From: an uncultured Gammaproteobacteria bacterium
Lineage (GTDB): Bacteria; Patescibacteriota; Microgenomatia; 2-02-FULL-39-11
Reading direction: 5' to 3'
Assembly (NCBI GenBank): GCA_964544585.1
Contig: CAZJBV010000007.1
Span: 1 to 59,215 of the forward strand
DNA: 59,215 nt
Part shown: piece by piece, positions 1-59,215 of the stretch
How positions within the stretch are numbered: the stretch's first letter is position 1
Layout of the letters: the number at the start of each line of letters is the position of its first letter
Notes under the pieces: model-generated
The model's input: only the letters and a program-made list of their open reading frames with translations
Database searches by the model: none
Told to the model about the DNA's origin: nothing
Position numbers and translations under genes: made by a program

Positions 1-80
1 TTAAATTCAGCTTCAACCACTTTCCCTACCCTAAAATCCAACTTCTGAAAATCAGCAAATGAAACGGGGTCTTTAATCAT
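1..80 (-). CDS. tRNA-binding OB-fold protein (CsaA / MetRS C-terminal-like), N-terminal fragment running off the window edge
   Basis: Manual translation from ATG at 80: MIKDPVSFADFQKLDFRVGKVVEAEF, matching the typical 'F.DF.KLD.RVG.V' start of the tRNA_bind family. Confidence 0.6.
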   Translation of the reverse strand, partial: MIKDPVSFADFQKLDFRVGKVVEAEF

Positions 81-108
81 GAGTCCACATTATAGAGGAA
101 ATTCAAAG

Positions 109-285
109 CTAAAACAATGCCAAAAGTCCGTCTTTTTTTCTCTCTGTATAAACCTCAATAATAATTTGACCATCTTTTAAACTAACAATAAGAGGCGTCT
201 GCGATGTAATCCGAAGTTTATCTCTAAATTTTTTCGGTATGGTGATTTGTCCTCTTATATTAGCTGTCAAAATCATAGAATTCAT
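109..285 (-). CDS. Solo AbrB/MazE/SpoVT-family DNA-binding protein (58 aa, below the ORF-track cutoff)
   Basis: Manual translation MNSMILTANIRGQITIPKKFRDKLRITSQTPLIVSLKDGQIIIEV..., containing the 'GQITIPK..R..L' AbrB motif. Confidence 0.7.
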   Translation of the reverse strand: MNSMILTANIRGQITIPKKFRDKLRITSQTPLIVSLKDGQIIIEVYTERKKDGLLALF

Positions 286-359
286 ATTTTCATATTATCA
301 GAATTTCATACTTTGTCAATCTCAAAAAAGAAGCCAAAACAACGATTAATTGAAAAAAT

Positions 360-878
360 TTAGCGAATCGCTTGATGTGGAAGAGTTGGTTCAGGAGGAG
401 GTCTTAATACTTGCTCTACACTCTGTATTTGAGGTAAAAGTGAGCCCACTCCACTCTTTTCAATAACACCTATAGGGTCATTATCTTTTACTATCCGATG
501 AATTCTAACATCCCCGAAACGACCCTCACTTTGACCGTTTTGAAGGGCCCTTTCTAACTCATTATTTATCTTGGGATCCGACGAAACCGGAACAAAATTA
601 CGAACACCCAAAGTAGATAAATGTCCAAGTATTGTTTCTCGGCTAGGCGTTTCATCCTCAAGCGCCCCCCCCACGAGAACAACATCAGGTACAATATCTT
701 CGCTTGGGTCTGCTGCTTGTAACATTGTCCGGGTTAGACCGCCATATTTATAATGAGATTTTATTTCACGGATTTCCCAACCTCTTCCAGTTAGGGTTTG
801 CACTAATCGTTCGTCCGGTAATTCAGTTATATACCAAGCGGAGATTGGTCTAGTTTGCTGTGCAGTATCCATTGACAA
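360..878 (-). CDS. Hypothetical protein
   Basis: 172-aa ORF, co-oriented downstream of trpS; no recognisable motif. Confidence 0.45.
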   Translation of the reverse strand: MSMDTAQQTRPISAWYITELPDERLVQTLTGRGWEIREIKSHYKYGGLTRTMLQAADPSEDIVPDVVLVGGALEDETPSRETILGHLSTLGVRNFVPVSSDPKINNELERALQNGQSEGRFGDVRIHRIVKDNDPIGVIEKSGVGSLLPQIQSVEQVLRPPPEPTLPHQAIR

Positions 879-936
879 TGTATTCTAACTCGTTTTTCAA
901 AAAAGTCAAATTTAGATTGTGTTGACAATTAAAATT

Positions 937-1977
937 TCAATATTTGAAGAATGAATATTTATTGCTAAGTCCGATTATCTCTCTCACCTCCGTCATCGTC
1001 TCCGCTGCCACTTTTCGAGTTTTTTCTGCACCCTCTTTTAGTATTTCCTTTACCATCACAGGGTTTGATTTAAGTTCATTATATCTTTCTCTTGCCGGTC
1101 CGAAAGTTTTCATTAGAGATTCAAATAAATATTCTTTCACCTCCACATCCCCCACTTTCCCCTCTTTATATCGCTTTTTATATTCCGCAACTTGCCCTTT
1201 TTCTCCAAAAAAATCCAAATAAGAAAACACCATATTTCCCTCAATATGTCCAGGATCTGTCGGATGAATCCGTGTCGGATCTGTATATGTATCCATCACC
1301 TGCTTTTTTATGACCGCTTCATCTTCAAATATACTGATAATATTTCCCAAAGATTTACTCATTTTTCTTTTCCCATCAGTCCCCATTATCACAGCTACTT
1401 CTTCGGGAATATACGGATCTGGCAAAGGAAATATATCGGTTCGGTAGGTCTTATTAAACCTTTCCGCAATATCCCGCGTTATCTCTATATGCTGCTTCTG
1501 ATCCTTCCCCACAGGCACGAGATCTGGCTTATAAAGAAGTATATCCGAGGCCATCAAAATCGGATAATTAAAAAGACCCAAATTAATATCGTCTTCTTTA
1601 GTCTCTTTTGCAAGTTTATCTTTATATGCATGAGCCCGCCTCAAAAGCCCCAATGGCGTCACAGTATTTAAAATCCACGTCAGTTCCGCATGCTCCAAAA
1701 CATCAGACTGTCTGAAAAAAGTAATATTAGCCTGCCCTGAGCCTGTCGAAGGGGTCAGATCTCCCAATAGCGCCAACTCATTTAAAATCAACGTCTCTGT
1801 ATTCTTCTGCAAAGTTTCCTTATTTTGAATAGTCGTCAATGCATGCAGATCAGCCACCATCAAAAAGCAATCAACGGATTTGGCTAGCTCTATAAATTGT
1901 CTTACAGCTCCTAAATAATTTCCTATATGGAGGGTTCCATCTCCACTCGGAGTAATTCCAGCCAGTATTCTTTTCAT
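937..1977 (-). CDS. trpS: Tryptophanyl-tRNA synthetase
   Basis: GITPSG..LHIGNYLG (HIGH), KMSKS, YPILMASDILLY, VPVGKDQKQH; carries an extra TPSTGSGQA segment. Confidence 0.97.
   Translation of the reverse strand: MKRILAGITPSGDGTLHIGNYLGAVRQFIELAKSVDCFLMVADLHALTTIQNKETLQKNTETLILNELALLGDLTPSTGSGQANITFFRQSDVLEHAELTWILNTVTPLGLLRRAHAYKDKLAKETKEDDINLGLFNYPILMASDILLYKPDLVPVGKDQKQHIEITRDIAERFNKTYRTDIFPLPDPYIPEEVAVIMGTDGKRKMSKSLGNIISIFEDEAVIKKQVMDTYTDPTRIHPTDPGHIEGNMVFSYLDFFGEKGQVAEYKKRYKEGKVGDVEVKEYLFESLMKTFGPARERYNELKSNPVMVKEILKEGAEKTRKVAAETMTEVREIIGLSNKYSFFKY
1730..1754. repeat. REP-like element (ccctgagcctgtcgaagg type) inserted in frame in trpS
   Basis: gcctgccctgagcctgtcgaagggg encodes TPSTGSGQA in a loop before the 'F.QSDV' motif. 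Confidence 0.6.
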
Positions 1978-2723
1978 GGTTTTATTGTACCAGCTTTAAG
2001 AAGCCTTATAAATCTTTTTAAACCCTTTATCCCCCTTTTATCATATTCATTAATAATCGCACTTCCTACAATTGCTATTTCTGCATGACCATATAGTAAC
2101 TCAATCTGTTCTCTTTTCGATATCCCAAATCCGATAGCCAAAGGAAGATCTGTTACTTTTCTTACTCTCTCAATATATTCAAATAGACTTTTATTAAATA
2201 CACTCTTTGTTCCAGTCACACCAAAATGACTTACTAAGTAAAGAAATCCTTTCCCTATTTTTGAATTTATCCTTACTCTTTCCTCACTACTCGATGGAGA
2301 AATTACCCTAATAGAATCTACGCTATATTTATTACACAGCGCTATAAACTGCTCATTCTTCTCTTCTTCAGGCGGAATATCAGGAACAATTAATCCCTCC
2401 ACCCCTAAATCTTTTGCTTTTTTTATAAATCGTTCTACCCCATACCGAAAGACTTGATTGTAATAGCACATAATATATTTAGGTACATGATACTTTTTCA
2501 ACGAATCTATAAATTGAAACGCACGATCTGTATTCATTCCATTTTTCAATGCCACCTCCAATGCATGCATAATAGTCTCCCCATCGGCTACAGGATCCGA
2601 AAAAGGAATCTGCAGCTCCAAATAATCAGCTCCGCCATCAACAAGAGTCTTTACAATCTCATAACTCTCACCAACATTCGGATATCCTACCACCACATGA
2701 GTCATAAGTTTTATTTTGTTCAT
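1974..2723 (-). CDS. trpA: Tryptophan synthase alpha chain
   Basis: LELQIPFSDPVADG, GLIVPDIP, GVTG, IGFGIS, IVGSA motifs. Confidence 0.97.
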   Translation of the reverse strand: MNKIKLMTHVVVGYPNVGESYEIVKTLVDGGADYLELQIPFSDPVADGETIMHALEVALKNGMNTDRAFQFIDSLKKYHVPKYIMCYYNQVFRYGVERFIKKAKDLGVEGLIVPDIPPEEEKNEQFIALCNKYSVDSIRVISPSSSEERVRINSKIGKGFLYLVSHFGVTGTKSVFNKSLFEYIERVRKVTDLPLAIGFGISKREQIELLYGHAEIAIVGSAIINEYDKRGIKGLKRFIRLLKAGTIKP

Positions 2724-3961
2724 ACTTTAGTCCTCAAAAATTCAATCCAATTTTTGTCATTAAGTGCTTCCGCAACTATAAATATATCTTTATCTCCCCT
2801 TCCAGAAAGATTTACAACTATTATTTTGTCTTTCGAAAGTTTGGGCGCAAGTTTGATAGCTTCAGCCACCGCATGTGCCGATTCCAACGCGCATATTATC
2901 CCCTCAGACTTTGCCAAAAGTTTATACGCCTCCAAAACTTGCCTGTCAGTTGCATATGTAAACTTTACCCTTCCCACACTCCCGAGATACGCCAATTGCG
3001 GCCCAATCCCAGGATAATCGAGTCCCGCAGACACACTATGCGTTGCCGAAATATTGCCATATTTATCTTGCAAAAAAAGCGATTTATATCCTTCGACAAC
3101 TCCTGTTTCTCCACCAGCAAATCTCGCCGCATGATCACCAATTTTCTTTACTCCTCTACCTCCCGCTTCCACTCCAATAAGTTTGACATTTTCATCATCC
3201 AAAAACCGATAAAATATTCCCATCGCATTACTTCCTCCACCCGTACAGGCGACGATATAATCCGGTAATCTTCCTTCCCTCCTCATTATCTCTTCCTTCA
3301 CCTCAATCCCTACAACTTGTTGAAAATCACGGTTTATAGTAGGAAAAGGATGCGGCCCGACAGTCGATCCCAAAAGATAATGAGTATTTTCTACATTCGT
3401 AATCCAGTCTTTCAAAGCCGCATTCACCGCATCTTTCAAAGTCTTCGTTCCAAAGGAAACAGATATAACTTTAGCTCCCAGCTGCTCCATCCAAAATACA
3501 TTTGGCCGCTGCCGGGCTACATCCACGGCACCCATGTAGACTACACACTCCAATCCAAATTTCGCTGCCACAGTCGCCGCCGCCACCCCATGTTGACCTG
3601 CTCCAGTCTCTGCAATAAGCCTCTTCTTCCCCATTCTCGTGGCCAAAAGTGCCTGGCCTATACAATGCGTTATTTTATGTGCTCCGGATAGATTGAGTCC
3701 CTCATTTTTTAAATAAATTTTTGCTCCTCCCAAACTTTTAGTTAAATTCGAAGCCAAAGTCAAAGGCGTCGGTCTACCCGCGTATGTATACAATAACTCC
3801 ATAAATTCTCTCCCAAAGTTTGTATCTTTTTTCGCTCTATCGTATGCTTGCTCCAATTCCGTAAGTGCCGGAATAAGCATTTCCGGTGCATATCTGCCGC
3901 CAAATTTACCAAAATGACCTTTTGAGTCTCCATCAAACTTTGTCTTAAAATCAAAAATCAT
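2720..3961 (-). CDS. trpB: Tryptophan synthase beta chain
   Basis: GAHK PLP lysine, IAETGAGQHG, GGGSNA, SAGLDYPGIGP, NLSGRGDKD. Confidence 0.98.
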   Translation of the reverse strand: MIFDFKTKFDGDSKGHFGKFGGRYAPEMLIPALTELEQAYDRAKKDTNFGREFMELLYTYAGRPTPLTLASNLTKSLGGAKIYLKNEGLNLSGAHKITHCIGQALLATRMGKKRLIAETGAGQHGVAAATVAAKFGLECVVYMGAVDVARQRPNVFWMEQLGAKVISVSFGTKTLKDAVNAALKDWITNVENTHYLLGSTVGPHPFPTINRDFQQVVGIEVKEEIMRREGRLPDYIVACTGGGSNAMGIFYRFLDDENVKLIGVEAGGRGVKKIGDHAARFAGGETGVVEGYKSLFLQDKYGNISATHSVSAGLDYPGIGPQLAYLGSVGRVKFTYATDRQVLEAYKLLAKSEGIICALESAHAVAEAIKLAPKLSKDKIIVVNLSGRGDKDIFIVAEALNDKNWIEFLRTKV

Positions 3962-6297
3962 AATACTCCTCTCGCATTCTTCACAAATGCAATAATCTTC
4001 TCGCTATCCTTTTTTCCATTAGTCTCCACTCCTCCTGCAACATCCACTGCAAAAGGCGCAACCCCCGCCACAATCCCTCCCACATTCTCCGGATTTAAAC
4101 CCCCGGCCAAAAAAATCGGATACTGCCTTGCCATATTTTTTGCATACTCCAGTGAAACCATCTTACCTTTCCCTTGTTCTTCCCTATCAACGAGAAAATA
4201 TGCCACAGAATATGAATCAGTTTTTCTTGCAGAAATCGTTTTTATCACCTGACAATCAATTTCATCGCAATAGTAAGGGCTCTCCTCTCCATGTAGTTGC
4301 ACAAAATCTAAATGAAGATTTTGCACAACATGATTTATATACGCTTTATTCTGATCTTGAAAAACTCCCACAAATTGTATTTTTCCAGAAAATGACAAAA
4401 TGATGCGTTTGGCCATATCTTCTGAAATACGCCTCTTCGAACTCGGCACAAAATTCAAGCCAATAAAATCTACACCGGCCTCAATACACATTTGTGCCTC
4501 CTCAACCGTTTTTATTCCACAGATTTTGATTTTAGTTTTCATAGTATTTAAGGGTCGGACCCTGAAGGGTCCGACCCTTTCCAAACTTTTCAACTTCTTT
4601 ATAAGTTTTGCCGGGTCGTCCGATTTCATCAATATAGTTCCAACCAAAACCCCTTTTGCCCCAGCTTTTTTATACCTTTCGATATCACGAGCTTCTTTCA
4701 CTCCTGAAAACGCAAGCGCCGTATGCGTTTTGGGAATTTTTCCTAGTATTTCACATGCTTTTTTCCTGTCAATTGAAAAATCGTCCAAATTGCGAGAATT
4801 GACAGCAACAATCTCCACCCCCGTCTTCAATGCACCTATTAACTCCTCCTCTGTATTCACTTCCACCACCGGCTCCATCCCCAATGCTTCTACCAATTTG
4901 ACCAATTGGACTAATTTGTCCAATGATAATATCTTCGCAATCAACAAAACAGCGTCCGCCCCATTCTTTTTTGCCTTATAAATCTGATCTTTACTTACAA
5001 CAAAGTCTTTACAAAGAATAGGTAAAGTAGTTAAATTCCTCACAAAGGAGAGTAACTCATAGCTTCCGCCAAAACGTTTTTTATCAACCACAACCGACAG
5101 ACAATCTGCCTCCCCCTTTTCATATGCAATTACTTTTCCTTTTACATCTCTCTTCTCTCCCAGTTTTCCTTCTGTTGGGGATTTTAGCTTTATCTCAGCA
5201 ATCAGCGAAGTATTACTATTTTTTGGATGCAAAATAGCATTACGAAATTTATTTCTATTTTGTGAAAAAGATATGAATGTCTCCAATACTTTTTTGGCTC
5301 TTCCTGAATCTATAGACTTCTTCGCCATCAAAATGCCCTCGTCAATAGTCTTTGCTTTTCCGGAAACATACAATGCTAGGGCACTATTGAAAATGACAAT
5401 ATCTCTTCTCCCTCCCTGCCTGCCGGCAGGCAGGCCTCTCTCTCCATCTAAAATTGACTTTATTATGGCTGCATTCTCTTTCGCATCCCCACCATGTATA
5501 AAATTATTTTTTTCATATTTAAATCCATATTTTTTAGGATCAAGAATATATTTTTTTGCCTTTTTTCCTTTTACTTCAAAAACATGGGTCTTTGCCAAAA
5601 CACTCACCTCATCGAGCCCATCCTCACTCGTAAGAATCAAAAGGTGCTCATACCTCAAACGAGCTGCAACGCGTGAAAGTTTCTCGGCAATCTCCAAATT
5701 CGGAACCCCTATTATCTGTCTTTTTACCCCTGCCGGATTCACCAATGGACCCAAAAAATTAAATATCGTCCGAATTCCCAATTCTCTACGTACAAGCGAA
5801 ACATGTTTCATCGCCGGATGATAAAGTGGAGCAAAAAGGAAAGTTATTCCTACTTCCTTCAAACACCTCATTACCTGCGCAGCCGTTAGCATTATATTTA
5901 CTCCCATTGCCTCCAAAACATCAGCACTTCCGCTCTTACTGCTGGCGGCTCGATTTCCATGTTTAGCAACCGCAACCCCTGCGCCTGTTACTACAAACGC
6001 CGTCGCCGTCGATATATTAAATGTCCCCTTTCCATCTCCTCCCGTCCCACACACATCTATTGCTCCCGCCCCAATCGGCATCTTCACCATTCTCCTCCTC
6101 ATTGCTTTTATAAAACCTATGATTTCTTCTTCTGTCTCTCCCTTCATTCGTAAACCAGTCAATAAAGAAGCAATCTGTACCCCTGTCAGGTTTCCTTGCA
6201 ATATTTCCCCCATCAACATCTCTGCCTGTCTGATAGTAAGGTTTCTTGTACTAAGTACGGTATTTAAAAATTGTGTAATTGAAAATTGAGATTTCAT
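3958..6297 (-). CDS. trpD/trpC/trpF: Triple fusion: anthranilate phosphoribosyltransferase (TrpD) - indole-3-glycerol-phosphate synthase (TrpC) - phosphoribosylanthranilate isomerase (TrpF)
   Basis: TrpD: DVCGTGGDG, AKHGNR, SGSADVLE; TrpC: IAEIK..SP, KDF, GADAVLLI, N.RNL; TrpF from internal Met at 4542: KIKICGI, QLHGEE, LAGGL, VDVAGGVE; one continuous 779-aa frame. Confidence 0.93.
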   Translation of the reverse strand: MKSQFSITQFLNTVLSTRNLTIRQAEMLMGEILQGNLTGVQIASLLTGLRMKGETEEEIIGFIKAMRRRMVKMPIGAGAIDVCGTGGDGKGTFNISTATAFVVTGAGVAVAKHGNRAASSKSGSADVLEAMGVNIMLTAAQVMRCLKEVGITFLFAPLYHPAMKHVSLVRRELGIRTIFNFLGPLVNPAGVKRQIIGVPNLEIAEKLSRVAARLRYEHLLILTSEDGLDEVSVLAKTHVFEVKGKKAKKYILDPKKYGFKYEKNNFIHGGDAKENAAIIKSILDGERGLPAGRQGGRRDIVIFNSALALYVSGKAKTIDEGILMAKKSIDSGRAKKVLETFISFSQNRNKFRNAILHPKNSNTSLIAEIKLKSPTEGKLGEKRDVKGKVIAYEKGEADCLSVVVDKKRFGGSYELLSFVRNLTTLPILCKDFVVSKDQIYKAKKNGADAVLLIAKILSLDKLVQLVKLVEALGMEPVVEVNTEEELIGALKTGVEIVAVNSRNLDDFSIDRKKACEILGKIPKTHTALAFSGVKEARDIERYKKAGAKGVLVGTILMKSDDPAKLIKKLKSLERVGPFRVRPLNTMKTKIKICGIKTVEEAQMCIEAGVDFIGLNFVPSSKRRISEDMAKRIILSFSGKIQFVGVFQDQNKAYINHVVQNLHLDFVQLHGEESPYYCDEIDCQVIKTISARKTDSYSVAYFLVDREEQGKGKMVSLEYAKNMARQYPIFLAGGLNPENVGGIVAGVAPFAVDVAGGVETNGKKDSEKIIAFVKNARGVL
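4550..4579. repeat. Perfect 14-bp-arm inverted repeat at the trpC/trpF junction
   Basis: aagggtcggaccct-ga-agggtccgaccctt. Confidence 0.9.
5414..5434. repeat. 21-bp 'PAGRQ' palindromic element, in frame in trpD
   Basis: ccctgcctgccggcaggcagg; encodes LPAGRQG. Confidence 0.9.
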
Positions 6298-6312
6298 TGA
6301 AAATTTAAAATT

Positions 6313-6333
6313 CCTGCCTGCCGGACAGGCAGG
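6313..6333. repeat. 21-bp 'PAGRQ' palindromic element, intergenic, inside a TGAAAAT heptamer array
   Basis: cctgcctgccggacaggcagg. Confidence 0.85.
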
Positions 6334-6338
6334 GAAAA

Positions 6339-6917
6339 TTAAAAATTTAGAAAATTCCTCAGAATTTTCCTCCCCTCCTCCGTCCCAATCGATTCCGGAT
6401 GAAACTGTATTCCATATATCGGATACTCAGTATGCCTAACCCCCATAATCTCTCTATCATCCAAAGACTCCGAAGTCACCTCAAGACATTTAGGTATCGA
6501 TGTCTTTTCCCCCACGAGGGAATGATAACGCATGCCCAAAAGCGGATTTTTGACCTTTTGGAAAATACCCTTACTATTATGCTTAATTAAACTTTTCTTC
6601 CCGTGTTTCACCATCCCTGCCCTTACCACTCTCCCGCCAAAAGCATAAATTACTCCTTGATGCCCAAGACATACGCCTAAAATAGGAATGTTTTTCCCAA
6701 TCTTCAAGATCACATCACTACATACGCCAAAATATGCCCTATCGGAAGGATCTCCTGGTCCCGGCGAAATTACAATATGCGTATATTTTCCTCTACCAAC
6801 TTCATCCAAAGTTATTTCATTATTTCTCATAACAACTGGCTTCCCTCCCAATTCCCCAATATACTGGTAAAGGTTATATGTAAACGAATCATAGTTATCA
6901 ATAATGAGTGTTTTCAT
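6339..6917 (-). CDS. trpG: Anthranilate synthase component II (glutamine amidotransferase)
   Basis: Probable start Met at 6917: MKTLIIDNYDSFTYNL, ISPGPG, GVCLGHQ, QFHPES. Confidence 0.96.
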   Translation of the reverse strand: MKTLIIDNYDSFTYNLYQYIGELGGKPVVMRNNEITLDEVGRGKYTHIVISPGPGDPSDRAYFGVCSDVILKIGKNIPILGVCLGHQGVIYAFGGRVVRAGMVKHGKKSLIKHNSKGIFQKVKNPLLGMRYHSLVGEKTSIPKCLEVTSESLDDREIMGVRHTEYPIYGIQFHPESIGTEEGRKILRNFLNF

Positions 6918-6925
6918 ATTAGTGA

Positions 6926-7006
6926 GATAAACGATAAGGGATAAAGGATAAAAGAGTAAATAAATATTACATTGCACTTTTATCTTTTATCTTCATATCT
7001 TTTATC
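6926..7006. repeat. Inverted GATA/TATC heptamer arrays at the trpE-trpG junction
   Basis: GATA at 6926/6933/6940/6947; TATC at 6981/6988/6996/7003. Confidence 0.8.
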
Positions 7007-8370
7007 CCTTTTCCCTGCGCCTCGCGCAGCGCCTCCTCCACCGCTTTCTGTTTATTCACTATCTCTAAAAATTCCGAAGAAGAAGTAGAGTCAGCCACAA
7101 TTCCGCTTCCTGTCTGTGTATAGGCATAGCTGCCCTTTCTAAAAAAGGAGCGGATAATAATAGCCATCATCGCCTCCTGATTAAACGAAAAATACCCTCC
7201 CACACCTCCATATGGCCCCCTCGCCTCCCCTTCTAGATTAGCTATTATTTTTAATGCCTCCACTTTTGGAGCTCCCGACAGCGTCCCGGCCGGAAAACAA
7301 GCCGAAAGTGCCGAAAAAGCATTCTCTCTTTTTTTTAATACTCCATGTATTTCCGAAAAAATATGCTGCACATGACTAAACTTTTTAATACTTGCCAATT
7401 TTTCCACTCTTATACTTCCAAATTCACAAATCCTTCCCACATCGTTTCTGGCCAGATCAACCAGCATCATATGTTCGGCCATCTCTTTCGGATCTCCCAA
7501 AAGCTTCTTTTCAAATTTTTTATCATCTTTTTCTGTCACACCTCTCCCAATCGTTCCTGCCAATGTCCCGAAGTGCTCAATTTTTTCTCCCGCAACCCTT
7601 ATCAATAGTTCAGGACTGGCAGATAAAATTTCTCTCTCTCCAAATTTAAAATACATCATATAGGGAGAAGGATTGATCTGCCGCAAAATAGCATATACTC
7701 GCCTCGTATCTCCCGATACTTTAAAATGTGTTTTTTGAGAAACAACAACCTGAAATATGTTACCTTTTCTTATCTGTTCCAAGGCTTCAAAAGTAATTCT
7801 CTCCTGCCTTTCTTTATTAACCGTTTTTAATTTACTAAAAGAAAATGATCCGATGGATGAAGGAGTATGTATTGCCTTCAAAATTTTACCCACTCTACTC
7901 TTGCCATAACTAAAATAAACGCAACTTTTTTTCTTCTTATCAAATCTGAGGCCATCCAAGAAAAGTCCCATCTCAAAATCAGGAAATTCTGGATTATGAT
8001 GCCCCACAAAAGCCTTCTCAAAATATTTTGTCGCCTCATATGAAAAATAACCTACCAGTCCTCCGCAGTATCCCTCCTTCTTTGCAGCCTTAATCCTCGC
8101 AAATTCACTCATATATTCATAAATATCTTTCACCTTTTCTCGCCTTCCATTAATTAAAAGCTCATATCCCTTCGCTGTAATTAAAAACAGTGGATCAAAG
8201 CCGATATAAGAAAATCTGTTATATTTACCTTCCTCTCCCAAACTCTCTAACAAAAACATATTTTCACACAACCCATAAAGCCGTTTAAAAGCCTCAAATG
8301 CCGAAATAGACAAATCGATTTTCTCTTCTTGATATTTCCCGAGTTTGATATCTTTGAATATGTTATCCAT
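6967..8370 (-). CDS. trpE: Anthranilate synthase component I
   Basis: FLLES, GLVGYFSYE, INPSPYM, SASPELL, EH.MLVDLARND, FPAGTLSGAPK; first gene of the trp cluster. Confidence 0.95.
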   Translation of the reverse strand: MDNIFKDIKLGKYQEEKIDLSISAFEAFKRLYGLCENMFLLESLGEEGKYNRFSYIGFDPLFLITAKGYELLINGRREKVKDIYEYMSEFARIKAAKKEGYCGGLVGYFSYEATKYFEKAFVGHHNPEFPDFEMGLFLDGLRFDKKKKSCVYFSYGKSRVGKILKAIHTPSSIGSFSFSKLKTVNKERQERITFEALEQIRKGNIFQVVVSQKTHFKVSGDTRRVYAILRQINPSPYMMYFKFGEREILSASPELLIRVAGEKIEHFGTLAGTIGRGVTEKDDKKFEKKLLGDPKEMAEHMMLVDLARNDVGRICEFGSIRVEKLASIKKFSHVQHIFSEIHGVLKKRENAFSALSACFPAGTLSGAPKVEALKIIANLEGEARGPYGGVGGYFSFNQEAMMAIIIRSFFRKGSYAYTQTGSGIVADSTSSSEFLEIVNKQKAVEEALREAQGKGIKDMKIKDKSAM

Positions 8371-8494
8371 AGATTCCTTTCCATAATCCCAGTACTATGC
8401 TTACTTGCTCCCGAGGTTTACATCCTCGCGTCGCAAGAGCGCAAGTACGGGATGTGGGAGAGTAAGATTCATTTTATTCATCAACTCTCCCATC

Positions 8495-8540
8495 AAAAAA
8501 ACCCTCTTTCTCCCCGATCCAATGGGGGGTACTCAAGGGT
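8495..8540 (-). terminator. Intrinsic terminator of the T-box leader
   Basis: ACCCU...CCCC...GGGG...AGGGU followed by a U-run; its 5' arm overlaps the antiterminator 3' strand. Confidence 0.8.
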
Positions 8541-8746
8541 GTATTTCTACACGGTGCCACCTTGCTTTTCGCAATCTCAATAAAAAATCCCGACCAAAGT
8601 CGGGACACATCAAGAGATTACTCTCATTCTTGACATGCTCCGTCCGCCAGCTGGCGGATGACACATGTTGCTTGACTTTCTCCGGTTTCGCCTCCGTATC
8701 CGATTTAGGGATCAGCTCCAAGGGTCCAACCATCCCTCATCATCGC
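8495..8746 (-). promoter_or_regulatory. T-box riboswitch, Trp (UGG) specifier, ultra-short stem I
   Basis: Antiterminator AAGG-UGGCACC-GUG...CAC-CCUU (8535-8563); stem I GCGAUGA-UGAGGG[AUGGUUGGA]CCCUUG-GAGC (8715-8746) with UGG at 8726-8728; overlapping terminator. Confidence 0.88.
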
Positions 8747-8875
8747 TTTTCTTAAACTCATAATATCATACCACATCTGTCAAATTTACGTACCGGCAGT
8801 GAAATTTCTGCTTTACTATATATAAACGAACCACTAAGATATATATAATACTTATTATTGCCTTATATTCGATAT

Positions 8876-9571
8876 ATGGCCAAATCGTCTGAACGTATTA
8901 AAGCACGAGAATTGCGTCAACAAGGTATAAGTGTTGGAGAAATTGCAAAAACATTAAATGTTTCAAAAAGCACTGTTAGCCTTTGGGTCAGAGATATTAT
9001 TTTAAGCATTGAACAATTAGAGAAACTGCAGCAGCGAAGTCTTGAAGGTCGTGAAAGAGGTCAATTATTGGGTGCCCTTGCTCAAAAAAGAAAACGCCTA
9101 GAACTCATAGAAAAGGAGCGACAAAATGGATGGCGCCTTCTTTCAATGATCTCTGATAGAGAGTTTTTTGTGGCTGGTTTAGCTTTATATGCGGGTGAAG
9201 GGAACAAAAAAACCCGTGCAGTACGTTTCAGCAATTCCGATCCAATGATTATAAAATTTATGATCAAATGGTTCAAAAAATTCTTTGATGTTAAAAATGA
9301 CGACTTTCATTGCTTTATAGGTATAAACGCAATCCATCGATCAAGAGAAGGAATCGTAAAGAAGTACTGGTCAGAAATAACAGATATTCCACTCAATAGT
9401 TTTTGGAAAACTAGCTTCAAAAAGACAGTTAGTAAGAAAATCTATATAAATTTTAATGAACATTATGGAACTTTAGATGTACGTATATTGCACCCAGCTC
9501 CTATTTTTTATAAAATGTTGGGACTCATCGATGGATTACTTAACTCAACCATCGATGATAAAAAGGTATAA
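8876..9571 (+). CDS. HTH + LAGLIDADG-like protein adjacent to a tRNA
   Basis: N-terminal HTH (ARELRQQGISVGEIAKTLNVSKSTVSLW); AGLALYAGEG helix followed by VRFSNSDP; ends 5 bp before tRNA-Met. Confidence 0.7.
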   Translation: MAKSSERIKARELRQQGISVGEIAKTLNVSKSTVSLWVRDIILSIEQLEKLQQRSLEGRERGQLLGALAQKRKRLELIEKERQNGWRLLSMISDREFFVAGLALYAGEGNKKTRAVRFSNSDPMIIKFMIKWFKKFFDVKNDDFHCFIGINAIHRSREGIVKKYWSEITDIPLNSFWKTSFKKTVSKKIYINFNEHYGTLDVRILHPAPIFYKMLGLIDGLLNSTIDDKKV

Positions 9572-9576
9572 TATCA

Positions 9577-9649
9577 GGCAGGGTAGCTCAGTGGTAGTAG
9601 CGCACGCTTCATAAGCGTGAAGTCAAGGGTTCGATCCCCTTCCCTGCTA
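9577..9649 (+). tRNA. tRNA-Met(CAU), probably elongator; CCA not encoded
   Basis: Acceptor GGCAGGG/CCCUGCU; anticodon arm CACGC-UUCAUAA-GCGUG; T-arm GGUUCGAUCC; lacks initiator hallmarks (C1:A72 mismatch, three G-C pairs). Confidence 0.92.
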
Positions 9650-9730
9650 CAAGCAATCGTCCAAACAGTTCCTCTCCCCTGGCACTAATAAAATCGCAAA
9701 TAGGACCTGGAAGAATCTCAAAAGAATAGT

Positions 9731-10042
9731 CTATTGGCTAGCACGTTCTTGAGGTGGAGAAATATCAACATCAAATATTCTTTGTACTCCTTCTTCGAGT
9801 AACGCACAACTATCACCCCAAAAAATCACACACCTTGTTGATCTACCCCCATTAAGGGGATCTACTTCCATCCCCTTTGTCGTAATATCGGCCGTACACG
9901 GCTACTGATTCAAACCTTTACCACCGCATCTTATTGAAATAGTATCATCGCCAGGCGCTAGTGTCCTCCAAAATCGCTGAGGGTTCTCATCATGTTCTTT
10001 GATGACGGATTGTACCGCATTAGAACATATCTTATTCTCCAT
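9731..10042 (-). pseudogene. Possible hypothetical gene split by one in-frame TAG
   Basis: 46 open codons, TAG at 9902-9904, then 56 more open codons in the same frame. Confidence 0.25.
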
Positions 10043-10117
10043 ATTTAATCCTCTCAATATTAAATTTTGCAGATTTTATCATTCAATCTATTGAATATCA
10101 AGAATAGTCCATGGGGT

Positions 10118-10456
10118 TTATGGCCAAAACACCCCCATCCACTGCTCTAAAGGTGCTAAAACAGGCGTTGGAGTGGGTGAAACTATAGGAGTAATCGGAG
10201 GTAAAATCACTACAACTTCCCCATCGCGACTCAAATTGAGCTTATCCCGAGCCTCCCTTTCCACATATTCATCACTCTCAACTTGGACTAATTTCCTCTC
10301 CAAAGCCTCCTGTCGCTCTTTTTCCTCCAGGAGTCTCCTCTCAACATCAGTCAGTATATTCCCCCTCTCTGATATAGCAAAGAAAGACCGTACCAGATTT
10401 ATGCTCAAAAATATAATAATTAGGATTAGTCCAATTGTGAAAAGTTTCTCTCTCAT
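10118..10456 (-). CDS. Septum formation initiator (FtsB/DivIC family)
   Basis: N-terminal TM helix, coiled coil, 'YVEREARDKLNL.R.GEVVV' motif. Confidence 0.85.
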   Translation of the reverse strand: MREKLFTIGLILIIIFLSINLVRSFFAISERGNILTDVERRLLEEKERQEALERKLVQVESDEYVEREARDKLNLSRDGEVVVILPPITPIVSPTPTPVLAPLEQWMGVFWP

Positions 10457-10458
10457 AA

Positions 10459-10487
10459 TTGACAAACACCCTCTCTAATGATATTAT
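10459..10487 (+). promoter_or_regulatory. Sigma70-type promoter of the tyrosine recombinase
   Basis: TTGACA-17 nt-TATTAT, 7 nt before ATG 10495. Confidence 0.7.
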
Positions 10488-10494
10488 AGGCTCC

Positions 10495-11367
10495 ATGTCA
10501 GCAGTAAATAATGCTTCTTTAGCCTCTGCTCATGAGCTTTTTGTCAAATACCTAAACGACCAAAAACGTGCCCACGCCACCATCTTAGCATACGGCAAGG
10601 ATATCGACCAGCTCAGCAAATTCCTCCAGGATATGGGGAAAAAATCCATTGGTGAAATAGAAAAAGTCGACCTCGAAGCCTTTTTAAAAAAACTCTCCCA
10701 AGATGGCTACACTCCCAAATCGCTTTCTCGAAAAATTAATTCTATAAAAACTTTCTATCGGTTTCTCAAAAATAACACCTACGTTGACCTAAATCCGGCA
10801 GCAGAAATAAGTCACCCTAAATACGATATCAAACCTCCCCGTATTCTTTCCAAACTCGAATATCGGGCATTAAGAGATGCTTGTCGCGGCGACGAAAGAA
10901 CCTATGCCATCGTCGAACTCTTCCTCCAAACTGGTGTCAGAATTGGAGAATTAGCCAATCTCAAGTTAAAAGACATCAAAGAGACAGAACTCTATATCGA
11001 AGCTTTAGAAGGCCACCCCGCCCGCTCCGTTCCCTTAAATAAAGCCGCAATTCAGGCTCTTGATGCCTATATTAAAATCCGTCCCAGCCAAGATGATGGA
11101 GGCGCCCTATTTATTACCAAAACCGGCCGTCCCCTACTCGTCAGAAATATAAGAACCACCATCGATCGCTATTTTAAGCTCGCCGGCATCGAAAATGCTA
11201 AAGTAAACGACCTTCGCCATACATTTATTGCTCATCATCTTGCTTCAGGCACTCCCCTCACCGTCATCTCCAAACTCGTCGGCCACAAACGCTTGTCAAC
11301 CACAGAAAAATATCTCGACCTCGTCAAAGATAAAATGACCGACAACGTCAAACTCGAAGAACTATAA
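10495..11367 (+). CDS. XerC/XerD-like tyrosine recombinase
   Basis: SAM-like N-domain (TILAY..D...L..FL; SRKINSIK.FYRFL); catalytic R in TGVRIGEL, DLRHTF, LVGH, TTEKY. Confidence 0.9.
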   Translation: MSAVNNASLASAHELFVKYLNDQKRAHATILAYGKDIDQLSKFLQDMGKKSIGEIEKVDLEAFLKKLSQDGYTPKSLSRKINSIKTFYRFLKNNTYVDLNPAAEISHPKYDIKPPRILSKLEYRALRDACRGDERTYAIVELFLQTGVRIGELANLKLKDIKETELYIEALEGHPARSVPLNKAAIQALDAYIKIRPSQDDGGALFITKTGRPLLVRNIRTTIDRYFKLAGIENAKVNDLRHTFIAHHLASGTPLTVISKLVGHKRLSTTEKYLDLVKDKMTDNVKLEEL

Positions 11368-11368
11368 T

Positions 11369-11608
11369 ATGAAAAAAGAAAATATAACATGTCCAGCTGG
11401 AGTACCTATTGCCAGTGTAAGTGCACTTATCGCCCCAGAAGCACAAACTGAATTAAATTATCAATGTCAACTCGCGTGTCAAAATGGCGCAAACTGTCAA
11501 GCAAGGGGAGGTAGAGAATTTTTTATGCGGGCAAATGTAGCAGCCACAATGAGAGGTGAATTATTCTCCCCCCCTCAAACATCCCCAGGATCCACTAGCC
11601 AAGCCTAA
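11369..11608 (+). CDS. Small Cys-containing hypothetical protein
   Basis: 79-aa ORF starting 1 nt after the recombinase stop. Confidence 0.4.
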   Translation: MKKENITCPAGVPIASVSALIAPEAQTELNYQCQLACQNGANCQARGGREFFMRANVAATMRGELFSPPQTSPGSTSQA

Positions 11609-11785
11609 TTCTCTTAATATCTCCATATCTTCATATCTTTTCTCTTTTACTTGTGTGTCCGCTTGGACTTAAATCCCCTTATACAACTTCACTCTATCGT
11701 CAGCAATACCTAAGTTGTAACTCCTGAACTAGTACAGCTACTTGATAAGTATATCCATGCTATATAAAATGCAATAACCATAGGA

Positions 11786-12004
11786 ATGTTTAATATCATA
11801 AAAACAAGCGAAAAATGCCCAAAGTGCGGGAGTAAAATAGATGAATGGCAATCGAAGAATTTATCTATTAAAGGCTATCCTATTATGCAAGCTTTAATAA
11901 ATATTACTCTTGTTCCTGATATGGCTGGCGAAATGCACGCAATCTGTGATAAATGCAAAACTTGGACTGAATATAAAATCAAAAATGGGCAACTAGTAAA
12001 ATAA
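11786..12004 (+). CDS. Small zinc-ribbon protein
   Basis: CPKC ... CDKC pair. Confidence 0.6.
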   Translation: MFNIIKTSEKCPKCGSKIDEWQSKNLSIKGYPIMQALINITLVPDMAGEMHAICDKCKTWTEYKIKNGQLVK

Positions 12005-12087
12005 AACTGCGGACTCTTTACGAAAAAAATTTTTCTGAGGCTAAAGAATTGACTTTGTATTGAAATTTTTGTTAACATGAGCCTGTT

Positions 12088-12297
12088 ATGCATAGAGTGA
12101 ATACTTCTACCAAAAATATGAGCAGATATGCCGGAAAATGGGTGGCAATTTTAGGAGATCGCATTGTTGCCATTGGAGAGACGCTGAAAGAAATAGGTCC
12201 ATTTGTGACTCGCGACGTTAAAAACAAGACGCCAGACGAAAAAATTGCCGCGGCTTTCAAGGTTCCCTACAAAGGCGAGGGTCCCTACATATTGTGA
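12088..12297 (+). CDS. DUF5678-like small protein (alternative start 12118)
   Basis: YAGKWVAI.GDRIVA.GETLKE motif. Confidence 0.7.
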   Translation: MHRVNTSTKNMSRYAGKWVAILGDRIVAIGETLKEIGPFVTRDVKNKTPDEKIAAAFKVPYKGEGPYIL

Positions 12298-12692
12298 GTA
12301 AACAGTCCTCATTTGCTACTTTCAAGTACCACTACAACGGCGAAGGATATTTCCCCATAATTCCATTTTACGTATCCGTAAGCGGCAATCAACTTAAACT
12401 TCGAGCACTCATTGATTCTGGGGCAACAATTTCTGTGTTTAAAGACGAGATAGCGGAACAGCTGGAAATCGAGATAGAAAGTGGGAAAGAAATCTATTTG
12501 GGTGGAGTCGGTGGGAGAATTAGGGGATATATCCACGAGTTAAGCCTTGAAATCGTGGGTAAGAAATTTTTATGCCCGGTGGTTTTTTCCCGAGAATATA
12601 CCGTTTCCTTTAATTTACTAGGAAGGGAGGCTTTTTTTAGACAATTCAAGATTATTTTTGAAGAAAAGCAAAGTCTCTTAAAATTAGAATAA
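12294..12692 (+). CDS. Retropepsin-like (clan AA) aspartyl protease
   Basis: ALIDSGATISV catalytic DSG, GVGG flap, LLGR motif; GTG start overlaps the upstream stop. Confidence 0.85.
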   Translation: MSKQSSFATFKYHYNGEGYFPIIPFYVSVSGNQLKLRALIDSGATISVFKDEIAEQLEIEIESGKEIYLGGVGGRIRGYIHELSLEIVGKKFLCPVVFSREYTVSFNLLGREAFFRQFKIIFEEKQSLLKLE

Positions 12693-12721
12693 TTTCCGAC
12701 AATCCTTTTTCTCCAAAACTG

Positions 12722-12793
12722 TGGGCCTGCTTGGGATCGAACCAAGGACATCCAAATTATAAGTTTGGCGCTCTGCCACTGAGCTACAGGCCC
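12722..12793 (-). tRNA. tRNA-Ile(UAU); CCA not encoded
   Basis: 72-nt cloverleaf: GGGCCUG/CAGGCCC, anticodon arm CCAAA-CUUAUAA-UUUGG, T-arm CUUGG-UUCGAUC-CCAAG. Confidence 0.93.
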
Positions 12794-12800
12794 GAAACTT

Positions 12801-12833
12801 GATAGACGATAAGCGATAAAGGATAAAAGTGCA
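12801..12833. repeat. GATA heptamer array downstream of the four-helix-bundle gene
   Basis: GATA at 12801/12808/12815/12822, ending in gataaaagtgca. Confidence 0.8.
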
Positions 12834-12839
12834 GCACAA

Positions 12840-12868
12840 ATTCTAACAAATACTTACCTCCTTGACAA
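12840..12868 (-). promoter_or_regulatory. Probable promoter of tRNA-Ile, overlapping the end of the four-helix-bundle gene
   Basis: TTGTCA-17 nt-TAGAAT on the minus strand. Confidence 0.55.
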
Positions 12869-13225
12869 ATAATTCGTACTGTTTATAAGTCCTTGGAGTA
12901 AAACTCTTACCTTTTCGCTTTGCTGCCAGATTTTCTGAAAATTAGTTTCATTACAAAATTTCAAGTCTTTACTATCTATAATCTGGCTCTGAACTTCTCC
13001 TACTGAACCACGTGCGTCATAATAGAAATTCACTCTATCTTTATAATGGAACCTATAAAAACCCTCAGCTATGCAAGATTCTATAGATACTGAAGCTCTT
13101 CTTATTTGCGAAGTTAAACCATAGATTTCTGTTGAGGGAAAGTTTTTAGTAATGCCGTATATCAAAAGAGTAAGTTTATGTGCTTCTTTCCAAACTTCAA
13201 GATCAGTAAAATGCGCAATCTTCAT
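12854..13225 (-). CDS. Four-helix-bundle protein (23S rRNA IVS protein / bAvd-like fold)
   Basis: F.DL.VW..AH.L...IY..TK.FP..E.YGLTSQIRRA..SI...IAEG signature. Confidence 0.92.
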   Translation of the reverse strand: MKIAHFTDLEVWKEAHKLTLLIYGITKNFPSTEIYGLTSQIRRASVSIESCIAEGFYRFHYKDRVNFYYDARGSVGEVQSQIIDSKDLKFCNETNFQKIWQQSEKVRVLLQGLINSTNYLSRR

Positions 13226-13237
13226 TTCTCTTCTCTC

Positions 13238-13302
13238 TTATCTTTTATCATTTATCTTTTATCTCCATATCTCATATCCCTTATCTTTTATCTTCATATC
13301 TT
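13238..13302. repeat. TATC heptamer array upstream of the four-helix-bundle gene
   Basis: Nine TATC cores at 13239/46/53/60/68/75/82/89/97 (7-8 nt spacing). Confidence 0.85.
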
Positions 13303-13303
13303 C

Positions 13304-15652
13304 TTACAATTTCGCCCTCTGCTGTATCTCTGCTTCTACCAGCTCTCGTGGTCGTCCATATTTCAAACGTGACAATTGCAGTATTGCCTCCGCCACTTTC
13401 GGATTCTCCACCCTCTTCTGTGCACCCATATCTTTCCTAAGATCCACCGAAAAAGGCGGCACCGGCTTATTATTAACGATCGTATTTAAATAAGCATTAT
13501 ACACATCCACATTAATTAGATCACCCTCATTAAATACGGGTTGGTACCAGTGCTGGAGGTAATTTGCATCGGTTACACCTATTCGAAATGATACAAGCGT
13601 ACCCACATTTCCAAATACCGCATTTTTCACCTCTTCTTCCATTTGTCCAATAAATTGATTAGCAACAATCAAATTAAGCCTATATTTCCTTGCCTCCGAA
13701 AGTATCTGCGCAAAATCCGGCGTGGCAAAATTCTGAAACTCATCAACATAAAGGTAAAAATCTCTTCTTTTTTCCTCAACCATATCCTGCCTACTCATCG
13801 CCGCCACCAGAATTTTCGGCACCATTATTAAACCCAAGAAGCTCGAATTTTCCTCCCCCAGTCTTCCCTTGGCCAGGTTAATAAGTAGTATCTTACCTTC
13901 ATCCATAATTTTGCGAAAATCAAACGCAGACTTTGACTGACCAATGATATTTCTCATTAGCTTATTCGTCACAAACCGCCCAAATTTAGACACTATATAA
14001 TCCAATACCTCCGACTTATGAAAATCAGAAGTCTGTGCTATCTGATCAGTCCAGTAGCGCCTCACAATTGGATCTTGCACCTTAGGCAAAAGTTCCTGAA
14101 CATAAGCCGAATCAGTCAATACCCTCACCACCTCCACAAAAGACGTCCCAGGATCACTCATTACAGTCAGCATTGCATTCCTTATCGCATGCTCAAATCG
14201 AGGCCCAATAATACCAGTTTTTTGCGGATCATAAAGCTTATACATAAGTCCTATGATAGATGTACATACAAAGTGTTTTTGTTCCTCAGTATGCGCCTCC
14301 AGCATATTTAATCCCATCGGCCTTTCTATATCTGAAGGATCAAAATAAACCACATCCTCTGCCCTTTCGGGAGGAATAAGAGGCAAAATACCCTCCACCA
14401 AATCTCCATGCGGGTCAATCGCTGCTACCCCCTTGCCATTTTTTATATCCTGTAAAATCATGTCCTTTAATAGAACTGATTTCCCCACGCCCGTTTTTCC
14501 AATAATATATATATGCCGTCTTCTATCGTCATCGCCTATATAAACAGGTTTACTTATACCTCTATAAGTGCTTTTCCCTATATACAAACCACCGCGAGGT
14601 ATATCTGCCGGTGCCGGAGCTCTCTTTGACGTCACCCAAAATATATGCGGCGTCTCAACCGATTTATTTGGAAAATGAAATAAAGTCGCCAATTCCTCTG
14701 CTGATAGGACACTATATGGCTTCTTTACAAAAGTCACAATCGGAAAATATCGGTAAATAAAGTCGATCATAAAAGAACTTTTGAGCCTCGTTTTAACCTT
14801 GGTAAAGTTATTTAAATCAGAGGAAAATTGGGCAAAAACAGTTTCTAGGTTATGAAGATGCATTTGGGCTGATTCTTTAGAATAAGAAGAAACAACCAGC
14901 CGTATAACAGTATCAAAGCCTACTCGAGAAATTTTATTTTCAATAGATTCGAGAGTCTTTGGATCTACTTTATACTGGGCTTTTTCCGGATTTGCTTCCT
15001 GTTTTTTGACATTGGATATATAACTTCTTCCCGCCTTTTTCCACTTTCCCGAAGATGGAGAGATAATTATCTGCACCGCCGCTCCTTCGCCCTGACCCAT
15101 TTTACCAAGTGCTGATGTCAAAGACGACAATGGGTCAACAGGCAGATCCTTAAAAACCCTGATTGGATAATAGTCAGCATGCTTCAGTTTAAGTTGCGCA
15201 AATGCCACTTTCCCCTTCTCGTCAAAAATATTATACTCATCGACTTCCCGAATGTCAGCTCCCGGATACGACCCATATATCTGTTTTTCTACAAGATCAC
15301 GCAGTCTACTCGGCACCGATACATAAAATCGTATATCCCCCGGCCTGCCTACTATCTCAAACGAAATATAATCCTGCTGTGACAAAAAAGAAAACATTCC
15401 TCCACGATGCAAAGATGCAAGGGATGAAAATATCTGCTCTGCAGCATCTATTTTTATCTCATTATCCTTTGGTACTGCCACTTGAAGAAGTACAAAATCC
15501 AAGCTTTTTCTTTCCCGACTCCGGTATTTATACCACAGAAATACAATATATCCCAATATAAAAACCAAAACCCCCAATATAGAAAGTACAACAAAACTCA
15601 AGATAAATGCTTCAGTTTGTGAAATTAAAGTCCCCGAAAATTCCTCATTCAT
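13304..15652 (-). CDS. Membrane-anchored VirD4/TraG/HerA-like (DUF87) ATPase
   Basis: N-terminal TM; Walker A GKTGVGKS; IDPHGD; Walker B YVDEFQNF; EARKYRLNL..ANQ. Confidence 0.88.
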   Translation of the reverse strand: MNEEFSGTLISQTEAFILSFVVLSILGVLVFILGYIVFLWYKYRSRERKSLDFVLLQVAVPKDNEIKIDAAEQIFSSLASLHRGGMFSFLSQQDYISFEIVGRPGDIRFYVSVPSRLRDLVEKQIYGSYPGADIREVDEYNIFDEKGKVAFAQLKLKHADYYPIRVFKDLPVDPLSSLTSALGKMGQGEGAAVQIIISPSSGKWKKAGRSYISNVKKQEANPEKAQYKVDPKTLESIENKISRVGFDTVIRLVVSSYSKESAQMHLHNLETVFAQFSSDLNNFTKVKTRLKSSFMIDFIYRYFPIVTFVKKPYSVLSAEELATLFHFPNKSVETPHIFWVTSKRAPAPADIPRGGLYIGKSTYRGISKPVYIGDDDRRRHIYIIGKTGVGKSVLLKDMILQDIKNGKGVAAIDPHGDLVEGILPLIPPERAEDVVYFDPSDIERPMGLNMLEAHTEEQKHFVCTSIIGLMYKLYDPQKTGIIGPRFEHAIRNAMLTVMSDPGTSFVEVVRVLTDSAYVQELLPKVQDPIVRRYWTDQIAQTSDFHKSEVLDYIVSKFGRFVTNKLMRNIIGQSKSAFDFRKIMDEGKILLINLAKGRLGEENSSFLGLIMVPKILVAAMSRQDMVEEKRRDFYLYVDEFQNFATPDFAQILSEARKYRLNLIVANQFIGQMEEEVKNAVFGNVGTLVSFRIGVTDANYLQHWYQPVFNEGDLINVDVYNAYLNTIVNNKPVPPFSVDLRKDMGAQKRVENPKVAEAILQLSRLKYGRPRELVEAEIQQRAKL

Positions 15653-15692
15653 ATTTTTTGAAGCCTTCCCCTAAAGGCTGAAACCCCGTACC

Positions 15693-15711
15693 GTCCCGAT
15701 TTATTCGGGAC
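15693..15711. repeat. Palindrome of the 'cccga..tcggg' family
   Basis: gtcccga-tttat-tcgggac; relatives at 8588-8605 and 18644-18662. Confidence 0.7.
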
Positions 15712-16153
15712 TGGTACTGGGGGTATATTGCACTCGCATAATTTTTCCGTGAATTACTTTCAAAGTTAAATGTGCCTTTTTAAGCTTTCGTATACACCAT
15801 TCAGCTAACCATCGTAAAGCTGAATATACCTGCGCATGTAGTCCAGAAACAACTTGTTGATCAGAAATAGGCAGAACAATTGCCGCTTGCCCCGTTGTCG
15901 TAACTGGAGTACTTGGTCCAGATGGCGAAACCCCCATCCTTTGTAAATCAGGCGGAACTTTAACAGCTTCCTCATGTGCGTATACCCCTACTCCCTTTAC
16001 CTCTTTTGACGGCTGTAATTCAGGGGAAACTGACTGTAACACCTCTTGAGAAGAGACACCTCCGCCTAACTGCTCTTTCGCCATAGAACCTGACGGAGAA
16101 ATCGCCGCAGGTGTCTGAGATTGTTGACTATTTTGCTGGGCAGAATTATCCAT
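15701..16153 (-). CDS. Hypothetical protein (S/Q/P-rich N-terminus, conserved-looking C-terminal helix)
   Basis: ORF track 156 aa; probable start at Met 16153; C-terminal SALRWLAEWC.RKLK. Confidence 0.65.
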   Translation of the reverse strand: MDNSAQQNSQQSQTPAAISPSGSMAKEQLGGGVSSQEVLQSVSPELQPSKEVKGVGVYAHEEAVKVPPDLQRMGVSPSGPSTPVTTTGQAAIVLPISDQQVVSGLHAQVYSALRWLAEWCIRKLKKAHLTLKVIHGKIMRVQYTPSTSPE

Positions 16154-18539
16154 ACATTTGCTCCCGTACATGTATTATAGATTCAAAAGAGGAGGGAGAC
16201 AAACGGTTAGCCTTCTCATAGGAAAAAATAATTCCATAACTCGGGAATTTTTTTCCTGCCTGCCCATTCGGAAGAACGGTCTGTGGTCTCTTCTGGTTCA
16301 AGCCATTCCTCCTTAATAAAAATTCAACACTCCCTGGCTTTTTCTTCCTTTTTAAGAAATGTTTTTTCGAGAAAGTTTTAGAAACCGACTCAATTTTAAG
16401 TTGCTTAAAAATACTTTTCAGTTTGCTAATAAAATATATAATTTTCTCAAAATCACCATTAAGAGAAATTATCATTCTTCCCTTCTTCAAAAGGCTTTTC
16501 TTCTGAATACTATTTACGTTAGAAGTATAAGTTTCATATTTTCTAAAATATTTCCTCTCCATTGTAAAAATGAATTTCAATACACTCATAGTCATAATTC
16601 TTTCTTTTAGCCAACCTTTTTCTAATCGACGTATATGTTTCCGGACCATTTTTTCTATATAAACTGTAGTTTTTTTAGTAATTCTGCCTTTTTTAAAATC
16701 TCTATATTGCTTGCTTTCTTTTCCATACAAAAGTAAAATCCATCTTCTAAGCTCCCTCTTCCCCTGCAAAATAGAAGATCTATCTTTTGAAACTCGTCTC
16801 CGCATCGTCTCTAAAAATTTCAACAATTTTCGTTGAGTTCGAAGAACTCTCAACACTCTCCTTTCTCGCTTCTTTATTTCTTTTTTAATATAGTTAACAG
16901 TCTTTTCTATAAATTTATATGGATTGGTCACAAATTCCTTAAAACGCCTTTTTTCTCTTCGTATAATTGTCTTTATTAATTCTTTCTTCGGCTGCAAAAA
17001 TTTACCTCTCTCCACCTTTTCCACAGATAATCTTTCTCGTCTCTGATATCTAATTCTCTGCTTCTTTGCTTCAAGCTTGGATACAACTTTTTTACCTTCC
17101 AAAGACCCCGAGGCAAAAGCCGTAGTTATATAATTTTTCAAAAGGCGATCTTTACCTGTAGGAACTTTTCTAGCAGTAGAAATAAATATCGTCTCCTTTC
17201 TCTTCCCCTTTCTTTGACTAAATCCGTCCAAAACTTCCTGAGAGAATATTTTTAATGAAGATTTACTGAAATCTCTTTTCTTCGCTTCCTTGGGCACAAA
17301 TATACTCTGCGAAGAAATACTACCATTTCTATGTAAGGGGCGATGTGCATTATAAATTTTACCCTTTATATCAGCAATTATAGCCAATCCTACTTCTTCG
17401 GCCTTTAATTTCCCTTTTCTTGGAATTATTTCTATCCCCGCAATCTTTTGCTCTGCCAATCTCCTCCAATATCTAAATCCTCTCCCACCAGAATGACCCC
17501 GATGCCGTTTTATTGGCTTGGTCAAATCCCTAAAACCTGAGTGATAAAGCGCTATTGGCTTTTCGGCAACTGCTTTAGATCGTGATTTCACTAAAGCAAT
17601 ATTTTCCCTTTCAGTAATTTTATGTCCAGTTGTTTTTACGGCAGACTGTTCTTTTTCATCCAATTGTCTTGCCCACGTCGCCAAACTCTGTCCGATTGTT
17701 CCTAAAGCATCTTGAGTACTCTTCTCATTAAGCAATTTTTGAACTTCTTTTCTTATATATCGTTCTTGTGCTGCAATATTCCTATCCCGTATCTCCTCTG
17801 GCATTTGAGCTTCATTTATAAGACGATGAATAGTTGGAGCAAATGCCTTTCTTTCTTCAATACTCAAACGATCAACATAAGTCAAAACAACATCCTCAAG
17901 TTTAAGATCGTCCTCCCCTTTTCGGCTATCTCGGACTACGACCACGTCTTTGATATTGCCATTTCGATCATGAGTCTTACCGGAAAATGCATCCAGAAAA
18001 TTCCACATGGAATCCATATCCTTATGTTGCAATTGTAAAGAGTACAGTTCTCCAGAATCTTTACCATCGTGTCTTGCAATATACATTCGATCACTACCAT
18101 CGCCTTCGGGACTAAACCAAATTACATCGCCATTTGTTCTATAAATAGTATCTGCAATCCCACCTATTCTCTTTCGAAGTAGTCCATTTTCTTCCAAAGA
18201 ATTAATAACATCTTCATAAGATCTATTCGCTTCATGTGCAAAATATACCGTATCTTTGAGAATCTTCTCCCCTGTCACTACATCGGTAACAATAGCTTTT
18301 CCTGTCCTAAAAGGCACTTTATCAATTTTTAAACCCTGTCCCTGCTGTCTATAAAATTCATTTACTTCCGTTCTCGCATTAACAGTCAATGAATCAATCG
18401 CCTGACGCCGCGACATTACTTTATTGTTATACAATCCCTCACCAATAGCCCGAGCAGTTCTACCCACATTAAAACCATGTTTGTCCAACTTTCCTGGTAT
18501 TCCTCCTGGCATGCCCCCGGGAGCTTCTGCATTCATCAT
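16146..18539 (-). CDS. Large hypothetical protein with a very Lys/Arg-rich C-terminal half
   Basis: 797-aa open frame directly downstream of the B12 riboswitch terminator. Confidence 0.7.
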   Translation of the reverse strand: MMNAEAPGGMPGGIPGKLDKHGFNVGRTARAIGEGLYNNKVMSRRQAIDSLTVNARTEVNEFYRQQGQGLKIDKVPFRTGKAIVTDVVTGEKILKDTVYFAHEANRSYEDVINSLEENGLLRKRIGGIADTIYRTNGDVIWFSPEGDGSDRMYIARHDGKDSGELYSLQLQHKDMDSMWNFLDAFSGKTHDRNGNIKDVVVVRDSRKGEDDLKLEDVVLTYVDRLSIEERKAFAPTIHRLINEAQMPEEIRDRNIAAQERYIRKEVQKLLNEKSTQDALGTIGQSLATWARQLDEKEQSAVKTTGHKITERENIALVKSRSKAVAEKPIALYHSGFRDLTKPIKRHRGHSGGRGFRYWRRLAEQKIAGIEIIPRKGKLKAEEVGLAIIADIKGKIYNAHRPLHRNGSISSQSIFVPKEAKKRDFSKSSLKIFSQEVLDGFSQRKGKRKETIFISTARKVPTGKDRLLKNYITTAFASGSLEGKKVVSKLEAKKQRIRYQRRERLSVEKVERGKFLQPKKELIKTIIRREKRRFKEFVTNPYKFIEKTVNYIKKEIKKRERRVLRVLRTQRKLLKFLETMRRRVSKDRSSILQGKRELRRWILLLYGKESKQYRDFKKGRITKKTTVYIEKMVRKHIRRLEKGWLKERIMTMSVLKFIFTMERKYFRKYETYTSNVNSIQKKSLLKKGRMIISLNGDFEKIIYFISKLKSIFKQLKIESVSKTFSKKHFLKRKKKPGSVEFLLRRNGLNQKRPQTVLPNGQAGKKFPSYGIIFSYEKANRLSPSSFESIIHVREQMYG

Positions 18540-18546
18540 AATAAAT

Positions 18547-18570
18547 AAAAACCCTCTCTCTCGAGAAGGT
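18547..18570 (-). terminator. Intrinsic terminator of the cobalamin riboswitch expression platform
   Basis: ACCUUCUC-GAGA-GAGAGGGU followed by UUUUAUUU. Confidence 0.75.
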
Positions 18571-18625
18571 TAACCCACAACTTTCTTTCTCCTGCTCGGG
18601 ATAATCCACCTATTTCTGGCGAAAG

Positions 18626-18725
18626 AGGCTAGTTCCCGGCTTCCCCCCGATTTAATCGGGGGATCACGGTTGCGGCACAGTCCTTGATTCCCACAAGGTT
18701 CCTACGTCCTCTTCCAAACTATATC
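18626..18725 (-). promoter_or_regulatory. Cobalamin (B12) riboswitch
   Basis: UAGUU...AGGAA-CCUUG-UGGGAAU-CAAGG-ACUGUGCCGCAACCGUGA-[hairpin]-AGCCGGGAACUA; follows the B12-element order (T-loop hairpin, GCAAC kissing loop, AGCCRG box; UAGUU pairs with AACUA). Confidence 0.8.
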
Positions 18726-19244
18726 CCCCACTCCATGTTTCCAATTCAACCATCGCCCAATTATAAATAAAACATCAGACAATCTATTAAAGTATACCAA
18801 AATATTAGAATCTATATTTTCTTCTTTAGAAAGCTGTACCAACTTCCTTTCTGCCCGCCTGACAACACTTCTAGCAAAATGAGCAGTCGCTGAATCCGCT
18901 CTTCCTCCTGGTAGAATAAAATTCCTAAGTTCCGGCAGATCACCATCCAAACCATCAATAAATTGTTCAAAAGAGTTTACTCTCCTTTTCAAAATAGAAA
19001 TGTCTTCATTGGCACCCGCAAGCACCGCCCCAATCTTAAAAAGATCCTTTTGTACGGAAAGTAAAAACTCTTTTATTACTTTGTCGTCGCAAAAAGCTAT
19101 TACCATTCCCAAAACGCTGTTCAATTCATCCACAGTTCCATACGCCTCAACCCGTAAAGAATCTTTCCCAGTTCTTTTTCCACCATAAAGCGAAGTTTCA
19201 CCGCGATCCCCAGTTCGGGTATAGATTTTGACTCTTGAAGACAT
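18702..19244 (-). CDS. pduO: ATP:cob(I)alamin adenosyltransferase, PduO type
   Basis: KIYTRTGD.GET.L..G.R..K...RVEAYGTVDELNS; FILPGG; RSVVRRAER; YFNRLSD. Confidence 0.95.
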   Translation of the reverse strand: MSSRVKIYTRTGDRGETSLYGGKRTGKDSLRVEAYGTVDELNSVLGMVIAFCDDKVIKEFLLSVQKDLFKIGAVLAGANEDISILKRRVNSFEQFIDGLDGDLPELRNFILPGGRADSATAHFARSVVRRAERKLVQLSKEENIDSNILVYFNRLSDVLFIIGRWLNWKHGVGDIVWKRT

Positions 19245-19251
19245 AGAAAAA

Positions 19252-19340
19252 GATATTAAGTGCAAAAGATACTAAGATAGTAAGTGCAATATTAATTTTA
19301 TCTCTTAATATCTCAATATCCTAATATCTTAATATCTCAT
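19252..19340. repeat. Inverted GATA/TATC arrays (8-nt period) between nrdJ and pduO
   Basis: GATA at 19252/19268/19276 with taagtgca twice; TATC at 19299/19309/19317/19325/19333. Confidence 0.7.
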
Positions 19341-21734
19341 CTAACATTCCGAGTATCCACAGGCGTAGCATTTTTTGCATCCTTCCTCATAGGCTAAAGA
19401 GGCTTCCCCACACGAAGGACACAAATCAAAATCAGAAGCTGCAGCCGGCAATAACTGCTGCGTCATTACCGATACCGGTTTTACTTCCTGTTTCAGCTCT
19501 ATTTTTACCTCAGAGGAAATCTGAGAACCATTCCCATTTTTAAGGGCAAAATTAAGATGCATCGCCAAAGCCTTGGCTACAGCATCGGGCAAAGAACGCA
19601 CTCTCTTTTCCCCAAATCCCAAAGACTTCGACCCTCCAATCCCTATCAGCTGATTAAATACCTGTTTTGCCCGCTCTTTGGGCGAAAGAGGCGACGCCAC
19701 CCTCAGCATCGCTGAAATTACTCTTCCCAATGCCTCAGCCATCGCCGCCACATCAGACCCTGCCTTCCCTACATTGATAAAAACTTCCAAAGGCTCATTA
19801 TTACCATTGGTATTTATAGTCACAAATGCAGTCCCGACAGGCGTATCAATCTGGTATGTTGCCCCTGAAACCATCATTGGTCTTGGCTTAATTTCAGGTA
19901 CGACAACCGTTTCCCCGTTTGGTTTTGCCATCTGCTTTTCCTCCCTGCTTGCCCGTCCGGCAGGCGGGCCTGCCGGCAAGGCAGGCTTTTTAGCATCAGT
20001 TCTCTCCAAAACTCCAGGACGCGACCCTTCTCTCATGTAAGTCACACCCTTACAACCCAATTCATACGCCAACGTATACAATTTCTTTACATCTTCTACC
20101 GTATGATTATTAGGAGCATTAACTGTTTTTGAAATCGAGGCATCAACATGACTTTGAATCGCCGCCTGCACCTTCACATGATCCTCCGGCGTCAGATCAT
20201 TAGCCGACACAAAATATTCAGGTACTGGATCGCGAGGATTTGCCTTTTTCCATTCGTCAAACAGAGGATGATAAAGAATATGCTCTCCCAGTCGATCGCG
20301 TCTTATAAACGAAAATTCATAAACAGGTTCAATCCCCGACGTAGTCCCGGAAAGTAATGAAGTCGATCCCGTCGGTGCCTGCTGTGTCAAAATCGAGTTT
20401 CTTATCCCCCACTTCAACATTTTCTTTCTCAAAGACTCAGGCAGTTTTTTGATAAAGTAGCCTTGTAGATATTTTTTCTTATCAAACTTGGGAAAAACAC
20501 CTTTTTCTTTGGCAATTTCGATAGATGCTTCATACACCGAATCGCGAATTAGCTTATAAATTTTATCTATTACCCTAATTGACTCATCAGAACCATATCT
20601 CAATTTCATCTTAATAAGCGCATCCCCAAGTCCCATCGTTCCCACTCCAATTCTTCTTTCCCCCTCCAATTGCACTTTACGAATTTCGTCAAAAACATAT
20701 ACGTCAGCATCAACTACATTATCTTGAAATCTCACCGCCACTTTTGCCGTTTCAGATAGACCCTTGTAATCCATTTTCCCATCCTTCACAAACTGAGAAA
20801 GATTAATAGATCCCAAATTACAAACCCCCCAAGGTGGAAGTCCCTCTTCACCGCACGGATTTACACAATTTACTTTCTCCCAATACCAATTGTTAAACCA
20901 TTTATTGTATCTCTCCATAAATACCACTCCCGGTTCAGCAGATCCCCATGCCGCATCACAAATCAAATCCCACATTTTTCTTGCCGAAACTCTTTTTGTT
21001 ACCTTTACCTTTCCTCCCTTTTTCACCCATTCATCTAAATCTCCATCCCACTCGCTATCATACTTAGGATCTGAAATATCAGGAAACTTCAATTCCCATT
21101 CCGCATCTTTTTTGACTGCCGCCATAAACTTGTCAGATACACACACAGAAAGATTGGCACCAGTAATTCTAGTCAAATCCCTCTTTACCGTTATAAATTC
21201 TTCCACATCTGGATGCCAATCCCAAAGCATAAGCATTAAAGCGCCTCTCCGACTCCCCCCTTGCTGAATAATATCTTTTGTCGCAACACTAAAAAGTTCT
21301 GCCCAATTACATGGTCCCGAAGAATGTCCATTTACTTTTCGCACATATGCTCCTCTTGGTCTCAAAGATGAAAGATTTATTCCTACCCCACCACCCCTTG
21401 CCATAATCTCCACCATCTGTGAAAGCGTTTTCAATATTCCTTCCCGAGAATCATGCGGTGAAGGAATGACAAAGCAATTATAAAAAGTCACTTTTGTTCT
21501 TGTTCCCGCCCCAGCCAAAATCCGACCCCCAGGAACATACTTAAAATCTTCCATCGCTTTGTAAAACCTTTTCTCCCAAGTGTTCCTCTCACCCTTCGTC
21601 GTCTCCACTTCAGAAACTGCAGCAGCCACTCTCCTCCACATTTCTTCCGGAGTCTTTTCCACAGGCTGTCCTTTATCGTTTTTGAGTGCATAGCGGTCAA
21701 GAAAAACTTGTTCCCGTATTCCAGTAAGTTTCAT
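19341..21734 (-). CDS. nrdJ: Class II (AdoCbl-dependent) ribonucleotide reductase with C-terminal TSCPD/Zn-ribbon region
   Basis: PGGRILAG, YNCFV, GGGVG.NLS.LRP, NPCGE, CNLGSINL, APTGS, ISKTVN, terminal CPSC...C..CGYSEC. Confidence 0.95.
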   Translation of the reverse strand: MKLTGIREQVFLDRYALKNDKGQPVEKTPEEMWRRVAAAVSEVETTKGERNTWEKRFYKAMEDFKYVPGGRILAGAGTRTKVTFYNCFVIPSPHDSREGILKTLSQMVEIMARGGGVGINLSSLRPRGAYVRKVNGHSSGPCNWAELFSVATKDIIQQGGSRRGALMLMLWDWHPDVEEFITVKRDLTRITGANLSVCVSDKFMAAVKKDAEWELKFPDISDPKYDSEWDGDLDEWVKKGGKVKVTKRVSARKMWDLICDAAWGSAEPGVVFMERYNKWFNNWYWEKVNCVNPCGEEGLPPWGVCNLGSINLSQFVKDGKMDYKGLSETAKVAVRFQDNVVDADVYVFDEIRKVQLEGERRIGVGTMGLGDALIKMKLRYGSDESIRVIDKIYKLIRDSVYEASIEIAKEKGVFPKFDKKKYLQGYFIKKLPESLRKKMLKWGIRNSILTQQAPTGSTSLLSGTTSGIEPVYEFSFIRRDRLGEHILYHPLFDEWKKANPRDPVPEYFVSANDLTPEDHVKVQAAIQSHVDASISKTVNAPNNHTVEDVKKLYTLAYELGCKGVTYMREGSRPGVLERTDAKKPALPAGPPAGRASREEKQMAKPNGETVVVPEIKPRPMMVSGATYQIDTPVGTAFVTINTNGNNEPLEVFINVGKAGSDVAAMAEALGRVISAMLRVASPLSPKERAKQVFNQLIGIGGSKSLGFGEKRVRSLPDAVAKALAMHLNFALKNGNGSQISSEVKIELKQEVKPVSVMTQQLLPAAASDFDLCPSCGEASLAYEEGCKKCYACGYSEC
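19944..19985. repeat. 42-bp nested 'PAGRQ' element, in frame in nrdJ
   Basis: cctgcttgcccgtccggcaggcgggcctgccggcaaggcagg; removing it gives KKEEK. Confidence 0.88.
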
Positions 21735-21750
21735 AAAGTTTATCCCTCAA

Positions 21751-22197
21751 TTAAATTAATTTATAAAGTTCCTTCTTAAAATCCTCCACATCCAAAAACC
21801 TTCGAAACACAGACGCAAATCGTATATATGCAATCTTGTCAATTTTTTTAAGTTTTGTCGCCGTAATCTGCCCGATTTTTTTACTATCCACCTCCACACT
21901 ATCCATTCCCCGTAACTCCCTCTCTACCTCATCAACTATTTTCTCTATCTCCTCAATCCCAACTGTCGTCTTCTCGCAAGCCTTCAATATTCCATTTTTA
22001 AGTTTATCCCTGGAAAACTGTTCCTTCCTCCCATCTTTCTTCATCACAATTATCGGTACCGTCTCTATCCTTTCATATGTCGTAAACCTCTTCCCGCATT
22101 TTATACACTCTCTTCTTCGCCGCGTTGTAGACAGGTCCTCATTATCCCTTGTTTCTACGACCTCTGTATCAAGATTCTCGCAATATGGACACTTCAT
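21751..22197 (-). CDS. nrdR: Transcriptional repressor NrdR
   Basis: MKCPYC, RRRRECIKCGKRFTTYER, ATP-cone, AYIRFASV. Confidence 0.97.
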   Translation of the reverse strand: MKCPYCENLDTEVVETRDNEDLSTTRRRRECIKCGKRFTTYERIETVPIIVMKKDGRKEQFSRDKLKNGILKACEKTTVGIEEIEKIVDEVERELRGMDSVEVDSKKIGQITATKLKKIDKIAYIRFASVFRRFLDVEDFKKELYKLI

Positions 22198-22272
22198 AAA
22201 ATTCTTGGCAAATAATCCCAAAAATCATCGATTTAGCGCATAAAAAACACGCTTTTTGCGTGAACTCATTAT

Positions 22273-22324
22273 ACCCCATCTATAGTGTCAAAAAAATCGT
22301 AAGACACTATATAGATACTGTCAA
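22273..22324 (-). promoter_or_regulatory. nrdR-nrdJ promoter with tandem NrdR boxes
   Basis: TTGACA(22319-24)-17 nt-TACGAT(22296-301); box-like 16-mers accccatctatagtgt (22273) and acactatatagatact (22304), 31 bp apart. Confidence 0.75.
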
Positions 22325-22489
22325 GAGTCCAAACAACATCAAAGTATACCACTTTATTTTTTAGCTTCAAAGTCCTCCCCAACCTTAAATATTTTAACTA
22401 CAAAATTATCACCCCAAAACCACCGAACACACCTCTAGTTCAAACAAAAACAAATGGGGTTTTATATACTGCTAAAAAATTTCAAAAGT

Positions 22490-22990
22490 TTAGCGTAGAT
22501 TTTGTTCAATTTGCATAAGAAGTTGGTCTATATCTTTCCACTTTCCCCCAACCACCTCCTCATGCTTTTTATAAGCAGTTCTTAGCCTTTCCCGAAGTCT
22601 ATCTCCGCTTTCTAGATTTCGTTTTCGCAGTAAAACAAGCTCTTCTGTTGCTCGCAAAAAATACTTTTCTCCCTTAGATATGGTTGATCTGGCAAGTTCC
22701 TCATTTTCCTTCTCCATAAGTAATCTTCCCATCACAAGCCGTTTATCTGCCATCAAAAGTAGAAACTCCACCCTTTTTTCCGGATTGCTGGTAAATAAAT
22801 CTACAATTTTGTCTCTTATAGTTTTCAAAAAATATAAAGGATGATCAGGCAATATCCCAGGATAAGGAAGATCATAGGCAACAGGAGTAGGCGCTGGCTT
22901 GGAGACAGAAGCAGTCGGCGTCTTCGCAAATATCCCAATTGGAAAAATGAGAGACAAAACCAAAAACATCAAAACTCCTCTTTTCCTCAT
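22490..22990 (-). CDS. DUF5667-like exported protein
   Basis: Signal/TM then 'YDLPYPGILPDHPLYFLK.IRD.I...ADKR'. Confidence 0.8.
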   Translation of the reverse strand: MRKRGVLMFLVLSLIFPIGIFAKTPTASVSKPAPTPVAYDLPYPGILPDHPLYFLKTIRDKIVDLFTSNPEKRVEFLLLMADKRLVMGRLLMEKENEELARSTISKGEKYFLRATEELVLLRKRNLESGDRLRERLRTAYKKHEEVVGGKWKDIDQLLMQIEQNLR

Positions 22991-22997
22991 AACAATA

Positions 22998-23558
22998 TTA
23001 TATACCTCCTTTTCTATATCCGACCTTCTCAAGTACAATCTCAAGCGTTTCCCCAGGCCCATATTTATAGGTATCAATTACCAAATCATAGAGCTTTGGG
23101 TTCCAGAAATCATGAGTCCCATATAACTTCTCCCATTTCTCCATATTCTCTCTCTCCCTCACTCGTAGGTGCTCCTTTGCTTCCTCAACAGTTATTCCAT
23201 CACGATTGACAATCCGGTCAATCCTCAAACTATCCTCACACACTAAAAGAATCTTTAATACTCCCGAAATCCCCCGTGCATTAAACCCGGCCAAATCCGA
23301 CTCTACAACCAAATTATTCTCATTCATCAAACGCTCTCTGATCATCGAATCAACTTTTTTATCAAATTCATCACTATAGTCAGTTGCTTTATGATGATAT
23401 TTATTTTCCTTGGAAAATAACTTTTGTTTCACCGCATATTCCCTCATATATTCCCCTCCGGAAAAAAATGTCCAGTCCAAAAGTTTGTGTTTCAGGTTAT
23501 TAAAAAGAGTCGTCGATCCCGCTCCAGCTTTTCCCGAAATTGTAATATTTCGCCACAT
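22998..23558 (-). CDS. cmk: Cytidylate kinase (archaeal-type NMP kinase)
   Basis: ITISGKAGAGSTT P-loop, SGG..R, VVESDL, YDLVIDT. Confidence 0.8.
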   Translation of the reverse strand: MWRNITISGKAGAGSTTLFNNLKHKLLDWTFFSGGEYMREYAVKQKLFSKENKYHHKATDYSDEFDKKVDSMIRERLMNENNLVVESDLAGFNARGISGVLKILLVCEDSLRIDRIVNRDGITVEEAKEHLRVRERENMEKWEKLYGTHDFWNPKLYDLVIDTYKYGPGETLEIVLEKVGYRKGGI

Positions 23559-23578
23559 ACTCTTATACTATAAACTAA

Positions 23579-25165
23579 ATGCTACCTAAAAAAAATCTTA
23601 TCTTCATATTTCTCATTCTCATTCTCTCATTTCTTTTAAGAATTTATAAATTGGACCAAATTCCCAATAGTATCTCGGCTGATGAAGCGAGCTTCGGGTA
23701 CAATGCCTACTCGATATTAAAAACAGGTAAAGATGAATTTGGTATTACTTTCCCGCTCCTTTTCCGTTCATTCGATGATTACAAAAACCCCCTCTTCGTC
23801 TACACACTGGTCCCTTTTATACTTATGTTTGGCTTGACTGAATGGGCTATTAGATTTCCTTCTGTCATCCTCGGAATACTCGTTGTCATCACCAGTTTTT
23901 TTATTACACGTCTACTTATAAAAAACAATAAACTTTCCCTTCTTACAGCATTTTTTGCCGCGACATCCCCATGGCTTATACAGTATAGTCGTGTCTCAAT
24001 CGATACAATCATTGCTCTAAACTTTCTCATCCTCGGAGTACTCTTCTATCTTCTCAGAAAAAAACACGGATTCTGGCTATTACTCTCTTCTCTGGCACTT
24101 GCCCTATCGTTTTGGTCATACCACTCGTCACGAATCTGGGCTGTCGGTTTTGTCATATTAACATCCCTTTATTCATTGTTTTTAGAAAAGGAAAGAAGAA
24201 AAATTGTACTCGTAAGTGTGATAATTTTTATCCTTCTCTGTCTACCATATATATATATTTCTCAAAAAACCAATACCTATACGAGATTATCAGGAATAAG
24301 CGTCTTTGCGGACAAGGAAGATTTGTACCAAGAAGCATACTTCTTAAAAGAAGACCTAGAAAAAGGCAATCTCTTAGGAAAGCTTATCCATAATCGGCGA
24401 CTTGTTCCTCTAAACCAGGCAATAAATGGCTACCTTAATATCTTAAATCCCCAAATCCTCTTTTCTCAAAACAAGCACAATCAAATCGCCCAAACCCGCC
24501 TCCTCTTTCTCTGGCAGGCTCCACTTATAGTTATAGGACTCATTTATCTTGGCAAAACAAGGGTCAAACTCCTCTTTTTCCTTCTCTTTTGGATTGGACT
24601 AGGGCTTCTTCCAGGTGCCATAACTATTTATCCCCCTTTTGACCGTAGGATCTTAACCATAAGTTATCCCCTTATTCTTCTTACTATACTTGGACTGCGC
24701 AAAACTATTTTCTACCCTCTCTTTTTTCTTGTATTTCTCATTTCTTTTACTTTTTATACCCATCACTACTTCATTCACGGACAAAACACAGTCGTCGAAC
24801 TCTGGGGAAATGGCATGAGGCAAGTAATAGAAGAAACAAAAAAAGAAAAAACAAATTATGACAAAGTCATCGTCTCACTAAAACTCAACCAACCCCTCAT
24901 CTTTTTCCTCTTCTACGAAAAATACCCTCCCCAAAAATATTTACAAGAAGGCGGCACTGTAAGCGGCGGATATCTCGACGAAAGAGGAAAATTTGAAAAA
25001 TATCAGTTCAGAAATATCACTCCCCAAACTTATGCCCTTAATACCCTCTACGTCTGGAACACTGGAGAAAACCTTCCCTGCCTCAAACCCCTTAAAACCA
25101 TAAACCAATCTGACGGCAAACCCCTTGCCCGTATAGGTCATTATGATCCATTAGGATGCAAATAG
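23579..25165 (+). CDS. GT-C membrane glycosyltransferase (GT39/ArnT-like)
   Basis: Multi-TM; 'ADEASFGYNAYSILKTGKDE.G', IRFPS, SPW.IQYSR. Confidence 0.85.
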   Translation: MLPKKNLIFIFLILILSFLLRIYKLDQIPNSISADEASFGYNAYSILKTGKDEFGITFPLLFRSFDDYKNPLFVYTLVPFILMFGLTEWAIRFPSVILGILVVITSFFITRLLIKNNKLSLLTAFFAATSPWLIQYSRVSIDTIIALNFLILGVLFYLLRKKHGFWLLLSSLALALSFWSYHSSRIWAVGFVILTSLYSLFLEKERRKIVLVSVIIFILLCLPYIYISQKTNTYTRLSGISVFADKEDLYQEAYFLKEDLEKGNLLGKLIHNRRLVPLNQAINGYLNILNPQILFSQNKHNQIAQTRLLFLWQAPLIVIGLIYLGKTRVKLLFFLLFWIGLGLLPGAITIYPPFDRRILTISYPLILLTILGLRKTIFYPLFFLVFLISFTFYTHHYFIHGQNTVVELWGNGMRQVIEETKKEKTNYDKVIVSLKLNQPLIFFLFYEKYPPQKYLQEGGTVSGGYLDERGKFEKYQFRNITPQTYALNTLYVWNTGENLPCLKPLKTINQSDGKPLARIGHYDPLGCK

Positions 25166-26269
25166 ATTTTCTATTTTTCTCAACGTCTCATTTTTCTCTC
25201 TTAAAAATAAATTGCTTTTCCTTACCGCAGTCTCTAAAACAGTTAATGTTTTATCATATGTTTCCCGATCCACAGAATACGGCGTCCCATCCTTACCACC
25301 AAACGAAAAACTATACCGCGCCGGATCTTCATAAGATGGTTTGGCTCCATAAATAACCTCCGAAACCAAAGATAGAGCCCGGATCGTTTTTCCTCCTACT
25401 CCAGGAGTCATCAAAAGCCTCTCAAAATTACTGGGTTGAGAAATAATTATCCTCTCAATTGTCTTTTGCAGTTGTGGATGCAAAAATTCCTTTTCTACTG
25501 GATGGTGATGAAATTCAATTCCTGGTAAATCCAAAATTTTAAGTTGCATGTTTTTTGCAGGTTTCGCCAAAATCTTTAAACTTCTATAAAGGCTTCTCTC
25601 ATCTTTTATAATTTCAAGTGTTATTTCTTTATTGCCTTCACTCTTACTACTCGTCAAATCCAAAACACTTGCCATCCTCCCCTGACTTGCAATCCCTGTA
25701 TGTGGTTCTTCTATAAGATTTGTCACCCCACTTCCCAACCAATGATATCTTCTGGCCCGACCAATCATTGTATTCATCCCCTGCTGCACCACCGCCCATT
25801 CTCCCTTTTTATTAAATACAAATGTGTGATGATAAAGCGTAAATCCATCCTGAACTAAAGCCGAGTCTACCTTTGCCGCCGCCCTGCTTGTATACACTAG
25901 CCTGTTAGCCCTCTCCTGTGCCAATCCCAACCTCCATGACCAGTCAACGATTTGATCAGGCGTCTTTCTACTCGTCTTTCCCTTTCCTCCGGTTATAAAT
26001 ACATCAGCATCTCTCTCCAATCCTCTCAAAGCTTCTTTTAATGCCGCCGTTGTCGTAATCGTCAATCCCGACGCATTCCAGTCAAACGCCATCAGAGTTC
26101 CTAAGGATTGAAACCATACCGGATCCGCCAGCCTCTTTATAAATTCCTCACTCCCAAATTCCGAAATGATGGCAGTAGCAATCACCCTCCCCAATCGCGT
26201 CATCCGCTCAAATAGCCACGGCGGACACCGTCCATAATCCAACGTCATCGTCGCCACACCCGTTCTCAT
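25151..26269 (-). CDS. DUF763-family protein
   Basis: L.YGRCPPWLF.RM, RLADP.WFQSLG..M.FDW.ASG.T, VVQQGMN, ARRYHW, DPARYSF.FGGKDG. Confidence 0.88.
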   Translation of the reverse strand: MRTGVATMTLDYGRCPPWLFERMTRLGRVIATAIISEFGSEEFIKRLADPVWFQSLGTLMAFDWNASGLTITTTAALKEALRGLERDADVFITGGKGKTSRKTPDQIVDWSWRLGLAQERANRLVYTSRAAAKVDSALVQDGFTLYHHTFVFNKKGEWAVVQQGMNTMIGRARRYHWLGSGVTNLIEEPHTGIASQGRMASVLDLTSSKSEGNKEITLEIIKDERSLYRSLKILAKPAKNMQLKILDLPGIEFHHHPVEKEFLHPQLQKTIERIIISQPSNFERLLMTPGVGGKTIRALSLVSEVIYGAKPSYEDPARYSFSFGGKDGTPYSVDRETYDKTLTVLETAVRKSNLFLREKNETLRKIENLFAS

Positions 26270-26328
26270 AGGATTTTCATTATACTCTCCCAATTGTTGA
26301 TTACAACCAAAAACTATAAAATAAGATT

Positions 26329-27003
26329 ATGCTTCAAAGAAGAACTAAATACCTCCAAATTGCCCTCAATAGTACGCTCAATGAAGCCTATCAAATCATC
26401 TCTACCCTTCCCTCCAGTCCCCGTATTATTATTGAGGCCGGCACACCTCTCATCAAAAGATACGGTACTGAAGCCATTTCCAGTCTTTATGCATGGTGGC
26501 AACAAAGACTTAATGGCACAAACACCCTTCCCTACGTCGCTGCCGACCTAAAAACCATGGATCGCGGCGAAACAGAAGTTGTCATAGCCAAAGAAGGAGG
26601 AGCTTCTGCAGCCATCGCATTAGGTCAAGCTCCCATCGAAACAATCAACGCCTTTATCGATTCCTGTAAAAAAACCTCTCTTGACTCCATGCTCGATATG
26701 ATGAATATAGACCAACCAGTAAAAGTCCTTCGCAGACTTAAAAAATTACCAGACGTCGTCCTCCTCCATCGCGGCGTCGACGAGGAGTCTTACAATAAAG
26801 ACAAACCCATCCCCTATCATCAGATAAATAAACTTAGGGCAAGTTACAACGTCAAAATATCAATAGCAGGAGGAGATACAATCAGAGAAGTCCAAAGAGC
26901 AGTCTTTAACGATGCCGATATAGTCGTCGTCTGGAAAGAATTCTACCAATCGTCAGAAGACACAGGCACCCTCGCCGAGGAATTTTTAAAAGTAATAAAG
27001 TGA
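26329..27003 (+). CDS. OMPDC/HUMPS-fold protein (3-hexulose-6-phosphate synthase-like)
   Basis: LQIAL, IIEAGTPLIKRYG, ADLKTMD (DxKxxD), LHRGVDEE, IAGG. Confidence 0.8.
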   Translation: MLQRRTKYLQIALNSTLNEAYQIISTLPSSPRIIIEAGTPLIKRYGTEAISSLYAWWQQRLNGTNTLPYVAADLKTMDRGETEVVIAKEGGASAAIALGQAPIETINAFIDSCKKTSLDSMLDMMNIDQPVKVLRRLKKLPDVVLLHRGVDEESYNKDKPIPYHQINKLRASYNVKISIAGGDTIREVQRAVFNDADIVVVWKEFYQSSEDTGTLAEEFLKVIK

Positions 27004-27004
27004 T

Positions 27005-28387
27005 TTAGTTGCAAAGGTTAGGATTCTCCTCACAAAATTTCTTTTGACTTTCCTCAACTTTTTTCTGCATTTCTTCATTTTTCTTACCCATCTCTTCCCA
27101 CCTCTTCCAGAAATCTTCTTCCCATTCGCGGCTCCCTGGCGCCCCCGGCGCAATCGAAGGCAAATTATATTGCAAAGTCGATCCGCTATTTGGTTGAGAT
27201 TGATTCAAATTTTGCGGCACTTGCGGAATTGCTGGTTTCTCTCCCGGCGAGAGACCCCCTCCCAAAATCACTCCCAATATCGGTAATAATTCTTTTGTAG
27301 CCGCTGCTGACACCTCCTCAAATCCCACAATCTCCGTAGGCTTAGAGATAGAAGAAGCATTATTGTAAGAAGATAGCCTCAATGTACCTATATCTACCAG
27401 CTCTCTCTCGGCTTTTCCCTCCAACAAATCCTCAATTTGCCCCGTAAAATTTCTTAAATATGAAAGTTCCTCCTGCTCGCGACTCCCTTCAGAAATTAGC
27501 TCATCCAAAGTTTTCCCCGGCACCTTTGGCATCCTAAACATCACTTCTTTTACATATTTATCGTCAGATATAAGTACATCTATTAAATCACCGTCCCAAC
27601 TATCAACTGACTCTACAAATTTCACCACAGTATTAATCTGAGAAACTTTTATATCCAAATCCGTATCTTTAAGACTATTAATTGCACTGATTAGTTTTTG
27701 TTTATCAAAACCCAAGGCAATCCTCGTATATGACTCATTATCCTTTTTAAATCCCCTCTCAAATCTATGAATAATCAAAGCCTCCTCAAATTTCTTATAG
27801 ACAGCCTCATATTCTTTATTTGCCAAAGATGTAGTCGGAGTTATTGTCCCTGTCCCACCCTCCTCCGGAAGTGAAATAAATAGCCATTTACTCCCAGTCA
27901 GGATAGGATAAACCAACTTATATGTCTCCAACGTTTCTAAATTGGCAATTACAGACTTTAAAGTTAGAATGATTTCATCGAGCTTCGAATACGTCCCCTG
28001 AATATATATCTCCTTACTATTTAAAACCATTGTCCCACTAAATTTATTCCCAACTTGACCTTCTATTTTATCCCATGACAACGAAATTTTTGAGAATGGA
28101 GAATCACCATCATGAAAAATTCCATCCACACTAAAACTCTTATCATTAGAAGAAAATGACAATACGACCGATTTCGCTTCAAGAGATTTTTTAACTGCCT
28201 CAGAAAGGAAATCTTCAGGCTTAGTAGCGAAAAAAGTATATCCCAAAACAGCCAAACTCGACAGAATAAGAAAACCTATTACTCCAAAAAATCCGATAAA
28301 AAGCTTAGTATGCGTCTTTGGGACAGGTGGTGTAGGAATTGAAGGTGGAGGCGTCGCTGATAATGGGGGATTTGCTGAAACTTGCAT
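27005..28387 (-). CDS. Membrane-anchored hypothetical protein
   Basis: Pro-rich N-terminus, single TM, large soluble domain. Confidence 0.7.
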   Translation of the reverse strand: MQVSANPPLSATPPPSIPTPPVPKTHTKLFIGFFGVIGFLILSSLAVLGYTFFATKPEDFLSEAVKKSLEAKSVVLSFSSNDKSFSVDGIFHDGDSPFSKISLSWDKIEGQVGNKFSGTMVLNSKEIYIQGTYSKLDEIILTLKSVIANLETLETYKLVYPILTGSKWLFISLPEEGGTGTITPTTSLANKEYEAVYKKFEEALIIHRFERGFKKDNESYTRIALGFDKQKLISAINSLKDTDLDIKVSQINTVVKFVESVDSWDGDLIDVLISDDKYVKEVMFRMPKVPGKTLDELISEGSREQEELSYLRNFTGQIEDLLEGKAERELVDIGTLRLSSYNNASSISKPTEIVGFEEVSAAATKELLPILGVILGGGLSPGEKPAIPQVPQNLNQSQPNSGSTLQYNLPSIAPGAPGSREWEEDFWKRWEEMGKKNEEMQKKVEESQKKFCEENPNLCN

Positions 28388-28390
28388 ACA

Positions 28391-29149
28391 CTATTTCTTT
28401 CCCGTCAAAGCCCTCAATCCCTCAATCACCTCAATCGGAAGCGCAAAAACTACTGTATTAGCAGGATTGGCAGTTGTTGCTTCTATTGTCTGTAGAGTCC
28501 GCAAAGATATTGCCCCAGATACAGCCATCTGTTCCATCGCTTTTTTGAGATTCTCAGACGCAGACAGTTCTCCCTGTGAACGGATTATTGTTGCCCTTCT
28601 TTCTCTCTCCGCCTCAGCCTGCTTTGCCATCGCCCTCTTCATATCGGCAGGCAGTTCTATGTCTTGTATCTTAATTGCCGTCACATCTACTCCCCATTCC
28701 GTAGTTTCCTGATCAACCAGTTTTTTTATCTCATCCGCAATCTTTTGCCTATCAATAAGTAAACTATCCAGCTCAACTCCCCCAATTACATCCCTCAAAG
28801 CAGTTTGCGCATACTGAGTCACCGCATATGTATAATCTTGAATTTTCAAAACCGCATCCTCAGGTTTTGTTACTTGAAAATAAACAACCGCATTAATTCC
28901 TACCGGCACATTATCCTTTGTAATCACTTCTTGCTGCGGAATGTCAGATGTAGTAATCCTTATATCCACCCGAATAAGCCTTTGAAATATGGGCACAATC
29001 ACCTTTAGTCCCGGCTCCAAAGTGTACGAATAAGATCCCAATGTCAAAACTATTCCCCTCTCGTACTGATTAATCACCTTCAACCCTGAAAGAGCCAAAA
29101 TTATGGCAAAAATTATAAAAAAAATAAAAAACCCGCTAAATATTTCCAT
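28391..29149 (-). CDS. SPFH/Band 7 (slipin/stomatin-like) protein
   Basis: INQYERG, VITKDNV, AQTALRDVIG, MAKQAEAERERRA. Confidence 0.93.
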   Translation of the reverse strand: MEIFSGFFIFFIIFAIILALSGLKVINQYERGIVLTLGSYSYTLEPGLKVIVPIFQRLIRVDIRITTSDIPQQEVITKDNVPVGINAVVYFQVTKPEDAVLKIQDYTYAVTQYAQTALRDVIGGVELDSLLIDRQKIADEIKKLVDQETTEWGVDVTAIKIQDIELPADMKRAMAKQAEAERERRATIIRSQGELSASENLKKAMEQMAVSGAISLRTLQTIEATTANPANTVVFALPIEVIEGLRALTGKK

Positions 29150-29192
29150 ACAATATTATAATGACTCATTAGCATTAAAAACACAATAGTTT

Positions 29193-29302
29193 TTGACAAA
29201 AGAGCCTAATTGTGGTACCATTTAATATGGTTGCCAAAAGTAACCAGCTAAATATTAAAACAAACAATTCACGACCAACTCGGCAAAATGCCGAGTTTTT
29301 TT
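29193..29302 (+). promoter_or_regulatory. Promoter and early terminator-like hairpin of the purine salvage operon
   Basis: TTGACA(29193)-17 nt-TACCAT(29216); hairpin tggttgc/gtaacca; aactcggc-aaaat-gccgagtt plus T-run (29277-29302). Confidence 0.6.
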
Positions 29303-29736
29303 ATACTAAAAATATAAAAACCATCGTCTTCTGCGGCTCATTCAAGTTTTATAAAGATATGGAAAAGGCGGCCAATCCTCTTAGAGAAAAGGGCTTCACC
29401 GTCATCGTCCCCCAACCATCTCACATCAGACACGCCCATCTTCCCCAAAGCCTCAAAATAGGCAAATTTAGTAAAAAAACTTTAACCCGCTGGGAGGGTG
29501 AAGGCGCGTTCCAACACTTAGAAAACATACGAAAAGCAGATCTTGTCTACATTTTCAATAAAGGTTCCTACTTAGGCCCGGCAGTCACCGTAGAAATAGG
29601 ATTTTCCCTGGCCCTAAAAATTCCCATTTTCTCCAAAGCACCCATCAAAGACATCACCGTTACCAATTTTATAACCGGCGTAGTCTCACCCCAAAAATTA
29701 CTTGCATTATTAACCAAAAAAGATACGATTAAATAA
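29227..29736 (+). CDS. Nucleoside 2-deoxyribosyltransferase-like / Rossmann-fold nucleotide hydrolase
   Basis: IVFCGS..F, IRKADLVYIFN..SYLG..VTVEIGFSLAL..PI; start uncertain. Confidence 0.65.
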   Translation: MVAKSNQLNIKTNNSRPTRQNAEFFYTKNIKTIVFCGSFKFYKDMEKAANPLREKGFTVIVPQPSHIRHAHLPQSLKIGKFSKKTLTRWEGEGAFQHLENIRKADLVYIFNKGSYLGPAVTVEIGFSLALKIPIFSKAPIKDITVTNFITGVVSPQKLLALLTKKDTIK

Positions 29737-29740
29737 AGCT

Positions 29741-30727
29741 ATGACTAACCTAAAATTTGGCGAACTTACAGAATTACATGCACATGTAGGCTCTTCAGTC
29801 TCCCCACCCATCATGTGGGAAATAGCCCATGACCAGGGCATAAAACTTCCTACCAAAGACTACTGGGAATTTGAGCGCCTCATTACCGTCCAGGATGTTA
29901 CCACATACGATAAATATTTAAGCCTCTTTCACTGGACCGAACTCATTCAATCGTCCCCAGAAGCAATCGAAAGAAGTGTTTATGCCATAGCCTCCGGAGC
30001 TTACCGAAAAACAAATATTACCACCCTCGAAATTCGCCTCAATCCCATGAAAAGAAATAGAGGCGGCGAAAGAGATCTCGACCATATCATTTTGGCAAGC
30101 ATTAGAGGCATGGAAAAAGCCATGCTCGCCTACCCGCTTCGCGTCGGTCTTATCTTTTGCCTCGATCGCACCTTTAGTCCAGAATTAAATATAATTATTG
30201 CCCAAAAAGCCATCAAATATCATAAAAGAGGCGTCATCGGCCTCGATCTCGCCGGACACATCAACGACTCATTTGATCTTTCCAAAATTGCCGAGGTCAT
30301 TGACAAGAGTAAAAAGGCTGGACTCGGCATCACCATCCACACAGGCGAGGCAACCGGTGCAGACGAGGTCAAAAAAGTAGTTGATCTTTTATCCCCCCAA
30401 CGCATTGGCCATGGCGTGAGATCGACAGAAGACGAAAATGTACTTTCACTTCTTTCTCAAAAAGGCATAGTTTTAGAGGTCTGCCCCTCTTCAAATATTC
30501 ACACAGGAGTTGTCAAAAATCTCTCCGACTTCAAAAACATTTTCGCTTTACTAAAAAAACACAATGTTCCTTTTACCATAAACACCGATGGTCCAGAAAT
30601 GCTGCAAACAGATTTAATCAAAGAATATCATCTTCTACTTAACAACAATATTCTCGGAAAAGTTGATTTAAAAAAGTCTACAGAAACAGCCAAAAAGGCA
30701 AGCTTTATCAAATATGAATACTTATAG
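29741..30727 (+). CDS. add: Adenosine/adenine deaminase
   Basis: ELHAHVG, TIHTGE, RIGHG, EVCPSSN, INTD. Confidence 0.9.
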   Translation: MTNLKFGELTELHAHVGSSVSPPIMWEIAHDQGIKLPTKDYWEFERLITVQDVTTYDKYLSLFHWTELIQSSPEAIERSVYAIASGAYRKTNITTLEIRLNPMKRNRGGERDLDHIILASIRGMEKAMLAYPLRVGLIFCLDRTFSPELNIIIAQKAIKYHKRGVIGLDLAGHINDSFDLSKIAEVIDKSKKAGLGITIHTGEATGADEVKKVVDLLSPQRIGHGVRSTEDENVLSLLSQKGIVLEVCPSSNIHTGVVKNLSDFKNIFALLKKHNVPFTINTDGPEMLQTDLIKEYHLLLNNNILGKVDLKKSTETAKKASFIKYEYL

Positions 30728-31838
30728 CTCTAAAATTGTAACTTCAGAAGGCTTGACGTTTGACGACGTCCTTATTTTGCCGGACTATACAGATACCAAA
30801 CGCCAGGACATTTCTCTCAAAACCCGCCTTACCCCAAAAATTTCCCTCGAGATTCCTATCCTCTCCTCTCCCATGGATACAGTCACAACTGCACCTATGG
30901 CATTAAGTCTCGCCAAACTTGGCGGTATAGGCTTTATCCATCGAAACCTAACAATAGACCAACAAGTAGAAGAAATAAAAGTCGTCAAAACAGGTAATCA
31001 TATGGTCGGCGCAGCAGTCGGCGTCGGCCGCGACCTCGAAGAACGCGTCGCCAAAATAGTTGCCGTCGATGTCGACATAATTTTAGTCGATTCCGCCCAT
31101 GGCTTTTCTAAATGGGTCATCGAAGCCATAGAATTCATTTCGGGAAAATATCCAAATATAGAAATTATCGGAGGAAATATCTCCACAAAAGAAGCCGCCG
31201 AAAAACTCATCGAGGCAGGCGCCAAAGCCCTCCGGGTCGGTATGGGCCCGGGATCAATCTGTACCACCAGAGTCATCTCCGGCATGGGTGTCCCCCAAAT
31301 TACCGCCATCATGGAAGTCTACGCTGTGGCCAGAAAACATGATATTCCCATTATCGCCGACGGCGGTATTAAAAGTTCTGGGGACATTACCAAGGCATTA
31401 GCCGCTGGTTCAGATACGGTCATGCTCGGCTCTCTTCTAGCCGGCGCCGACGAAGCTCCCGGCGAAAAAGTAACCCTGCCTGCCCGTCCGGCAGGCGGGC
31501 CTGCCGGCAGGCAGGGCATAAAAGGCAAAGAATTTAAAAGATATAGAGGCATGGGCTCGGTTGCCGCCATGAAAGAAGGCGGCGCCGCCCGCTACGGCCA
31601 AGAATACGTCAAAGGCAAAGAAAAAACATTAATAGAAGAAGGCGTCGAGGGTCTCGTTCCCTACAAAGGCAGCCTCAAAGACGTCATCATCCAGCTAACA
31701 GGCGGCCTTCGCACCGGTATGTATTACGCCGGAGTAAAAAATATCGAAGAACTCAAAACCAAAACCAAATTCCTAAAAATCACCCAAAGCTCTTTAATCG
31801 AAAACTACCCCCAAGATATCATCATTCAGCAAAAATAA
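30714..31838 (+). CDS. guaB: IMP dehydrogenase (no CBS subdomain)
   Basis: [48 protein letters not shown]. Confidence 0.93.
31475..31516. repeat. 42-bp nested 'PAGRQ' element, in frame in guaB
   Basis: cctgcctgcccgtccggcaggcgggcctgccggcaggcaggg; removing it gives KVTIKGK. Confidence 0.9.
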
Positions 31839-31839
31839 T

Positions 31840-33357
31840 ATGATCTTAATTGTTGATTTTGGCTCTCAAACAACCCATCTTATTAGTCGCCGTGTCAAAG
31901 ACTTAGGCGTCAAAACCCAAATCGTCTTACCCAGTGAAGCGCTTTCCGCCATAAAACAATACAGCCCCAAAGGAGTTATCCTCTCCGGTGGTCCATCATC
32001 AGTCTACGGAAAAGATGGACTGTTGGTAGACAAAAAAATCTTTGACTTGGGCCTCCCGATTTTAGGAATTTGCTATGGTCACGAAGTCATGGCGCACCTT
32101 CTAGGCGGAAAAGTCGAGCCCGGTGTAAGGAAAGAATACGGACCAGAGCAACTGACAGTCACCAAAGATAATTCTCTTTTCAAAGGCTTAAACAAAAAAG
32201 AGTTCGTCTGGAACAGCCATTTTGATCGAGTCATAGCCCCACCCCAAGGATCTCAAATCACTGGCACTACTCCTTCCGTTTCCGTCGCCTCTTTTGCCGA
32301 TGAAGAAAAAAGGTTATATGGCACCATGTTTCACCCCGAGTCACACCACACAAAAAGTGGCAACAAAATTCTCGGGAATTTTCTCTTTAACATCTGCGGC
32401 GAAATCGCCTCCGACCAAAAAATCCAATTAGACCAATTAGTTAAGGGAGTCAAATCTCAAATCGGTGATAATAAAGCTGTCTGTGCTCTCTCCGGAGGTA
32501 TTGATTCGGCAGTTGCCGCAGTCCTCACCCACAAAGCAATCGGAGACAAACTTACTTGTTTGTATGTCGACACCGGCATGATGCGTAAAGGAGAAACAGA
32601 ACAAATAGTCAATACATTCGAAACCCACTTTGAGTTAAAACTCAAAGTCATCTACGCCGATGACATATTTTTGAAAGCTCTAATAGGCATCATAGACCCC
32701 GAGGATAAAAGAAAAACCATAGGTAGAGTCTTTATAGAGATATTCGAAAAAGAAGCTAAAAAACTTGGCGCCAAATATCTCATTCAGGGAACTATTTATC
32801 CTGACGTTATCGAAAGCAAAGGCACCCAACATGCCCAAGTCATCAAATCCCATCACAACGTTGGCGGTCTACCAGAAAAGCACGGCTTCAAAATTGTCGA
32901 ACCTTTAAGAAATCTCTACAAAGATGAGGTTAGGGAAATTGCCAAACAGCTAGGATTTCCAGAAAGTCTCATCTGGCGGCACGTCTTCCCTGGTCCCGGC
33001 CTTGCGGTACGTATTATAGGAGAGGTTACAAAGGAGAAACTTTTTATACTTAGACATGCAGACGCCATTGTTGTAGATGAACTCAAAAAGGCAGGTCTCT
33101 ACGACCAAATCTGGATGGGTTTTGCCATTTTCGCCGGAATAAAAACAACAGGTGTTGCCGGTGACGAAAGAAAATATGGCGAAACAATTGCCCTCAGAAT
33201 AATTGAGTCCAAAGACACCATGTCGGCAGACTGGGTTAGGCTTCCTTACGATCTTCTTGCCAAAATATCCCACCGCATCGTCACCGAAGTCTTCGAGGTC
33301 AACCGCGTCGTCTATGATGTCACCACCAAACCCCCCGCCACCATGGAGTGGGAGTAG
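31840..33357 (+). CDS. guaA: GMP synthase (glutamine-hydrolysing)
   Basis: DFGSQ, LSGGPSSVY, GICYG, FHPE, SGGIDS, QGTIYPDVIES, KSHHNVGGLP, KPPATMEWE. Confidence 0.97.
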   Translation: MILIVDFGSQTTHLISRRVKDLGVKTQIVLPSEALSAIKQYSPKGVILSGGPSSVYGKDGLLVDKKIFDLGLPILGICYGHEVMAHLLGGKVEPGVRKEYGPEQLTVTKDNSLFKGLNKKEFVWNSHFDRVIAPPQGSQITGTTPSVSVASFADEEKRLYGTMFHPESHHTKSGNKILGNFLFNICGEIASDQKIQLDQLVKGVKSQIGDNKAVCALSGGIDSAVAAVLTHKAIGDKLTCLYVDTGMMRKGETEQIVNTFETHFELKLKVIYADDIFLKALIGIIDPEDKRKTIGRVFIEIFEKEAKKLGAKYLIQGTIYPDVIESKGTQHAQVIKSHHNVGGLPEKHGFKIVEPLRNLYKDEVREIAKQLGFPESLIWRHVFPGPGLAVRIIGEVTKEKLFILRHADAIVVDELKKAGLYDQIWMGFAIFAGIKTTGVAGDERKYGETIALRIIESKDTMSADWVRLPYDLLAKISHRIVTEVFEVNRVVYDVTTKPPATMEWE

Positions 33358-33360
33358 CCT

Positions 33361-33831
33361 ATGACTATTAGAAACTGTACTCCAGCAGATATCGATCAGG
33401 TCAGACAACTTGTAAATATTTGCAAACCATTAGGACTTCATCGAAAAGGTACGTATTGGGTACTTTTTACATATTTCAACGATTCCTGCTTTGTTCTTGA
33501 AAAAGATAAAAAAATAGTTGGATTTATATCCGGTTTAAAGAGTACTTCTCAAAAAGGTGTCTTTCATATCTGGCAAATAGGAGTTCTCCAATTGCATCGA
33601 GGTCAAGGACATGCTTATAGATTACTTACCAAGATTCTCGCAAGAGCAAAAGAGCTTAAATGCGACAAAATTCAATTCACAATTGAAGTAGATAACGACA
33701 AAAGCCTAGGATTATTTACTAAATTTGCCCAAAAAAATCACCTTTCCATAAAGAAACTCTATCATATTAGCTATTATGACAGCCTGTCAGGAGAGAGGGA
33801 AAACGAAGATGCTTACGAATATACAATATAA
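33361..33831 (+). CDS. GNAT-family acetyltransferase (EctA-like)
   Basis: IVGFISG, WQIGV...HRGQG.A, N..SLGLF.KFA. Confidence 0.75.
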   Translation: MTIRNCTPADIDQVRQLVNICKPLGLHRKGTYWVLFTYFNDSCFVLEKDKKIVGFISGLKSTSQKGVFHIWQIGVLQLHRGQGHAYRLLTKILARAKELKCDKIQFTIEVDNDKSLGLFTKFAQKNHLSIKKLYHISYYDSLSGERENEDAYEYTI

Positions 33832-33855
33832 ACAACTTTCCAGCATTTTCCTTAC

Positions 33856-33895
33856 TTGACAAAAACTCCTAAGTATTGTACTATTTAGTACAATA
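33856..33895 (+). promoter_or_regulatory. TA operon promoter with palindromic operator
   Basis: TTGACA-17 nt-TACTAT, overlapped by tattgtacta-tt-tagtacaata (33874-33895). Confidence 0.75.
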
Positions 33896-34170
33896 TGGTA
33901 CAAAAGATCGATGTCTCCAAGGCTAGAACTGAATTACCCAAGATTATGGAAGAGGCTTATTTTGAAGATCAACAGTTCATTCTTCTAAGAAGGGGTATTC
34001 CTATGGCAGCCATTGTCGGAATCAACAAAATCATGAATAACAAATTAGCTAAAACTTCCAAGAAAAAAGAAATAACCAGATTATTTGGTATCTGGAAAAA
34101 GAAAAGAGAATCCACTATCGAGATTGCCAATAATCTTAGAGAGAAGGCGTGGAAATATCATGCTAGTTGA
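33895..34170 (+). CDS. Phd/YefM-family antitoxin
   Basis: IDVSKARTELP.I......F.L.RRG.PMAAIV. Confidence 0.8.
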   Translation: MVQKIDVSKARTELPKIMEEAYFEDQQFILLRRGIPMAAIVGINKIMNNKLAKTSKKKEITRLFGIWKKKRESTIEIANNLREKAWKYHAS

Positions 34171-34531
34171 TTCTACAGTCTTCATCGATTATCTTCGAGG
34201 AAATAATAAAGCTAAAGAATTCTTGTTTCAGAATAAACATCTTATAACCAGTGTTGTCGTCGTCATGGAAATAATTGTTGGCTTTTCTAGTAAAAAAGAT
34301 ACTTTTGATTTCCTTCACTTGCTCGAAGAGCTAGATATAGAAATTATTCACATTTCCTCATCCATTTCTTATAAAGCCTTTGAGTTATTTCAACAATATT
34401 TCCGTTCGGGACTAGGCATAGCAGATAGTTTCATTGCTGCAACTGCCCAGGAAGAAAAACAGGCAATAGCCACACACAATACGAGACATTTCTCCCAACT
34501 GGAACATTTTGACATTTTACAACCTTATTAG
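34160..34531 (+). CDS. VapC/PIN-domain toxin
   Basis: MLVDSTVFIDYLR, VVMEI, GIADSFIAATA, THNTRHF. Confidence 0.9.
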   Translation: MLVDSTVFIDYLRGNNKAKEFLFQNKHLITSVVVVMEIIVGFSSKKDTFDFLHLLEELDIEIIHISSSISYKAFELFQQYFRSGLGIADSFIAATAQEEKQAIATHNTRHFSQLEHFDILQPY

Positions 34532-34538
34532 AAGATCA

Positions 34539-36020
34539 TTAATGAGGTTTATTGAGAACTATCGGTTTCGGCCTCGTCATTGCCTCCAAAGTGTATCGTA
34601 TCCCTTGTACCCCCACCCCGCTTCCTTTTATCCCTAAAAATGGAAAGTGATCAGGTCCTCTTTGAGGCTTGCTATTGACTTGTACCGATCCCACATCCAG
34701 TTTTTGTCCCAATTTTATACCCGCTCCCTCATCATTGGTAAATATCGACGCCTGAAGTCCATACATCGATTGGTTAACAATCGAAACAATCTCCTCCATT
34801 GACTTAAATCGGAAAAAGGACACCACCGGCCCAAAGGTCTCCACTCTCACTACCTCCATACTCGGCTTAACCTGATCCAATATTGTCGGCTCAATATATA
34901 GCCCTACTCTTTTACCTCCCAAAACTACTTTTGCCCCATTTACTTTCGCCATAATAATCCTTTTTTCTATTTCCTCAGCAGCCAAATCAGAAATTACCGG
35001 TCCCAAATTATTTTTCTCTATCCTCGGATCCCCCATCTTAAAATGTTCTTTTGTTTTTTTAACTACCATAGGAATAAGTTTACCAATCGTATCAGGAAAT
35101 CCTAAAACATACTTTATCGCCGTACATCTTTGTCCCGAATATGAAAACGCGCCTTTAACAATCTCTGTAGCAGTCGCCTCCATATCGCAATCCGGAAGAA
35201 CAATCGCCGGATTATTTCCCCCGCACTCAAAAAGTAATGGAATCATCCCCACTTTTTCCGATATCCTCTCGCCTATCTGCGACGATCCCGTAAAGGTCAC
35301 CATATCTACACCCTTGTGAGTCACAATATAGTCTCCAATCGTACTTCCCTCTCCAGTTACAGTATTCAAAACCCCAGCCGGAACCCCGGCTTTTTGAAAA
35401 ATATACGAAAGATGCAAAGAGGAAATCGCTCCCGATGTAGGCGGCTTAAAAAGTACTGCATTCCCAGTTGCTAAAGCCGGCGCAATCTTTGCCACAGACA
35501 AATTGACAGGATAGTTAAATGGCGCAATAGCCACAATCACTCCCAAAGGCACCCTTTCTATAATCGCCATCTTTGTTTGATCATATCCAGGAAACGCTTC
35601 TCCCGAGAGTTCCTCCCCTTTAAGATTCAATGCTTCATTGGCAAAATAGTCTATCATATCAGCTGATCTCAATATCTCATCTTTGGCCTCAGCATGGGAT
35701 TTACCAATTTCTCTTATAAGAAGTGTCGTCAAGTAGTGCTCGTGCTCTCTTATCCAATCAGCAGCAAGATGTAATACTTTTACCCTCTTAATCATTGGTA
35801 CTTTCTGCCATTCTTTTTGGGCCACATGAGCATCCCGTATACAATCATCAATTTCCGAAAAAGACACGGCCGGCACTCTCCCCATCACTTTTTCGTCAAT
35901 TGGTGAAATAATATCTATCCACTTGCCGGAAATCGGCTCCATCCATTTACCATTACAAAGATATTTATAATTAGGAGGAGTTTTATTGTCGTGAATATGC
36001 GAAAAATTGTCCTTAGGCAT
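34539..36020 (-). CDS. gapN: NADP-dependent non-phosphorylating glyceraldehyde-3-phosphate dehydrogenase (ALDH family)
   Basis: IAPFNYPVNL, FKPPT.G, FTGSS, ECGG, FSYSGQRCTA, ETFGPV, PQRGPDHFPFLG.KGSG.GVQGIRY. Confidence 0.85.
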   Translation of the reverse strand: MPKDNFSHIHDNKTPPNYKYLCNGKWMEPISGKWIDIISPIDEKVMGRVPAVSFSEIDDCIRDAHVAQKEWQKVPMIKRVKVLHLAADWIREHEHYLTTLLIREIGKSHAEAKDEILRSADMIDYFANEALNLKGEELSGEAFPGYDQTKMAIIERVPLGVIVAIAPFNYPVNLSVAKIAPALATGNAVLFKPPTSGAISSLHLSYIFQKAGVPAGVLNTVTGEGSTIGDYIVTHKGVDMVTFTGSSQIGERISEKVGMIPLLFECGGNNPAIVLPDCDMEATATEIVKGAFSYSGQRCTAIKYVLGFPDTIGKLIPMVVKKTKEHFKMGDPRIEKNNLGPVISDLAAEEIEKRIIMAKVNGAKVVLGGKRVGLYIEPTILDQVKPSMEVVRVETFGPVVSFFRFKSMEEIVSIVNQSMYGLQASIFTNDEGAGIKLGQKLDVGSVQVNSKPQRGPDHFPFLGIKGSGVGVQGIRYTLEAMTRPKPIVLNKPH

Positions 36021-36096
36021 TAGGTATATAATACAGCGTTGAGCTAGTAAACGTCTAGTAAAAATATTTGAATTCAATTCGGGTCTTTGTTATGCT

Positions 36097-36327
36097 ATGC
36101 ACTATGAGAGTAGAAAGTCCAGAACATGGTGTCACAGAAATGGTGTCACAGAAATGGTAAAGAAAGTAGTAAATAATATAGTAGTTTTCATCGACGATCG
36201 AATTGCGGGAGATGGTGGGGCGCAAACCCCATTAACTCCAGAACAACTTCAGAGAATGGGACGAGACCTAGATACAATGAAAGGTTCAGGAAACCAAAAC
36301 AGCTCTGGAGATTTTCACCAATTTTAA
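36097..36327 (+). CDS. Small hypothetical protein (start uncertain)
   Basis: 76-aa ORF with a 14-bp tandem duplication (atggtgtcacagaa x2) near its 5' end. Confidence 0.3.
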   Translation: MHYESRKSRTWCHRNGVTEMVKKVVNNIVVFIDDRIAGDGGAQTPLTPEQLQRMGRDLDTMKGSGNQNSSGDFHQF

Positions 36328-36364
36328 TAACTCCCCTGCCAGTTTTTAGTAGTCTTCCTAAAAT

Positions 36365-37675
36365 ATGCCAGTAGAAATGTATCCTAGACAACAAGTCAAG
36401 CCATTTCTTGCAGATACTCATTGGTACAGTTTAACACAGCGTTTAAGTAAGACAGAGCTTGTTAAATTAGCATCCCTAAGACAAAAACAAGGTTTCAATG
36501 CAATCCAGCTTGCAGTATGTATACCTCCAGAAGTCGGGCCATTAAATCCAAACGCACAAAGTGAAGTTGGTTTCCCCTGGTTAATAAAAAAACCTTTAGG
36601 AAAAGAGGTTATAGAAATTAACACAAATCCTGCGTATTTAAATTTAGCGAGAGAAAAAATTAAAATGATCAATGAACAAGGGTTAGGTGTAATAGTCTAT
36701 GGAGCGTGGGGACATCAAATCGAATGGACAGGGACAGAAAACATGAAACGTTGGTGGGGAGAACTTACAGATACATTAAATGATTTAGAAGTCATGTACT
36801 CTCTTACTGGAGAAAGCAATATATCTATTGGTTCAGAAAGAAAGCTTTTCCCAGATAAGGCACTGGGAAATTTCGCATCTACAACAGCAAGAAAACAAAT
36901 TCCTGATCCTATAAGATACTTTTTATCTAGATACATAAGACCTCAGGTCTTTGACAAACTCGTAAGAAGAAATGCCCTACACGCAAGAATAGAAGAATGG
37001 AGTGAAGTCCTAGACTTTCTAGCTCAACAAACAGACAAACCATTACTTCTCCACCCTGCAGCTGGATATAATAGTCACAACTCAGTTACAAATCCGGAGC
37101 AACTCTCAGCAGTTACTGCCTACACAGGACATTTTGAGTCTGCAAAAAATAGCTTATGGAAAACTCCTAAAAAATTAAGAAAAGCTCATCCGAAAGTTCC
37201 ATATATAAATCTCGAACCATGGTATGAAGGTATTAAAAATAAGTTTTGGACAGAAGATCAACTATTTGGATTTTGGACATCGATGCTTTCAGGAGCGGCT
37301 GCCCACTGTTATGGAGCGCAAGGTGTGTGGAATGTAGGAAGAACAAATGATAATTTCCTAAATTACTGGGGAACCCAAACATATGAAGAAGCCCTAGCAA
37401 GTAAAACACCTCAGCTACTTGGGAGATCTTTTGCTGAGTTACAAGCATTCCTGTCTGGGGAAAAAGGTCAAGAATTTAATGTAAAAACGACAGGAAATGA
37501 ATTGACCGAAATTGGAATGAGAACCAAAAGTAGGAAACAAGTTATTTATTATCCTCATACACAAGTCATTCAAGAGATCCAACAAGGTGATGGCTATTGG
37601 AATCCATTAGAAGCCGAATATATCAATCCAGCAGCCTCATCCATACCAAACCAATTAGTTATTTTTAGAAATTAA
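36365..37675 (+). CDS. DUF4038 / apiosidase-like (GH140-related) glycoside hydrolase domain protein
   Basis: FLADT.WY, RQKQGFNAIQ, ..GE.N, LEPWYEG, G..AHCYG..G.W. Confidence 0.7.
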   Translation: MPVEMYPRQQVKPFLADTHWYSLTQRLSKTELVKLASLRQKQGFNAIQLAVCIPPEVGPLNPNAQSEVGFPWLIKKPLGKEVIEINTNPAYLNLAREKIKMINEQGLGVIVYGAWGHQIEWTGTENMKRWWGELTDTLNDLEVMYSLTGESNISIGSERKLFPDKALGNFASTTARKQIPDPIRYFLSRYIRPQVFDKLVRRNALHARIEEWSEVLDFLAQQTDKPLLLHPAAGYNSHNSVTNPEQLSAVTAYTGHFESAKNSLWKTPKKLRKAHPKVPYINLEPWYEGIKNKFWTEDQLFGFWTSMLSGAAAHCYGAQGVWNVGRTNDNFLNYWGTQTYEEALASKTPQLLGRSFAELQAFLSGEKGQEFNVKTTGNELTEIGMRTKSRKQVIYYPHTQVIQEIQQGDGYWNPLEAEYINPAASSIPNQLVIFRN

Positions 37676-37686
37676 TATAACCCGCA

Positions 37687-38139
37687 TTACATCAATTCAC
37701 TACTATCCAAAAGTATCGTCACCGGCCCGTCATTTACTATATCCACACTCATATAAGCCCCAAATTCCCCAGTCTGAACATTCTTCACTCCTAAAGTCTT
37801 AAGTTTGTTTACAAAATATTGATAAAGCTTATTGGCAACTTCAGGCTTTGCCGCTTGTATAAATGAAGGTCTTCTCCCTCCACTTAAATCCGCATAAAGC
37901 GTAAATTGAGAAACGACCAAAACACTTCCTTCGGAATCTTTAATCGACTTATTCATCTTATTATTCTCATCACTCATTACTCTTAGATTCACAATCTTTT
38001 CCGCAAGTAAATCTGCTTCTTTTTCAGTATCCCCCTCTTTCACCCCCAACAAAATCACATACCCATTCCTAATTTGTCCGATAACTTTATTATCGATGGT
38101 AACTTTTCCGGCAGTCACCCGTTGAAGTAAGATTCTCAC
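37687..38139 (-). CDS. dtd: D-aminoacyl-tRNA deacylase
   Basis: MRILLQRV, LVVSQFTLYAD, GRRPSF, FGAYM.V.IVNDGPVT. Confidence 0.96.
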   Translation of the reverse strand: MRILLQRVTAGKVTIDNKVIGQIRNGYVILLGVKEGDTEKEADLLAEKIVNLRVMSDENNKMNKSIKDSEGSVLVVSQFTLYADLSGGRRPSFIQAAKPEVANKLYQYFVNKLKTLGVKNVQTGEFGAYMSVDIVNDGPVTILLDSSELM

Positions 38140-38190
38140 TAGTACATTTTATGTTAAATCAATATATTAAAACAATGTATAATTCTACCC

Positions 38191-39324
38191 ATGGATAAGT
38201 TTGACGTTGCAGTTATAGGCGCTGGGGTTGTAGGGCTTGCTATCGCGAGAGAATTTGCTATCAATGGAAAAAAAGTAATAGTTTTTGAAAGAAATCCATC
38301 ATACGGGGCTGAAACATCCTCACGAGGATCAGGGGTAATACATAGCGGCATATATTACGACAAAAAAACACAGCCTCTAAAAGCGAGTCTCTGTGTTCAA
38401 GGAAACCCTCTCCTCTATGAATATGCTAAAGCCAAAAAAATACTTCATAAAAAACTTGGAAAAATTATTGTAGCAACTGACAACGAAGAAGCCGAAAAGA
38501 TTGATAAATTAAGAAAAAATGGAATAAACAATGGAGTAAACGATCTTGAAGAGCTCTCAGAAGAACAAGTACGCACAAAAGAACCACATGTAAAATGTAT
38601 AAAAGGATTATATTCTCCCTCCACCGGTATCGTCGATCCATTAGGGTTAATGAATGGATTAAAAATGGATTTTGAGGATAAAGAAGGCGTATTAAGGGAA
38701 AACTCACCAGTTGCTTATGGAGAAGTTACAAATGAAGGGATAGTTCTTGATATCGAGGGAACAAAACCAGAAAGAATTATCTTCAGTACAGTAATAAACA
38801 GCGCCGGATTAAATGCAATAGAAGTAGCCAGAAATATCCAAGGGTTAGATAAAAAACATATTCCCGAAAATAATTATTCCAAAGGATATTACTACCGCCT
38901 AAAAGGGCAATCCCCATTTCACCATCTCATCTATCCGCTCCCAGTTCAAAGAGGTCTAGGCATCCATGCAACTCTAGACATAGAAAATAATACTCGGTTT
39001 GGACCGAACAACGAACAGGTTAAAAATGTGGATTATGCATTTATAGATGATCAAGACGAATCTCGAAAAGAGTTATTCGTAAAAGCAATCAAAAGATATT
39101 ACCCTTCTATAATGTATGATTTATTAAAACCAGATCATACTGGAATTAGACCACAGATTAGTTTTGGAGGATTTTTATTCCCAGATTTTGTAATCCAAGG
39201 GAAAAACGTACACAACATTCCTAGACTTATAAACCTCTTCGGTATTGAATCGCCTGCTTTGACTTCCTCATTGGCTATAGCAAACTATGTATATGCCATG
39301 GCGGAGAATAAAATCACTAACTAA
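38191..39324 (+). CDS. FAD-dependent oxidoreductase (L-2-hydroxyglutarate oxidase LhgO-like)
   Basis: IGAGVVGLA, ETSSR.SGVIHSGIYY, KG.YY, LIYP.P, GIH.T.D, GIRP, NLFGIESP.LTSSLAIA. Confidence 0.85.
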   Translation: MDKFDVAVIGAGVVGLAIAREFAINGKKVIVFERNPSYGAETSSRGSGVIHSGIYYDKKTQPLKASLCVQGNPLLYEYAKAKKILHKKLGKIIVATDNEEAEKIDKLRKNGINNGVNDLEELSEEQVRTKEPHVKCIKGLYSPSTGIVDPLGLMNGLKMDFEDKEGVLRENSPVAYGEVTNEGIVLDIEGTKPERIIFSTVINSAGLNAIEVARNIQGLDKKHIPENNYSKGYYYRLKGQSPFHHLIYPLPVQRGLGIHATLDIENNTRFGPNNEQVKNVDYAFIDDQDESRKELFVKAIKRYYPSIMYDLLKPDHTGIRPQISFGGFLFPDFVIQGKNVHNIPRLINLFGIESPALTSSLAIANYVYAMAENKITN

Positions 39325-39628
39325 GCCGGTTATTTAGCCTTTGCAAATCGTTCTTTAGAACAAAAACTCTTTCTACTTTTCCTTGAACAATTTTAGCCCC
39401 AAAATCAAAAAATTCACCGCATTTTGGACAATCGCCTATGAAATCATCTATTCTTCCATCAAGAAGAACATCTACTCCTTTCAATTCTTCTACCTCTTCT
39501 CCCAATTTATAGTGGTTTACACAACTACCAAAATCACCCATAAAATGAGTTTGTAATTCCCAAGTAGTCTTTTTATTACATTTGGGACAAACGATAGTAG
39601 TATGTAAATTCCAATATTGAGAACACAT
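39317..39628 (-). CDS. Small Zn-finger hypothetical protein
   Basis: CPKC ... CPKC. Confidence 0.6.
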   Translation of the reverse strand: MCSQYWNLHTTIVCPKCNKKTTWELQTHFMGDFGSCVNHYKLGEEVEELKGVDVLLDGRIDDFIGDCPKCGEFFDFGAKIVQGKVERVFVLKNDLQRLNNRLS

Positions 39629-39636
39629 ATTTATTT

Positions 39637-40068
39637 TTACTTCTTTTTTTTAACCATCCATTCCAACAGTGTTCCAGGCGCAACTATTTTTAAAGGTAGA
39701 AATTTTTTGCCTATCTCCTCTCGTAATAGATGCTTTTTATCAAGGCTTGCAAGATAATCACATTTGGTAAGTATCGCTCCGGCAATAAGATGAGCATCCT
39801 CTATATCAACTAAATCTTTATAAACTTCAATTTCCTCTGTTGTAATGCTTTTTCGTATCATCAATCCACTCATAGAAATAAAATCTTCCGTTTCTTTCCG
39901 CGTCTTTTTTATCTTTTTTTCTTTCTCCAAAACTTCCTCTATGGCAGTCTGCGACGAAATACCAATTATTTTTCCTTTCTTTATATATTCAATTAATAAA
40001 GCTGAACCGCCGGTCGAAGAAAGTATGGAAGCGATGATAACCGAAGCGTCAAAAAATACTCTCATCAA
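39637..40068 (-). CDS. PIN-domain toxin (putative TA, TIGR00305-like)
   Basis: RVFFDASVIIAS, D.EDAHLIAGA...KCDYL.SLD.KHLL. Confidence 0.85.
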   Translation of the reverse strand: MMRVFFDASVIIASILSSTGGSALLIEYIKKGKIIGISSQTAIEEVLEKEKKIKKTRKETEDFISMSGLMIRKSITTEEIEVYKDLVDIEDAHLIAGAILTKCDYLASLDKKHLLREEIGKKFLPLKIVAPGTLLEWMVKKKK

Positions 40069-40349
40069 TTTGTGGATTCAGACAAATCCTCTTCTACTTT
40101 TTTTAACAAAGATTTAGGTATCTTATCCTCTTTTAAGAATTCATCAATCTCACGATCACTATACACTCTATATGGAGCAGGTCTACTTATTTTTTGTGCC
40201 TCAATCACTACTTTGTTGCCCTCTTTCTTGGCTTTAACAATATCGCCACTATCTATACCCATCTCATCTCTCCATCTTTTTGGCAGTGTCACCATACCCT
40301 TACCAAGTACCTTTAACCATTCTTCCTGATCATTTAGTACTGACCGCAT
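40065..40349 (-). CDS. AbrB/MazE-family antitoxin
   Basis: KGMVTLPKRWRDEMGI..GD.V; promoter TTGACA-17 nt-TAAAAT upstream. Confidence 0.85.
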   Translation of the reverse strand: MRSVLNDQEEWLKVLGKGMVTLPKRWRDEMGIDSGDIVKAKKEGNKVVIEAQKISRPAPYRVYSDREIDEFLKEDKIPKSLLKKVEEDLSESTN

Positions 40350-40436
40350 ATATCTCCTTAGTTTTACTTTCTAACTTCTTACATTTTAAACTTACAAACT
40401 GTCTTTGTCAAATAGAAATTGTTATAATCCACTTGT

Positions 40437-41177
40437 ATGAACCTTCCTCAAAATCCTTGGGACATTCTTGCCAAAAAAACCTTTAACACAAATTGGGATA
40501 CAGCCTCAATTGATCCACGTGCCGCAGATAACATAATCATCGCCTGGCCTGCAATCTTAAATGTAATCTCAAAGGAATTTCCCGAAACACAAGGCATAAA
40601 AGTATTAGATTTTGGCTGTGGCACCGGAGGATTTTGCACTAAATTATCTAGTTTGGGATTTGCTGTAACTGGTATTGACCCCTCAGTCGAGATGATTAAT
40701 ACGGCCAAACACCATTCTCCCCCATCTATCAAATATATTGTTAGCGATCAGAAAATTATTCCTTCTCTAGGCACATTTCATATCATAACCTCAATCATGA
40801 CTCTACCTTTTATTGAAAATATTGAAGAAACTTTCGCTTTTATTTCCAAGGCGCTAAATCCAGGTGGACTATTCTTGTCAGCGGTTTTCAATCCAGATTG
40901 GGTGAAAGCATGTCTTAAATTGAAAGTAGCCTTTACTGACTTTGATTCCATAGAAAATCCAAAAAATGGTTGGAAAACATTTAGTGACGGAATTAAAATA
41001 CCGGTCTATATAAGAAACGCAGGAGAATATGATGCTTTAGCAAAAAAGAATGGATTAAAAAAGATATTGGAAGAATATCCTCCATACAGCGAAAAATTTA
41101 AAAAATATATCAAAGGTTCTCACTACGATCGCCCAACCACAATCTCTCAATATCTTATATTAGGATATAAAAAATAA
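40437..41177 (+). CDS. Class I SAM-dependent methyltransferase
   Basis: VLDFGCGTG, GIDPS.EMI, L.PGG.F. Confidence 0.88.
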   Translation: MNLPQNPWDILAKKTFNTNWDTASIDPRAADNIIIAWPAILNVISKEFPETQGIKVLDFGCGTGGFCTKLSSLGFAVTGIDPSVEMINTAKHHSPPSIKYIVSDQKIIPSLGTFHIITSIMTLPFIENIEETFAFISKALNPGGLFLSAVFNPDWVKACLKLKVAFTDFDSIENPKNGWKTFSDGIKIPVYIRNAGEYDALAKKNGLKKILEEYPPYSEKFKKYIKGSHYDRPTTISQYLILGYKK

Positions 41178-41202
41178 GCATAACTTCTTATTTAGTCTTA
41201 CT

Positions 41203-41250
41203 AAACTTCTCCTCTACCTTCCCCCAATTCACCACATTCCACCATGCCTT
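41203..41250 (-). repeat. Diverged copy of the sodA 3' end (copy 4)
   Basis: 39/48 nt identical to 44956-45003; reads [23 protein letters not shown]. Confidence 0.9.
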
Positions 41251-41268
41251 TATATAATAAGATCCAAT

Positions 41269-41649
41269 CTAATCAAACAATTTTAATTCGGCAATACCTT
41301 CAAAATCTTTTTTATTAAGTGTTGCCAATTCGGCACCATTTACCATCGCCGTTGCCGCAATTGCCGCATCGGGAAATTCTATCGCTTTTACAGCTCTTGC
41401 CAACTCTCCTGCCTTTTTCGCTACATCGAAGGAATAAGGAAAGATTGCAATTTTCTCAATTGTAGAAAGCATTATTTGTTCCTTCTCCGTATCCATCATG
41501 CTTTTCCCTTCATATAATTCTTGAATACTAAGAATTGAAATCGCTACATTATCTGATCCCAACTTTTTAATAAGTGTATTTAAAGGAGAATTATCCGGAG
41601 ATTTTTGGCGTAGATGATCAATAATAATATTGGTATCCACTACTACCAT
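41269..41649 (-). CDS. VapC/PIN-domain toxin
   Basis: VVDTNIIIDHLR, SIQEL, FPDAAIAATA, TLNKKDF. Confidence 0.9.
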   Translation of the reverse strand: MVVVDTNIIIDHLRQKSPDNSPLNTLIKKLGSDNVAISILSIQELYEGKSMMDTEKEQIMLSTIEKIAIFPYSFDVAKKAGELARAVKAIEFPDAAIAATAMVNGAELATLNKKDFEGIAELKLFD

Positions 41650-41948
41650 TCATTTTTCCTTCTCTTCGAAGCTGCAAGCTCCAATTTTCTTCTCTTTTTT
41701 TCCAACTTTTTTTCCTCGGGAGTCTCCGGACCCCACGCTCCCCGAGTTTTTTTCAGAACTTCCAAATACAAACTATCATCATGTTCAATAGTTTTCGGTA
41801 TCACTTTCATTGGCACCACGTAAATACCTTCCCCTATAACAGAGAATTTGAGCGGCACCTCAGGAGTAATTCCCAACTGTTTCCTAATTTTGCTTGGAAT
41901 TACCACTTGCCCCTTATTATTGGGTATGACAAGATCTCCTACATTCAT
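41643..41948 (-). CDS. AbrB/MazE-family antitoxin
   Basis: NNKGQVVIPSKIRKQLGI. Confidence 0.88.
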   Translation of the reverse strand: MNVGDLVIPNNKGQVVIPSKIRKQLGITPEVPLKFSVIGEGIYVVPMKVIPKTIEHDDSLYLEVLKKTRGAWGPETPEEKKLEKKRRKLELAASKRRKNEW

Positions 41949-42026
41949 ACTAGTATGATTTTACTACTTTTGTGAGATTTGTCAACTGCCAACTTGACAA
42001 ATAAAGTAGAGAGAGAGAATAAAAAC

Positions 42027-42278
42027 ATGGATATAGAGACTAATGTAAGAATATTGCCATTGGGAATACCAGAAGGAGCCGCTTCTGTAGATGGACTAGC
42101 GCCTGATGGAACAAGAATAGAAGTATTATTTCAATATCATGCGAGACGCCTTGGCCAACATTTTGAGCCTATAAGGAGTGATCAAAATACGAATTTAATG
42201 ATTAGATCAAGATTATCTTATGGAAACGGAGATGATCGCGGGTCTACCCATCCTCACAAACCTATTGACGAGTGCTAA
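42027..42278 (+). CDS. Small hypothetical protein
   Basis: 83-aa ORF after a shared TTGACA...GA-rich leader, converging on sodA-end copy 3. Confidence 0.45.
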   Translation: MDIETNVRILPLGIPEGAASVDGLAPDGTRIEVLFQYHARRLGQHFEPIRSDQNTNLMIRSRLSYGNGDDRGSTHPHKPIDEC

Positions 42279-42279
42279 T

Positions 42280-42321
42280 AAATCTCTTTTCCACCTCTTC
42301 CCAATTCACCACATTCCACCA
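42280..42321 (-). repeat. Diverged copy of the sodA 3' end (copy 3)
   Basis: 36/42 nt identical to 44956-44997; reads WWNVVNWEEVEKRFISTRQ*. Confidence 0.9.
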
Positions 42322-42446
42322 GACTAGCTTTCTTTTTTCCCTTCCCATCAACCTCTTAATCTATAATCCTACGAAATAAACAAATTTAGAAGGATACTTA
42401 TCCCATAAAACTTGACAATTTTATAGGAATCATCTATACTTAATCA

Positions 42447-43577
42447 ATGATCAAAAGGGTCTATGATCTGGCCAAGAAAATTAAGCCCAATAAGGCCGTA
42501 ATTATCCTGGGGCCCAGACGTACAGGAAAAACTACCCTCCTCAACCAATTTCTTGCCAATACCAAACTTAAATACAAGCTGGCTTTAGGCGATGAAATTA
42601 CTGTACAACAAGCCCTGTCTACCCAAGATCTTTACCAACTCAAAAACTTTATTGGTCCCAACGAAATGTTGATTATAGACGAAGCCCAAAAAATCCCCAA
42701 CATTGGCCTAAACCTTAAAATCATTATTGACAATATACCCGGTATCTACGTTGTCGCCACTGGCTCCTCTTCATTTGATCTCGCCGGGCAAATTGGTGAG
42801 CCGCTCGTAGGCCGAAAAATAAGCCTTTTTCTCTACCCTATCTCCCAACTGGAACTTACTCCGACTCTATCCCCCTTTGATCTAACGCAAAAACTTCCAG
42901 AGTGGCTCGTCTTTGGAAGCTACCCCCAAGTCATAGAAAGCACTTACCGGGATGAAAAAATTGAAATTTTAAATGAAATTGTCAATTCCTACCTCCTCAA
43001 AGACATTTTAGAGCTCGAAAGAGTTAAGGGAGCCAAAGCTCTTCTTGATTTGTTGCGCCTGATAGCGTTTCAAATAGGCAACGAAGTTTCTCTCTCTGAA
43101 CTCAGTCGCGAAGCCGGTTTAGACTTTAAAACAGTATCCCGCTATTTGGATTTGTTCGAAAAAACTTTCATCCTCTATAATTTGCGGGGATATTCTCGAA
43201 ACCTTCGCTCTGAACTCAATCGAAAAAGCAAATACTACTTTCTCGACAACGGCATTCGTAATGCCGTAATCAGCCAATACAACGACTTGGTACAAAGAAA
43301 CGACATTGGCGTCTTATGGGAAAATTTCCTCGTCAGCGAACGCTTAAAGACCCAAGCTTACCTTCCAATCTACTCAGGAAATTATTTTTGGCGCACCTGG
43401 GAAGGCAAAGAGATAGACTGGGTCGAGGAAAGAGAGGGTGGACTGTTCGCCTGGGAATTTAAATGGTCTCCCCAGAAAAAATCTAAAAACCAGAAAACTT
43501 TCTTAGCCGTCTACCCCAACGCCATCCTAAAGATCATTACTTCCGAAAACTATCTCTCATTCGTCACCGAAAAATAA
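42447..43577 (+). CDS. AAA+ ATPase with DUF4143 domain
   Basis: GPRRTGKT, IIDEAQK, ATGSSS, GSYP, KYYFLDNGIRN, WENF, YFWRT..GKEID. Confidence 0.92.
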   Translation: MIKRVYDLAKKIKPNKAVIILGPRRTGKTTLLNQFLANTKLKYKLALGDEITVQQALSTQDLYQLKNFIGPNEMLIIDEAQKIPNIGLNLKIIIDNIPGIYVVATGSSSFDLAGQIGEPLVGRKISLFLYPISQLELTPTLSPFDLTQKLPEWLVFGSYPQVIESTYRDEKIEILNEIVNSYLLKDILELERVKGAKALLDLLRLIAFQIGNEVSLSELSREAGLDFKTVSRYLDLFEKTFILYNLRGYSRNLRSELNRKSKYYFLDNGIRNAVISQYNDLVQRNDIGVLWENFLVSERLKTQAYLPIYSGNYFWRTWEGKEIDWVEEREGGLFAWEFKWSPQKKSKNQKTFLAVYPNAILKIITSENYLSFVTEK

Positions 43578-43730
43578 TTTCCGCCTCCAAAACCACTCTT
43601 AGCTTAGCCATACTTGACAAACAAAGCAGAAAGAGAATTACTCGGGGGGTGATTAAGATGTCAATAAATTATGAAATATATTTTCGATATGATGTTACTA
43701 AAAGTACGCCTTAGAGGTGTCTCAGATCGT

Positions 43731-43778
43731 AAACCTCTTCTCTACCTCTCCCCAATTCACCGCATTCCACCAAGCCTT
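43731..43778 (-). repeat. Diverged copy of the sodA 3' end (copy 2)
   Basis: 43/48 nt identical to 44956-45003; reads KAWWNAVNWGEVEKRFTI*; followed by a 19-bp match (43709-27 = 44901-19). Confidence 0.92.
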
Positions 43779-43803
43779 GATAAATTAGCTTGTGGTCTGA
43801 TCT

Positions 43804-44214
43804 TTAGGGTTCTTTCCTCTGGATACCCTTAATGTGGTCAAAATCTTTATCGAAACTTAATATTGTCCTTGTCTTCAATCTCTCCATATGAGCTATATTC
43901 AAAGCATCAACAAAATCAACTGAAAGCAAAGAGAATAATTCTAAAGCTCGAAAAAATGCTTTTTTATGAGTTAATTTTAACCCTGGCAAGGCTATAATCG
44001 CCGTTAAATATGTTTTGATAGACTCTCTTGAAAGATGATAAAGCTTTTTTGAGGAAAGTACCTGCACCGCCTCAATTATTGTTGCCTCCGAAGTCACTAC
44101 TTTATAAGATCCTTCCTCCAATCTTTTAAAAATCTTTCTACTCCTTTCGGATTGCTCGGGATTATCTCTGGTTAAATGACGTATAATGAGGTTTGTATCA
44201 AGAAAATCAAGCAT
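43804..44214 (-). CDS. VapC/PIN-domain toxin
   Basis: FLDTNLIIRHL, TIIEA, DFVDAL, ILSFDKDFD. Confidence 0.9.
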   Translation of the reverse strand: MLDFLDTNLIIRHLTRDNPEQSERSRKIFKRLEEGSYKVVTSEATIIEAVQVLSSKKLYHLSRESIKTYLTAIIALPGLKLTHKKAFFRALELFSLLSVDFVDALNIAHMERLKTRTILSFDKDFDHIKGIQRKEP

Positions 44215-44220
44215 ATATCC

Positions 44221-44487
44221 TTATAAACCTTCTTTGGCTACTTCTTCGCTATGTTCTTCAGCGGCAATCATAGACATATCCCTAAAAGAGACTGGTTTTG
44301 GCAGAGCTGGCACCACCTGATAGGTCGCATCCACCAATGAGCCGGCTGGAACAATTTTCACCGAGCGCCGCTCTACCTTAAAAGCTATTTTATCTCTCGG
44401 CTTGACCCCAAGTAGTTTTCTCAAACTCTTTGGTATCGTAATTTGACCCTTTGGACTGACACTGCCAATATATGTATAAGTTTGCAT
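44221..44487 (-). CDS. AbrB/MazE-family antitoxin
   Basis: VSPKGQITIPKSLRKLLGV...DKI.F. Confidence 0.9.
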   Translation of the reverse strand: MQTYTYIGSVSPKGQITIPKSLRKLLGVKPRDKIAFKVERRSVKIVPAGSLVDATYQVVPALPKPVSFRDMSMIAAEEHSEEVAKEGL

Positions 44488-44601
44488 GGTTTTACTTGTA
44501 AATAATGGTACAACCTATTATAACTATTCTTACCATATATTATAATCTTTGTCAATCCATCAACTTGACAAACAAAGCAGAGAGAGAGAGAGAATAAGAA
44601 C

Positions 44602-44874
44602 ATGGAAGAGGAACCAAAAGACAGCACAGAGATTATTGTTAACCAGCCACCTGAAAAACCTGCAGACCTTGCTCGAATTATTGCTCCAGATAGCTCCAGT
44701 GGTGATTTGACTGCTGAATCGTTGACAGGAGAAATGAAATCATTTTGGGAAAGCCATTCTGATGTTGCACAGGGAAGAGCTCAAAAACCTCAAACTGTTG
44801 CTGGAAGACCAGTCAATGCTTCTCTAGCTACAACAATGCAAGTAACAGAAACAAACAAGGCACTTAAGAAATGA
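44602..44874 (+). CDS. Small hypothetical protein
   Basis: 90-aa ORF after a shared TTGACA...GA-rich leader, converging on sodA. Confidence 0.45.
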   Translation: MEEEPKDSTEIIVNQPPEKPADLARIIAPDSSSGDLTAESLTGEMKSFWESHSDVAQGRAQKPQTVAGRPVNASLATTMQVTETNKALKK

Positions 44875-44940
44875 AAACACTAAGCACACCTTTAAACACA
44901 CCTTAGAGGTGTCTCAGATAAGACACCTTTGGTATATCGT

Positions 44941-45567
44941 TTATTTTAACTGAGTAAACCTCCTCTCCACCTCTCTCCAATTCACTACATTCCACCAAGC
45001 CTTAATATAATCAGCCCTCCTGTTTTGATATTTAAGATAATACGCATGTTCCCAAACATCTACACCTAAAATCGGAGATTTACCCTGCCTGCCGGCAGGC
45101 ACGGCTTCCATCCAAGGATTATCCTGATTAGGTGTGTCAGTAATCGACAGTTTCCCAACATCTGAAATAAGCCACGCCCATCCGCTTCCAAATCGTCCAA
45201 TACCAGCTTTAGAAAAAGCCTCTTGAAACTTGGCAAAATCTCCAAACGTACTTTTTATCGCCTCTGCAACCCTTCCGCTAGGTTCTCCCCCTTTTTTCGG
45301 CCCCATTATCTGCCAAAAAAAGCTATGGTTTATATGCCCTCCCCCATTATTTCTGACTTTCGTTCTCACCTCGGCAGACACCTGATCCAAATTCTTCATC
45401 AATTCCTCCGGTGACATATTCAGAAATTTGTCTTGCCCCTTCAAAAACTCATTTAAGTTTGTCACATAGGCCCCGTGATGCTTGTCATGATGAATTTTCA
45501 TCGTCTGCTCATCAATATAAGGCTCCAAAGCGTTATACGCATAAGGCAATTCAGGTAATGTAAACAT
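44941..45567 (-). CDS. sodA: Fe/Mn superoxide dismutase
   Basis: [47 protein letters not shown]. Confidence 0.96.
45084..45104. repeat. 21-bp 'PAGRQ' element, in frame in sodA
   Basis: cctgcctgccggcaggcacgg; removing it restores MEGK. Confidence 0.9.
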
Positions 45568-45608
45568 AACTATCCTCCTTCGCTCTTATTATAATACTAT
45601 TCTCCAAA

Positions 45609-46523
45609 TTAAAAATACCTTATCTCCTCTTCCAGCATTATCCCAAACCTGTCATCTACTTTCTTTTTCAAAATGGCAGCCAGCTCTTTTACATCTTTTG
45701 CCGTCCCCTTACCTTTATTAATAAATAGATTGCCGTGATAGGCAGCAATTTCAATCCCACCCACTCTCATCCCCTTCGCCCCTACTTCAGCCAAAAGGTA
45801 TCCCGCCGGAATTTTTCCTTCAATCACCACATCCTGATCAATCAATTCCAATGATTTTTTTGAAATATCGGCAACTAGTACATTTTTAAAAAAACTCCCC
45901 GGACATTTTATCCCCGGATGATATTTTGCTTCTCTTTTAATAATAATCTCTTTGGAAGTTTTTTGTAATTCTCCTTTATTCCCACTCTCAAACTTCAAAA
46001 ATACTCTCAGCACAATAAAAGGTTTTTTTTTAAATATACTTTCGCGATACTCAAACTGACATTCATTGCGATTTAACCACCTTTTTATTTTCCCATCCCA
46101 AATCTCTATTCCCTCCACCACTTCTGAAATCGAATGTCCATAAGCTCCTGCATTCCCAACCACCGCTCCTCCTATAGTCCCAGGAATTCCCGAAAGAGCT
46201 TCTAATCCTTCTAATCCCCTTACTATACTAAGGTTTATCACATCAGAAAGACCCATTCCTGCTTCCACTATCAATTCCCGCACTTTCCCCGCATAATTCC
46301 CGCCCTTTATCTGAATGACGACTCCCGATAGTCCCTCATCCGGAAAAACCACATTACTCCCTCCGGCAAAAAGATGATACTTCCTTCCTGTTTCTTTTAC
46401 CCATTTCAAAACCTCTATAATTTCCGCTGGTGTTGAAACCTGCACAAATTCCTCCGCCTTCCCCCCTATCCCAAATGTACTAAGTGAAGAAAGATCGACA
46501 TTTTTTTTAATAGAAAAATTCAT
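45609..46523 (-). CDS. murB: UDP-N-acetylmuramate dehydrogenase
   Basis: STFGIGG.A, GGSNV, LSGIPGTIGGAV.GNAGAYG, F.YRESIF, GSFFKN, LEEEI. Confidence 0.94.
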   Translation of the reverse strand: MNFSIKKNVDLSSLSTFGIGGKAEEFVQVSTPAEIIEVLKWVKETGRKYHLFAGGSNVVFPDEGLSGVVIQIKGGNYAGKVRELIVEAGMGLSDVINLSIVRGLEGLEALSGIPGTIGGAVVGNAGAYGHSISEVVEGIEIWDGKIKRWLNRNECQFEYRESIFKKKPFIVLRVFLKFESGNKGELQKTSKEIIIKREAKYHPGIKCPGSFFKNVLVADISKKSLELIDQDVVIEGKIPAGYLLAEVGAKGMRVGGIEIAAYHGNLFINKGKGTAKDVKELAAILKKKVDDRFGIMLEEEIRYF

Positions 46524-46540
46524 AAATATCTTCTAAAAGA

Positions 46541-46595
46541 TTTTAGCTTTAAGATGTGAATTTGAGCTTTGACATTTGAGTTTTGAGTTTTAATT
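46541..46595. repeat. Degenerate TTTGAGN heptamer array
   Basis: tttgagc tttgaca tttgagt tttgagt tttaatt. Confidence 0.65.
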
Positions 46596-47606
46596 CGTGA
46601 ACTCCTGCACAAACATCTCACCATATATTCCCCCATCAATTACCCCTATCCCTACCTTCCCAAATTCTGGCGACAAAATATTTGCCCTGTGTCCTGGGGA
46701 ATTCATTAGACCTTGATGTGATAGTTGAACGTTTGGAGCAAGTGCCAGATTCTCCCCTGCTGCAATAAAAGAAATATTATATCTCTTCATCCTGTCAAAA
46801 GGTGACTCTCCCTCTGGGTTATAATGCGAAAAATATCCTCTGGCAAACATATCGCGAGCATAATCACGAGCCAAAGTCCGCAATGCCGCATCCAGTAAAA
46901 GCCGTGACAGTCCTTGCTTTATCCTTTCCTCATTCACCAAATTTAACATCGTTTCTTCCGCATTCTCATCAATCTTTACTTCTTTCTGTGTAAATCTTAA
47001 ATCAACCTTTTCCTGTACCGCCGGATTAGGATTGACAGTAATAAAAGTTAAGGATTCATTGACGGCCTGTCCAAAAATATTATTTAATTCCCTCTCAATC
47101 CCCTGCGTCTTGGCTACCAACGGTCCACCCAGTTTGGATGAAACAATATCTTTTTTTATCCCTCCTTGTATGGGAAGAGCTACCAATAGAGTCAGAATAA
47201 AAGCCGTAAATACCACAGCCTCTCCCATCGCCGGAATAATGCTCAAAATTTTATTGGCAACAGATACCGTCCTTCCCAACTTTCTTTTTTCTATATTTTC
47301 CGCTATTTTTGGATACCAACGCTCATAAGAAAAAGAAATTAGCTTGGAAAACAAAACTTCCGCCACAAATCCCACCAGTAAAAATCCGGAAGCATTGGCA
47401 ATACCCGGTGGTAAAGAAAAATTATCAACCAAAAGTGTTCCCACCCATTTATAAAGTTTCAAGGCCGAAAGAAATGATAAAAGAAATCCTCCCACATCCA
47501 AAAGCCCCAACAAAAATCCCCGGGAAAGTCCCTGATAAAAGTAATACCCGAATACTAAAAGAATCAAAAGGTCAATCCAATTACCTTTAAGTGATGGAAA
47601 TATCAT
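46590..47606 (-). CDS. CvpA-family membrane domain + CAP/SCP domain protein
   Basis: N-terminal WIDLLIL...G..RGF TMs; C-terminal LVN.ER...GL, YFSH, GENLA, MNSPGHRANIL, GIG. Confidence 0.88.
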   Translation of the reverse strand: MIFPSLKGNWIDLLILLVFGYYFYQGLSRGFLLGLLDVGGFLLSFLSALKLYKWVGTLLVDNFSLPPGIANASGFLLVGFVAEVLFSKLISFSYERWYPKIAENIEKRKLGRTVSVANKILSIIPAMGEAVVFTAFILTLLVALPIQGGIKKDIVSSKLGGPLVAKTQGIERELNNIFGQAVNESLTFITVNPNPAVQEKVDLRFTQKEVKIDENAEETMLNLVNEERIKQGLSRLLLDAALRTLARDYARDMFARGYFSHYNPEGESPFDRMKRYNISFIAAGENLALAPNVQLSHQGLMNSPGHRANILSPEFGKVGIGVIDGGIYGEMFVQEFTN

Positions 47607-47679
47607 AAGCCGAATCTATATATTTTAGCATAGGATAGGTCTTTCTATCATATTGCTCAAATCTGCTACAATTACGTCT

Positions 47680-49902
47680 ATGCAATTTCGCTTTACTAGG
47701 TTCAAAAAAAAATACTTAATTATATTTACCTTCTTTTTATTGCTGGTGGTACTCTACTATATTTTTATCCTCAAAGACCTACCCTCCCCCGAAAAACTTG
47801 GCCGCTACGAAGTGCCCCAAACCACCCTCATTCTCGATCGAAATGGAAAACTTCTCTATGAACTTTTTACCGGTGAAAATAGAAAGCTCGTCAAACTCAA
47901 AAATATTCCAAAATCAGTTCAAGAGACTACTATCGCCATAGAAGACAAAGATTTCTATCGTCATCAAGGCATAAACCCAGTCGGCGGAATTTTAAGGGCC
48001 ACCTCCCAAATCGTCCTCAAGCGTCAACTCCAAGGCGGTTCAACTATAACCCAGCAGTTAATTAAAAGTGCCCTTTTAACACCAGAAAGGACAGTGGTTA
48101 GAAAAATAAAAGAGATAATCTTAGCTTTCTGGGCAGAAAGGTTATATACCAAAGATGAAATTTTGGAAATGTATCTAAATCAAGTTCCCTATGGCGGTAC
48201 AGCCTGGGGAATAGAAGCTGCCTCAGAAACCTACTTTGCTAAAAACGTCAAAGATTTAAGTTTGGCTGAAGCAAGTTTATTAGCCGGTCTTCCCGCAGCC
48301 CCCACTCTATACTCACCTTTTGGTGCTCATCCAGAGTTGGCTAAACAAAGACAAAAAGAAGTCTTAACTAGAATGGTCGAAGATGGCTATATCTCAAAAA
48401 AGGAAGCAGATCAAGCTTTCAAACAAGAACTACAATACGCTCCTCAAACCACCAATATCAAAGCTCCTCATTTTGTCATGTATGTAAAGCAAGCTTTAGT
48501 CGACAAATACGGCGATAAACTTGTGGAGCAAGGAGGCCTAAAAGTCACCACTACTCTCGATCTATCCTTTCAGGAAGAAGCTCAAAAAATCGTCCGCGAC
48601 GAAATAGAAGACCTCGCCCGCTACGACGTGGGTAACGGCGCAGCTCTAGTCACCAGACCCCCAACCGGTGAAATCCTTGTTATGGTTGGCTCCAAAGACT
48701 ACTTTGCCTCCGATTCTGGCAATTTCAATGTCACTACTTCCCTTCGCCAACCTGGGAGCGCTTTCAAACCGATAAATTATGCCATAGCATTAGAAAATAA
48801 AAAAATTACCCCCGCCACCCTTTTTCTTGATACACCTACATGCTTTCTCGTCGCCGGCCAAAAACCCTATTGTCCTGTCAATTATGATGGCAATTTCCAC
48901 GGTCCAGTCCAGACCCGCTTTGCCCTCGGCAACTCATACAATATCCCCGCCGTCAAAACCATGGCCATAAATGGCGTCAAAGACGTCATTGCTTCATCCT
49001 CAGCCATGGGAATAACCTCATTCAAAGATCCATCTCGTTATGGCCTCTCTCTCACTCTCGGTGGCGGCGAAGTTTCCATGCTCGACATGGCCACGGCCTT
49101 CGGCGTCTTTGCCAATACCGGTATTAGAAAAGATCTAGTTGCCATCCTCAAAGTAGAAGACAGAAATGAAAAAGTCCTTGACCAGTTCCAGGATCCCAAT
49201 TTTATCAAAGATATCACTACCCTTCTTTCCGCTCCTTCCTCTATCCTTATCAATGGTCCCAGAGTCCTCTCTCCCGAAACCTCATTTCTCATTTCCCATA
49301 TTCTTCTGGATAATAATGCCAGGTCTTCTGCCTTTGGTACATCCAATCAACTCGTTATCCCAAATAAAGCCGTCTCTGTCAAAACAGGCACTACAGACGA
49401 TAAAAGGGATAATTGGACTATTGGTTTTACGCCTAATTTCTTAACAGTTGTTTGGGTGGGAAATAATGACAATTCACCCATGAATCCCTATCTTGCCTCC
49501 GGTATAACTGGTGCTGCCCCCATCTGGAATGGAATCATGCGTCAAACCGTTAAAAACCAACCCGACCTCTGGCCTAAACAACCGTCAGGCATCGTCGGCG
49601 CCCAAGTCTGTTCACTCACAGGCCAATCTACCCCCAATCCGCCCATTTCCGGCGGAGATCCCAACGCTCCCGATCAAGGCTGTCAAACCCGTTTTGAATA
49701 CTTCATCAAAGGCACAGTTCCCCAAAACCCCGAAGTACTTCGCCAACACATACTCATAGACAAAGCAACAGGTCAACCAGCCTCCCCTAGTCAAACCGAA
49801 AATACCGAAATGCAAGAACACCAAGTCATAAAAGACATGTTTGGCATCCTTTGCCTCGACTGTCCCGGAGGCAATCCTCCTCCTACCAATGTCCGCCTCT
49901 AA
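47680..49902 (+). CDS. Class A penicillin-binding protein (PBP1A family), copy 1
   Basis: EDKDFYRH, QGGSTITQQL, RKIKE, MYLNQ; RQPGSAFKP (SxxK), SYN, KTGT. Confidence 0.94.
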   Translation: MQFRFTRFKKKYLIIFTFFLLLVVLYYIFILKDLPSPEKLGRYEVPQTTLILDRNGKLLYELFTGENRKLVKLKNIPKSVQETTIAIEDKDFYRHQGINPVGGILRATSQIVLKRQLQGGSTITQQLIKSALLTPERTVVRKIKEIILAFWAERLYTKDEILEMYLNQVPYGGTAWGIEAASETYFAKNVKDLSLAEASLLAGLPAAPTLYSPFGAHPELAKQRQKEVLTRMVEDGYISKKEADQAFKQELQYAPQTTNIKAPHFVMYVKQALVDKYGDKLVEQGGLKVTTTLDLSFQEEAQKIVRDEIEDLARYDVGNGAALVTRPPTGEILVMVGSKDYFASDSGNFNVTTSLRQPGSAFKPINYAIALENKKITPATLFLDTPTCFLVAGQKPYCPVNYDGNFHGPVQTRFALGNSYNIPAVKTMAINGVKDVIASSSAMGITSFKDPSRYGLSLTLGGGEVSMLDMATAFGVFANTGIRKDLVAILKVEDRNEKVLDQFQDPNFIKDITTLLSAPSSILINGPRVLSPETSFLISHILLDNNARSSAFGTSNQLVIPNKAVSVKTGTTDDKRDNWTIGFTPNFLTVVWVGNNDNSPMNPYLASGITGAAPIWNGIMRQTVKNQPDLWPKQPSGIVGAQVCSLTGQSTPNPPISGGDPNAPDQGCQTRFEYFIKGTVPQNPEVLRQHILIDKATGQPASPSQTENTEMQEHQVIKDMFGILCLDCPGGNPPPTNVRL
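48026..48485 (+). repeat. 460-bp segment identical to 50511-50970 (the two PBP1A paralogues)
   Basis: Compared by eye; no mismatch found at offset 2485. Confidence 0.9.
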
Positions 49903-49948
49903 ATTTCTGCTTGAAAGAGCCTATAACATATGATATAGTTCGACCTCA

Positions 49949-52126
49949 ATGGTCGATCTCATCCTCACTATCCTTATCCTTCCGCCGTATTTATTAAAAA
50001 AAATCGGCGACGGCGTAATTCTCATCTTTCAAAATATCATCAAAAAAGCCAAAATTCCCCCCACTAAGGTTGTCTTTGCCCCCAAAAAACCTCTAACTCT
50101 GCCCAAAATTTCTCTACCATCAATTAGCCTCCCTCACATTCGTATCACACTCCCCGAGATAAAAACTCCCCCCATCTCTCTTAAAATTAAATACTTCGCC
50201 ATCGGAGCTCTTTTTACTATAATTTTTGTATTCATTCCTTACAATTTTTATATCCTCATTTCATCCCTTCCCAATCCGCAAACATTGACCATAAGAAATA
50301 TTCCCGTCACCACCAAAATCTTTGATCGCCACGGTAGCCTCCTTTATGAAATCTACGCCGACCAAAATAGGACTCCCATCGCCCTTAGCCAAATTCCTGA
50401 TACCATCAAAAAGGCTACTATTTCGATAGAAGACCAAGATTTTTATCGCCATTATGGGTTTTCCGCCAGAGCCATAACCAGGGCCCTGCTTGTCGATCTT
50501 CAAGGCGATAAACTCCAAGGCGGTTCAACTATAACCCAGCAGTTAATTAAAAGTGCCCTTTTAACACCAGAAAGGACAGTGGTTAGAAAAATAAAAGAGA
50601 TAATCTTAGCTTTCTGGGCAGAAAGGTTATATACCAAAGATGAAATTTTGGAAATGTATCTAAATCAAGTTCCCTATGGCGGTACAGCCTGGGGAATAGA
50701 AGCTGCCTCAGAAACCTACTTTGCTAAAAACGTCAAAGATTTAAGTTTGGCTGAAGCAAGTTTATTAGCCGGTCTTCCCGCAGCCCCCACTCTATACTCA
50801 CCTTTTGGTGCTCATCCAGAGTTGGCTAAACAAAGACAAAAAGAAGTCTTAACTAGAATGGTCGAAGATGGCTATATCTCAAAAAAGGAAGCAGATCAAG
50901 CTTTCAAACAAGAACTACAATACGCTCCTCAAACCACCAATATCAAAGCTCCTCATTTTGTCATGTATGTCAAGGAGCTACTTGAGAAAAAATATGGCAC
51001 CCGGTTAGTAGAACAAGGTGGACTACGTGTCACCTCTAGCCTAGATCTTCCCCTGCAAACAAAGGCAGAAGAAATAGTTAACAAGCAAATAGTACAACTA
51101 CAAGGATTAAGAGTCGGAAACGGCGCCATCCTGGGCACCAATCCCAAAACGGGTGAAATTCTCGCCATGGTTGGCAGCAAAGACTATTTTGACCTTGAAC
51201 ATGATGGCAACGTCAACGTCACTACCTCTCTTCGTCAACCAGGATCCGCCATTAAAGTCGTAAATTATGCCGCCGCCCTAGAACGAGGCTATACTGCCGC
51301 CTCCATCCTCGATGATTCTCCAGTCTCCTACGCCTTACCCGGACAACCTCCCTATTCTCCCGTCAATTATGACGGCAGATTCCATGGCAGAATTCCCCTG
51401 CGTCTTGCACTAGCCAATTCTTACAATGTCCCCGCCGTTAAAGTTTTAGCCTCTCTTGGCGTTACCACTATGATTGATAAAGGTAAATCAATGGGTATCA
51501 CATCTTGGGAAGGACAAGAAAATCGCTTTGGCCTCTCCCTTACATTAGGCGGCGGAGAGGTCACCATGCTCGAAATGGCCAAAGTCTACGGAACACTTGC
51601 CAATAAAGGTCTCACCACAGAACTCCATCCCATACTCGAAGTCACAGACTATCGAGGATCCGTCCTCGAAAATAATGCCAGTGGACAATCTTCTCAAATT
51701 ATCTCTCCAGAAGTTGCCTTTATTCTTTCCGATATTCTCTCTGACAATCATGCACGCTCACAAGCATTCGGCACCAACTCCGCCCTCAATATATCTGACA
51801 AAGCAGTCGCCGTCAAAACGGGCACCACCAATGACAAAAAAGATAATTGGACCATCGGTTTTACTCCCTCCTATGTCGTCGTAACTTGGGTAGGCAACAA
51901 CGACGGCACCCCCATGCATCCACAACTCACTTCAGGCATAACCGGCGCCGCCCCTATCTGGAGAGAAATGATGCTCACTATTTTAAAAAACCGTCCCAAT
52001 GAGTCATTTCTCAAACCAAACAATATTGTCTCAATCCCTTGTTATGGAAAAATTGAACATTTTGTAAAAGGTACCGAACCAAAAAGAGGCTGCGCCCCAC
52101 TCCCAACACTCTCCCCCACTCCATAA
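49949..52126 (+). CDS. Class A penicillin-binding protein (PBP1A family), copy 2
   Basis: EDQDFYRH, QGGSTITQQL; RQPGSAIKV (SxxK), SYN, KTGT. Confidence 0.94.
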   Translation: MVDLILTILILPPYLLKKIGDGVILIFQNIIKKAKIPPTKVVFAPKKPLTLPKISLPSISLPHIRITLPEIKTPPISLKIKYFAIGALFTIIFVFIPYNFYILISSLPNPQTLTIRNIPVTTKIFDRHGSLLYEIYADQNRTPIALSQIPDTIKKATISIEDQDFYRHYGFSARAITRALLVDLQGDKLQGGSTITQQLIKSALLTPERTVVRKIKEIILAFWAERLYTKDEILEMYLNQVPYGGTAWGIEAASETYFAKNVKDLSLAEASLLAGLPAAPTLYSPFGAHPELAKQRQKEVLTRMVEDGYISKKEADQAFKQELQYAPQTTNIKAPHFVMYVKELLEKKYGTRLVEQGGLRVTSSLDLPLQTKAEEIVNKQIVQLQGLRVGNGAILGTNPKTGEILAMVGSKDYFDLEHDGNVNVTTSLRQPGSAIKVVNYAAALERGYTAASILDDSPVSYALPGQPPYSPVNYDGRFHGRIPLRLALANSYNVPAVKVLASLGVTTMIDKGKSMGITSWEGQENRFGLSLTLGGGEVTMLEMAKVYGTLANKGLTTELHPILEVTDYRGSVLENNASGQSSQIISPEVAFILSDILSDNHARSQAFGTNSALNISDKAVAVKTGTTNDKKDNWTIGFTPSYVVVTWVGNNDGTPMHPQLTSGITGAAPIWREMMLTILKNRPNESFLKPNNIVSIPCYGKIEHFVKGTEPKRGCAPLPTLSPTP

Positions 52127-52151
52127 AATTTTCAACAATTTTGCATTTTGC

Positions 52152-52172
52152 CTGCCCTGCCGGCAGGCGGGC
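52152..52172. repeat. 21-bp 'PAGRQ' element inside an ATTTTGC heptamer array (52138-52193)
   Basis: attttgc attttgc [ctgccctgccggcaggcgggc] attttaa attttgc attttcc. Confidence 0.85.
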
Positions 52173-52193
52173 ATTTTAAATTTTGCATTTTCC

Positions 52194-52679
52194 TCACGTG
52201 TGCCTATCCGCCACTTTCGACGCCGCATAAGAATCAGGCTTAGTCTTAACCGGAAATCCAGAACCCCTTATCATTCCTACAATCTCTGTAATCAAAGTCC
52301 GCGTCTCTCCGGTGTGGCCAATATCAACGTGGATCTCCACATCAAACCTCCCAATTCCATCATTTTTAAATAGATGCAATAGCTCATCAGCCAAAGTCAA
52401 AGATAACGTTGCCTCCTGATACATCCTGGTCCTTAAAACATACTTTTTTTTATCATGATTTCTCCTCCAGAAATAAATACCCCCACTCCCCACTCTATGT
52501 ACAACTATGGCGCTTATAAACTCAGTTCCCTGACCATTTTTTGGCTCCGAATCAGTTCCCACAATTAAGCGGTACTGCCTATTTGGCTCTTTTTTCAAAA
52601 ACAATAAAACTTTTGCTCTTACCCCATCCAAATCCAAAACCCCATATGTAGCACTATTAAAATGTCCATTTCCTTTCAT
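52194..52679 (-). CDS. RNase H-like YkuK family protein
   Basis: LIVGTDS, SAIVVHRVG.GGIYF, EIHVDIG..G.T, KP.SYAAS..ADRHT. Confidence 0.88.
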   Translation of the reverse strand: MKGNGHFNSATYGVLDLDGVRAKVLLFLKKEPNRQYRLIVGTDSEPKNGQGTEFISAIVVHRVGSGGIYFWRRNHDKKKYVLRTRMYQEATLSLTLADELLHLFKNDGIGRFDVEIHVDIGHTGETRTLITEIVGMIRGSGFPVKTKPDSYAASKVADRHT

Positions 52680-52741
52680 AGTTTCGCAGACATGAATTTT
52701 ACCATACAATAGAACTTGTTTCATAATCTGCTTTCGTAACG

Positions 52742-52887
52742 AAAGTCCAGAGATTCGGCAAACTGGTAAGAAGCGAGCTAAGGGGAGTATATGGTAAATA
52801 TACTTCTAGGAGATTCGAACCCTGCCTGCCTTGCCTGCCGGCAGGCTGGCCGGCAGGCAGGCAGTTGCAGCAGAATATATGGACTTG
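52742..52887 (+). ncRNA. Probable 6S RNA carrying a 42-nt palindromic insertion
   Basis: Closing stem AAGUCC/GGACUU; inner GCAA/UUGC pairing; terminal hairpin GGAGUAUA/UAUACUUC; 3' 'uucgaacc...uugcagcag...gga' resembles 6S 3' conserved blocks; -10 CATAAT at 52722. Confidence 0.55.
52821..52862. repeat. 42-bp nested 'PAGRQ' element in the putative 6S RNA
   Basis: cctgcctgccttgcctgccggcaggctggccggcaggcaggc. Confidence 0.85.
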
Positions 52888-52926
52888 CAGTAGAAAGAAA
52901 GGTTTTGAAATAAGTTCTAAAACTAA

Positions 52927-53457
52927 ATGGTAAAAATTATCTTTCTTTTTTTATTTTTATTGATCTTTCCTATCTCCATTAAGGCTCAAGCGCCTCAAAA
53001 CCTTCCCATTCTCTCTATTGCCTCTCCCAAACAAGACTCCATCATCTTCGGTACTTCGGCTACCCTCTCCTTTGTCGTCGGAAATTTCAAATTTGATGCT
53101 GGCAGAGTTCTCCTTTGGTTAGATGAGTCAAATCCAGAAAACGCCAACGGGGAAATACTCACCTCTCAATCTAATATTGCTCTCACCTCTCTCCCAGAGG
53201 GAAAACATACCATCCTTCTTGAAGTGGTCAAAAAAGATAACACTTCTTATAAGCCCAAAATCACCAAAAAAGTAGACTTTTTTGTTAAACACCCTCCACC
53301 AACCCAATTTCCCTCACCAACCCCCAGTTCCCTACTTGAAAATTTAAAACAAAACATCCGTCTGGAGGCAGTATTATTTATAATTGGGGGAATCCTTGTA
53401 ATTCTAGGTTTTGTTGTCTTTATGCTCTCCCAGCTTGACAAAAATCCCAGAGTTTGA
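52927..53457 (+). CDS. Exported/membrane hypothetical protein
   Basis: Signal peptide, Ig-like 'L.EGKHTI.LEVV' segment, C-terminal TM. Confidence 0.7.
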   Translation: MVKIIFLFLFLLIFPISIKAQAPQNLPILSIASPKQDSIIFGTSATLSFVVGNFKFDAGRVLLWLDESNPENANGEILTSQSNIALTSLPEGKHTILLEVVKKDNTSYKPKITKKVDFFVKHPPPTQFPSPTPSSLLENLKQNIRLEAVLFIIGGILVILGFVVFMLSQLDKNPRV

Positions 53458-53473
53458 TATTATAGGATCTTCT

Positions 53474-53827
53474 ATGTCAACCAGAGTCATCGTTGCCCTA
53501 TTGGCAATTATTATTATCATCATTCTTCTTCTCACCAGCCAACGTTTCACTGCTGGCCTCAGAAGTCGCTTTTCTGGCCTCTTCCCAGGCATCCGACCAA
53601 TTACTACCACAACTCCCAGCCCAACTAAGCTCGCAGGCCTACTTACTCCCACACGCACCCCCACTCCTACCAAATCAAGCTTTGGACAAGTATCGGGTGA
53701 TTCACAAACCACAACCAAAGGCGGAAAGCCTGTCTCTCAAACACCTGCCACAGGGGGAAGTGAATTGGCTCTTCTAATTATTTCTTCCGGAGCTGGAATT
53801 GGCTACGCCTTAAGAAAACTTACTTAG
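53474..53827 (+). CDS. T/P-rich surface protein with an LPxTG-like C-terminal signal
   Basis: N-terminal TM, PT repeats, TPATG + hydrophobic helix + RK tail. Confidence 0.65.
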   Translation: MSTRVIVALLAIIIIIILLLTSQRFTAGLRSRFSGLFPGIRPITTTTPSPTKLAGLLTPTRTPTPTKSSFGQVSGDSQTTTKGGKPVSQTPATGGSELALLIISSGAGIGYALRKLT

Positions 53828-54542
53828 CTTCCTTCTTCTCTTCTTTCGGGGTTTCGACAACATGAGGTGCAATAGGTGCTTCTTCGCTAACTTTACCCTC
53901 CTCCACAGGAGCTGCTTCAGTAGCCGCGAGAGCTGCTGCTTCAACCTTTGCCGCTTCTTCCTCGGCAGCCTGTCTCTCCGCTTCCTTGGATACAAGAGGA
54001 GCAACTTGAACAATCGTCGTTTCGGCAGGTGTCAATATTTTTACCGCCGCCGCTATTTTAATATCAGCTACTTTTATCAATTGATCTATTTCTGTTAGTT
54101 TATTTACATCAATATCTATCCTCTCAGGCAAATCTCCAGGCAATGCCTCCACTTCTACTTCCGAAATTTGCTTTAACAATACCCCAATTTTATTTACCAC
54201 CGCGGGCGCCTCTCCCACAAACTCAATTGGTACATGAGTCGTCACTTTTTCCTTCAAGGAAACTTGTAAAAAATCTACATGAATTGGTTTAGAGTAAACG
54301 GGATCATAGGCAATGTTGTGAATAAGAACCGGCCGCACTTCACCATCCACCCCCACTTCTACCAGCCCAGTTTCCCCAGCCTTTGAAAATATATTCAAAA
54401 AATCAGCTGCCGCCACTTCAATTGCTATAGATTTCACTTTTTTTCCGTAGATATTTGCAGGTAAAATTCCCTGTTTTCTCAGGTTTTTGACTTTTCTACC
54501 CGTCACAGTCCTCTTTTTTGCCTTTAAAGAATATTTTTCCAT
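53820..54542 (-). CDS. rplY: 50S ribosomal protein L25/CTC
   Basis: LRKQGILPANIYG, IHVDF, VPIEFVGEAP, EVEALP.DLPE.I.IDV; promoter TTGACT-17 nt-TAAAAT (54559-54587). Confidence 0.95.
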   Translation of the reverse strand: MEKYSLKAKKRTVTGRKVKNLRKQGILPANIYGKKVKSIAIEVAAADFLNIFSKAGETGLVEVGVDGEVRPVLIHNIAYDPVYSKPIHVDFLQVSLKEKVTTHVPIEFVGEAPAVVNKIGVLLKQISEVEVEALPGDLPERIDIDVNKLTEIDQLIKVADIKIAAAVKILTPAETTIVQVAPLVSKEAERQAAEEEAAKVEAAALAATEAAPVEEGKVSEEAPIAPHVVETPKEEKKEAK

Positions 54543-54585
54543 ATCTTTAGAACATCACATTTTATCGACAAGAATAGCAAAAGTC

Positions 54586-54695
54586 AATTGGCGAGATCCC
54601 TTTTTTTGCGCGCACAGCGGCGGGCCCGGCCGTGCCGGGCAGTCGAGCCTGCCTGCCGGCAGGCAGGCACGGAAAAAAACGGGGTCGAGCCAATT
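54586..54695. mobile_element. 110-bp GC-rich MITE-like / structured element with terminal inverted repeats
   Basis: aattggc...gccaatt ends, gatccc-T7...A7-ggggtc stem, internal gcccggc-cgt-gccgggc hairpin and a 22-bp PAGRQ palindrome (54647-54668). Confidence 0.55.
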
Positions 54696-54697
54696 AG

Positions 54698-56953
54698 TTA
54701 TCTACTTTTAATATCAAACACAAATATCCTATCTACCGCCGAATCAGTAATAAGCGAATAAATTCCGCCATCATTATTAGGTTTAAAATTGCTTGGACTC
54801 ACATTAATCGTCACAGGAAATTTAAATGTCAAATCCACACTCCCTTCTCTTTCCCCCGGCTGCTTTGCCAAAAAAAATTGATATGCTGACAAAGTCTTAG
54901 GATAAATACTTTCATAATTGATCACAATCTCTCGTGACGATTGAGATGGTACCTCCACAAAAAAGCCTAATTCTCTTTTATCACTACCATAAGACGCCAA
55001 AGAAACTTCTCCAATAATTGATTGACCATCGATAGTTACGTCCGTTACCGTCACCATCGCCGGCATAAATATCCTGATATAGTTTTTATAAGCCCCCGCC
55101 GGAAATACATCTGCCGGACTTTCATTGACATAGGCCAAATTTACCCTCGTCACCATCTTTCCGCTTTCATCAAATAACTTCTCAATTGTGGTCCTCTTTG
55201 ACACATAGAGATTTGCCTTATTGACGCCCAAATTTGCATCGATAGCCAAAAAATAATCGGCAAAACAATTATCCCTCACGCACGAAACATCAACCACTCT
55301 TCCTCCCCACCCCGCCCCTTCAATCATTTTCTGTAAATTATTATCGGAAGAATTCAACAAAATATCTTTTCTTTCTAAAGATTCCCTCAAACTCAAAATT
55401 ATGGACATATAATCTACTTGTTTACTCTCCAAAACCTCATAGACAATCGCATTTCCCACACTTCTTAAATAATCCCTCTTTGCCGTCGATCCAGGAAAAA
55501 ATCCTTCTTGAGCATATGTCGTCGCCTTTAGTAAAAAATTGTCGGCATTTACTTCTTCACGGTAATCAGGTACATATACTCCATCCAAATCATCCAAAAG
55601 TCTCGTCACTAAATTAAGATTAATTGCTGCCACTCCATCGACTTTCTCCCCAGTCTCTCTTTCCAAAAACCACATCGCCTGTTGCGCTGAAATTGAAAAA
55701 TCAGGATCAAAATTGCTATCCCTCAAAAACCAGTTTGGTTGTTGCAAATAATTTCGAATAGGAGTTGGCGGATCGACATGAGCCTTCAACTGTCCATCAG
55801 CTTCATAGACATCGTAAAAGGTATAATTTAAAATCTTCCCCTGATTTCCCCTCACCAATGCATATGATCCAATAAATCCTCCAGTAGGCCGCAGTTCCGT
55901 ATTATTTTGAAAAAGTACAAGATATGTCAATTTTTCTTTACCAAAAAGGGCTTTCTCAATCATAGGCATTGCTTTTTGGCCAAAGTCAACCGCTTCTAAA
56001 ATATCGTCAATTTTTTTCTCATATACATTTTTATCTAAAAAGGGGACAGGAATAGACTCAAATTCCTTCCTAAATTTATTTAAATTCTTTTTTAAAACAA
56101 TAGTACCATCATTTACCTTTTTAAATCTATTTTTTATTTCCAATAAATCTCCTGATTCAAGCACATCTCGCCATATTAATAAATCTTTCCTCACCCCCAT
56201 CACATCATTTACCACCAGCCTCCCTCCTTCAAAAAAATTTACATAATCTTGATACAAAGGTATAGGAATCATCATTTTTTTCTCCAGTTTAACCAAATTT
56301 TCATAAGCAGAAAAATTTTTCTCCAACCCCTCAAAATCTCCCCTCGATAGAAAAAAGAATGCAGCCCTCATTTGCATCATAGACAAAACAAATAATGCCA
56401 CAATGATCAAAACAGGCGAAATAAAAATAAAAAACAGCAATCCAATCTTTGTAAGCCTTCCCAAGTTAAGCGACAGTCGCATTGGATATTTTATCTTCTT
56501 CGCGGCCGGTTGAATAATGGGTTCTTTGCTAATATCAACCACCTTTCCCAAATCACTATTAAACATCGCCCAAAGACAACTCTCCGCAAGACTGTCTACA
56601 TTCCACGAACTCATCTCTCCAATTTTTAATAATTTTATATTTTCAGATTTTGTTACCAACTTCTCCAACCTATCCAAAATTTTTTTCGGATGTCTTTCTA
56701 ACACAATCAAAACTTTTGTCTCTTTGAAAGATTTCTTTGTAAAAAGTGAAGACGCATTCTCAAAATCACTAAAAACAAAAAGATATGTTAATTTTGGCGA
56801 AATAGATAAAAGGCTAGGGGAAACAAAAACTTCACTACCTTGCTTTTCCAACTTCTTCTTAAGATTCTCTACATACTCTCCCTCTCCCACTATTCCGCAA
56901 GTTTCAGCTTGTCCTACAACTTCAGTTTTCCACCAAGATTTAATTCTCATCAT
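54698..56953 (-). CDS. DUF4012-domain protein
   Basis: YLVLFQNNTELRPTGGFIGSY, W.LRDSNFDPDF, DGV.AI, DANLGVNKAN, Y.NYIR. Confidence 0.9.
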   Translation of the reverse strand: MMRIKSWWKTEVVGQAETCGIVGEGEYVENLKKKLEKQGSEVFVSPSLLSISPKLTYLFVFSDFENASSLFTKKSFKETKVLIVLERHPKKILDRLEKLVTKSENIKLLKIGEMSSWNVDSLAESCLWAMFNSDLGKVVDISKEPIIQPAAKKIKYPMRLSLNLGRLTKIGLLFFIFISPVLIIVALFVLSMMQMRAAFFFLSRGDFEGLEKNFSAYENLVKLEKKMMIPIPLYQDYVNFFEGGRLVVNDVMGVRKDLLIWRDVLESGDLLEIKNRFKKVNDGTIVLKKNLNKFRKEFESIPVPFLDKNVYEKKIDDILEAVDFGQKAMPMIEKALFGKEKLTYLVLFQNNTELRPTGGFIGSYALVRGNQGKILNYTFYDVYEADGQLKAHVDPPTPIRNYLQQPNWFLRDSNFDPDFSISAQQAMWFLERETGEKVDGVAAINLNLVTRLLDDLDGVYVPDYREEVNADNFLLKATTYAQEGFFPGSTAKRDYLRSVGNAIVYEVLESKQVDYMSIILSLRESLERKDILLNSSDNNLQKMIEGAGWGGRVVDVSCVRDNCFADYFLAIDANLGVNKANLYVSKRTTIEKLFDESGKMVTRVNLAYVNESPADVFPAGAYKNYIRIFMPAMVTVTDVTIDGQSIIGEVSLASYGSDKRELGFFVEVPSQSSREIVINYESIYPKTLSAYQFFLAKQPGEREGSVDLTFKFPVTINVSPSNFKPNNDGGIYSLITDSAVDRIFVFDIKSR

Positions 56954-57179
56954 ATATAAATTATTCTACAAGATTTAAAAGAAAATCGCTGCGGGAATTA
57001 CCAAATTTGAATCAAATTTAGGGTGAAATTCGGCGTGTGAAAATTTTTTCGGGCATAACCCACGTCATGGAAATAATGGTAGAACAAACAAAGCAAAATA
57101 AAATAGGCTACAGTAGCTTCAAAATTTATTTTGAAATTTCTAATTCAAAGCAAAAATAGAAATGATCTAACCAATAGCT

Positions 57180-57599
57180 TCAGCTATCTAAAGCACGATT
57201 GACCAACCGATCGGCTTCCCAATTTTTTTCTCTTGGTATAAAAGTATAAGAAACATTTCCACCTACTTCCTGTTCCAGCTCCCTTATCTTTACCAATAGT
57301 TCCCGCAGCTTTGCCTCCTTCACTTTAAATAGTCCATTCAATTGATTAACTACCAAATTTGAATCAAGAAAAAAATTCTTTTTTGTCTCATTGGAAAATT
57401 GGAAAATTGGAAAATTGCTTTTTATCCACTTTAAAGCTTCTCTCACCGCCGTATATTCGGCCACATTATTAGTCGTCTCCCCAATTCTTTTCCCAATCTC
57501 TTTTATCTTGTATCCTTTATCATCCTTCACTACCACCCCAATTGCCCCCGGCCCCGGATTCCCCCTCGCCCCTCCATCAGTAAAAACTAAAAGTTGCAT
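57180..57599 (-). CDS. rnhA: Ribonuclease HI family protein
   Basis: FTDGGARGNPGPG, TNNVAEY.A, LDSNLVVNQL.G.FKVK, IPRE.NWEADRL.N.ALD. Confidence 0.92.
   Translation of the reverse strand: MQLLVFTDGGARGNPGPGAIGVVVKDDKGYKIKEIGKRIGETTNNVAEYTAVREALKWIKSNFPIFQFSNETKKNFFLDSNLVVNQLNGLFKVKEAKLRELLVKIRELEQEVGGNVSYTFIPREKNWEADRLVNRALDS
57390..57417. repeat. 8-bp tandem repeat (attggaaa x3.5) inside rnhA
   Basis: attggaaa attggaaa attggaaa attg; encodes SNFPIFQFSN. Confidence 0.85.
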
Positions 57600-57634
57600 A
57601 GCTCTACTATAGCAAATATGGTAAAATCAAGTAC

Positions 57635-57898
57635 ATGCTAAATTGGAATGTCGATGAAAAGCGAACAAAAAAAGAAGATCCCGAGGGATACAAACTATGG
57701 AGATTGGAACAACTTCTCAATTATGGCTTCGAAAAAGGCGAAATAGATATAAATGAACTTAAAAAAAGTTGGCCTAAAATAAAACATAATATCGATCCCT
57801 ACATAGCCAGGTTTACTGAATTTCTCTTATGGGGAAAACTATACTCACTTCCAGACAATTTAAATTCCTGGAACTGGCCGCCAAGGAAAAAGAAATAA
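57635..57898 (+). CDS. Small partner protein of the AbiEii-like toxin (putative antitoxin)
   Basis: 87 aa, 'WRLEQLLNYG' motif; overlaps the downstream gene. Confidence 0.65.
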   Translation: MLNWNVDEKRTKKEDPEGYKLWRLEQLLNYGFEKGEIDINELKKSWPKIKHNIDPYIARFTEFLLWGKLYSLPDNLNSWNWPPRKKK

Positions 57899-58491
57899 TA
57901 CGCTGGTATTATCTCACAGGCGGCACAGCCTTGGCAGAATTTTTCTTAAAACATCGTCTATCCGATGATATTGACCTATTCACCACCTCAGATGTAAATG
58001 ATCTCGAGACGGATAAAATTATAAAAAAAGCACTGGAAGTCCTCAATGCAAAAAAGTTTACCAAAAGGAAAATTTCAGGCCTCTATACCTACCAACTCAT
58101 CTTTGCCGACGGATCGATTCTTAAAATAGACTTCAACAATTACCCATTCAAACAGATTGAACGTGGCCTAAAGTGGAGAGGTCTCAACATTGACAGCTAT
58201 TATGATATCGCAGTCAACAAAGTCAATACCATTCTTGGAAGACTTCAAATCAGAGATTTTATCGATCTTTATTTTATGTTGAGAGAAGAATATTTTTCTT
58301 TAGAACAACTGATTACTAGGACAGAAGACAAATTCAATATCAAAGTTGATCAATATTATCTTGCCAGCCAATTCTTTAAAATAATCGATTTTCCTAGGGT
58401 TTATCCCAAAATGCTCAAACCCTTCTCCTTTGAAAAAATTCAGGAGTTTTTCAAAAAGGAAGCCAAACGTTTAGGTAAAAGCTCTTTATAA
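57829..58491 (+). CDS. AbiEii-like nucleotidyltransferase (type IV TA toxin family)
   Basis: YLTGGTALAEFFL.HRLS.DIDLF, IAVNK...I.GR...RDFIDLY. Confidence 0.88.
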   Translation: MGKTILTSRQFKFLELAAKEKEIIRWYYLTGGTALAEFFLKHRLSDDIDLFTTSDVNDLETDKIIKKALEVLNAKKFTKRKISGLYTYQLIFADGSILKIDFNNYPFKQIERGLKWRGLNIDSYYDIAVNKVNTILGRLQIRDFIDLYFMLREEYFSLEQLITRTEDKFNIKVDQYYLASQFFKIIDFPRVYPKMLKPFSFEKIQEFFKKEAKRLGKSSL

Positions 58492-58493
58492 GG

Positions 58494-58967
58494 TTATTTC
58501 TGCACCGAGGATTGTTTTTTGGCAGATGAATGCATCGAGTCAACAATCTTCAGAAGTCTTCCTACTTCATTCCAGTTATCAGCCTCTGCGTCCTTGTATA
58601 TCTGTTCCCAAGCAGCTAGTCCCTCATTTGATTTTGATTTTTTATACTCCTCAAGTTTATTTTTATATACAGAGAGAAGAAATCTCTTTTTAAATTCCAA
58701 AGCCAAAAGAACGACTTTTGCCTCAAAGTGGGGGATACGGTCTTTATAAAATTGATCAACTTTTTCAGGAGTTACATCCGGTGAGGCTAATAATTTTTTC
58801 ATCGCTTCATCATCTTCAGGTTTAAGTTCAGTACTCAATGCCTCTCCCAAAATCTGGGCATAAGTCTGCATATACGTCGACAGCATCTTTTCCTTAAACT
58901 CATCATTAAAATGATGAGCCAGGACGGCATCTAGTAAATCTAAATTGTATAAATCTATCAGTGCCAT
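58494..58967 (-). CDS. Hypothetical helical protein
   Basis: 157-aa ORF. Confidence 0.6.
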   Translation of the reverse strand: MALIDLYNLDLLDAVLAHHFNDEFKEKMLSTYMQTYAQILGEALSTELKPEDDEAMKKLLASPDVTPEKVDQFYKDRIPHFEAKVVLLALEFKKRFLLSVYKNKLEEYKKSKSNEGLAAWEQIYKDAEADNWNEVGRLLKIVDSMHSSAKKQSSVQK

Positions 58968-58976
58968 AATATTTAT

Positions 58977-59213
58977 TTATTTAAATTGTGGCCCAACAGG
59001 ATATGAAATAGGGCCACCTGGACCTGGAATAGTTGTAAAACCCGGTCCCTTTGGAGGAAGTGCACCTACCGCTCCACCCCCACCAAATATACTATTCCAC
59101 AAACCCTGCGCAGGAGTCACAATTGTATCTTTTAACCAAGTAGCCACTCCGCTTAAATTGAGACTATTTAACCAGGCAGGTATATTGGATGAAATCGCAG
59201 CTACACCGGCTCC
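58977..59213 (-). CDS. C-terminal part of a Gly/Pro-rich hypothetical protein (starts beyond the window)
   Basis: Open frame GAGVAAISSNIPAWLN...PGPGGPISYPVGPQFK*. Confidence 0.55.
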   Translation of the reverse strand, partial: GAGVAAISSNIPAWLNSLNLSGVATWLKDTIVTPAQGLWNSIFGGGGAVGALPPKGPGFTTIPGPGGPISYPVGPQFK

Positions 59214-59215
59214 AA

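Follow-up and report, generated by a model that had tools for sequence, protein, structure and literature searches.

A REPIN-like palindrome at the trpC-trpF junction of a Patescibacteria trp operon and the likely origin of a TrpD-TrpC-TrpF fusion

The trp operon and its trpC-trpF junction

The window, that is, the whole 59,215-nt stretch of DNA analysed here, carries a trp operon on its minus strand, in which TrpD, TrpC and TrpF are encoded by one open reading frame (ORF). The domains of this ORF correspond to anthranilate phosphoribosyltransferase, indole-3-glycerol-phosphate synthase (IGPS) and phosphoribosylanthranilate isomerase (PRAI), and the features discussed below are as follows.

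1974..8370, minus strand: trp operon context
6967-8370, minus strand: trpE
6339-6977, minus strand: trpG
3958-6297, minus strand: trpDCF, the TrpD-TrpC-TrpF ORF of 779 aa
2720-3961, minus strand: trpB
1974-2723, minus strand: trpA
~5296-6273, minus strand: TrpD domain of the 779-aa ORF
~4591-5286, minus strand: IGPS domain of the 779-aa ORF
~3976-4527, minus strand: PRAI domain of the 779-aa ORF
4551..4578, minus strand: putative REPIN core, two inverted 13-nt REP units with a 2-nt spacer
4566-4578, coding strand: REP unit AGGGTCGGACCCT
4564-4565: REPIN spacer, 2 nt
4551-4563, coding strand: REP unit AGGGTCCGACCCT
4550..4579, no strand assigned: perfect 30-nt hairpin with 14-nt arms and a 2-nt loop (repeat I12, 100% complementary)
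4543..4578, minus strand: 12-codon linker RVGPFRVRPLNT, residues 574-585, made of the putative REPIN and the former stop/overlap region in a new frame
4548..4550, minus strand: TAA, now out of frame, which is the in-frame trpC stop once the 28-nt core is removed
4539..4542, minus strand: relic ATGA, the trpF/trpC start-stop arrangement found in the sister loci L001, L002 and L003

On the coding (minus) strand the junction reads ...AGT TTG GAA-AGGGTCGGACCCT-TC-AGGGTCCGACCCT-TAA ATACT ATG AAA ACT... (CCC TTA AAT ACT ATG in the present frame), and the 28-nt block AGGGTCGGACCCT-TC-AGGGTCCGACCCT is located after the last TrpC codon and ahead of the old trpF ATG, within the single ORF. With the flanking A and T included, the arms are complementary at 14 of 14 positions around the 2-nt loop, and folding of the block as RNA gives a 13-bp stem (-29.3 kcal/mol for the local structure; z-score relative to shuffled sequences, -5.3). 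A previous sequence-only reading of this DNA had placed a 28-bp inverted repeat at the junction, had noted that its deletion puts the TAA in frame behind TrpC with the trpF ATG (4540-4542) following, and had read 36 nt as a 12-codon linker, all of which was confirmed. In the present ORF, the old trpF start (4542-4540) is the internal Met586, and the old trpC stop TGA (4541-4539) overlaps it.

Pfam assigns residues 9-334 of the ORF to TrpD, 338-569 to IGPS and 591-774 to PRAI; thus the 28-nt block lies exactly between IGPS and PRAI. The matches cover positions 24-254 of 254 of the IGPS profile and 2-193 of 193 of the PRAI profile, both domains being complete in one polypeptide. An AlphaFold model of residues 336-779 (mean pLDDT 90.6) has two domains of alternating strands and helices, with pLDDT below 50 at model residues 240-250 (ORF residues 575-585), and the 12-residue linker is predicted to be disordered. 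Judged from the sequence, a single TrpD-TrpC-TrpF polypeptide is probably made and active.

The 59-kb window contains no second copy of the junction 13-mer family. A second palindrome family, which the sequence-only reading had not mentioned, is present in frame inside TrpD of the same ORF; the genes adjoining this second family encode an RNaseH-like protein and ribosomal protein L25 rather than transposases.

Related loci without the palindrome

In all four related loci (L001 to L004), trpDC and trpF are separate, overlapping genes without the palindrome, as had been expected of sister genomes from the sequence alone. The amino acid identity to the window is 70% for L001 and L002 and about 50% for L003 and L004; the stop/start overlap is ATGA in the first three loci and 17 nt in L004. 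In the TrpC-domain tree, the window sequence is sister to the unfused P0002, and an independent TrpC-TrpF fusion, P0117, adjoins the unfused P0004. The linker RVGPFRVRPLNT is absent from every natural TrpC-TrpF fusion compared and from the unfused sisters, and among 5.8 billion proteins no fused, palindrome-free relative was found.

When the junction is aligned with that of L003, a single gap opens, exactly 28 nt long; TTTGGAAAG (9/9 matches) precedes it and xATAxTATGAA follows. There is no second indel, and the spacing between TTTGGAAAG and ATGAA is conserved. A single 28-nt removal gives ...LERIL* ending in ATGA, for which the L003 counterpart is ...LESII*, and brings back the frame and the stop codons of the sisters. 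The comparison with L001 yields a net +40 nt, as two adjoining gaps of 37 and 3 nt or, in a MAFFT alignment, as one 40-column gap at the junction. Both gap lengths, 28 and 40 nt, are of the form 3n+1. Since the nearest empty sites are in genomes at least 23% diverged in DNA, and since 36 co-optimal alignments exist for the window and L001, several events could be hidden in these comparisons.

We wrote the empty-site form of the junction as TTTGGAA(AG)(A/T)AATACTATGA. An empty-site allele was not found in the window's own population, in which four further assemblies, obtained by exact-protein look-ups, were all filled. A degenerate junction pattern with a gap of 21-51 nt had no match in the JGI metagenomes; not even the filled allele was found there, which indicates that the lineage is absent from that collection.

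The repeat family and its transposases

Copies of the family can be counted by the sequence AGGGTCSGACCCT. The 13-mer doublet was found at 53 loci of other genomes, mostly of Patescibacteria, against a rough back-of-envelope chance expectation of about 0.01 loci; copies occur on up to 7 contigs per metagenome-assembled genome (MAG), and single units occur too. Inverted arrangements account for 55 of the 62 doublets (p = 2e-10), and 44 of the 62 are palindromic over their full length. The 28-mer identical to that of the window is present in L009, inside tgt, and, from the metagenome search, in one more context, L072, whose spacer provides a stop codon. The REP unit is by itself a perfect 13-nt palindrome, and the spacers vary by threes (2, 5 or 8 nt), the common frames being free of stop codons.

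About a quarter of the copies (~15/62) are intragenic, several of them within one Pfam domain, and these are read through in frame, with hundreds of open codons on either side. Their hosts are housekeeping genes, including those for PriA, DNA ligase, RecJ and PolX. Nearly all of the intragenic copies have a core of 3n+1, yet the reading frame is kept; thus the usual net insertion is the core minus 1 or plus 2 nt. The trp junction requires a net gain of the full core length, which would be atypical.

No target-site duplication was visible in the 62 copies, and neither GTAG nor CGTC was found in or beside the core. The sequence TGGAA was considered as a possible target or element end, that is, as a component of the repeat, since it is common to the window, L009 and the empty site of L003. 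However, it is not present at L072, and two of three being too few, this reading was dropped. A function as a transcription terminator was also rejected, the hairpin having no following U-tract.

A gene for a Y1/HUH transposase is directly beside the doublets in 10 of the 53 loci, with doublets on both sides of it in L025 and L042. These Y1_Tnp genes carry the motifs PNHFHL and YIHxNP, and their Pfam Y1_Tnp scores of 24-47 bits are over the 23-bit cut-off. Each of three homologues that were picked blind to the repeat has related palindromes on both of its sides. Four Microgenomates-type homologues were compared with curated models, and their best match was NCBIfam NF047646 (REP-associated tyrosine transposase), at 35-56 bits versus a cut-off of 80 bits, and two proteins of the L043/L021 type had no match to this model. 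The transposases of the family are only 25-45% identical, yet the same repeat core accompanies them across several candidate phyla. In the 59-kb window itself, hmmsearch found no RAYT gene.

Because the doublet loci number in the dozens, are nearly always inverted and in 10 cases are flanked by a RAYT-type gene, the junction palindrome is, by its sequence, assigned to the REPINs, the link to a transposase being observed in other genomes of the family and not in the window. The sequence-only reading had not recognised the repeat as an element of the REPIN type. Literature searches found no paper that links RAYT or REPIN with Patescibacteria, and searches for the repeat sequences and for palindromes in genes of the Candidate Phyla Radiation (CPR, = Patescibacteria) returned nothing relevant; within the literature searched, a REPIN family has not previously been reported in these ultra-small bacteria. 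A wider proposal, which we put forward only tentatively, is that these repeats represent an undescribed REPIN-RAYT system of several candidate phyla, shaped for intragenic life and acting as a recurrent source of linkers, C-termini and fusions, of which the trpC-trpF fusion would be a case caught early. The reading of intragenic life comes from the self-palindromic 13-nt unit, the spacers of 2, 5 and 8 nt, the stop-free common frames and the proportion of translated copies.

Origin of the fusion and comparison with known systems

The most likely explanation of the junction, as far as sequence comparison can tell, is that insertion of a 28-nt REPIN shifted the frame of trpC into that of trpF and created a three-enzyme fusion protein. 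In the ancestor, of a Gottesmanbacteria-like lineage, trpDC would have ended a few codons before the trpF start, or have overlapped it in an ATGA arrangement. A RAYT-type enzyme presumably mobilised the repeats via single-stranded DNA, as the biochemistry of the IS200/IS605 and RAYT families suggests. A net insertion of 28 nt (3n+1), behind the final TrpC codons but ahead of the stop, would have carried translation from the trpC frame over into that of trpF, and both former stops, the TAA and the TGA within ATGA, would no longer have been in frame. The repeat together with the 8 nt ahead of the ATG would then have become the linker, and the old start an internal methionine. Causation requires that the net insertion was of 3n+1 nt, rather than of 27 or 30 nt, a point that the sequence-only reading had not raised. 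The suggestion of the sequence-only reading that a small repeat insertion caused the fusion is supported by the unfused sisters, by the exact 28-nt gap against L003 and by the restored frame.

One possible alternative is that a small frameshift or stop loss fused trpC and trpF first, and that the REPIN was later inserted in frame, with a net gain of 27 or 30 nt, into an existing linker. Taking out 27 or 30 nt does leave a fused frame open (...SLE(I/L)NTM... or ...SLENTM...), the in-frame state of intragenic copies whose cores are likewise 28 or 31 nt long indicates that net insertion is normally 3n, linkers tolerate insertions, and fusion and fission are frequent in the clade, as the independent fusion of P0117 beside P0004 shows. 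However, this route needs two rare events within the same 30-40 nt and is less parsimonious; the L003 alignment, with exactly 28 nt and conserved spacing, has no trace of a second indel, and the protein search gave no palindrome-free fused relative. We regard it as rather unlikely and infer that one event, not two, gave the fusion.

It is still less probable that the hairpin is not plainly read through, and that stalling, hopping, termination-reinitiation or mRNA processing keeps TrpDC and TrpF as separate products. The very stable GC-rich 13-bp stem ends 8 nt ahead of the old ATG, and GC-rich palindromes in the mitochondrial coding regions of Magnusiomyces are bypassed. However, the read-through frame has no stop, the stretch from the hairpin to the ATG contains nothing that resembles a Shine-Dalgarno sequence, and many copies of the family are inside single enzyme domains with the frame open to either side, which is what translation of these copies would predict. 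Translational bypass in particular was rejected, as matching take-off and landing codons are absent around the 28-nt block and the intragenic copies keep an open read-through frame. There is very little chance that the palindrome is no mobile element but was formed locally, for example through template switching or tandem duplication of a 15-nt unit. Two direct 15-nt units, AGGGTCGGACCCTTC and AGGGTCCGACCCTTA, are another way to divide the block, and the window has no other copy; against this, the identical 28-mer occurs in two unrelated contexts of other genomes, the doublet is found at 53 loci and flanks RAYT-like genes, and the bases at the centre, G...C, produce the inverted layout that typifies the family. 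Given the shared transposase context, it is implausible that the copies in other genomes have separate descents. Finally, palindromes can come from assembly or amplification chimeras, and the source of the window is a MAG. However, the junction is 100% identical in the NCBI MAG GCA_016186845.1 and in the Logan assemblies of SRR12113424, SRR12113384 and SRR12113430; with the window itself, five assemblies agree, and the other four are independent of it, which argues against an assembly artefact. Furthermore, the ORF is unbroken, the Pfam matches are full-length and the structure model is confident, and it is hardly credible that the junction is an artefact of assembly or sequencing or that the gene is a pseudogene in decay.

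Gene fusions are usually inferred long afterwards, when the causal mutation has been erased. If REPIN insertion was the cause at the trpC-trpF junction, the lesion is still readable there, as a mobile hairpin of 3n+1 nt beside the old stops and the old start, and it would offer a concrete mechanism by which selfish repeats create multifunctional enzymes. REPIN-RAYT systems have been studied mainly in Proteobacteria; the repeats described here would extend their range to ultra-small Patescibacteria, with many copies translated. For annotation, odd stretches of Gly/Ser/Asp/Pro or Arg/Val/Gly/Pro in CPR proteins, for example GSDPPGGSDP, QGRTLQEGPTL and RVGPFRVRP, may be recognised as repeat-encoded. 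The trp pathway is suited to easy functional tests, in which E. coli mutants lacking trpC or trpF would be complemented.

Like the REP/REPIN-RAYT systems, such as REP/BIME with TnpA-REP in E. coli and the REPINs of Pseudomonas fluorescens, the Patescibacteria repeats are short GC-rich palindromic units, mostly in inverted doublets that form one hairpin; they directly flank a Y1/HUH gene, for which the RAYT model is the best curated match, and have no visible target-site duplication. They differ in the host group, in a repeat core that is constant across several candidate phyla with such divergent transposases, in transposase scores under the NCBIfam RAYT cut-off, and in the share of copies translated inside genes, the window copy being inside an ORF and not extragenic. 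Most REPs have a GTAG or CGTC tetranucleotide at the hairpin foot (PMC3733652), whereas the Patescibacteria unit is self-palindromic over 13 nt and has no such tag.

In-frame palindromes in housekeeping genes of AT-rich, reduced genomes, with replication and repair hosts prominent, are shared with the Rickettsia palindromic elements and with intragenic REPs. The classic Rickettsia element RPE-1 is much longer, about 100-150 bp. Intragenic REPs have been documented (Di Nocera et al. 2013, PMC3733652), and two shorter elements, RPE-4 and RPE-6, have been assigned to the CGTC-tagged REPs (PMC3733652). Other copies of the Patescibacteria family do act as in-frame insertions, as the Rickettsia elements do, but the window copy, with its 3n+1 nt, links two genes to each other and is not an in-frame decoration. 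The GC clusters and byps of yeast mitochondria are likewise GC-rich palindromes spread in AT-rich genomes, coding regions included. Unlike with byps, the read-through frame at the trp junction is open, and thus bypass is not required; unlike for GC clusters, a candidate transposase can be identified.

The domain order of the window protein is that of the E. coli TrpCF type and of other Patescibacteria TrpD-TrpC-TrpF proteins. However, other TrpC-TrpF and TrpD-TrpC-TrpF fusions join the domains directly, without an extra linker, and are only 35-40% identical to the window protein, which is nested among unfused relatives and thus is of independent and recent origin.

The trpC-trpF junction

The window contains a complete trp operon, in which trpD, trpC and trpF form one open reading frame.

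Features of the trp operon and of the junction
6967-8370, minus strand: trpE
6339-6977, minus strand: trpG
3958-6297, minus strand: fused TrpD-TrpC-TrpF ORF of 779 aa (Pfam domains: TrpD, residues 9-334; IGPS/TrpC, residues 338-569; PRAI/TrpF, residues 591-774)
2720-3961, minus strand: trpB
1974-2723, minus strand: trpA
4578..4551, minus strand: 28-nt block AGGGTCGGACCCT-TC-AGGGTCCGACCCT, between IGPS and PRAI
4550-4548, minus strand: out-of-frame TAA, downstream of the block
4542-4540, minus strand: ATG (old trpF start), downstream of the block

Between IGPS and PRAI the coding strand reads GAA AGG GTC GGA CCC TTC AGG GTC CGA CCC TTA AAT ACT ATG, and the 12-codon linker is RVGPFRVRPLNT; on re-reading, this linker and all of the junction coordinates agreed with the sequence-only reading. 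The arms of the palindrome, extended by one base on each side, are complementary at 14/14 positions, and an RNA fold of the region has a 13-bp stem (-29.3 kcal/mol, z = -5.3). Roles of this hairpin as a transcription terminator (the U-tract is missing) and in translational bypass (take-off and landing codons are missing) were rejected. The junction sequence is genuine, because it is 100% identical in the NCBI MAG contig JACPKX010000010.1 (GCA_016186845.1) and in three Logan assemblies, each from a separate sequencing run and each spanning the junction. These further assemblies (NCBI MAG and Logan) all have the filled site, and an empty-site allele was found neither among them nor in JGI metagenomes, where the filled allele was likewise absent.

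An AlphaFold2 model of residues 336-779 (alignment of 38 sequences; mean pLDDT 90.6) has two well-predicted domains of alternating strands and helices, which is what IGPS and PRAI should show. Values of pLDDT below 50 are confined to the N-terminus and to model residues 240-250 (ORF 575-585), the linker encoded by the repeat. No Shine-Dalgarno-like sequence was found between the hairpin and the old ATG; thus, TrpF synthesis would probably depend on read-through as the fusion.

Origin of the fusion

In a search of 5.8 billion proteins, the 779-aa fusion was closest to TrpD-TrpC proteins without PRAI, namely P0002 (70% identity) and P0003 and P0004 (about 50%), and the contigs encoding them have a separate trpF. 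Patescibacterial TrpD-C-F triple fusions show just 35-38% full-length identity to the window protein. In a neighbour-joining tree of the TrpC domain, the window protein and P0002 form a group, whose sister group consists of P0003, P0004 and P0117; in the last, TrpC and TrpF were fused independently and join directly, and natural TrpC-TrpF fusions have zero extra residues at the position of the window's ERVGPFRVRPLNT. The unfused closest relatives, the tree and the linker-free natural fusions therefore indicate that the window fusion is recent, derived and separate from the others.

The sequence-only reading had expected separate, palindrome-free genes in sister loci, and this was seen in all four related trp loci (L001-L004): the trpDC stop and the trpF ATG share an ATGA in L001, L002 and L003, the overlap in L004 is 17 nt, and on alignment the junction palindrome is absent from each. 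In global alignment with L003, the junction has a single gap of exactly 28 nt, bordered by TTTGGAAAG (9/9 identical) and xATAxTATGAA, besides two in-frame gaps farther upstream. The gaps to L001 are 37 and 3 nt, net +40 (one 40-column gap by MAFFT), so that the net differences from L003 and L001 are both 3n+1; that to L004 is 44 nt, as its different overlap requires. Deleting the 28-nt core (13-mer, spacer, 13-mer) in silico gives GAA TAA ATA CTA TGA, and deletion shifted by two gives GAA AGA ATA CTA TGA, or ...LERIL*, which ends in an ATGA overlap and is close to ...LESII* of L003. Either way the old trpC frame meets TAA and/or the TGA of ATGA, like the sisters; a stop was predicted on removal of the repeat, and it is found. 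The ATG, kept at the start position of the sisters, is a relic of a formerly separate trpF.

The unfused sisters without the palindrome, the 3n+1 gaps and the stops recovered on deletion support the proposal that insertion of the 28-nt palindrome itself caused the fusion, which we consider probable. Alternatively, the gene was fused beforehand and the palindrome entered later as a net 27 or 30 nt, because deletion of either length from the window leaves the frame open. Nearly all intragenic copies of the palindrome family have 3n+1 cores, and their in-frame status means a net insertion of core-1 or core+2; if this were the sole mode of insertion, the gene would already have been fused. However, such a history, which we regard as unlikely, would require two rare events that struck the same 30-40 nt, together with a further, hidden indel, of which the L003 alignment shows no sign. 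Under the single 28-nt insertion, a length other than 3n would be just what selection permits where the shifted frame enters the next gene in phase.

Other insertions and features in the window

Many other small palindromic insertions occur in the window, which supports the activity of such elements in this lineage. A second GC-rich family, unrelated to that of the junction, has the core CCTGCC|GGCAGG (12 pattern matches in the window, 0.02 expected); no transposase gene lies beside any of its copies in the window.

Second palindrome family
5407-5445, 19939-19988, 31470-31521 and 45082-45110: in ORFs
52155-52168, 52819-52871 and 54603-54674: intergenic

The fusion ORF itself has an in-frame copy in its TrpD part (+21 nt compared with L001, encoding 'LPAGRQG'), and others are in frame in class II ribonucleotide reductase (RNR), IMP dehydrogenase (IMPDH) and Fe/Mn superoxide dismutase; the IMPDH and RNR copies share a 42-nt composite form. 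The IMPDH palindrome (31475-31517) is polymorphic between strains: L059 (Logan SRR12113430), 99.6-100% identical across 3.5 kb, has a single T for the 43-nt block, and a 21-nt version occupies the same site in the sister genome, L060. The 9 SNPs of L059 are all clustered upstream of the block, no more than 110 nt from it, a pattern that resembles a recombination or conversion tract. TrpC of L001 (about 4870-4950) carries a palindromic insertion of about 75 nt that is likewise in frame, ...TTGCAACCCTTCGGGTTGCAA... enclosed by a CCCATCT/AGATGGG outer stem, and that adds about 25 residues missing from the window protein.

Leader of the trp operon
8532-8752, with 8633-8668 and about 8375-8490, minus strand: T-box leader upstream of trpE (Rfam 36.9 bits, E = 1e-6, below threshold)

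This leader, with the AAGGTGGCACCGTG T-box motif and a terminator, is 93% identical to that of L001, which lacks both the CCGCCAGCTGGCGG palindrome insert of the window leader and a further palindromic stretch of about 110 nt between terminator and trpE ATG. Elsewhere, a tRNA-Ile with anticodon TAT (12721-12793, minus strand) represents an uncommon bacterial means of reading AUA. A VirD4/TraG coupling protein-like ATPase adjoins a 797-aa ORF without a Pfam match (13304-15652 and 16146-18539, minus strand), and the pair could belong to a conjugative or type IV secretion module.

The palindrome family and its candidate transposase

A scan for doublets (13-mer, 0-8 nt, 13-mer; one genome per species) found 53 loci, compared with roughly 0.01 expected by chance by our estimate. 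The hosts are mostly Patescibacteria (Roizman-, Levy-, Gottesman-, Davies-, Curtiss- and Portnoybacteria, Saccharibacteria, Minisyncoccales), with a few others; in some low-GC MAGs labelled Gammaproteobacteria, the flanks are orthologous to those in Roizmanbacteria. The centre bases are G...C or C...G in 55/62 doublets (p = 2e-10), so that each of these is a single long hairpin and not a pair of independent units. The exact 28-mer of the window, which has one copy of the family and zero RAYT (REP-associated tyrosine transposase) genes in 59 kb, also occurs in L009, where it is in frame within tgt, and in the metagenome locus L072.

Cores of 28, 31 and 34 nt, whose spacers are 2, 5 and 8 nt long, account for 40/62 copies, a 3-nt periodicity. 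Around 31-nt cores, tallied by eye and with some copies orthologous, not all independent, a pyrimidine precedes 20/20 and a purine follows 19/20. About 15 of the 62 copies lie within long ORFs with the read-through frame open on both sides, including PriA, ATP-dependent DNA ligase, RecJ, PolX, Tgt, M16 peptidase, a flavoprotein and LepA (same site in three genomes). Several fall inside one single Pfam domain match, and by frame they encode GSDPxGGSDP, QGRTLxEGPTL or RVGPxRVRP. Many other copies are at gene ends; the spacer provides the stop codon in L072, and in L011, L025, L042 and L044 the RAYT itself has a C-terminus encoded by the repeat.

At 10 loci the doublet overlaps, or is a few to a few tens of bases from, a gene of 216-256 aa, with doublets on both sides in L025 and L042. 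The proteins share MPAKN..Y...G.YH.YNRG, the HUH motif PNHFHL and YIHxNP, and pass Pfam Y1_Tnp; among solved structures, ISDra2 TnpA is the nearest. The four Microgenomates-type homologues tested have REP-associated tyrosine transposase as their top NCBIfam match (35-56 bits, under the 80-bit cut-off); the two L043/L021-type proteins had no such match. A profile search gave thousands of homologues, and those with a source name are mostly labelled Patescibacteria 'transposase'. Three homologues chosen regardless of the repeat (Woesebacteria CP058602, CP055308 and a JGI contig) all have related palindromes on both sides (ACAAGGACGGACCTTGT, ACAGGGTCGGATCCTGT and AGGGTCAGTCCTTATAAGGACTGACCCT); in one variant, a G-C pair of the stem is replaced by A-T, a compensatory change. 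Two doublets in a Saccharibacteria MAG contig (L021, 2763-4383) enclose an NYN-domain gene and an RVT_1 reverse transcriptase, the latter divided into two ORFs by a GAGA-type repeat.

No paper tying RAYTs or REPINs (two REP units in inverted orientation) to Patescibacteria was found in the literature searched. By its sequence features, the combination of doublets and flanking Y1_Tnp genes appears to be the REP/REPIN-RAYT arrangement, and intragenic REPs are known from other phyla, often in replication/repair genes (PMC3733652).

Follow-up and report, generated by a model that had tools for sequence, protein, structure and literature searches.

The palindrome that recurs in the window, i.e., the whole stretch of 59,215 nucleotides analyzed here, probably represents a family of insertion elements, ultra-small, palindromic and non-coding and termed X in the following, which exists in three forms, is moved in trans and is shared across phyla. 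Judged from sequence comparison, X is a real mobile or recently mobile element. The basic unit X-20 is a perfect 20-nt GC-rich palindrome, CCTGCCTGCCGGCAGGCAGG, without a designed loop, as in the copy at 54648 and other X-20 copies. X-21 is a 21-nt form with one unpaired (bulge) base, CCNTGCC..., and the third form is a 41/42-nt two-tier hairpin in which one unit is nested in another. Copies outside ORFs add exactly 20 nt net. An earlier note on this DNA had postulated a fixed 3x7 unit, which has to be replaced by a canonical unit of 20 nt, as the extra base of the 21-nt forms varies in position. The window contains 21-nt variants with differing extra-base positions, one exact 20-mer (54648-54667) and nested 41/42-mers; such a variable extra base in the X-21 copies is not expected from copy-paste of one master. 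The survey covered the 59-kb window and 8-kb loci around X copies. The host of the window is a CPR bacterium of the groundwater Gottesmanbacteria (candidate phyla), at about GCA_016186845.1.

A palindrome search of the 59-kb window allowing ≤4 edits returned exactly eight loci and nothing further, compared to 0 matches in 100 dinucleotide-preserving shuffles, which confirms the eight palindromes at the coordinates given earlier (Table 1). The gene labels trpD, trpG, nrdJ, guaB and sodA were likewise correct according to Pfam, in case of nrdJ according to its relatives. The window is 91% coding, yet just 4/8 X copies are genic (p = 0.004), as selection would produce.

Table 1. Copies of X in the window together with the genes and features around them.
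Feature	Position	Strand	Context or basis
TrpD-TrpC-TrpF fusion gene	3958-6297	-	Pfam domains
X-21 (C + exact 20-mer, CC-C-TGCCTGCCGGCAGGCAGG)	5414-5434		TrpD domain of TrpD-C-F fusion
X-21 variant CCTGCCTGCCGG-A-CAGGCAGG, extra A right of centre	6313-6333		41-nt trpG-trpD spacer
TrpG gene	6339-6977	-	Pfam
Class II (B12-dependent) ribonucleotide reductase gene (nrdJ)	19341-21734	-	its relatives
42-nt nested composite	19944-19985		in nrdJ
IMPDH gene (guaB)	30714-31838	+	Pfam
9-SNP cluster, filled (window) vs empty (L444) guaB alleles	31367-31449	+	allele alignment
42-nt nested composite	31475-31516		in guaB
Fe/Mn SOD gene (sodA)	44941-45567	-	Pfam
X-21	45084-45104		in sodA
Diverged X-21 (CCTGCC-C-TGCCGGCAGGC-G-GG)	52151-52171		between short (a/c)atttt(g/a/c) heptamer units
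Nested pair: exact X-20 (CCTGCCTG|CCGGCAGGCAGG) holding X-21 (CCTTGCCTGCCGGCAGGCTGG)	52821-52861		total edit distance 2
Imperfect inverted repeat, 110 nt	54586-54695		22-nt arms, 82% complementary, 66 nt apart
Exact X-20	54648-54667		between arms of the 110-nt imperfect inverted repeat

The earlier description, a dispersed palindromic element inserted into proteins in frame, held up, and excision of 21 or 42 nt gives an orthologue-like peptide in 4/4 genes. All four genic copies are in frame, the nearest orthologues lack them, and mapping onto protein models and alignments places the inserts at loops or linkers. The trpD copy adds seven residues (ERG-LPAGRQG-GRRD) that are missing from 20/20 aligned relatives, of which the nearest is 70% identical, and the nrdJ composite adds 14 residues, missing from 40/40 aligned orthologues, to a variable K/E-rich linker. 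The guaB composite consists of an exact X-20 with the 21-nt unit CCTGCCCGTCCGGCAGGCGGG after position 4, plus one G, or, in an equivalent parse, of the CGTC-tagged CGTCCGGCAGGCGGGCCTGCC at the exact centre of X-20, plus one G. Its 14 residues lie in the structure model at a beta-hairpin turn flanked by strands E251-254 and E273-276, and the pLDDT is low for 262-269. The same site is empty (GTA ACT|ATA) in the same-species contig L444, with 99.6-100% identity over 3.5 kb, so that presence of X is polymorphic within one population, and it carries one 21/22-nt unit at the same position in the relative L445 (84% identical in amino acids); the empty, single and double states show a clean insertion. 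Directly upstream of the insertion the filled and empty alleles differ by the SNP cluster, with 7/9 SNPs at third codon positions and the remainder of the 3.5 kb identical, which is read as a putative recombination or co-conversion tract. Parsing of the guaB, nrdJ and 52821 copies supported the earlier view that the 42-mers are one unit inside another and that nrdJ and guaB carry one and the same composite. The 41/42-nt composite was also found in 23 metagenome stretches whose flanks are unrelated and whose GC content is 0.33-0.68, and the 41-mer recurs identically at unrelated sites; it is propagated as a single unit.

The copy in sodA reads GCC GTG CCT GCC GGC AGG CAG on the gene strand and encodes AVPAGRQ in a loop, where residues 156-159 are the only segment of the model (pLDDT 91) with a pLDDT below 50. 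These 21 nt are identical in five orthologues of 66-80% amino acid identity, and filled and empty alleles are interleaved on the SOD tree. Third-position identity amounts to 66/70 (0.94) in the insert vs 82/147 and 74/177 (0.42-0.56) in the flanks. As the 21 nt are identical while the synonymous sites of the orthologues are scrambled, conservation acts on the DNA and not on the peptide, and the LPAGRQ peptides are thus not conserved protein motifs, which the earlier note had considered as a competing explanation; elsewhere X is mostly non-coding. The same 21-mer as in sodA was found in nrdJ of another genome at a different site.

Throughout the survey the genic copies seen were only frame-preserving (3n) and located at loops or linkers, and no real gene frameshifted or split by a 20-mer was found. 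Reading-frame use in genes is 37 PAGR : 14 CLPAG : 13 ACRQA, the main frame being L/V/M-PAGRQ, the sole frame without cysteine. The 21-nt form is commoner in ORFs than the 20-nt form (44/122 vs 19/125, Fisher p = 2e-4), which looks like selection rather than design. Insertion of X adds the element exactly and leaves no target-site duplication, and exact-length excision restores the repeat phase of arrays and the sequence of tRNAs. Favoured sites are the tips of other palindromes or hairpins, heptamer arrays, the D and variable arms of tRNAs and X's own loop; arrays contain 4-9% of X sites vs 0.3-0.6% of random sites. X sites are enriched for DNA able to extrude as a hairpin or to slip.

The intergenic copies of the window occupy comparable positions. 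The copy at 6313, in the A/T-rich, heptamer-like surroundings that separate the stop of trpG (6339) from the start of trpD (6297), folds (-8.9 kcal/mol, z -3.8) into a hairpin whose stem has 8 bp and whose loop has 5 nt. The copy at 52151, a weak hairpin, lies 22 nt downstream of a PF04308 RNaseH-like gene (52194-52724, minus strand) and is flanked, by eye, by aattttg/cattttg on one side and catttta/aattttg/cattttc on the other. Of the heptamer arrays described earlier at 6313 and 52152, the phase restored by removal of 21 nt can be seen by eye at 52151, but the arrays are short and degenerate and TRF calls no tandem array at either site. The nested pair at 52821, with the inner X-21 at the 5' edge of the outer X-20 loop, sits in a 202-nt divergent spacer (52724 to 52927) with a fold of -19.5 kcal/mol (z -4.4); its former annotation as putative 6S RNA is dropped, as no Rfam family matched at gathering score or E ≤ 1. 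At 54648 the supposed MITE-like element does contain an inverted repeat, but it is recast as an imperfect one with X-20 off its midpoint, ~17 nt 3' of it inside the 66-nt inter-arm stretch. This repeat, located between an rplY-like gene and a DUF4012 gene, hosts a second GC-rich palindrome, GCCCGGC-CGT-GCCGGGC. Some X copies are flanked by an A-run and a T-run in a terminator-like manner.

Beyond the window, the exact 20-mer was found in at least 120 genome stretches from many phyla with unrelated flanks, reaching a dozen or more phyla in identical form, and the 21-mer class in at least 119 stretches. The exact 20-mer is also present in 35 viral stretches, while two composition-matched control palindromes gave 0 matches in the viral search. 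The viral contig L323 terminates in a 10-copy 21-nt tandem run, possibly an assembly loop. A look-alike in Runella ALDH, 'ETGLPAGRIQGE', was rejected as an X copy since it is a native family motif.

For the trans-moved family proposed here, an enzyme encoded outside the window would move X, probably acting on the folded hairpin or cruciform. X may pass horizontally between phyla, possibly with viral DNA, and within species homologous recombination would also spread filled and empty alleles; selection would afterwards remove frame-breaking or buried insertions. Against this stands that no enzyme has so far been tied to X: profile searches of the window for GIY-YIG, HUH, reverse transcriptase, transposase and RAYT genes returned none. 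The RVT_3 match in the window is an RNase H domain and no reverse transcriptase. The absence of a transposase from the window, as stated earlier, was confirmed by profile search, the sole recombinase being a Xer-type tyrosine recombinase (10459-11367). Moreover, transposases and their ends ordinarily co-evolve as pairs, which does not readily explain a 20-mer that is identical across phyla.

The best current partner candidate, as a lead and not a demonstration, is a family of ~80-aa GIY-YIG nucleases encoded in tRNA-associated gene cassettes. It is conceivable, if rather unlikely, that X is the cis hairpin of such nucleases homing into tRNA genes, or is mobilised or targeted by them, with solo X relating to the nuclease as REP to RAYT. 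Among the GIY-YIG enzymes are homing endonucleases, restriction enzymes that cut palindromes, and structure-specific nucleases. SegB has been described in a T4 tRNA cluster (PMC2330249) and Cfr42I as cutting CCGCGG (PMC2241918). GIY-YIG (PF01541) genes number 13 in 2.17 Mb of X loci vs 0 in 0.9 Mb of controls, a biased sample since these loci were selected for holding X. In 7/13 an X or X-like hairpin lies 16-40 nt upstream of the start codon (binomial 1e-13); in one of these, L186, the distance is 151 nt from the called ORF start and the reading frame looks interrupted. In the closest viral relative, L472, three X-like units sit in the neighbouring tRNA, and in L140 X and a GIY-YIG domain are found together in frame within an HsdS-like ORF. 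However, X is missing near 6/13 genes, viral contigs contain more distant GIY-YIG genes without X, and the window has no such gene. The adjacency may also be indirect, as the cassettes leave dead 5' tRNA fragments, perhaps tolerant hairpin-forming landing sites. The mechanism favoured by the earlier note, a REP-like X moved by a RAYT or IS200/IS605-type HUH (Y1) transposase on single-stranded hairpins, is doubtful. X forms hairpins, lacks target duplications and is apparently lost precisely, REPs occur in ORFs and within other palindromes (PMC3733652), and the inner unit of the composite bears an unpaired CGTC. Neither a conserved flanking tetranucleotide nor a GTAG/CGTC end tag was found for X-20 and X-21, though, and the orientation of the asymmetric 21-mer is unbiased with respect to both GC skew and the coding strand. 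X is also not species-specific, unlike REP families. The RAYT or IS200-like TnpA expected near the motif was absent from the window, and 2.2 Mb of X loci gave one weak IS200-like match, 1.5 kb from X in L088, in a search of limited sensitivity with approximate query sequences.

Mobility via RNA, by a hairpin RNA that enters loops of RNA or DNA and is then copied back, or removal or bypass of X at the RNA level, is still less probable. Such a route was reportedly proposed by Elhai for SDRs, loops of structured RNA (the tRNA arms) are among the targets and no DNA enzyme has been identified. On the other hand, the window is without a reverse transcriptase, many targets are arrays that look non-transcribed, and removal from mRNA is unnecessary, since the frame is kept in every genic copy and real genes split by a 20-mer were not found. 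A larger transposon with the 10-nt ends CCTGCCTGCC...GGCAGGCAGG that left the X copies as footprints of its excision would account for a palindrome of two abutted inverted ends and for a variable extra base resembling junction noise. Systematic distant left-right arm pairs were, however, not found in 2.0 Mb of X loci, the 41-mer composite is identical at unrelated sites and footprints would not repeatedly hit hairpin tips and X itself, which makes this very improbable. Least credible are two further readings. The copies could be native or convergent, i.e., functional LPAGRQ motifs or independent GC hairpins such as terminators, for which the native Runella look-alike and the A-run/T-run flanks speak; this is already contradicted by synonymous sites frozen solely inside the insert, nearest orthologues without inserts, copies that are mostly non-coding with some in ORFs and tRNAs, and the control palindromes without matches. 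A sequencing, adapter or assembly artefact common to metagenome assemblies would fit carriers that are mostly MAGs and the L323 run, but it is hardly tenable given that the genic copies of the window keep the frame, diverged and nested copies exist, independent assemblies of one species carry the same alleles (L201-L203) and cultured isolates contain X as well (Winogradskyella echinorum KCTC 22026, Flagellimonas yonaguniensis, Longitalea luteola and Flavivirga).

Compared with known systems, X resembles the small dispersed repeats SDR1-8 of Nostoc punctiforme and relatives, reportedly described by Elhai et al. in 2008 (Genome Res 18:1484; cited in PMC3116915 and PMC2884548) and said to be essentially confined to one cyanobacterial subgroup. 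Both are similar in size (21-27 nt for SDRs, 20-21 nt for X), can form hairpins, have unrelated flanks, are embedded in heptamer tandem arrays and inverted-repeat mini-elements and nest in themselves. Compared by description, X differs in that an identical sequence is shared by a dozen or more phyla and by viral contigs, and in being a perfect palindrome that is frequently in frame in protein genes. The Rickettsia palindromic elements (RPEs), reportedly described by Ogata et al. in 2000 (cited in PMC3184786 and PMC3733652), share with X the character of selfish palindromic DNA that is translated and lies in frame in essential protein genes, at surface positions that tolerate it. RPEs are ~100-150 bp long, contribute tens of residues and are not known outside Rickettsia, whereas X has 20-42 nt, encodes 7-14 residues and is cross-phylum. 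Fungal and algal mitochondria contain GC clusters and palindromic mini-inserts, including 'byp' elements. These are likewise GC-rich palindromic mini-elements in AT-richer genomes that enter coding regions and each other, but they are organellar, some are bypassed rather than translated and their sequences are unrelated to X (related reports: PMC7218506, PMC4524435). MITEs and IS200/IS605 derivatives are also non-autonomous, structured and dispersed; MITEs, however, measure 70-300+ bp and possess terminal inverted repeats as well as target duplications, and IS200/IS605 derivatives insert next to a fixed tetra-/pentanucleotide on one strand relative to replication, none of which X shows. REP/REPIN elements with RAYT transposases include GTAG- and CGTC-tagged superfamilies (PMC3733652, PMC3116915). 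They too are short GC-rich palindromes in many copies, sometimes in frame in ORFs or in palindromes, and thought to be non-autonomous. X-20 and X-21 differ by lacking the unpaired tag and a CCA-like tail, by occurring as singletons instead of inverted dimers, by the missing linked RAYT, and as perfect palindromes that are not genus-specific. SDRs, for which, as for X, no enzyme is known, and REPs are the classes to which X is closest, and what is new is the cross-phylum spread: unlike RPEs and REPs, X is not lineage-specific, a point missed by the earlier note. With identical copies in many phyla and viral contigs, few mobile DNA elements would seem to be as small and as widely shared as X.

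The palindromic element X was found as CCTGCCTGCCGGCAGGCAGG and close variants at exactly eight loci of the window (5414, 6313, 19944, 31475, 45084, 52151, 52821 and 54648); a tolerance of four edits added no further locus in the window, and dinucleotide-preserving shuffles of the window gave no match. Since the window has only about 40% G+C, with a GC skew that is negative throughout, the X copies with their 75% G+C are conspicuous. The canonical form, X-20, is a perfect 20-nt palindrome that folds into an 8-bp stem with a CCGG loop, and the hairpins are stable. Single copies in the window are mostly 21 nt long (X-21). Elsewhere the extra base of X-21 usually follows CC, and in the genome of the window its position varies. 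The fixed 3x7 unit claimed in the earlier note is thereby replaced by a canonical unit of 20 nt with an extra base at differing positions. The three long copies of the window (41/42 nt) are all nested. The copy at 52821 is an exact X-20 with an X-21 at the edge of its loop, and the composites in nrdJ and guaB consist of an exact or near-exact X-20 hosting an identical unusual 21-nt inner unit, readable as a CGTC-tagged hairpin at the exact centre of the X-20. A second GC-rich palindrome (GCCCGGC-CGT-GCCGGGC, window 54615-54647) lies beside an X-20 within a 110-nt inverted repeat, and its centre (CCGT/CGTC-type) is similar to this inner unit. A lone half-site, CCTGCCTGCC, at 16255-16264 within a 797-aa ORF (16146-18539, minus strand), where it is read as NGQAGKK, may be a decayed copy or a chance match.

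The window belongs to the species of GCA_016186845.1 (NC_groundwater series), with 99.97% identity over 5.8 kb in exact-protein look-ups. Its ribonucleotide reductase is nearest to those of Candidatus Gottesmanbacteria and other Microgenomates (CPR/Patescibacteria), the best identity being 80%. A cyanobacterial origin and identity of X with Elhai's SDRs had been the first assumption; the origin was ruled out, the relatives being CPR/Gottesmanbacteria. Pfam upheld the gene names given earlier, i.e., a trp operon with a TrpD-C-F fusion, NrdJ (accompanied by NrdR), IMPDH (accompanied by GuaA) and an Fe/Mn SOD. The statement that the window holds no transposase also stood, Pfam showing neither an HUH enzyme nor a reverse transcriptase and, as sole recombinase, a Xer-type tyrosine recombinase. 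A 6S RNA had been suspected at 52821, where Rfam gave no match; two tRNAs were found by Rfam in the window. A gene for a 23S rRNA-intervening-sequence protein (PF05635) adjoins tRNA-Ile(TAT) (12721-13225), and the region around it, with the Xer-type recombinase and a VirD4/TraG-like ATPase, may be the remnant of an integrated element. Toxin-antitoxin genes are dense at 34085-44487 and 57829-58491 and include an AbiEii nucleotidyltransferase toxin gene. The PF04308 RNaseH-like (DUF458) gene at 52194-52724 has X on either side (52151-52171 and 52821-52861), which is probably a coincidental intergenic landing.

Features of the window and of compared genome, metagenome or viral stretches (L-numbers)
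Feature	Position	Remark
X-21	5414	extra base CC-C-TGCC
X-21	6313	extra base GCCGG-A-CAGG
X-21	45084	extra base CC-G-TGCC on gene strand
X-21	52151	extra base CCTGCC-C-TGCC
X-20	54648	exact 20-mer
tRNA-Met	9577-9650	near PF05635 gene
Xer-type recombinase	10459-11367	near PF05635 gene
Aspartyl-protease-like ORF	12294-12692	near PF05635 gene
VirD4/TraG-like ATPase	13304-15652	after the PF05635/tRNA-Ile(TAT) group
Four PIN-domain genes	34085-34531, 39637-40068, 41269-41649, 43804-44214	
MazE/AbrB-type partners	40065-40349, 41643-41948, 44221-44487	adjoin three of the four PIN genes
Viral tRNA-Met with X-20 in variable loop	L314 2239-2330	long extra arm; ARAGORN
Cassette [5' tRNA fragment]-[GIY-YIG gene]-[intact same tRNA]	L117 2100-2480	
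Same cassette	L186 3680-4061	
Same cassette	L321 480-900	
Same cassette	L198, L438, L157, L408, L154	

The comparison of filled and empty alleles, proposed as a check in the earlier note, became possible in guaB. A contig of the same species from another sample (99.6-100% identity, 3.5 kb) carries the empty site GTA ACT|ATA, a relative with 84% identity carries a single unit of 21/22 nt (CCTTGCCTGCCGGCAGGCAAGG) at the identical place, and the window holds 42 nt. Empty, single and double states thus exist at one site. The remaining differences between the filled and the empty allele are nine SNPs, all located at most 110 nt upstream of the insert and seven of them at third codon positions, a cluster that points to a recombination or co-conversion tract and not to random error. 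The 14-residue insert of nrdJ is missing in 40 of 40 aligned orthologues, at a site that is a variable K/E-rich linker, and the 7-residue insert of TrpD is missing in every aligned relative. Mapped onto AlphaFold models, as likewise proposed, the SOD insert lies in the sole low-confidence loop of a model with a pLDDT of 91, and the IMPDH insert is placed at a turn between two strands.

For the SOD insert (AVPAGRQ), some close homologues are filled and others empty, interleaved on a neighbour-joining tree. In five filled orthologues (66-80% amino acid identity) the 21 nt are identical save one change and the synonymous sites of the flanks are scrambled: third-position identity at conserved residues is 66/70 in the insert versus 82/147 and 74/177 in the flanks. 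The same 21-mer (GCCGTGCCTGCCGGCAGGCAG) also occurs in nrdJ of another genome, L035, at a different site. In these alignments, the sodA insert is conserved as DNA, not as peptide. The pattern implies that a preferred site was filled repeatedly and recently, that copies were lost precisely, or that alleles were exchanged, among which we set no order. The sodA site is often filled or retained, and X occupies different housekeeping genes in different relatives. A Gottesmanbacteria genome with an empty sodA (L288/L289) has an X-like match at about 4668, inside the D-Tyr-tRNA deacylase gene (dtd, 4634-5104).

Coding sequence makes up about 91% of the window, yet it holds only four of the eight copies (p=0.004). 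Within maintained ORFs X-21 is found in 44 of 122 cases versus 19 of 125 for X-20 (p=2e-4), and the X-20 copies in ORFs depend on an adjoining C or G for 21 nt. Among the reading frames, the cysteine-free (L/V/M)PAGRQ is used 37 times versus 14 and 13 times for the two Cys-containing frames. Five 20-mers seemed to shift the frame of their gene, a possible sign of X removal from RNA, but the ORFs concerned turned out to be spurious. Because genic copies keep the frame and no believable gene is broken by a 20-mer, genic X copies appear to be translated, and nothing suggests that X is removed from RNA.

At least 120 stretches in the species-representative genome collection contain the exact 20-mer, with unrelated flanks. 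Among the matches listed, the carriers comprise many CPR classes, Omnitrophota, Planctomycetota, Bdellovibrionota, Desulfobacterota, Nitrospirota-like lineages, Chloroflexota and Bacteroidota including cultured Winogradskyella, Flagellimonas, Longitalea and Flavivirga. The 21-nt class CC[AGT]TGCCTGCCGGCAGGCAGG is as common as the 20-mer (at least 119 stretches) and, among the matches listed, extends the range to Margulisiibacteriota, Ignavibacteriae, Methylomirabilota, Firmicutes and Actinomycetota. The exact 20-mer is furthermore present in 35 viral-contig stretches, some with 3-6 copies; these multi-copy contigs gave hardly any Pfam matches and no transposase. Metagenomes gave 23 stretches with the 41/42-nt composite; the flanks are unrelated, the host G+C ranges over 0.33-0.68, and several of these composites lie in ORFs and encode one common 14-residue peptide. 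The occurrence at unrelated sites with shared coding indicates that the 41/42-mer itself propagates as a unit. The abundance of X is lineage-dependent, as Microgenomates nrdJ loci have two copies in 640 kb versus eight in the 59-kb window. A search of plasmid and cultured-phage collections with the 41-mer gave chance GC-rich matches only, plus a look-alike in the Runella slithyformis plasmid pRUNSL05 (L470 1490-1530), where CGGGCCTGCCGGCAGGCAGG is the native aldehyde dehydrogenase family motif ETGLPAGRIQGE and not an insertion, a warning against counting X by motif alone. In the viral stretch L323 (IMGVR_UViG_3300025106_000007, 3916-4142) a 21-nt X variant (CCATGCCTACCGGCAGGCAGG) is repeated head to tail at least ten times up to the stretch end, which is either a real amplification or an assembly loop. 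In the literature collection that was searched, no paper has the 20-mer sequence or the LPAGRQ peptide, or describes palindromic insertions in CPR.

Exact removal of 20 nt (21 for X-21) restores the repeat phase in arrays and the tRNA sequence in tRNA-derived DNA, and target-site duplications are absent at the guaB, array and tRNA sites. Preferences in the flanks are weak, with A|T as the commonest context of X-20 and a purine at position -1 in 90% of X-21. X sites are enriched for structure-prone DNA. Period-7 arrays hold X about 15-fold more often than random positions in the same loci, and the window copies at 52151 and 54648 lie in a heptamer array/mini inverted-repeat setting. Enrichment is likewise seen at the tips of other palindromes, among them a recurrent family of GTCATyCyGAG...GATC hairpins, and the loop of X itself is another recurrent site. 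X further occurs in tRNA D arms and once in the variable arm of an intact viral tRNA-Met, which ARAGORN still calls as a 92-nt tRNA; a related contig (L291, about 8560-8660) has the same tRNA and X with the T arm deleted. The GTCAT-type hairpins form a second small cross-phylum family, GTCAT(T/C)C(C/T)GAGCG...CGAAGGATC with variants such as GTCATTGCGAG...GCAATC. The tip of this hairpin is repeatedly occupied by X (seen in L383, L390, L398, L407, L433, L364/L427, L394, L423 and L457), and the family may be a further widely shared mini-palindrome.

We consider it likely that X is a real, recently active and trans-mobilised family of palindromic insertion elements, with a mechanism that we infer. 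X would spread horizontally and via recombination, and its genic copies would then be filtered by selection. An assembly artefact is contradicted by the independent same-species sequence. A role as terminator or convergent hairpin was rejected, as two control palindromes, one composition-matched and one arms-swapped, gave zero matches in viral contigs. The LPAGRQ peptides as conserved functional motifs, named earlier as the finding that would speak against insertion, are contradicted by sodA, where synonymous sites are frozen only inside the insert and the DNA is conserved beyond the peptide. That X is the footprint of a larger transposon is likewise contradicted, since distant arm pairs are lacking in 2.0 Mb of X loci. 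The HUH/RAYT-type mechanism suggested earlier is not supported by the data on end tags, flanking tetranucleotides and orientation, nor by the genes of the window and of 2.2 Mb of X loci. X-21 orientation shows no bias versus GC skew (58:52) or coding strand, no conserved flanking tetranucleotide was found beside X, and a tblastn search of limited sensitivity with RAYT/IS200 queries gave one weak IS200-like match in the 2.2 Mb, not flanked by X.

Another enzyme class is brought into play by the X 'tRNA' matches, which are mostly dead 5' tRNA fragments broken by X. A small ORF comes after each fragment, and beyond it the tRNA is present once more as an intact copy. The ORF encodes an 80-88-aa GIY-YIG nuclease (PF01541), and the cassettes involve tRNA-Lys, tRNA-Gly, Leu/Ser-type tRNA and others across phyla. 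The cassette resembles a free-standing nuclease gene of the homing type, with tRNA genes as its targets, which it restores by duplication of their 5' part. In loci that were chosen for carrying X, and with most X copies being solo, 13 genes of this family were found in 2.17 Mb versus none in 0.9 Mb of control loci; a separate GIY-YIG set from viral contigs, meant to be unbiased, came to six loci, too few a sample. Seven of the 13 genes have X or an X-like hairpin upstream of their start codon, at 16-40 nt (chance expectation about 1e-13), with the exception among these of L186, where X is 151 nt from the called ORF start and the reading frame is seemingly interrupted. That X is the cis site or substrate of the GIY-YIG family, a REP-RAYT-like pair with a different enzyme class, is a rather unlikely reading, to which this adjacency lends support, as do two further loci. 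In L140 (3700-4200) X (PACRQAG) and then a GIY-YIG domain lie in frame in a 701-aa ORF similar to HsdS (type I restriction specificity), between two repeated conserved regions, and L472, the closest viral relative, has three X-like units in the adjacent tRNA. Against it stand the ascertainment of the loci on X and the absence of a GIY-YIG gene from the window. Alternatively, all that the cassettes provide is neutral tRNA relics, which form hairpins and are favoured by X. In its fullest form, which we hold to be rather unlikely, the nuclease reading would make X a horizontally transmitted 'nano-transposon' of a class not described before, a perfect palindrome of 20 nt with 21- and 41/42-nt derivatives. 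A small and widespread GIY-YIG nuclease would recognise X in its hairpin or cruciform state, and X would be kept for this reason sequence-identical across a dozen or more bacterial phyla and their viruses, and would insert seamlessly at hairpin tips, rewriting surface loops of essential enzymes. The nuclease would also build the tRNA-targeting cassettes, and both together would form a system analogous to REP-RAYT and mechanistically unrelated to it.

If truly mobile, X is as small as or smaller than the SDRs, the most compact mobile elements proposed to date. Unlike SDRs, REPs and Rickettsia palindromic elements it is unchanged across distant phyla, which raises the question by what agent a bare hairpin of 20 nt is recognised or copied with such fidelity. 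Its presence in cultured Bacteroidota makes the mobility question directly testable, and the GIY-YIG/tRNA cassette link, if real, would assign a role to a large group of tiny nucleases. X gives loops of 7 or 14 residues to core enzymes (SOD, IMPDH, ribonucleotide reductase and TrpD) of a streamlined genome that has about 1 Mb. It thus supplies loop variation naturally and can readily serve to mark strains that diverged very recently. Spurious 'LPAGRQ' motifs and broken tRNA calls caused by X can also lead annotation and alignment astray.

REPs carry an unpaired GTAG or CGTC tag at one end and occur inside ORFs and inside other palindromes (PMC3733652). With REP/REPIN-RAYT systems X shares a short GC-rich palindromic hairpin in many dispersed copies (eight loci in 59 kb). 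In contrast, X-20 is a perfect palindrome without tag, unpaired CGTC being found only in the inner unit of the 41/42-mer, no RAYT was found by Pfam in the window, and X is not species- or genus-specific, the same 20-mer occurring in many phyla and viral contigs. The SDRs of Nostoc described by Elhai in 2008 are reportedly tiny, hairpin-like, found in heptamer arrays and mini-elements, and nested in themselves. Compared by description, X (20-21 nt versus about 21-27 nt) shares with them the dispersal with unrelated flanks, the embedding in heptamer arrays or mini inverted repeats and the self-nesting; SDR1-8 are reportedly limited to a subgroup of Nostocaceae, whereas the range of X is far wider. 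Rickettsia palindromic elements form consensus families of about 100-150 bp that are not known outside Rickettsia. X likewise inserts in frame into proteins at tolerated surface positions, but has 20-42 nt and a CPR bacterium as host. Unlike MITEs, X is 20-42 nt in its entire length, without terminal repeats around a core of at least 70 bp and without target duplication, and unlike IS200/IS605-derived elements it has no fixed tetra- or pentanucleotide for 3' insertion and no orientation preference. X is grouped with the known tiny palindromic repeats because it behaves like SDRs, REPs and Rickettsia palindromic elements, but the defining features of REP-RAYT, MITEs and the Rickettsia elements are missing. 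Thus, X resembles very small palindromic mobile repeats, and what is new is the spread across phyla and into viruses, the perfect palindrome of 20 nt and a possible link to GIY-YIG nucleases.

Follow-up and report, generated by a model that had tools for sequence, protein, structure and literature searches.

The trp operon and its leader

The minus strand of the window (the whole 59,215-nt stretch of DNA that was analysed) carries the genes trpE-G-(DCF)-B-A-trpS, identified from open reading frames and their Pfam domains (Table 1). Together these genes encode the whole tryptophan pathway and tryptophanyl-tRNA synthetase (TrpRS). They lie 3′ of a leader at 8747..8495, the position at which an earlier note on this DNA had placed a Trp T-box with an ultra-short Stem I. 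A search of the window with Rfam at gathering score returned two tRNAs only and missed the T-box. No gene for tRNA-Trp was found in the 59-kb window or in 47 related loci.

Table 1 Features of the trp locus, in window coordinates
Feature	Position	Strand	Basis
Promoter-like block TTGACA-N4-TGGTATGAT	8783..8765	-	Read from the sequence; 3′ end 17 nt before Stem I
Ultra-short Stem I, 34 nt, K-turn-based	8714..8747	-	RF00230 alignment, family model, covariation
Vestigial Stem II, 4-bp hairpin	8698..8713	-	RF00230 alignment (low posterior), RNAalifold
Stem IIA/F-box-like hairpin CGG-AGGCGAAA-CCG	8683..8696	-	Alignment of relatives, covariation
Extra helix P-x	8633..8668	-	Fold (-19.3 kcal/mol), covariation; no counterpart in the RF00230 consensus
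Stem III	8571..8621	-	RF00230 alignment of closing helix, fold, covariation
Antiterminator	8535..8563	-	RF00230 T-box core, posterior ~1.0
Terminator hairpin and U7	8495..8540	-	Folding, compensatory changes in subgroup
Conserved structured element, 124 nt, outside the T-box proper	8371..8494	-	Folding, compensatory pairs
Operon trpE-G-(DCF)-B-A-trpS, predicted to be regulated	937..8370	-	ORFs, Pfam
trpE	8370..6967	-	Pfam Chorismate_bind, Anth_synt_I_N
trpG	6977..6339	-	Pfam GATase
trpD-trpC-trpF fusion	6297..3958	-	Pfam Glycos_transf_3, IGPS, PRAI
trpB	3961..2720	-	Pfam PALP
trpA	2723..1974	-	Pfam Trp_syntA
trpS	1977..937	-	Pfam tRNA-synt_1b

The promoter-like block upstream of the leader consists of TTGACA (8783..8778) followed by TG-G-TATGAT, an extended -10 element with its hexamer at 8770..8765. 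It was not called by a consensus promoter scanner, because its spacing is odd. The block is kept as TTGACAnnnnTGGTAT(G/T)AT in leaders L001, L003, L004/L084 and L083, and more distant relatives have TTGACA-17-TATAAT, 6–12 nt before Stem I. The inferred transcription start is about 10 nt upstream of Stem I.

Stem I and the specifier

In a permissive covariance scan of 601 nt, the Infernal comparison suggested by the earlier note, the T-box model RF00230 matched 8752..8532(-) and was aligned end to end (E = 1.3e-6). The score, 36.9 bits, is below the gathering score of 93. The alignment deletes 74 model positions of the distal Stem I and has 9 nt in their place, so that the AG bulge and the distal loop, whose interdigitated T-loops contact the tRNA elbow, are absent from the leader, as the earlier note had said. 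What is left is a C-stem (AGC 8747..8745 paired with GCU 8716..8714), a GA motif and a 6-bp helix of UGAGGG (8739..8734) with CCCUUG (8724..8719), closed by the 9-nt apical loop AUGGUUGGA (8733..8725). The 5′ half of the K-turn is AGCGAUGA, starting at G8746, and the closing GGAGCU is 8719..8714; the pattern AGC-GAU-GA ... GGA-GCU is aligned to the K-turn columns of RF00230. The UGG at 8728..8726 in the apical loop is followed by a purine, A8725.

The earlier note had named a full-length Stem I folding from further upstream as a finding that would overturn its proposal, and none was found. With only some 20 nt between the K-turn halves, upstream sequence cannot lengthen Stem I, and the conserved promoter block, ending 17 nt upstream, leaves no space for an extension; together with the distal deletion in the covariance alignment these points exclude a longer stem. 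The long-range pairings in the minimum free energy fold of 301 nt were likewise discarded: promoter DNA takes part in them, and relatives do not keep them.

About 45 Patescibacteria trpE leaders have the same design. A family model, R1, comprising the K-turn, the Stem I with apical UGG and IIA, was derived from 10 relatives, the window not being among them; its alignment takes in 10 of 15 decoding modules, since MAFFT misaligned a subgroup whose Stem II is longer. R1 matched the window at 8748..8680(-) with 52.4 bits (E ~1e-11), and the next-best site in the 59 kb, at 26653..26570(-), scored 13.5 bits (E 0.12) and has no T-box sequence downstream; it was dismissed as noise. In the related loci R1 gave 32 sites, all of them upstream of trpE and on the same strand. 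RF00230, by comparison, scores the relatives at 36–48 bits or does not detect them at E ≤ 0.1, and at its gathering score it misses the whole group.

The earlier note had also proposed a covariation check across CPR trp leaders, and the outcome is strongly positive. Compensatory changes occur in 12 of the 13 modelled pairs, and double-change cells number 55 against 13.8 ± 3.7 in shuffles. In the model-based (R1) alignment, which is fitted to the structure, 90.8% of cells are paired, against 23–47% in slid controls. An alignment of Stem I alone, from 24 distinct leaders, agrees with the covariation result; these leaders were chosen for a helix flanking UGG, a criterion that raises the paired percentage artificially and leaves the compensatory pattern unaffected. 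Within Stem I, all six helix pairs and two of the three C-stem pairs show compensatory changes. The TrpE proteins of the more than 30 lineages with this architecture are only 42–66% identical.

In the same Stem I alignment UUGG in the loop is invariant and is followed by a purine in 24/24 leaders. The first UGG of the window loop (8732..8730) was rejected as the specifier as its positions vary among relatives. The comparison thus supports the assignment of the element as a T-box with a predicted Trp (UGG) specifier and adjacent purine in the apical loop. The loop is shortened to 6 nt (GGUUGG) in L025, L051, L116 and L138. In a more distant set (L030, L045, L047, L053, L071, L079, L122, L126 and L129) UGG lies 3′ in an internal loop under one short hairpin cap, which is absent from the window leader; these leaders are also Trp-specific, have no distal module and end in strong terminators with U-runs.

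The middle domain and the proposed switch

Four helical elements lie between Stem I and the antiterminator. The vestigial Stem II pairs as AUCC/GGAU or UGAU/AUCG around a loop CCCUAA(A); the hairpin is predicted by RNAalifold, with compensatory changes within the subgroup. No S-turn is recognisable in it, and the AGUA/GAA signature is missing. The relatives retain AGUA-like loops in Stem II hairpins of 3–5 bp, of the form GC-AAAAGUAU-GC or CGC-AAAAUACAUAAU-GCG, with AGUA aligned to the S-turn. The next hairpin is aligned with high confidence to IIA and the F-box in the relatives, and both the hairpin and CCG(U/G)A are present in the window leader and covary in the family (CGG/CCG, CAG/CUG and CUG/CAG; double changes in 4/4 pairs). 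A candidate IIB pairing of the loop GRCG with UGUC (8663..8660) is consistent in every leader, with one-sided changes only.

P-x is built from ACAUG (8668..8664), UGUC, the cap hairpin UCCGCCAGCUGGCGGA (8658..8643), GGAG and CAUGU (8637..8633). Its outer helix covaries as ACAUG/CAUGU, ACGAG/CUCGU, GCGUG/CACGU, CUAUG/CAUAG, GCGUU/AACGC and CUCUU/AAGAG; UGUC and GGAG are conserved in the family and the cap is variable. In Stem III the closing helix, GUAAUCUC (8621..8614) with GAGAUUGC (8578..8571), encloses a GC-rich hairpin, GUCCCGAC-UUUG-GUCGGGAU (8606..8587), followed by U6AUU (8587..8579). The predicted energy is -25.4 kcal/mol for Stem III overall and -13.7 kcal/mol for the nested hairpin alone.

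This nested hairpin with its U6 is the one site flagged by a terminator scanner, and a hairpin with U6–7 is conserved here, with covariation, in L001–L006, L081, L083, L084, L086 and L014. It equals the terminator in strength and lies upstream of the T-box sequence, beyond the control of the antiterminator. There is a precedent for T-boxes that use a pause as a kinetic checkpoint (PMC13001445). We tentatively suggest that the hairpin could be a programmed pause, giving time for slow tRNA capture without elbow contact; this is a possible role and a rather doubtful one.

The P-x cap and the distal hairpin of Stem III also account for two palindromes which the earlier note had placed in the leader at 8643–8658 and 8588–8605. 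These positions are correct; the description of them as "the genome's palindromes" is not borne out in the window, where CCGCCAGCTGGCGG occurs once and CCCGA..TCGGG hairpins three times. Both hairpin modules are found again in related leaders, at many positions. They were rejected as abundant repeats or foreign insertions and are variable caps.

The antiterminator (AAGG-UGGCACC-GUG...CAC-CCUU) is canonical; the earlier note had read both it and the terminator as such. In the antiterminator, helix A1 pairs AAGG (8563..8560) with CCUU (8538..8535) and helix A2 pairs GUGUA (8552..8548) with UACAC (8543..8539) around a GAAA loop; between A1 and A2 is the 7-nt T-box bulge UGGCACC (8559..8553). The sequence GGUGGNACC occurs only here in the window, and A2 is paired in the ~45 relatives despite differing sequence. 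The discriminator of bacterial tRNA-Trp is G73, which C8556 of the UGGC bulge presumably suits; UGGU replaces UGGC in L030, L131, L136, L150 and L160.

The terminator has a base helix of ACCCUU (8540..8535) with GAGGGU (8506..8501), then an internal loop and an upper helix of CCCC (8527..8524) with GGGG (8515..8512); U7 is 8501..8495. The segment 8540..8535 is common to the terminator and the antiterminator, so the two folds are mutually exclusive. They are predicted at -12.9 to -14.7 and -4.6 kcal/mol, respectively, a difference of about 8–10 kcal/mol. The base helix shows compensatory changes within the subgroup, and in nearly all relatives a corresponding hairpin, at -15 to -30 kcal/mol, precedes U5–7. 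The window terminator, which has an internal loop interrupting it, is the weakest of the family: about -13 to -15 kcal/mol, compared with -20 to -30 kcal/mol for the family.

Beyond the U-run is an element outside the T-box proper, composed of hairpin A (8494..8455), a three-helix domain (core 8452..8380) and the Shine–Dalgarno sequence (SD) GGAAAGGAA. It folds with -50 kcal/mol (z = -6.46), and a comparison of the window with L002 and L086 shows compensatory changes in 8 of its 24 predicted pairs. The closest relatives do not have it, their AUG coming directly after the U-run. It gave no Rfam match, and neither the window nor 160 loci yielded further copies. The SD and AUG of trpE lie 124 nt past the U-run, and hence only a transcriptional reading can reach trpE. 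We infer a transcriptional mode for the window leader. The ~45 relatives retain the hairpin and U5–7 with the start codon anywhere from 0 to 290 nt downstream; in about half of them this hairpin takes in the ribosome-binding site as well, and these leaders may be dual-acting. General use of intrinsic terminators by the genome was dropped as support, as the window shows no enrichment: a simple terminator scan found no excess (11 against 13.8 ± 4.4 in shuffles), and of seven sites in the window with a strong hairpin and at least six U, two are inside the leader, one of the points against a chance resemblance to a T-box, and none is at an obvious gene end.

A switch that is mainly translational, in which the hairpin would sequester the ribosome-binding site, with the U-run as spacer between SD and AUG, would fit the 22 of 45 leaders, the closest relatives L001, L003, L004, L081 and L083 included, in which the start codon follows the U-run by 0–5 nt and AAGG or GAGG in the 3′ arm lies at -11 to -16. 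The window too has GAGG in this arm and then an AUG at 8493, and all characterised T-boxes with a short Stem I act in this way (PMC7583486, PMC10482949, PMC11297988). The AUG, however, opens only a 30-codon upstream ORF, which is not conserved (the ORFs of L002 and L086 have 3 codons), and the true SD and AUG of trpE are out of reach of sequestration behind a stable independent structure. Nor does a spacer need to be a pure U5–7 abutting a GC-rich stem, yet such a run persists in about 20 leaders that have their start codon and SD 9–290 nt away. A mainly translational switch is thus unlikely in the window; dual control is likely in the compact relatives and is no rival explanation here.

The same features could be read as those of a decaying or non-functional relic, which has lost the distal Stem I and the S-turn, has been parted from trpE and has a constitutive terminator-like hairpin ahead. 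The RF00230 score, the weakest terminator of the family, the 124-nt insertion missing in the closest relatives, the hairpin and U6 upstream of the T-box sequence and the reduced nature of CPR genomes all point this way. The low Rfam score, however, comes from deleted positions and not from mismatches, and the leader scores 52 bits with the model of its own family. The K-turn, the specifier and purine, IIA, the 7-nt bulge, A1 and A2, the overlapping terminator and U7 are all intact and in register, the architecture is under compensatory evolution in the more than 30 lineages, and L002 and L086 share the insertion and have intact T-boxes; a relic is accordingly quite improbable. It is harder still to credit that the apical loop is no Trp specifier and instead presents a GGU (Gly) codon, or that GGUUGG pairs with CACC of the bulge independently of tRNA. 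GGU does precede UGG in most leaders, and RNAalifold pairs the GG.UG columns of the loop with CA/CC of the T-box sequence, but all of these columns are invariant in the subgroup alignment, so the pairing is unsupported. GGU is moreover replaced by AAU, UUU, UGU or CGU in L150, L066, L115, L102, L055, L098 and L100, with UUGG and CACC fixed. The discriminator of bacterial tRNA-Gly is U73, which would need UGGA and not UGGC, and the genes downstream are those of Trp biosynthesis and TrpRS.

A proposed terminating T-box without elbow contact

Taken together, the structural claims for a Trp T-box with an ultra-short Stem I hold, and we put at roughly three in four the probability that a tRNA-Trp-responsive T-box with a miniaturised decoding module controls trpE-G-(DCF)-B-A-trpS by transcription attenuation. 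The sequence comparison establishes the anatomy, the place in a covarying family, the agreement of codon with operon and the mutual exclusion of the two folds; that tRNA-Trp binds, what the middle domain does and that transcription terminates are predictions from the RNA and its relatives. In the transcript from the putative start, the CCA anticodon of tRNA-Trp would pair with UGG of the 9-nt apical loop, with A8725 stacking beneath, on a 34-nt Stem I that offers no distal platform for the tRNA elbow. By analogy with the ileS-type T-boxes, the vestigial Stem II, IIA/F-box and P-x, which adjoin Stem I across the K-turn, probably brace the codon–anticodon duplex. The 3′ GCCA of an uncharged tRNA would pair with UGGC of the bulge and stabilise the weak antiterminator, allowing read-through into trpE. 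With a charged tRNA, or none, the overlapping hairpin and U7 would form and transcription would stop at about 8495.

The nearest known relatives in design are the Class III ileS T-boxes of Nocardia farcinica, Mycobacterium tuberculosis and M. smegmatis with their "ultrashort" Stem I, and the likeness to these translational actinobacterial T-boxes drawn by the earlier note agrees with the published classes (PMC10482949, PMC7583486). Shared with them are the basal K-turn, a short Stem I that lacks the elbow module, an apical-loop specifier followed by a purine, a IIA/F-box-like hairpin downstream and the discriminator core with its 7-nt UGGN bulge, A1 and A2. The published apical loops are penta- and hexaloops (PMC10482949), which the 6-nt loops of some relatives match, whereas that of the window has 9 nt. 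The Class III examples are specific for Ile, occur in Actinobacteria ahead of an aminoacyl-tRNA synthetase gene alone and use an SD sequestrator; the window leader is Trp-specific, belongs to Patescibacteria, precedes a biosynthetic operon and has a hairpin and U7 terminator. P-x and the hairpin and U-run nested in Stem III are extras of the window leader. Class III also depends on a long, S-turn-bearing Stem II (PMC7583486 section 4), the S-turn's purine string bracing the codon–anticodon duplex, in contrast to the 4-bp hairpin of the window.

With the Class I T-boxes of Firmicutes trp operons and trpS the leader shares the UGG specifier, the UGGN bulge, the competing terminator and antiterminator, the downstream trp genes and trpS, and the order Stem I, Stem II, IIA and candidate IIB, Stem III and antiterminator. 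The Firmicute Stem I has ~90–100 nt, whereas 74 model positions are deleted in the window leader, which scores far below Rfam gathering. Class II glyQS T-boxes have no Stem II domain, and likewise in L153 and L155, and partly in L008 and L090, a single-stranded linker connects Stem I with the antiterminator. Class II makes up for this with elbow contact and a Stem I of full length, both of which are missing from these leaders, and the window differs from Class II in retaining a reduced Stem II/IIA region. L153 and L155 consist of hardly more than a 32-nt Stem I, a 25–35-nt linker and the antiterminator/terminator, ~95–130 nt in all.

According to the published rule, transcriptional T-boxes need an elbow-binding module for fast capture of the tRNA, a short stem being acceptable only where the switch is translational and faces no deadline (PMC7583486 section 6.2; PMC11297988). 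In the accessible literature short stems are associated with translational actinobacterial ileS T-boxes, although a passing mention of terminator-linked ones elsewhere is possible; our literature searches found no T-boxes reported for CPR/Patescibacteria, and the text and supplements of TBDB name no CPR lineage.

In the more than 30 covarying leaders the shortest type of Stem I is united with strong intrinsic terminators, which makes the rule testable in natural sequences. Either there is another means of fast capture (the reduced Stem II/IIA/P-x, a programmed pause or a slow polymerase), or termination T-boxes need less than thought. The evidence seems to us about evenly balanced on whether Patescibacteria have a distinct functional class of T-box, which would make a co-transcriptional termination decision by reading tRNA-Trp through an apical-loop codon without elbow contact, aided in the lineage of the window by the reduced Stem II/IIA/P-x and a programmed pause at Stem III. 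If they do, L153 and L155 would be the smallest natural T-boxes, and the anticodon and NCCA contacts would suffice for a kinetic switch; such smallest members would be attractive as minimal scaffolds for synthetic tRNA-responsive switches. The leaders extend T-boxes to the candidate phyla radiation, and since the RF00230 gathering score misses the group, riboswitch censuses of the CPR undercount them.

Architecture of the leader and its operon

The whole element lies on the minus strand and is read 5' to 3' from about 8783. Re-reading of that strand showed the coordinates and sequence details of the earlier note to be exact, and both palindromes it had placed in the leader were found there, one capping an extra helix (P-x) and the other forming distal Stem III.

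Features of the trpE leader and operon, in window positions
Feature	Position	Strand	Details
Promoter-like block	8783..8765	-	TTGACA-N4-TGGTATGAT; also in related loci L001, L003, L004, L083
Stem I	8747..8714	-	K-turn AGC-GAU-GA ... GGA-GCU; 6-bp helix UGAGGG/CCCUUG; 9-nt apical loop AUGGUUGGA
Small hairpin (Stem II position)	8713..8698	-	
IIA hairpin	8696..8683	-	CGG-AGGCGAAA-CCG
P-x extra helix	8668..8633	-	cap is palindrome UCCGCCAGCUGGCGGA
Stem III	8621..8571	-	distal part is second palindrome GUCCCGAC-UUUG-GUCGGGAU, then U6AUU
Antiterminator	8563..8535	-	AAGG-UGGCACC-GUGUA-GAAA-UACAC-CCUU
Hairpin with terminal U7	8540..8495	-	overlaps antiterminator
Structured RNA	8494..8371	-	124 nt, between U7 and trpE start codon; core 8452..8380
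trpE start codon	8370	-	
Downstream operon		-	trpE, trpG, trpD-trpC-trpF fusion, trpB, trpA, trpS (Pfam)

In the promoter-like block the -35-like hexamer is only 7 nt from the extended -10, an unusual geometry for a promoter, or else possibly an operator. Complete trp operons are uncommon among CPR genomes. Here trpD, trpC and trpF form a single 779-aa ORF (6297..3958, minus strand) and trpS is the last gene (1977..937, minus strand), so that the charging of tRNA-Trp as well as Trp synthesis would be under a single leader. Between trpG and the fusion, in a gap of 41 nt, is a 9-bp GC-rich hairpin, CCUGCCUG-UCC-GGCAGGCAGG (6333..6313, minus strand), with no proper U-run after it. Elsewhere in the window a 58-nt block occurs four times (41202-41259, 42279-42336, 43730-43787 and 44955-45012), the copies being 66-84% identical to the first and spaced by 1.1-1.5 kb; these probably mark the common ends of minus-strand paralogues arranged in tandem.

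Identity of the T-box and its specifier

An Rfam scan at the gathering score found no T-box in the window. In a permissive scan of 8300-8900, RF00230, the Rfam T-box model proposed as a check in the earlier note, aligned end to end at 8752..8532(-) with 36.9 bits (E = 1.3e-6), below the gathering score, and with a posterior of ~1.0 over the T-box core. The 74 distal Stem I positions of the model were replaced by 9 nt, in keeping with the claim that Stem I has no elbow-binding module. The sequence GGUGGNACC occurs once in the window, at this leader. An independent test used a covariance model, R1, of K-turn, Stem I and IIA (the decoding module), built from ten related leaders with the window excluded. 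Run with filters off, R1 scored 8748..8680(-) at 52.4 bits (E ~1e-11) and the second-best site in 59 kb at 13.5 bits. The original observation is confirmed and its interpretation as a T-box supported: we judge the structural claim, a T-box that lacks the elbow module and presents UGG apically, to be about 0.9 likely.

The apical loop contains two UGGs, of which the second (8728..8726) is the conserved one and is followed by a purine. This bears out the proposed Trp specifier, UGG followed by A, and the operon content, Trp pathway plus TrpRS (Pfam), matches the codon. Bacterial tRNA-Trp has the discriminator G73, which fits the bulge UGGC. Five related leaders (L030, L131, L136, L150, L160) have UGGU instead, and an A73 discriminator is therefore predicted for tRNA-Trp of those lineages. 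Neither the window nor any of 47 related loci contained a tRNA-Trp gene. The window does carry genes for tRNA-Met (CAU; 9577..9650, plus strand) and for a tRNA-Ile with anticodon UAU (12721..12793, minus strand); the usual anticodon of that kind of tRNA-Ile is CAU, modified to lysidine.

The closest TrpE relatives (59-66% identity) come from Candidatus Gottesmanbacteria, from further MAGs of Patescibacteria and from metagenome contigs, confirming the CPR origin presumed in the earlier note. A T-box sequence with a hairpin and U-run after it is present in about 45 distinct trpE leaders of the related loci, and R1 matches 32 of the related leaders, all 32 upstream of trpE on the same strand. The Stem I of the window is shared by L001, the closest of them (UGAGGG-AUGGUUGGA-CCCUCG). 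In 24 distinct leaders the specifier lies within a 6-12-nt apical loop in which UUGG plus a purine is invariant, and the helix varies freely (GAGGG/CCCUU, CCGAC/GUCGG, CCGG/CCGG, GGAUC/GAUCC, CCCAG/CUGGG, UCCAA/UUGGG). Alignment of these 24, picked by the requirement of a helix around UGG, gave 86.5% paired cells (29-51% in slid controls), compensatory changes at 8/8 pairs and 37 double-change cells vs 11 ± 2.7 in shuffles. A model-based alignment, fitted to the covariance model, gave compensatory changes at 12/13 pairs and 55 double-change cells vs 13.8 ± 3.7. The covariation sought across CPR trp leaders is thus present, and neither the choice of leaders nor the model fitting accounts for it.

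Other relatives (L030, L045, L047, L053, L071, L079, L122, L126, L129, L145, L149, L155) hold UGG in an internal loop under one short hairpin cap, a Class IV-like Stem I; the first nine are more distant leaders from Patescibacteria, and none of these nine has a full distal domain. The cap in L045, L071 and L155 is the palindrome CCGCCAG(U/C)UGGCGG that caps P-x in the window. This module and UCCCGA..UCGGGA serve interchangeably as caps in many places in related leaders, including a K-turn insertion (L003) and terminator loops (L004, L081, L153). A tiny Stem I with neither Stem II nor IIA was found in L153 (~1324-1470), L155 (~1340-1460), L008 and L090, Stem III also being absent from L153 and L155. 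In leaders of the L153/L155 type Stem I is joined to the antiterminator/terminator through 25-35 nt of linker, in which a GAA(A)UAAG motif is retained, and such leaders may be the smallest T-boxes in nature.

Predicted termination and the region before trpE

The antiterminator and terminator share the segment 8540..8535, with folding energies of -4.6 kcal/mol vs -12.9 to -14.7 kcal/mol, the latter followed by U7. The terminator base helix shows compensatory changes within a subgroup of the related leaders. Hairpin energies in the family mostly fall between -15 and -30 kcal/mol, and U5-7 always follows. The earlier pairing of a terminator with a Trp specifier and short Stem I stands as a hairpin and U7 overlapping the antiterminator, from which termination is predicted. 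General use of intrinsic terminators by this organism found no support in two scans: a consensus scan showed no excess of them in the window, and a stricter search of the 59 kb found only seven strong hairpins with at least six U, two of them in the T-box leader and none at an obvious gene end.

A serious rival is that the hairpin sequesters the SD rather than terminating transcription. In 22 of 45 leaders (including L001, L003, L004/L084, L005, L081, L083, L153 and L155) the AUG lies 0-5 nt after the U-run and the 3' arm of the hairpin contains an SD-like AAGG or GAGG, so that one hairpin could both terminate and sequester the RBS; these 22 may act at both levels. The hairpin and U-run are, however, retained in about 20 leaders with the start codon 9-290 nt off, several having their own SD. 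In the window the trpE SD (GGAAAGGAA) and AUG lie 124 nt past the U-run behind an independent structure, leaving termination as the sole route from the switch to trpE. Sequestration in place of termination is thus unlikely, and the mechanism as a whole, with transcription attenuation acting in the window, is probable.

A GC hairpin nested in Stem III (8606..8587, -13.7 kcal/mol, then U6AUU to 8579, minus strand) equals the regulated terminator in strength and was the only site flagged by the terminator scanner. The antiterminator cannot control it because the T-box sequence comes ~25 nt after it, and it may be a leaky constitutive first terminator. L001-L006, L081, L083, L084, L086 and L014 all keep a hairpin with U6-7 here, and it covaries. 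The reading we prefer, though only tentatively, is that of a programmed pause, which would give a slow-binding elbow-less module time to catch its tRNA. An alternative pairing of 8642..8628 with 8615..8601 (14/15 pairs) would compete with both the nested hairpin and P-x.

The structured RNA before trpE consists of a long hairpin starting GAUGG, followed by three nested helices whose loop reads A(U/C)GUA(A/G)A (-50 kcal/mol, z = -6.5). It has no Rfam match; copies occur in L002 (~1415-1554) and L086 (~1352-1480), with compensatory changes at 8/24 pairs in three sequences only. The closest relatives (L001, L081, L083, L003, L004), where the AUG abuts the U-run, lack it, implying gain or repeated loss, perhaps across direct repeats of AUGG. 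The element may act as a second regulator in cis or stabilise the mRNA. An SD and AUG straight after the U-run, the ancestral arrangement, survive in the window and open a 30-codon uORF (8493..8401, minus strand) through the element; the same AUG begins 3-codon ORFs (M-V/A-G-stop) in L002 and L086, and the uORF peptide is not conserved.

Relation to known T-box classes

RF00230 places the small hairpin at Stem II and CGG-AGGCGAAA-CCG at IIA plus the F-box. The hairpin-loop AGUA of relatives aligned to the S-turn, a signature absent from the small hairpin of the window (loop CCCUAA(A)). IIA covaries (CGG/CCG, CAG/CUG, CUG/CAG), as does P-x, whose variable cap is flanked by conserved UGUC and GGAG and which the Rfam consensus does not contain. 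For IIB a candidate is UGUC with the IIA loop GRCG, a pairing compatible with every sequence and supported by one-sided changes only. The small hairpin, covarying IIA and P-x together imply that the Stem II domain is present, reduced and rearranged. T-boxes of the ileS kind make up for the missing elbow contact by bracing the codon-anticodon duplex with Stem II and IIA/B (PMC7583486 section 4); by analogy, we infer that the domain would do the same here.

Four classes are distinguished in one scheme (PMC10482949): Class I, with a Stem II domain and long Stem I; Class II (glyQS), with a long Stem I and no Stem II; Class III (Nocardia/Mycobacterium ileS), with a short Stem I, the specifier in a 5-6-nt apical loop and a required Stem II; and Class IV, with an intermediate Stem I whose specifier sits in a side bulge. 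The literature places Classes III and IV in Actinobacteria and treats both as translational, in agreement with the earlier association of apical-specifier short stems with translational actinobacterial ileS T-boxes. The TBDB short-stem model is likewise applied to Actinobacteria and labelled translational (PMC7778990), and according to reviews an elbow-binding module is generally required in T-boxes that act on transcription (PMC7583486 section 6.2; PMC11297988). We would class the window leader as a variant form of T-box: it works like a Class III decoding module with a Class I-type terminator, whereas it lacks the long Stem II with S-turn and the sequestrator that define Class III and the distal Stem I that defines Class I. 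A literature search found no paper on T-boxes in CPR/Patescibacteria, though an earlier passing mention is possible. The leader genuinely belongs to a sizeable family of covarying leaders that had gone unannotated.
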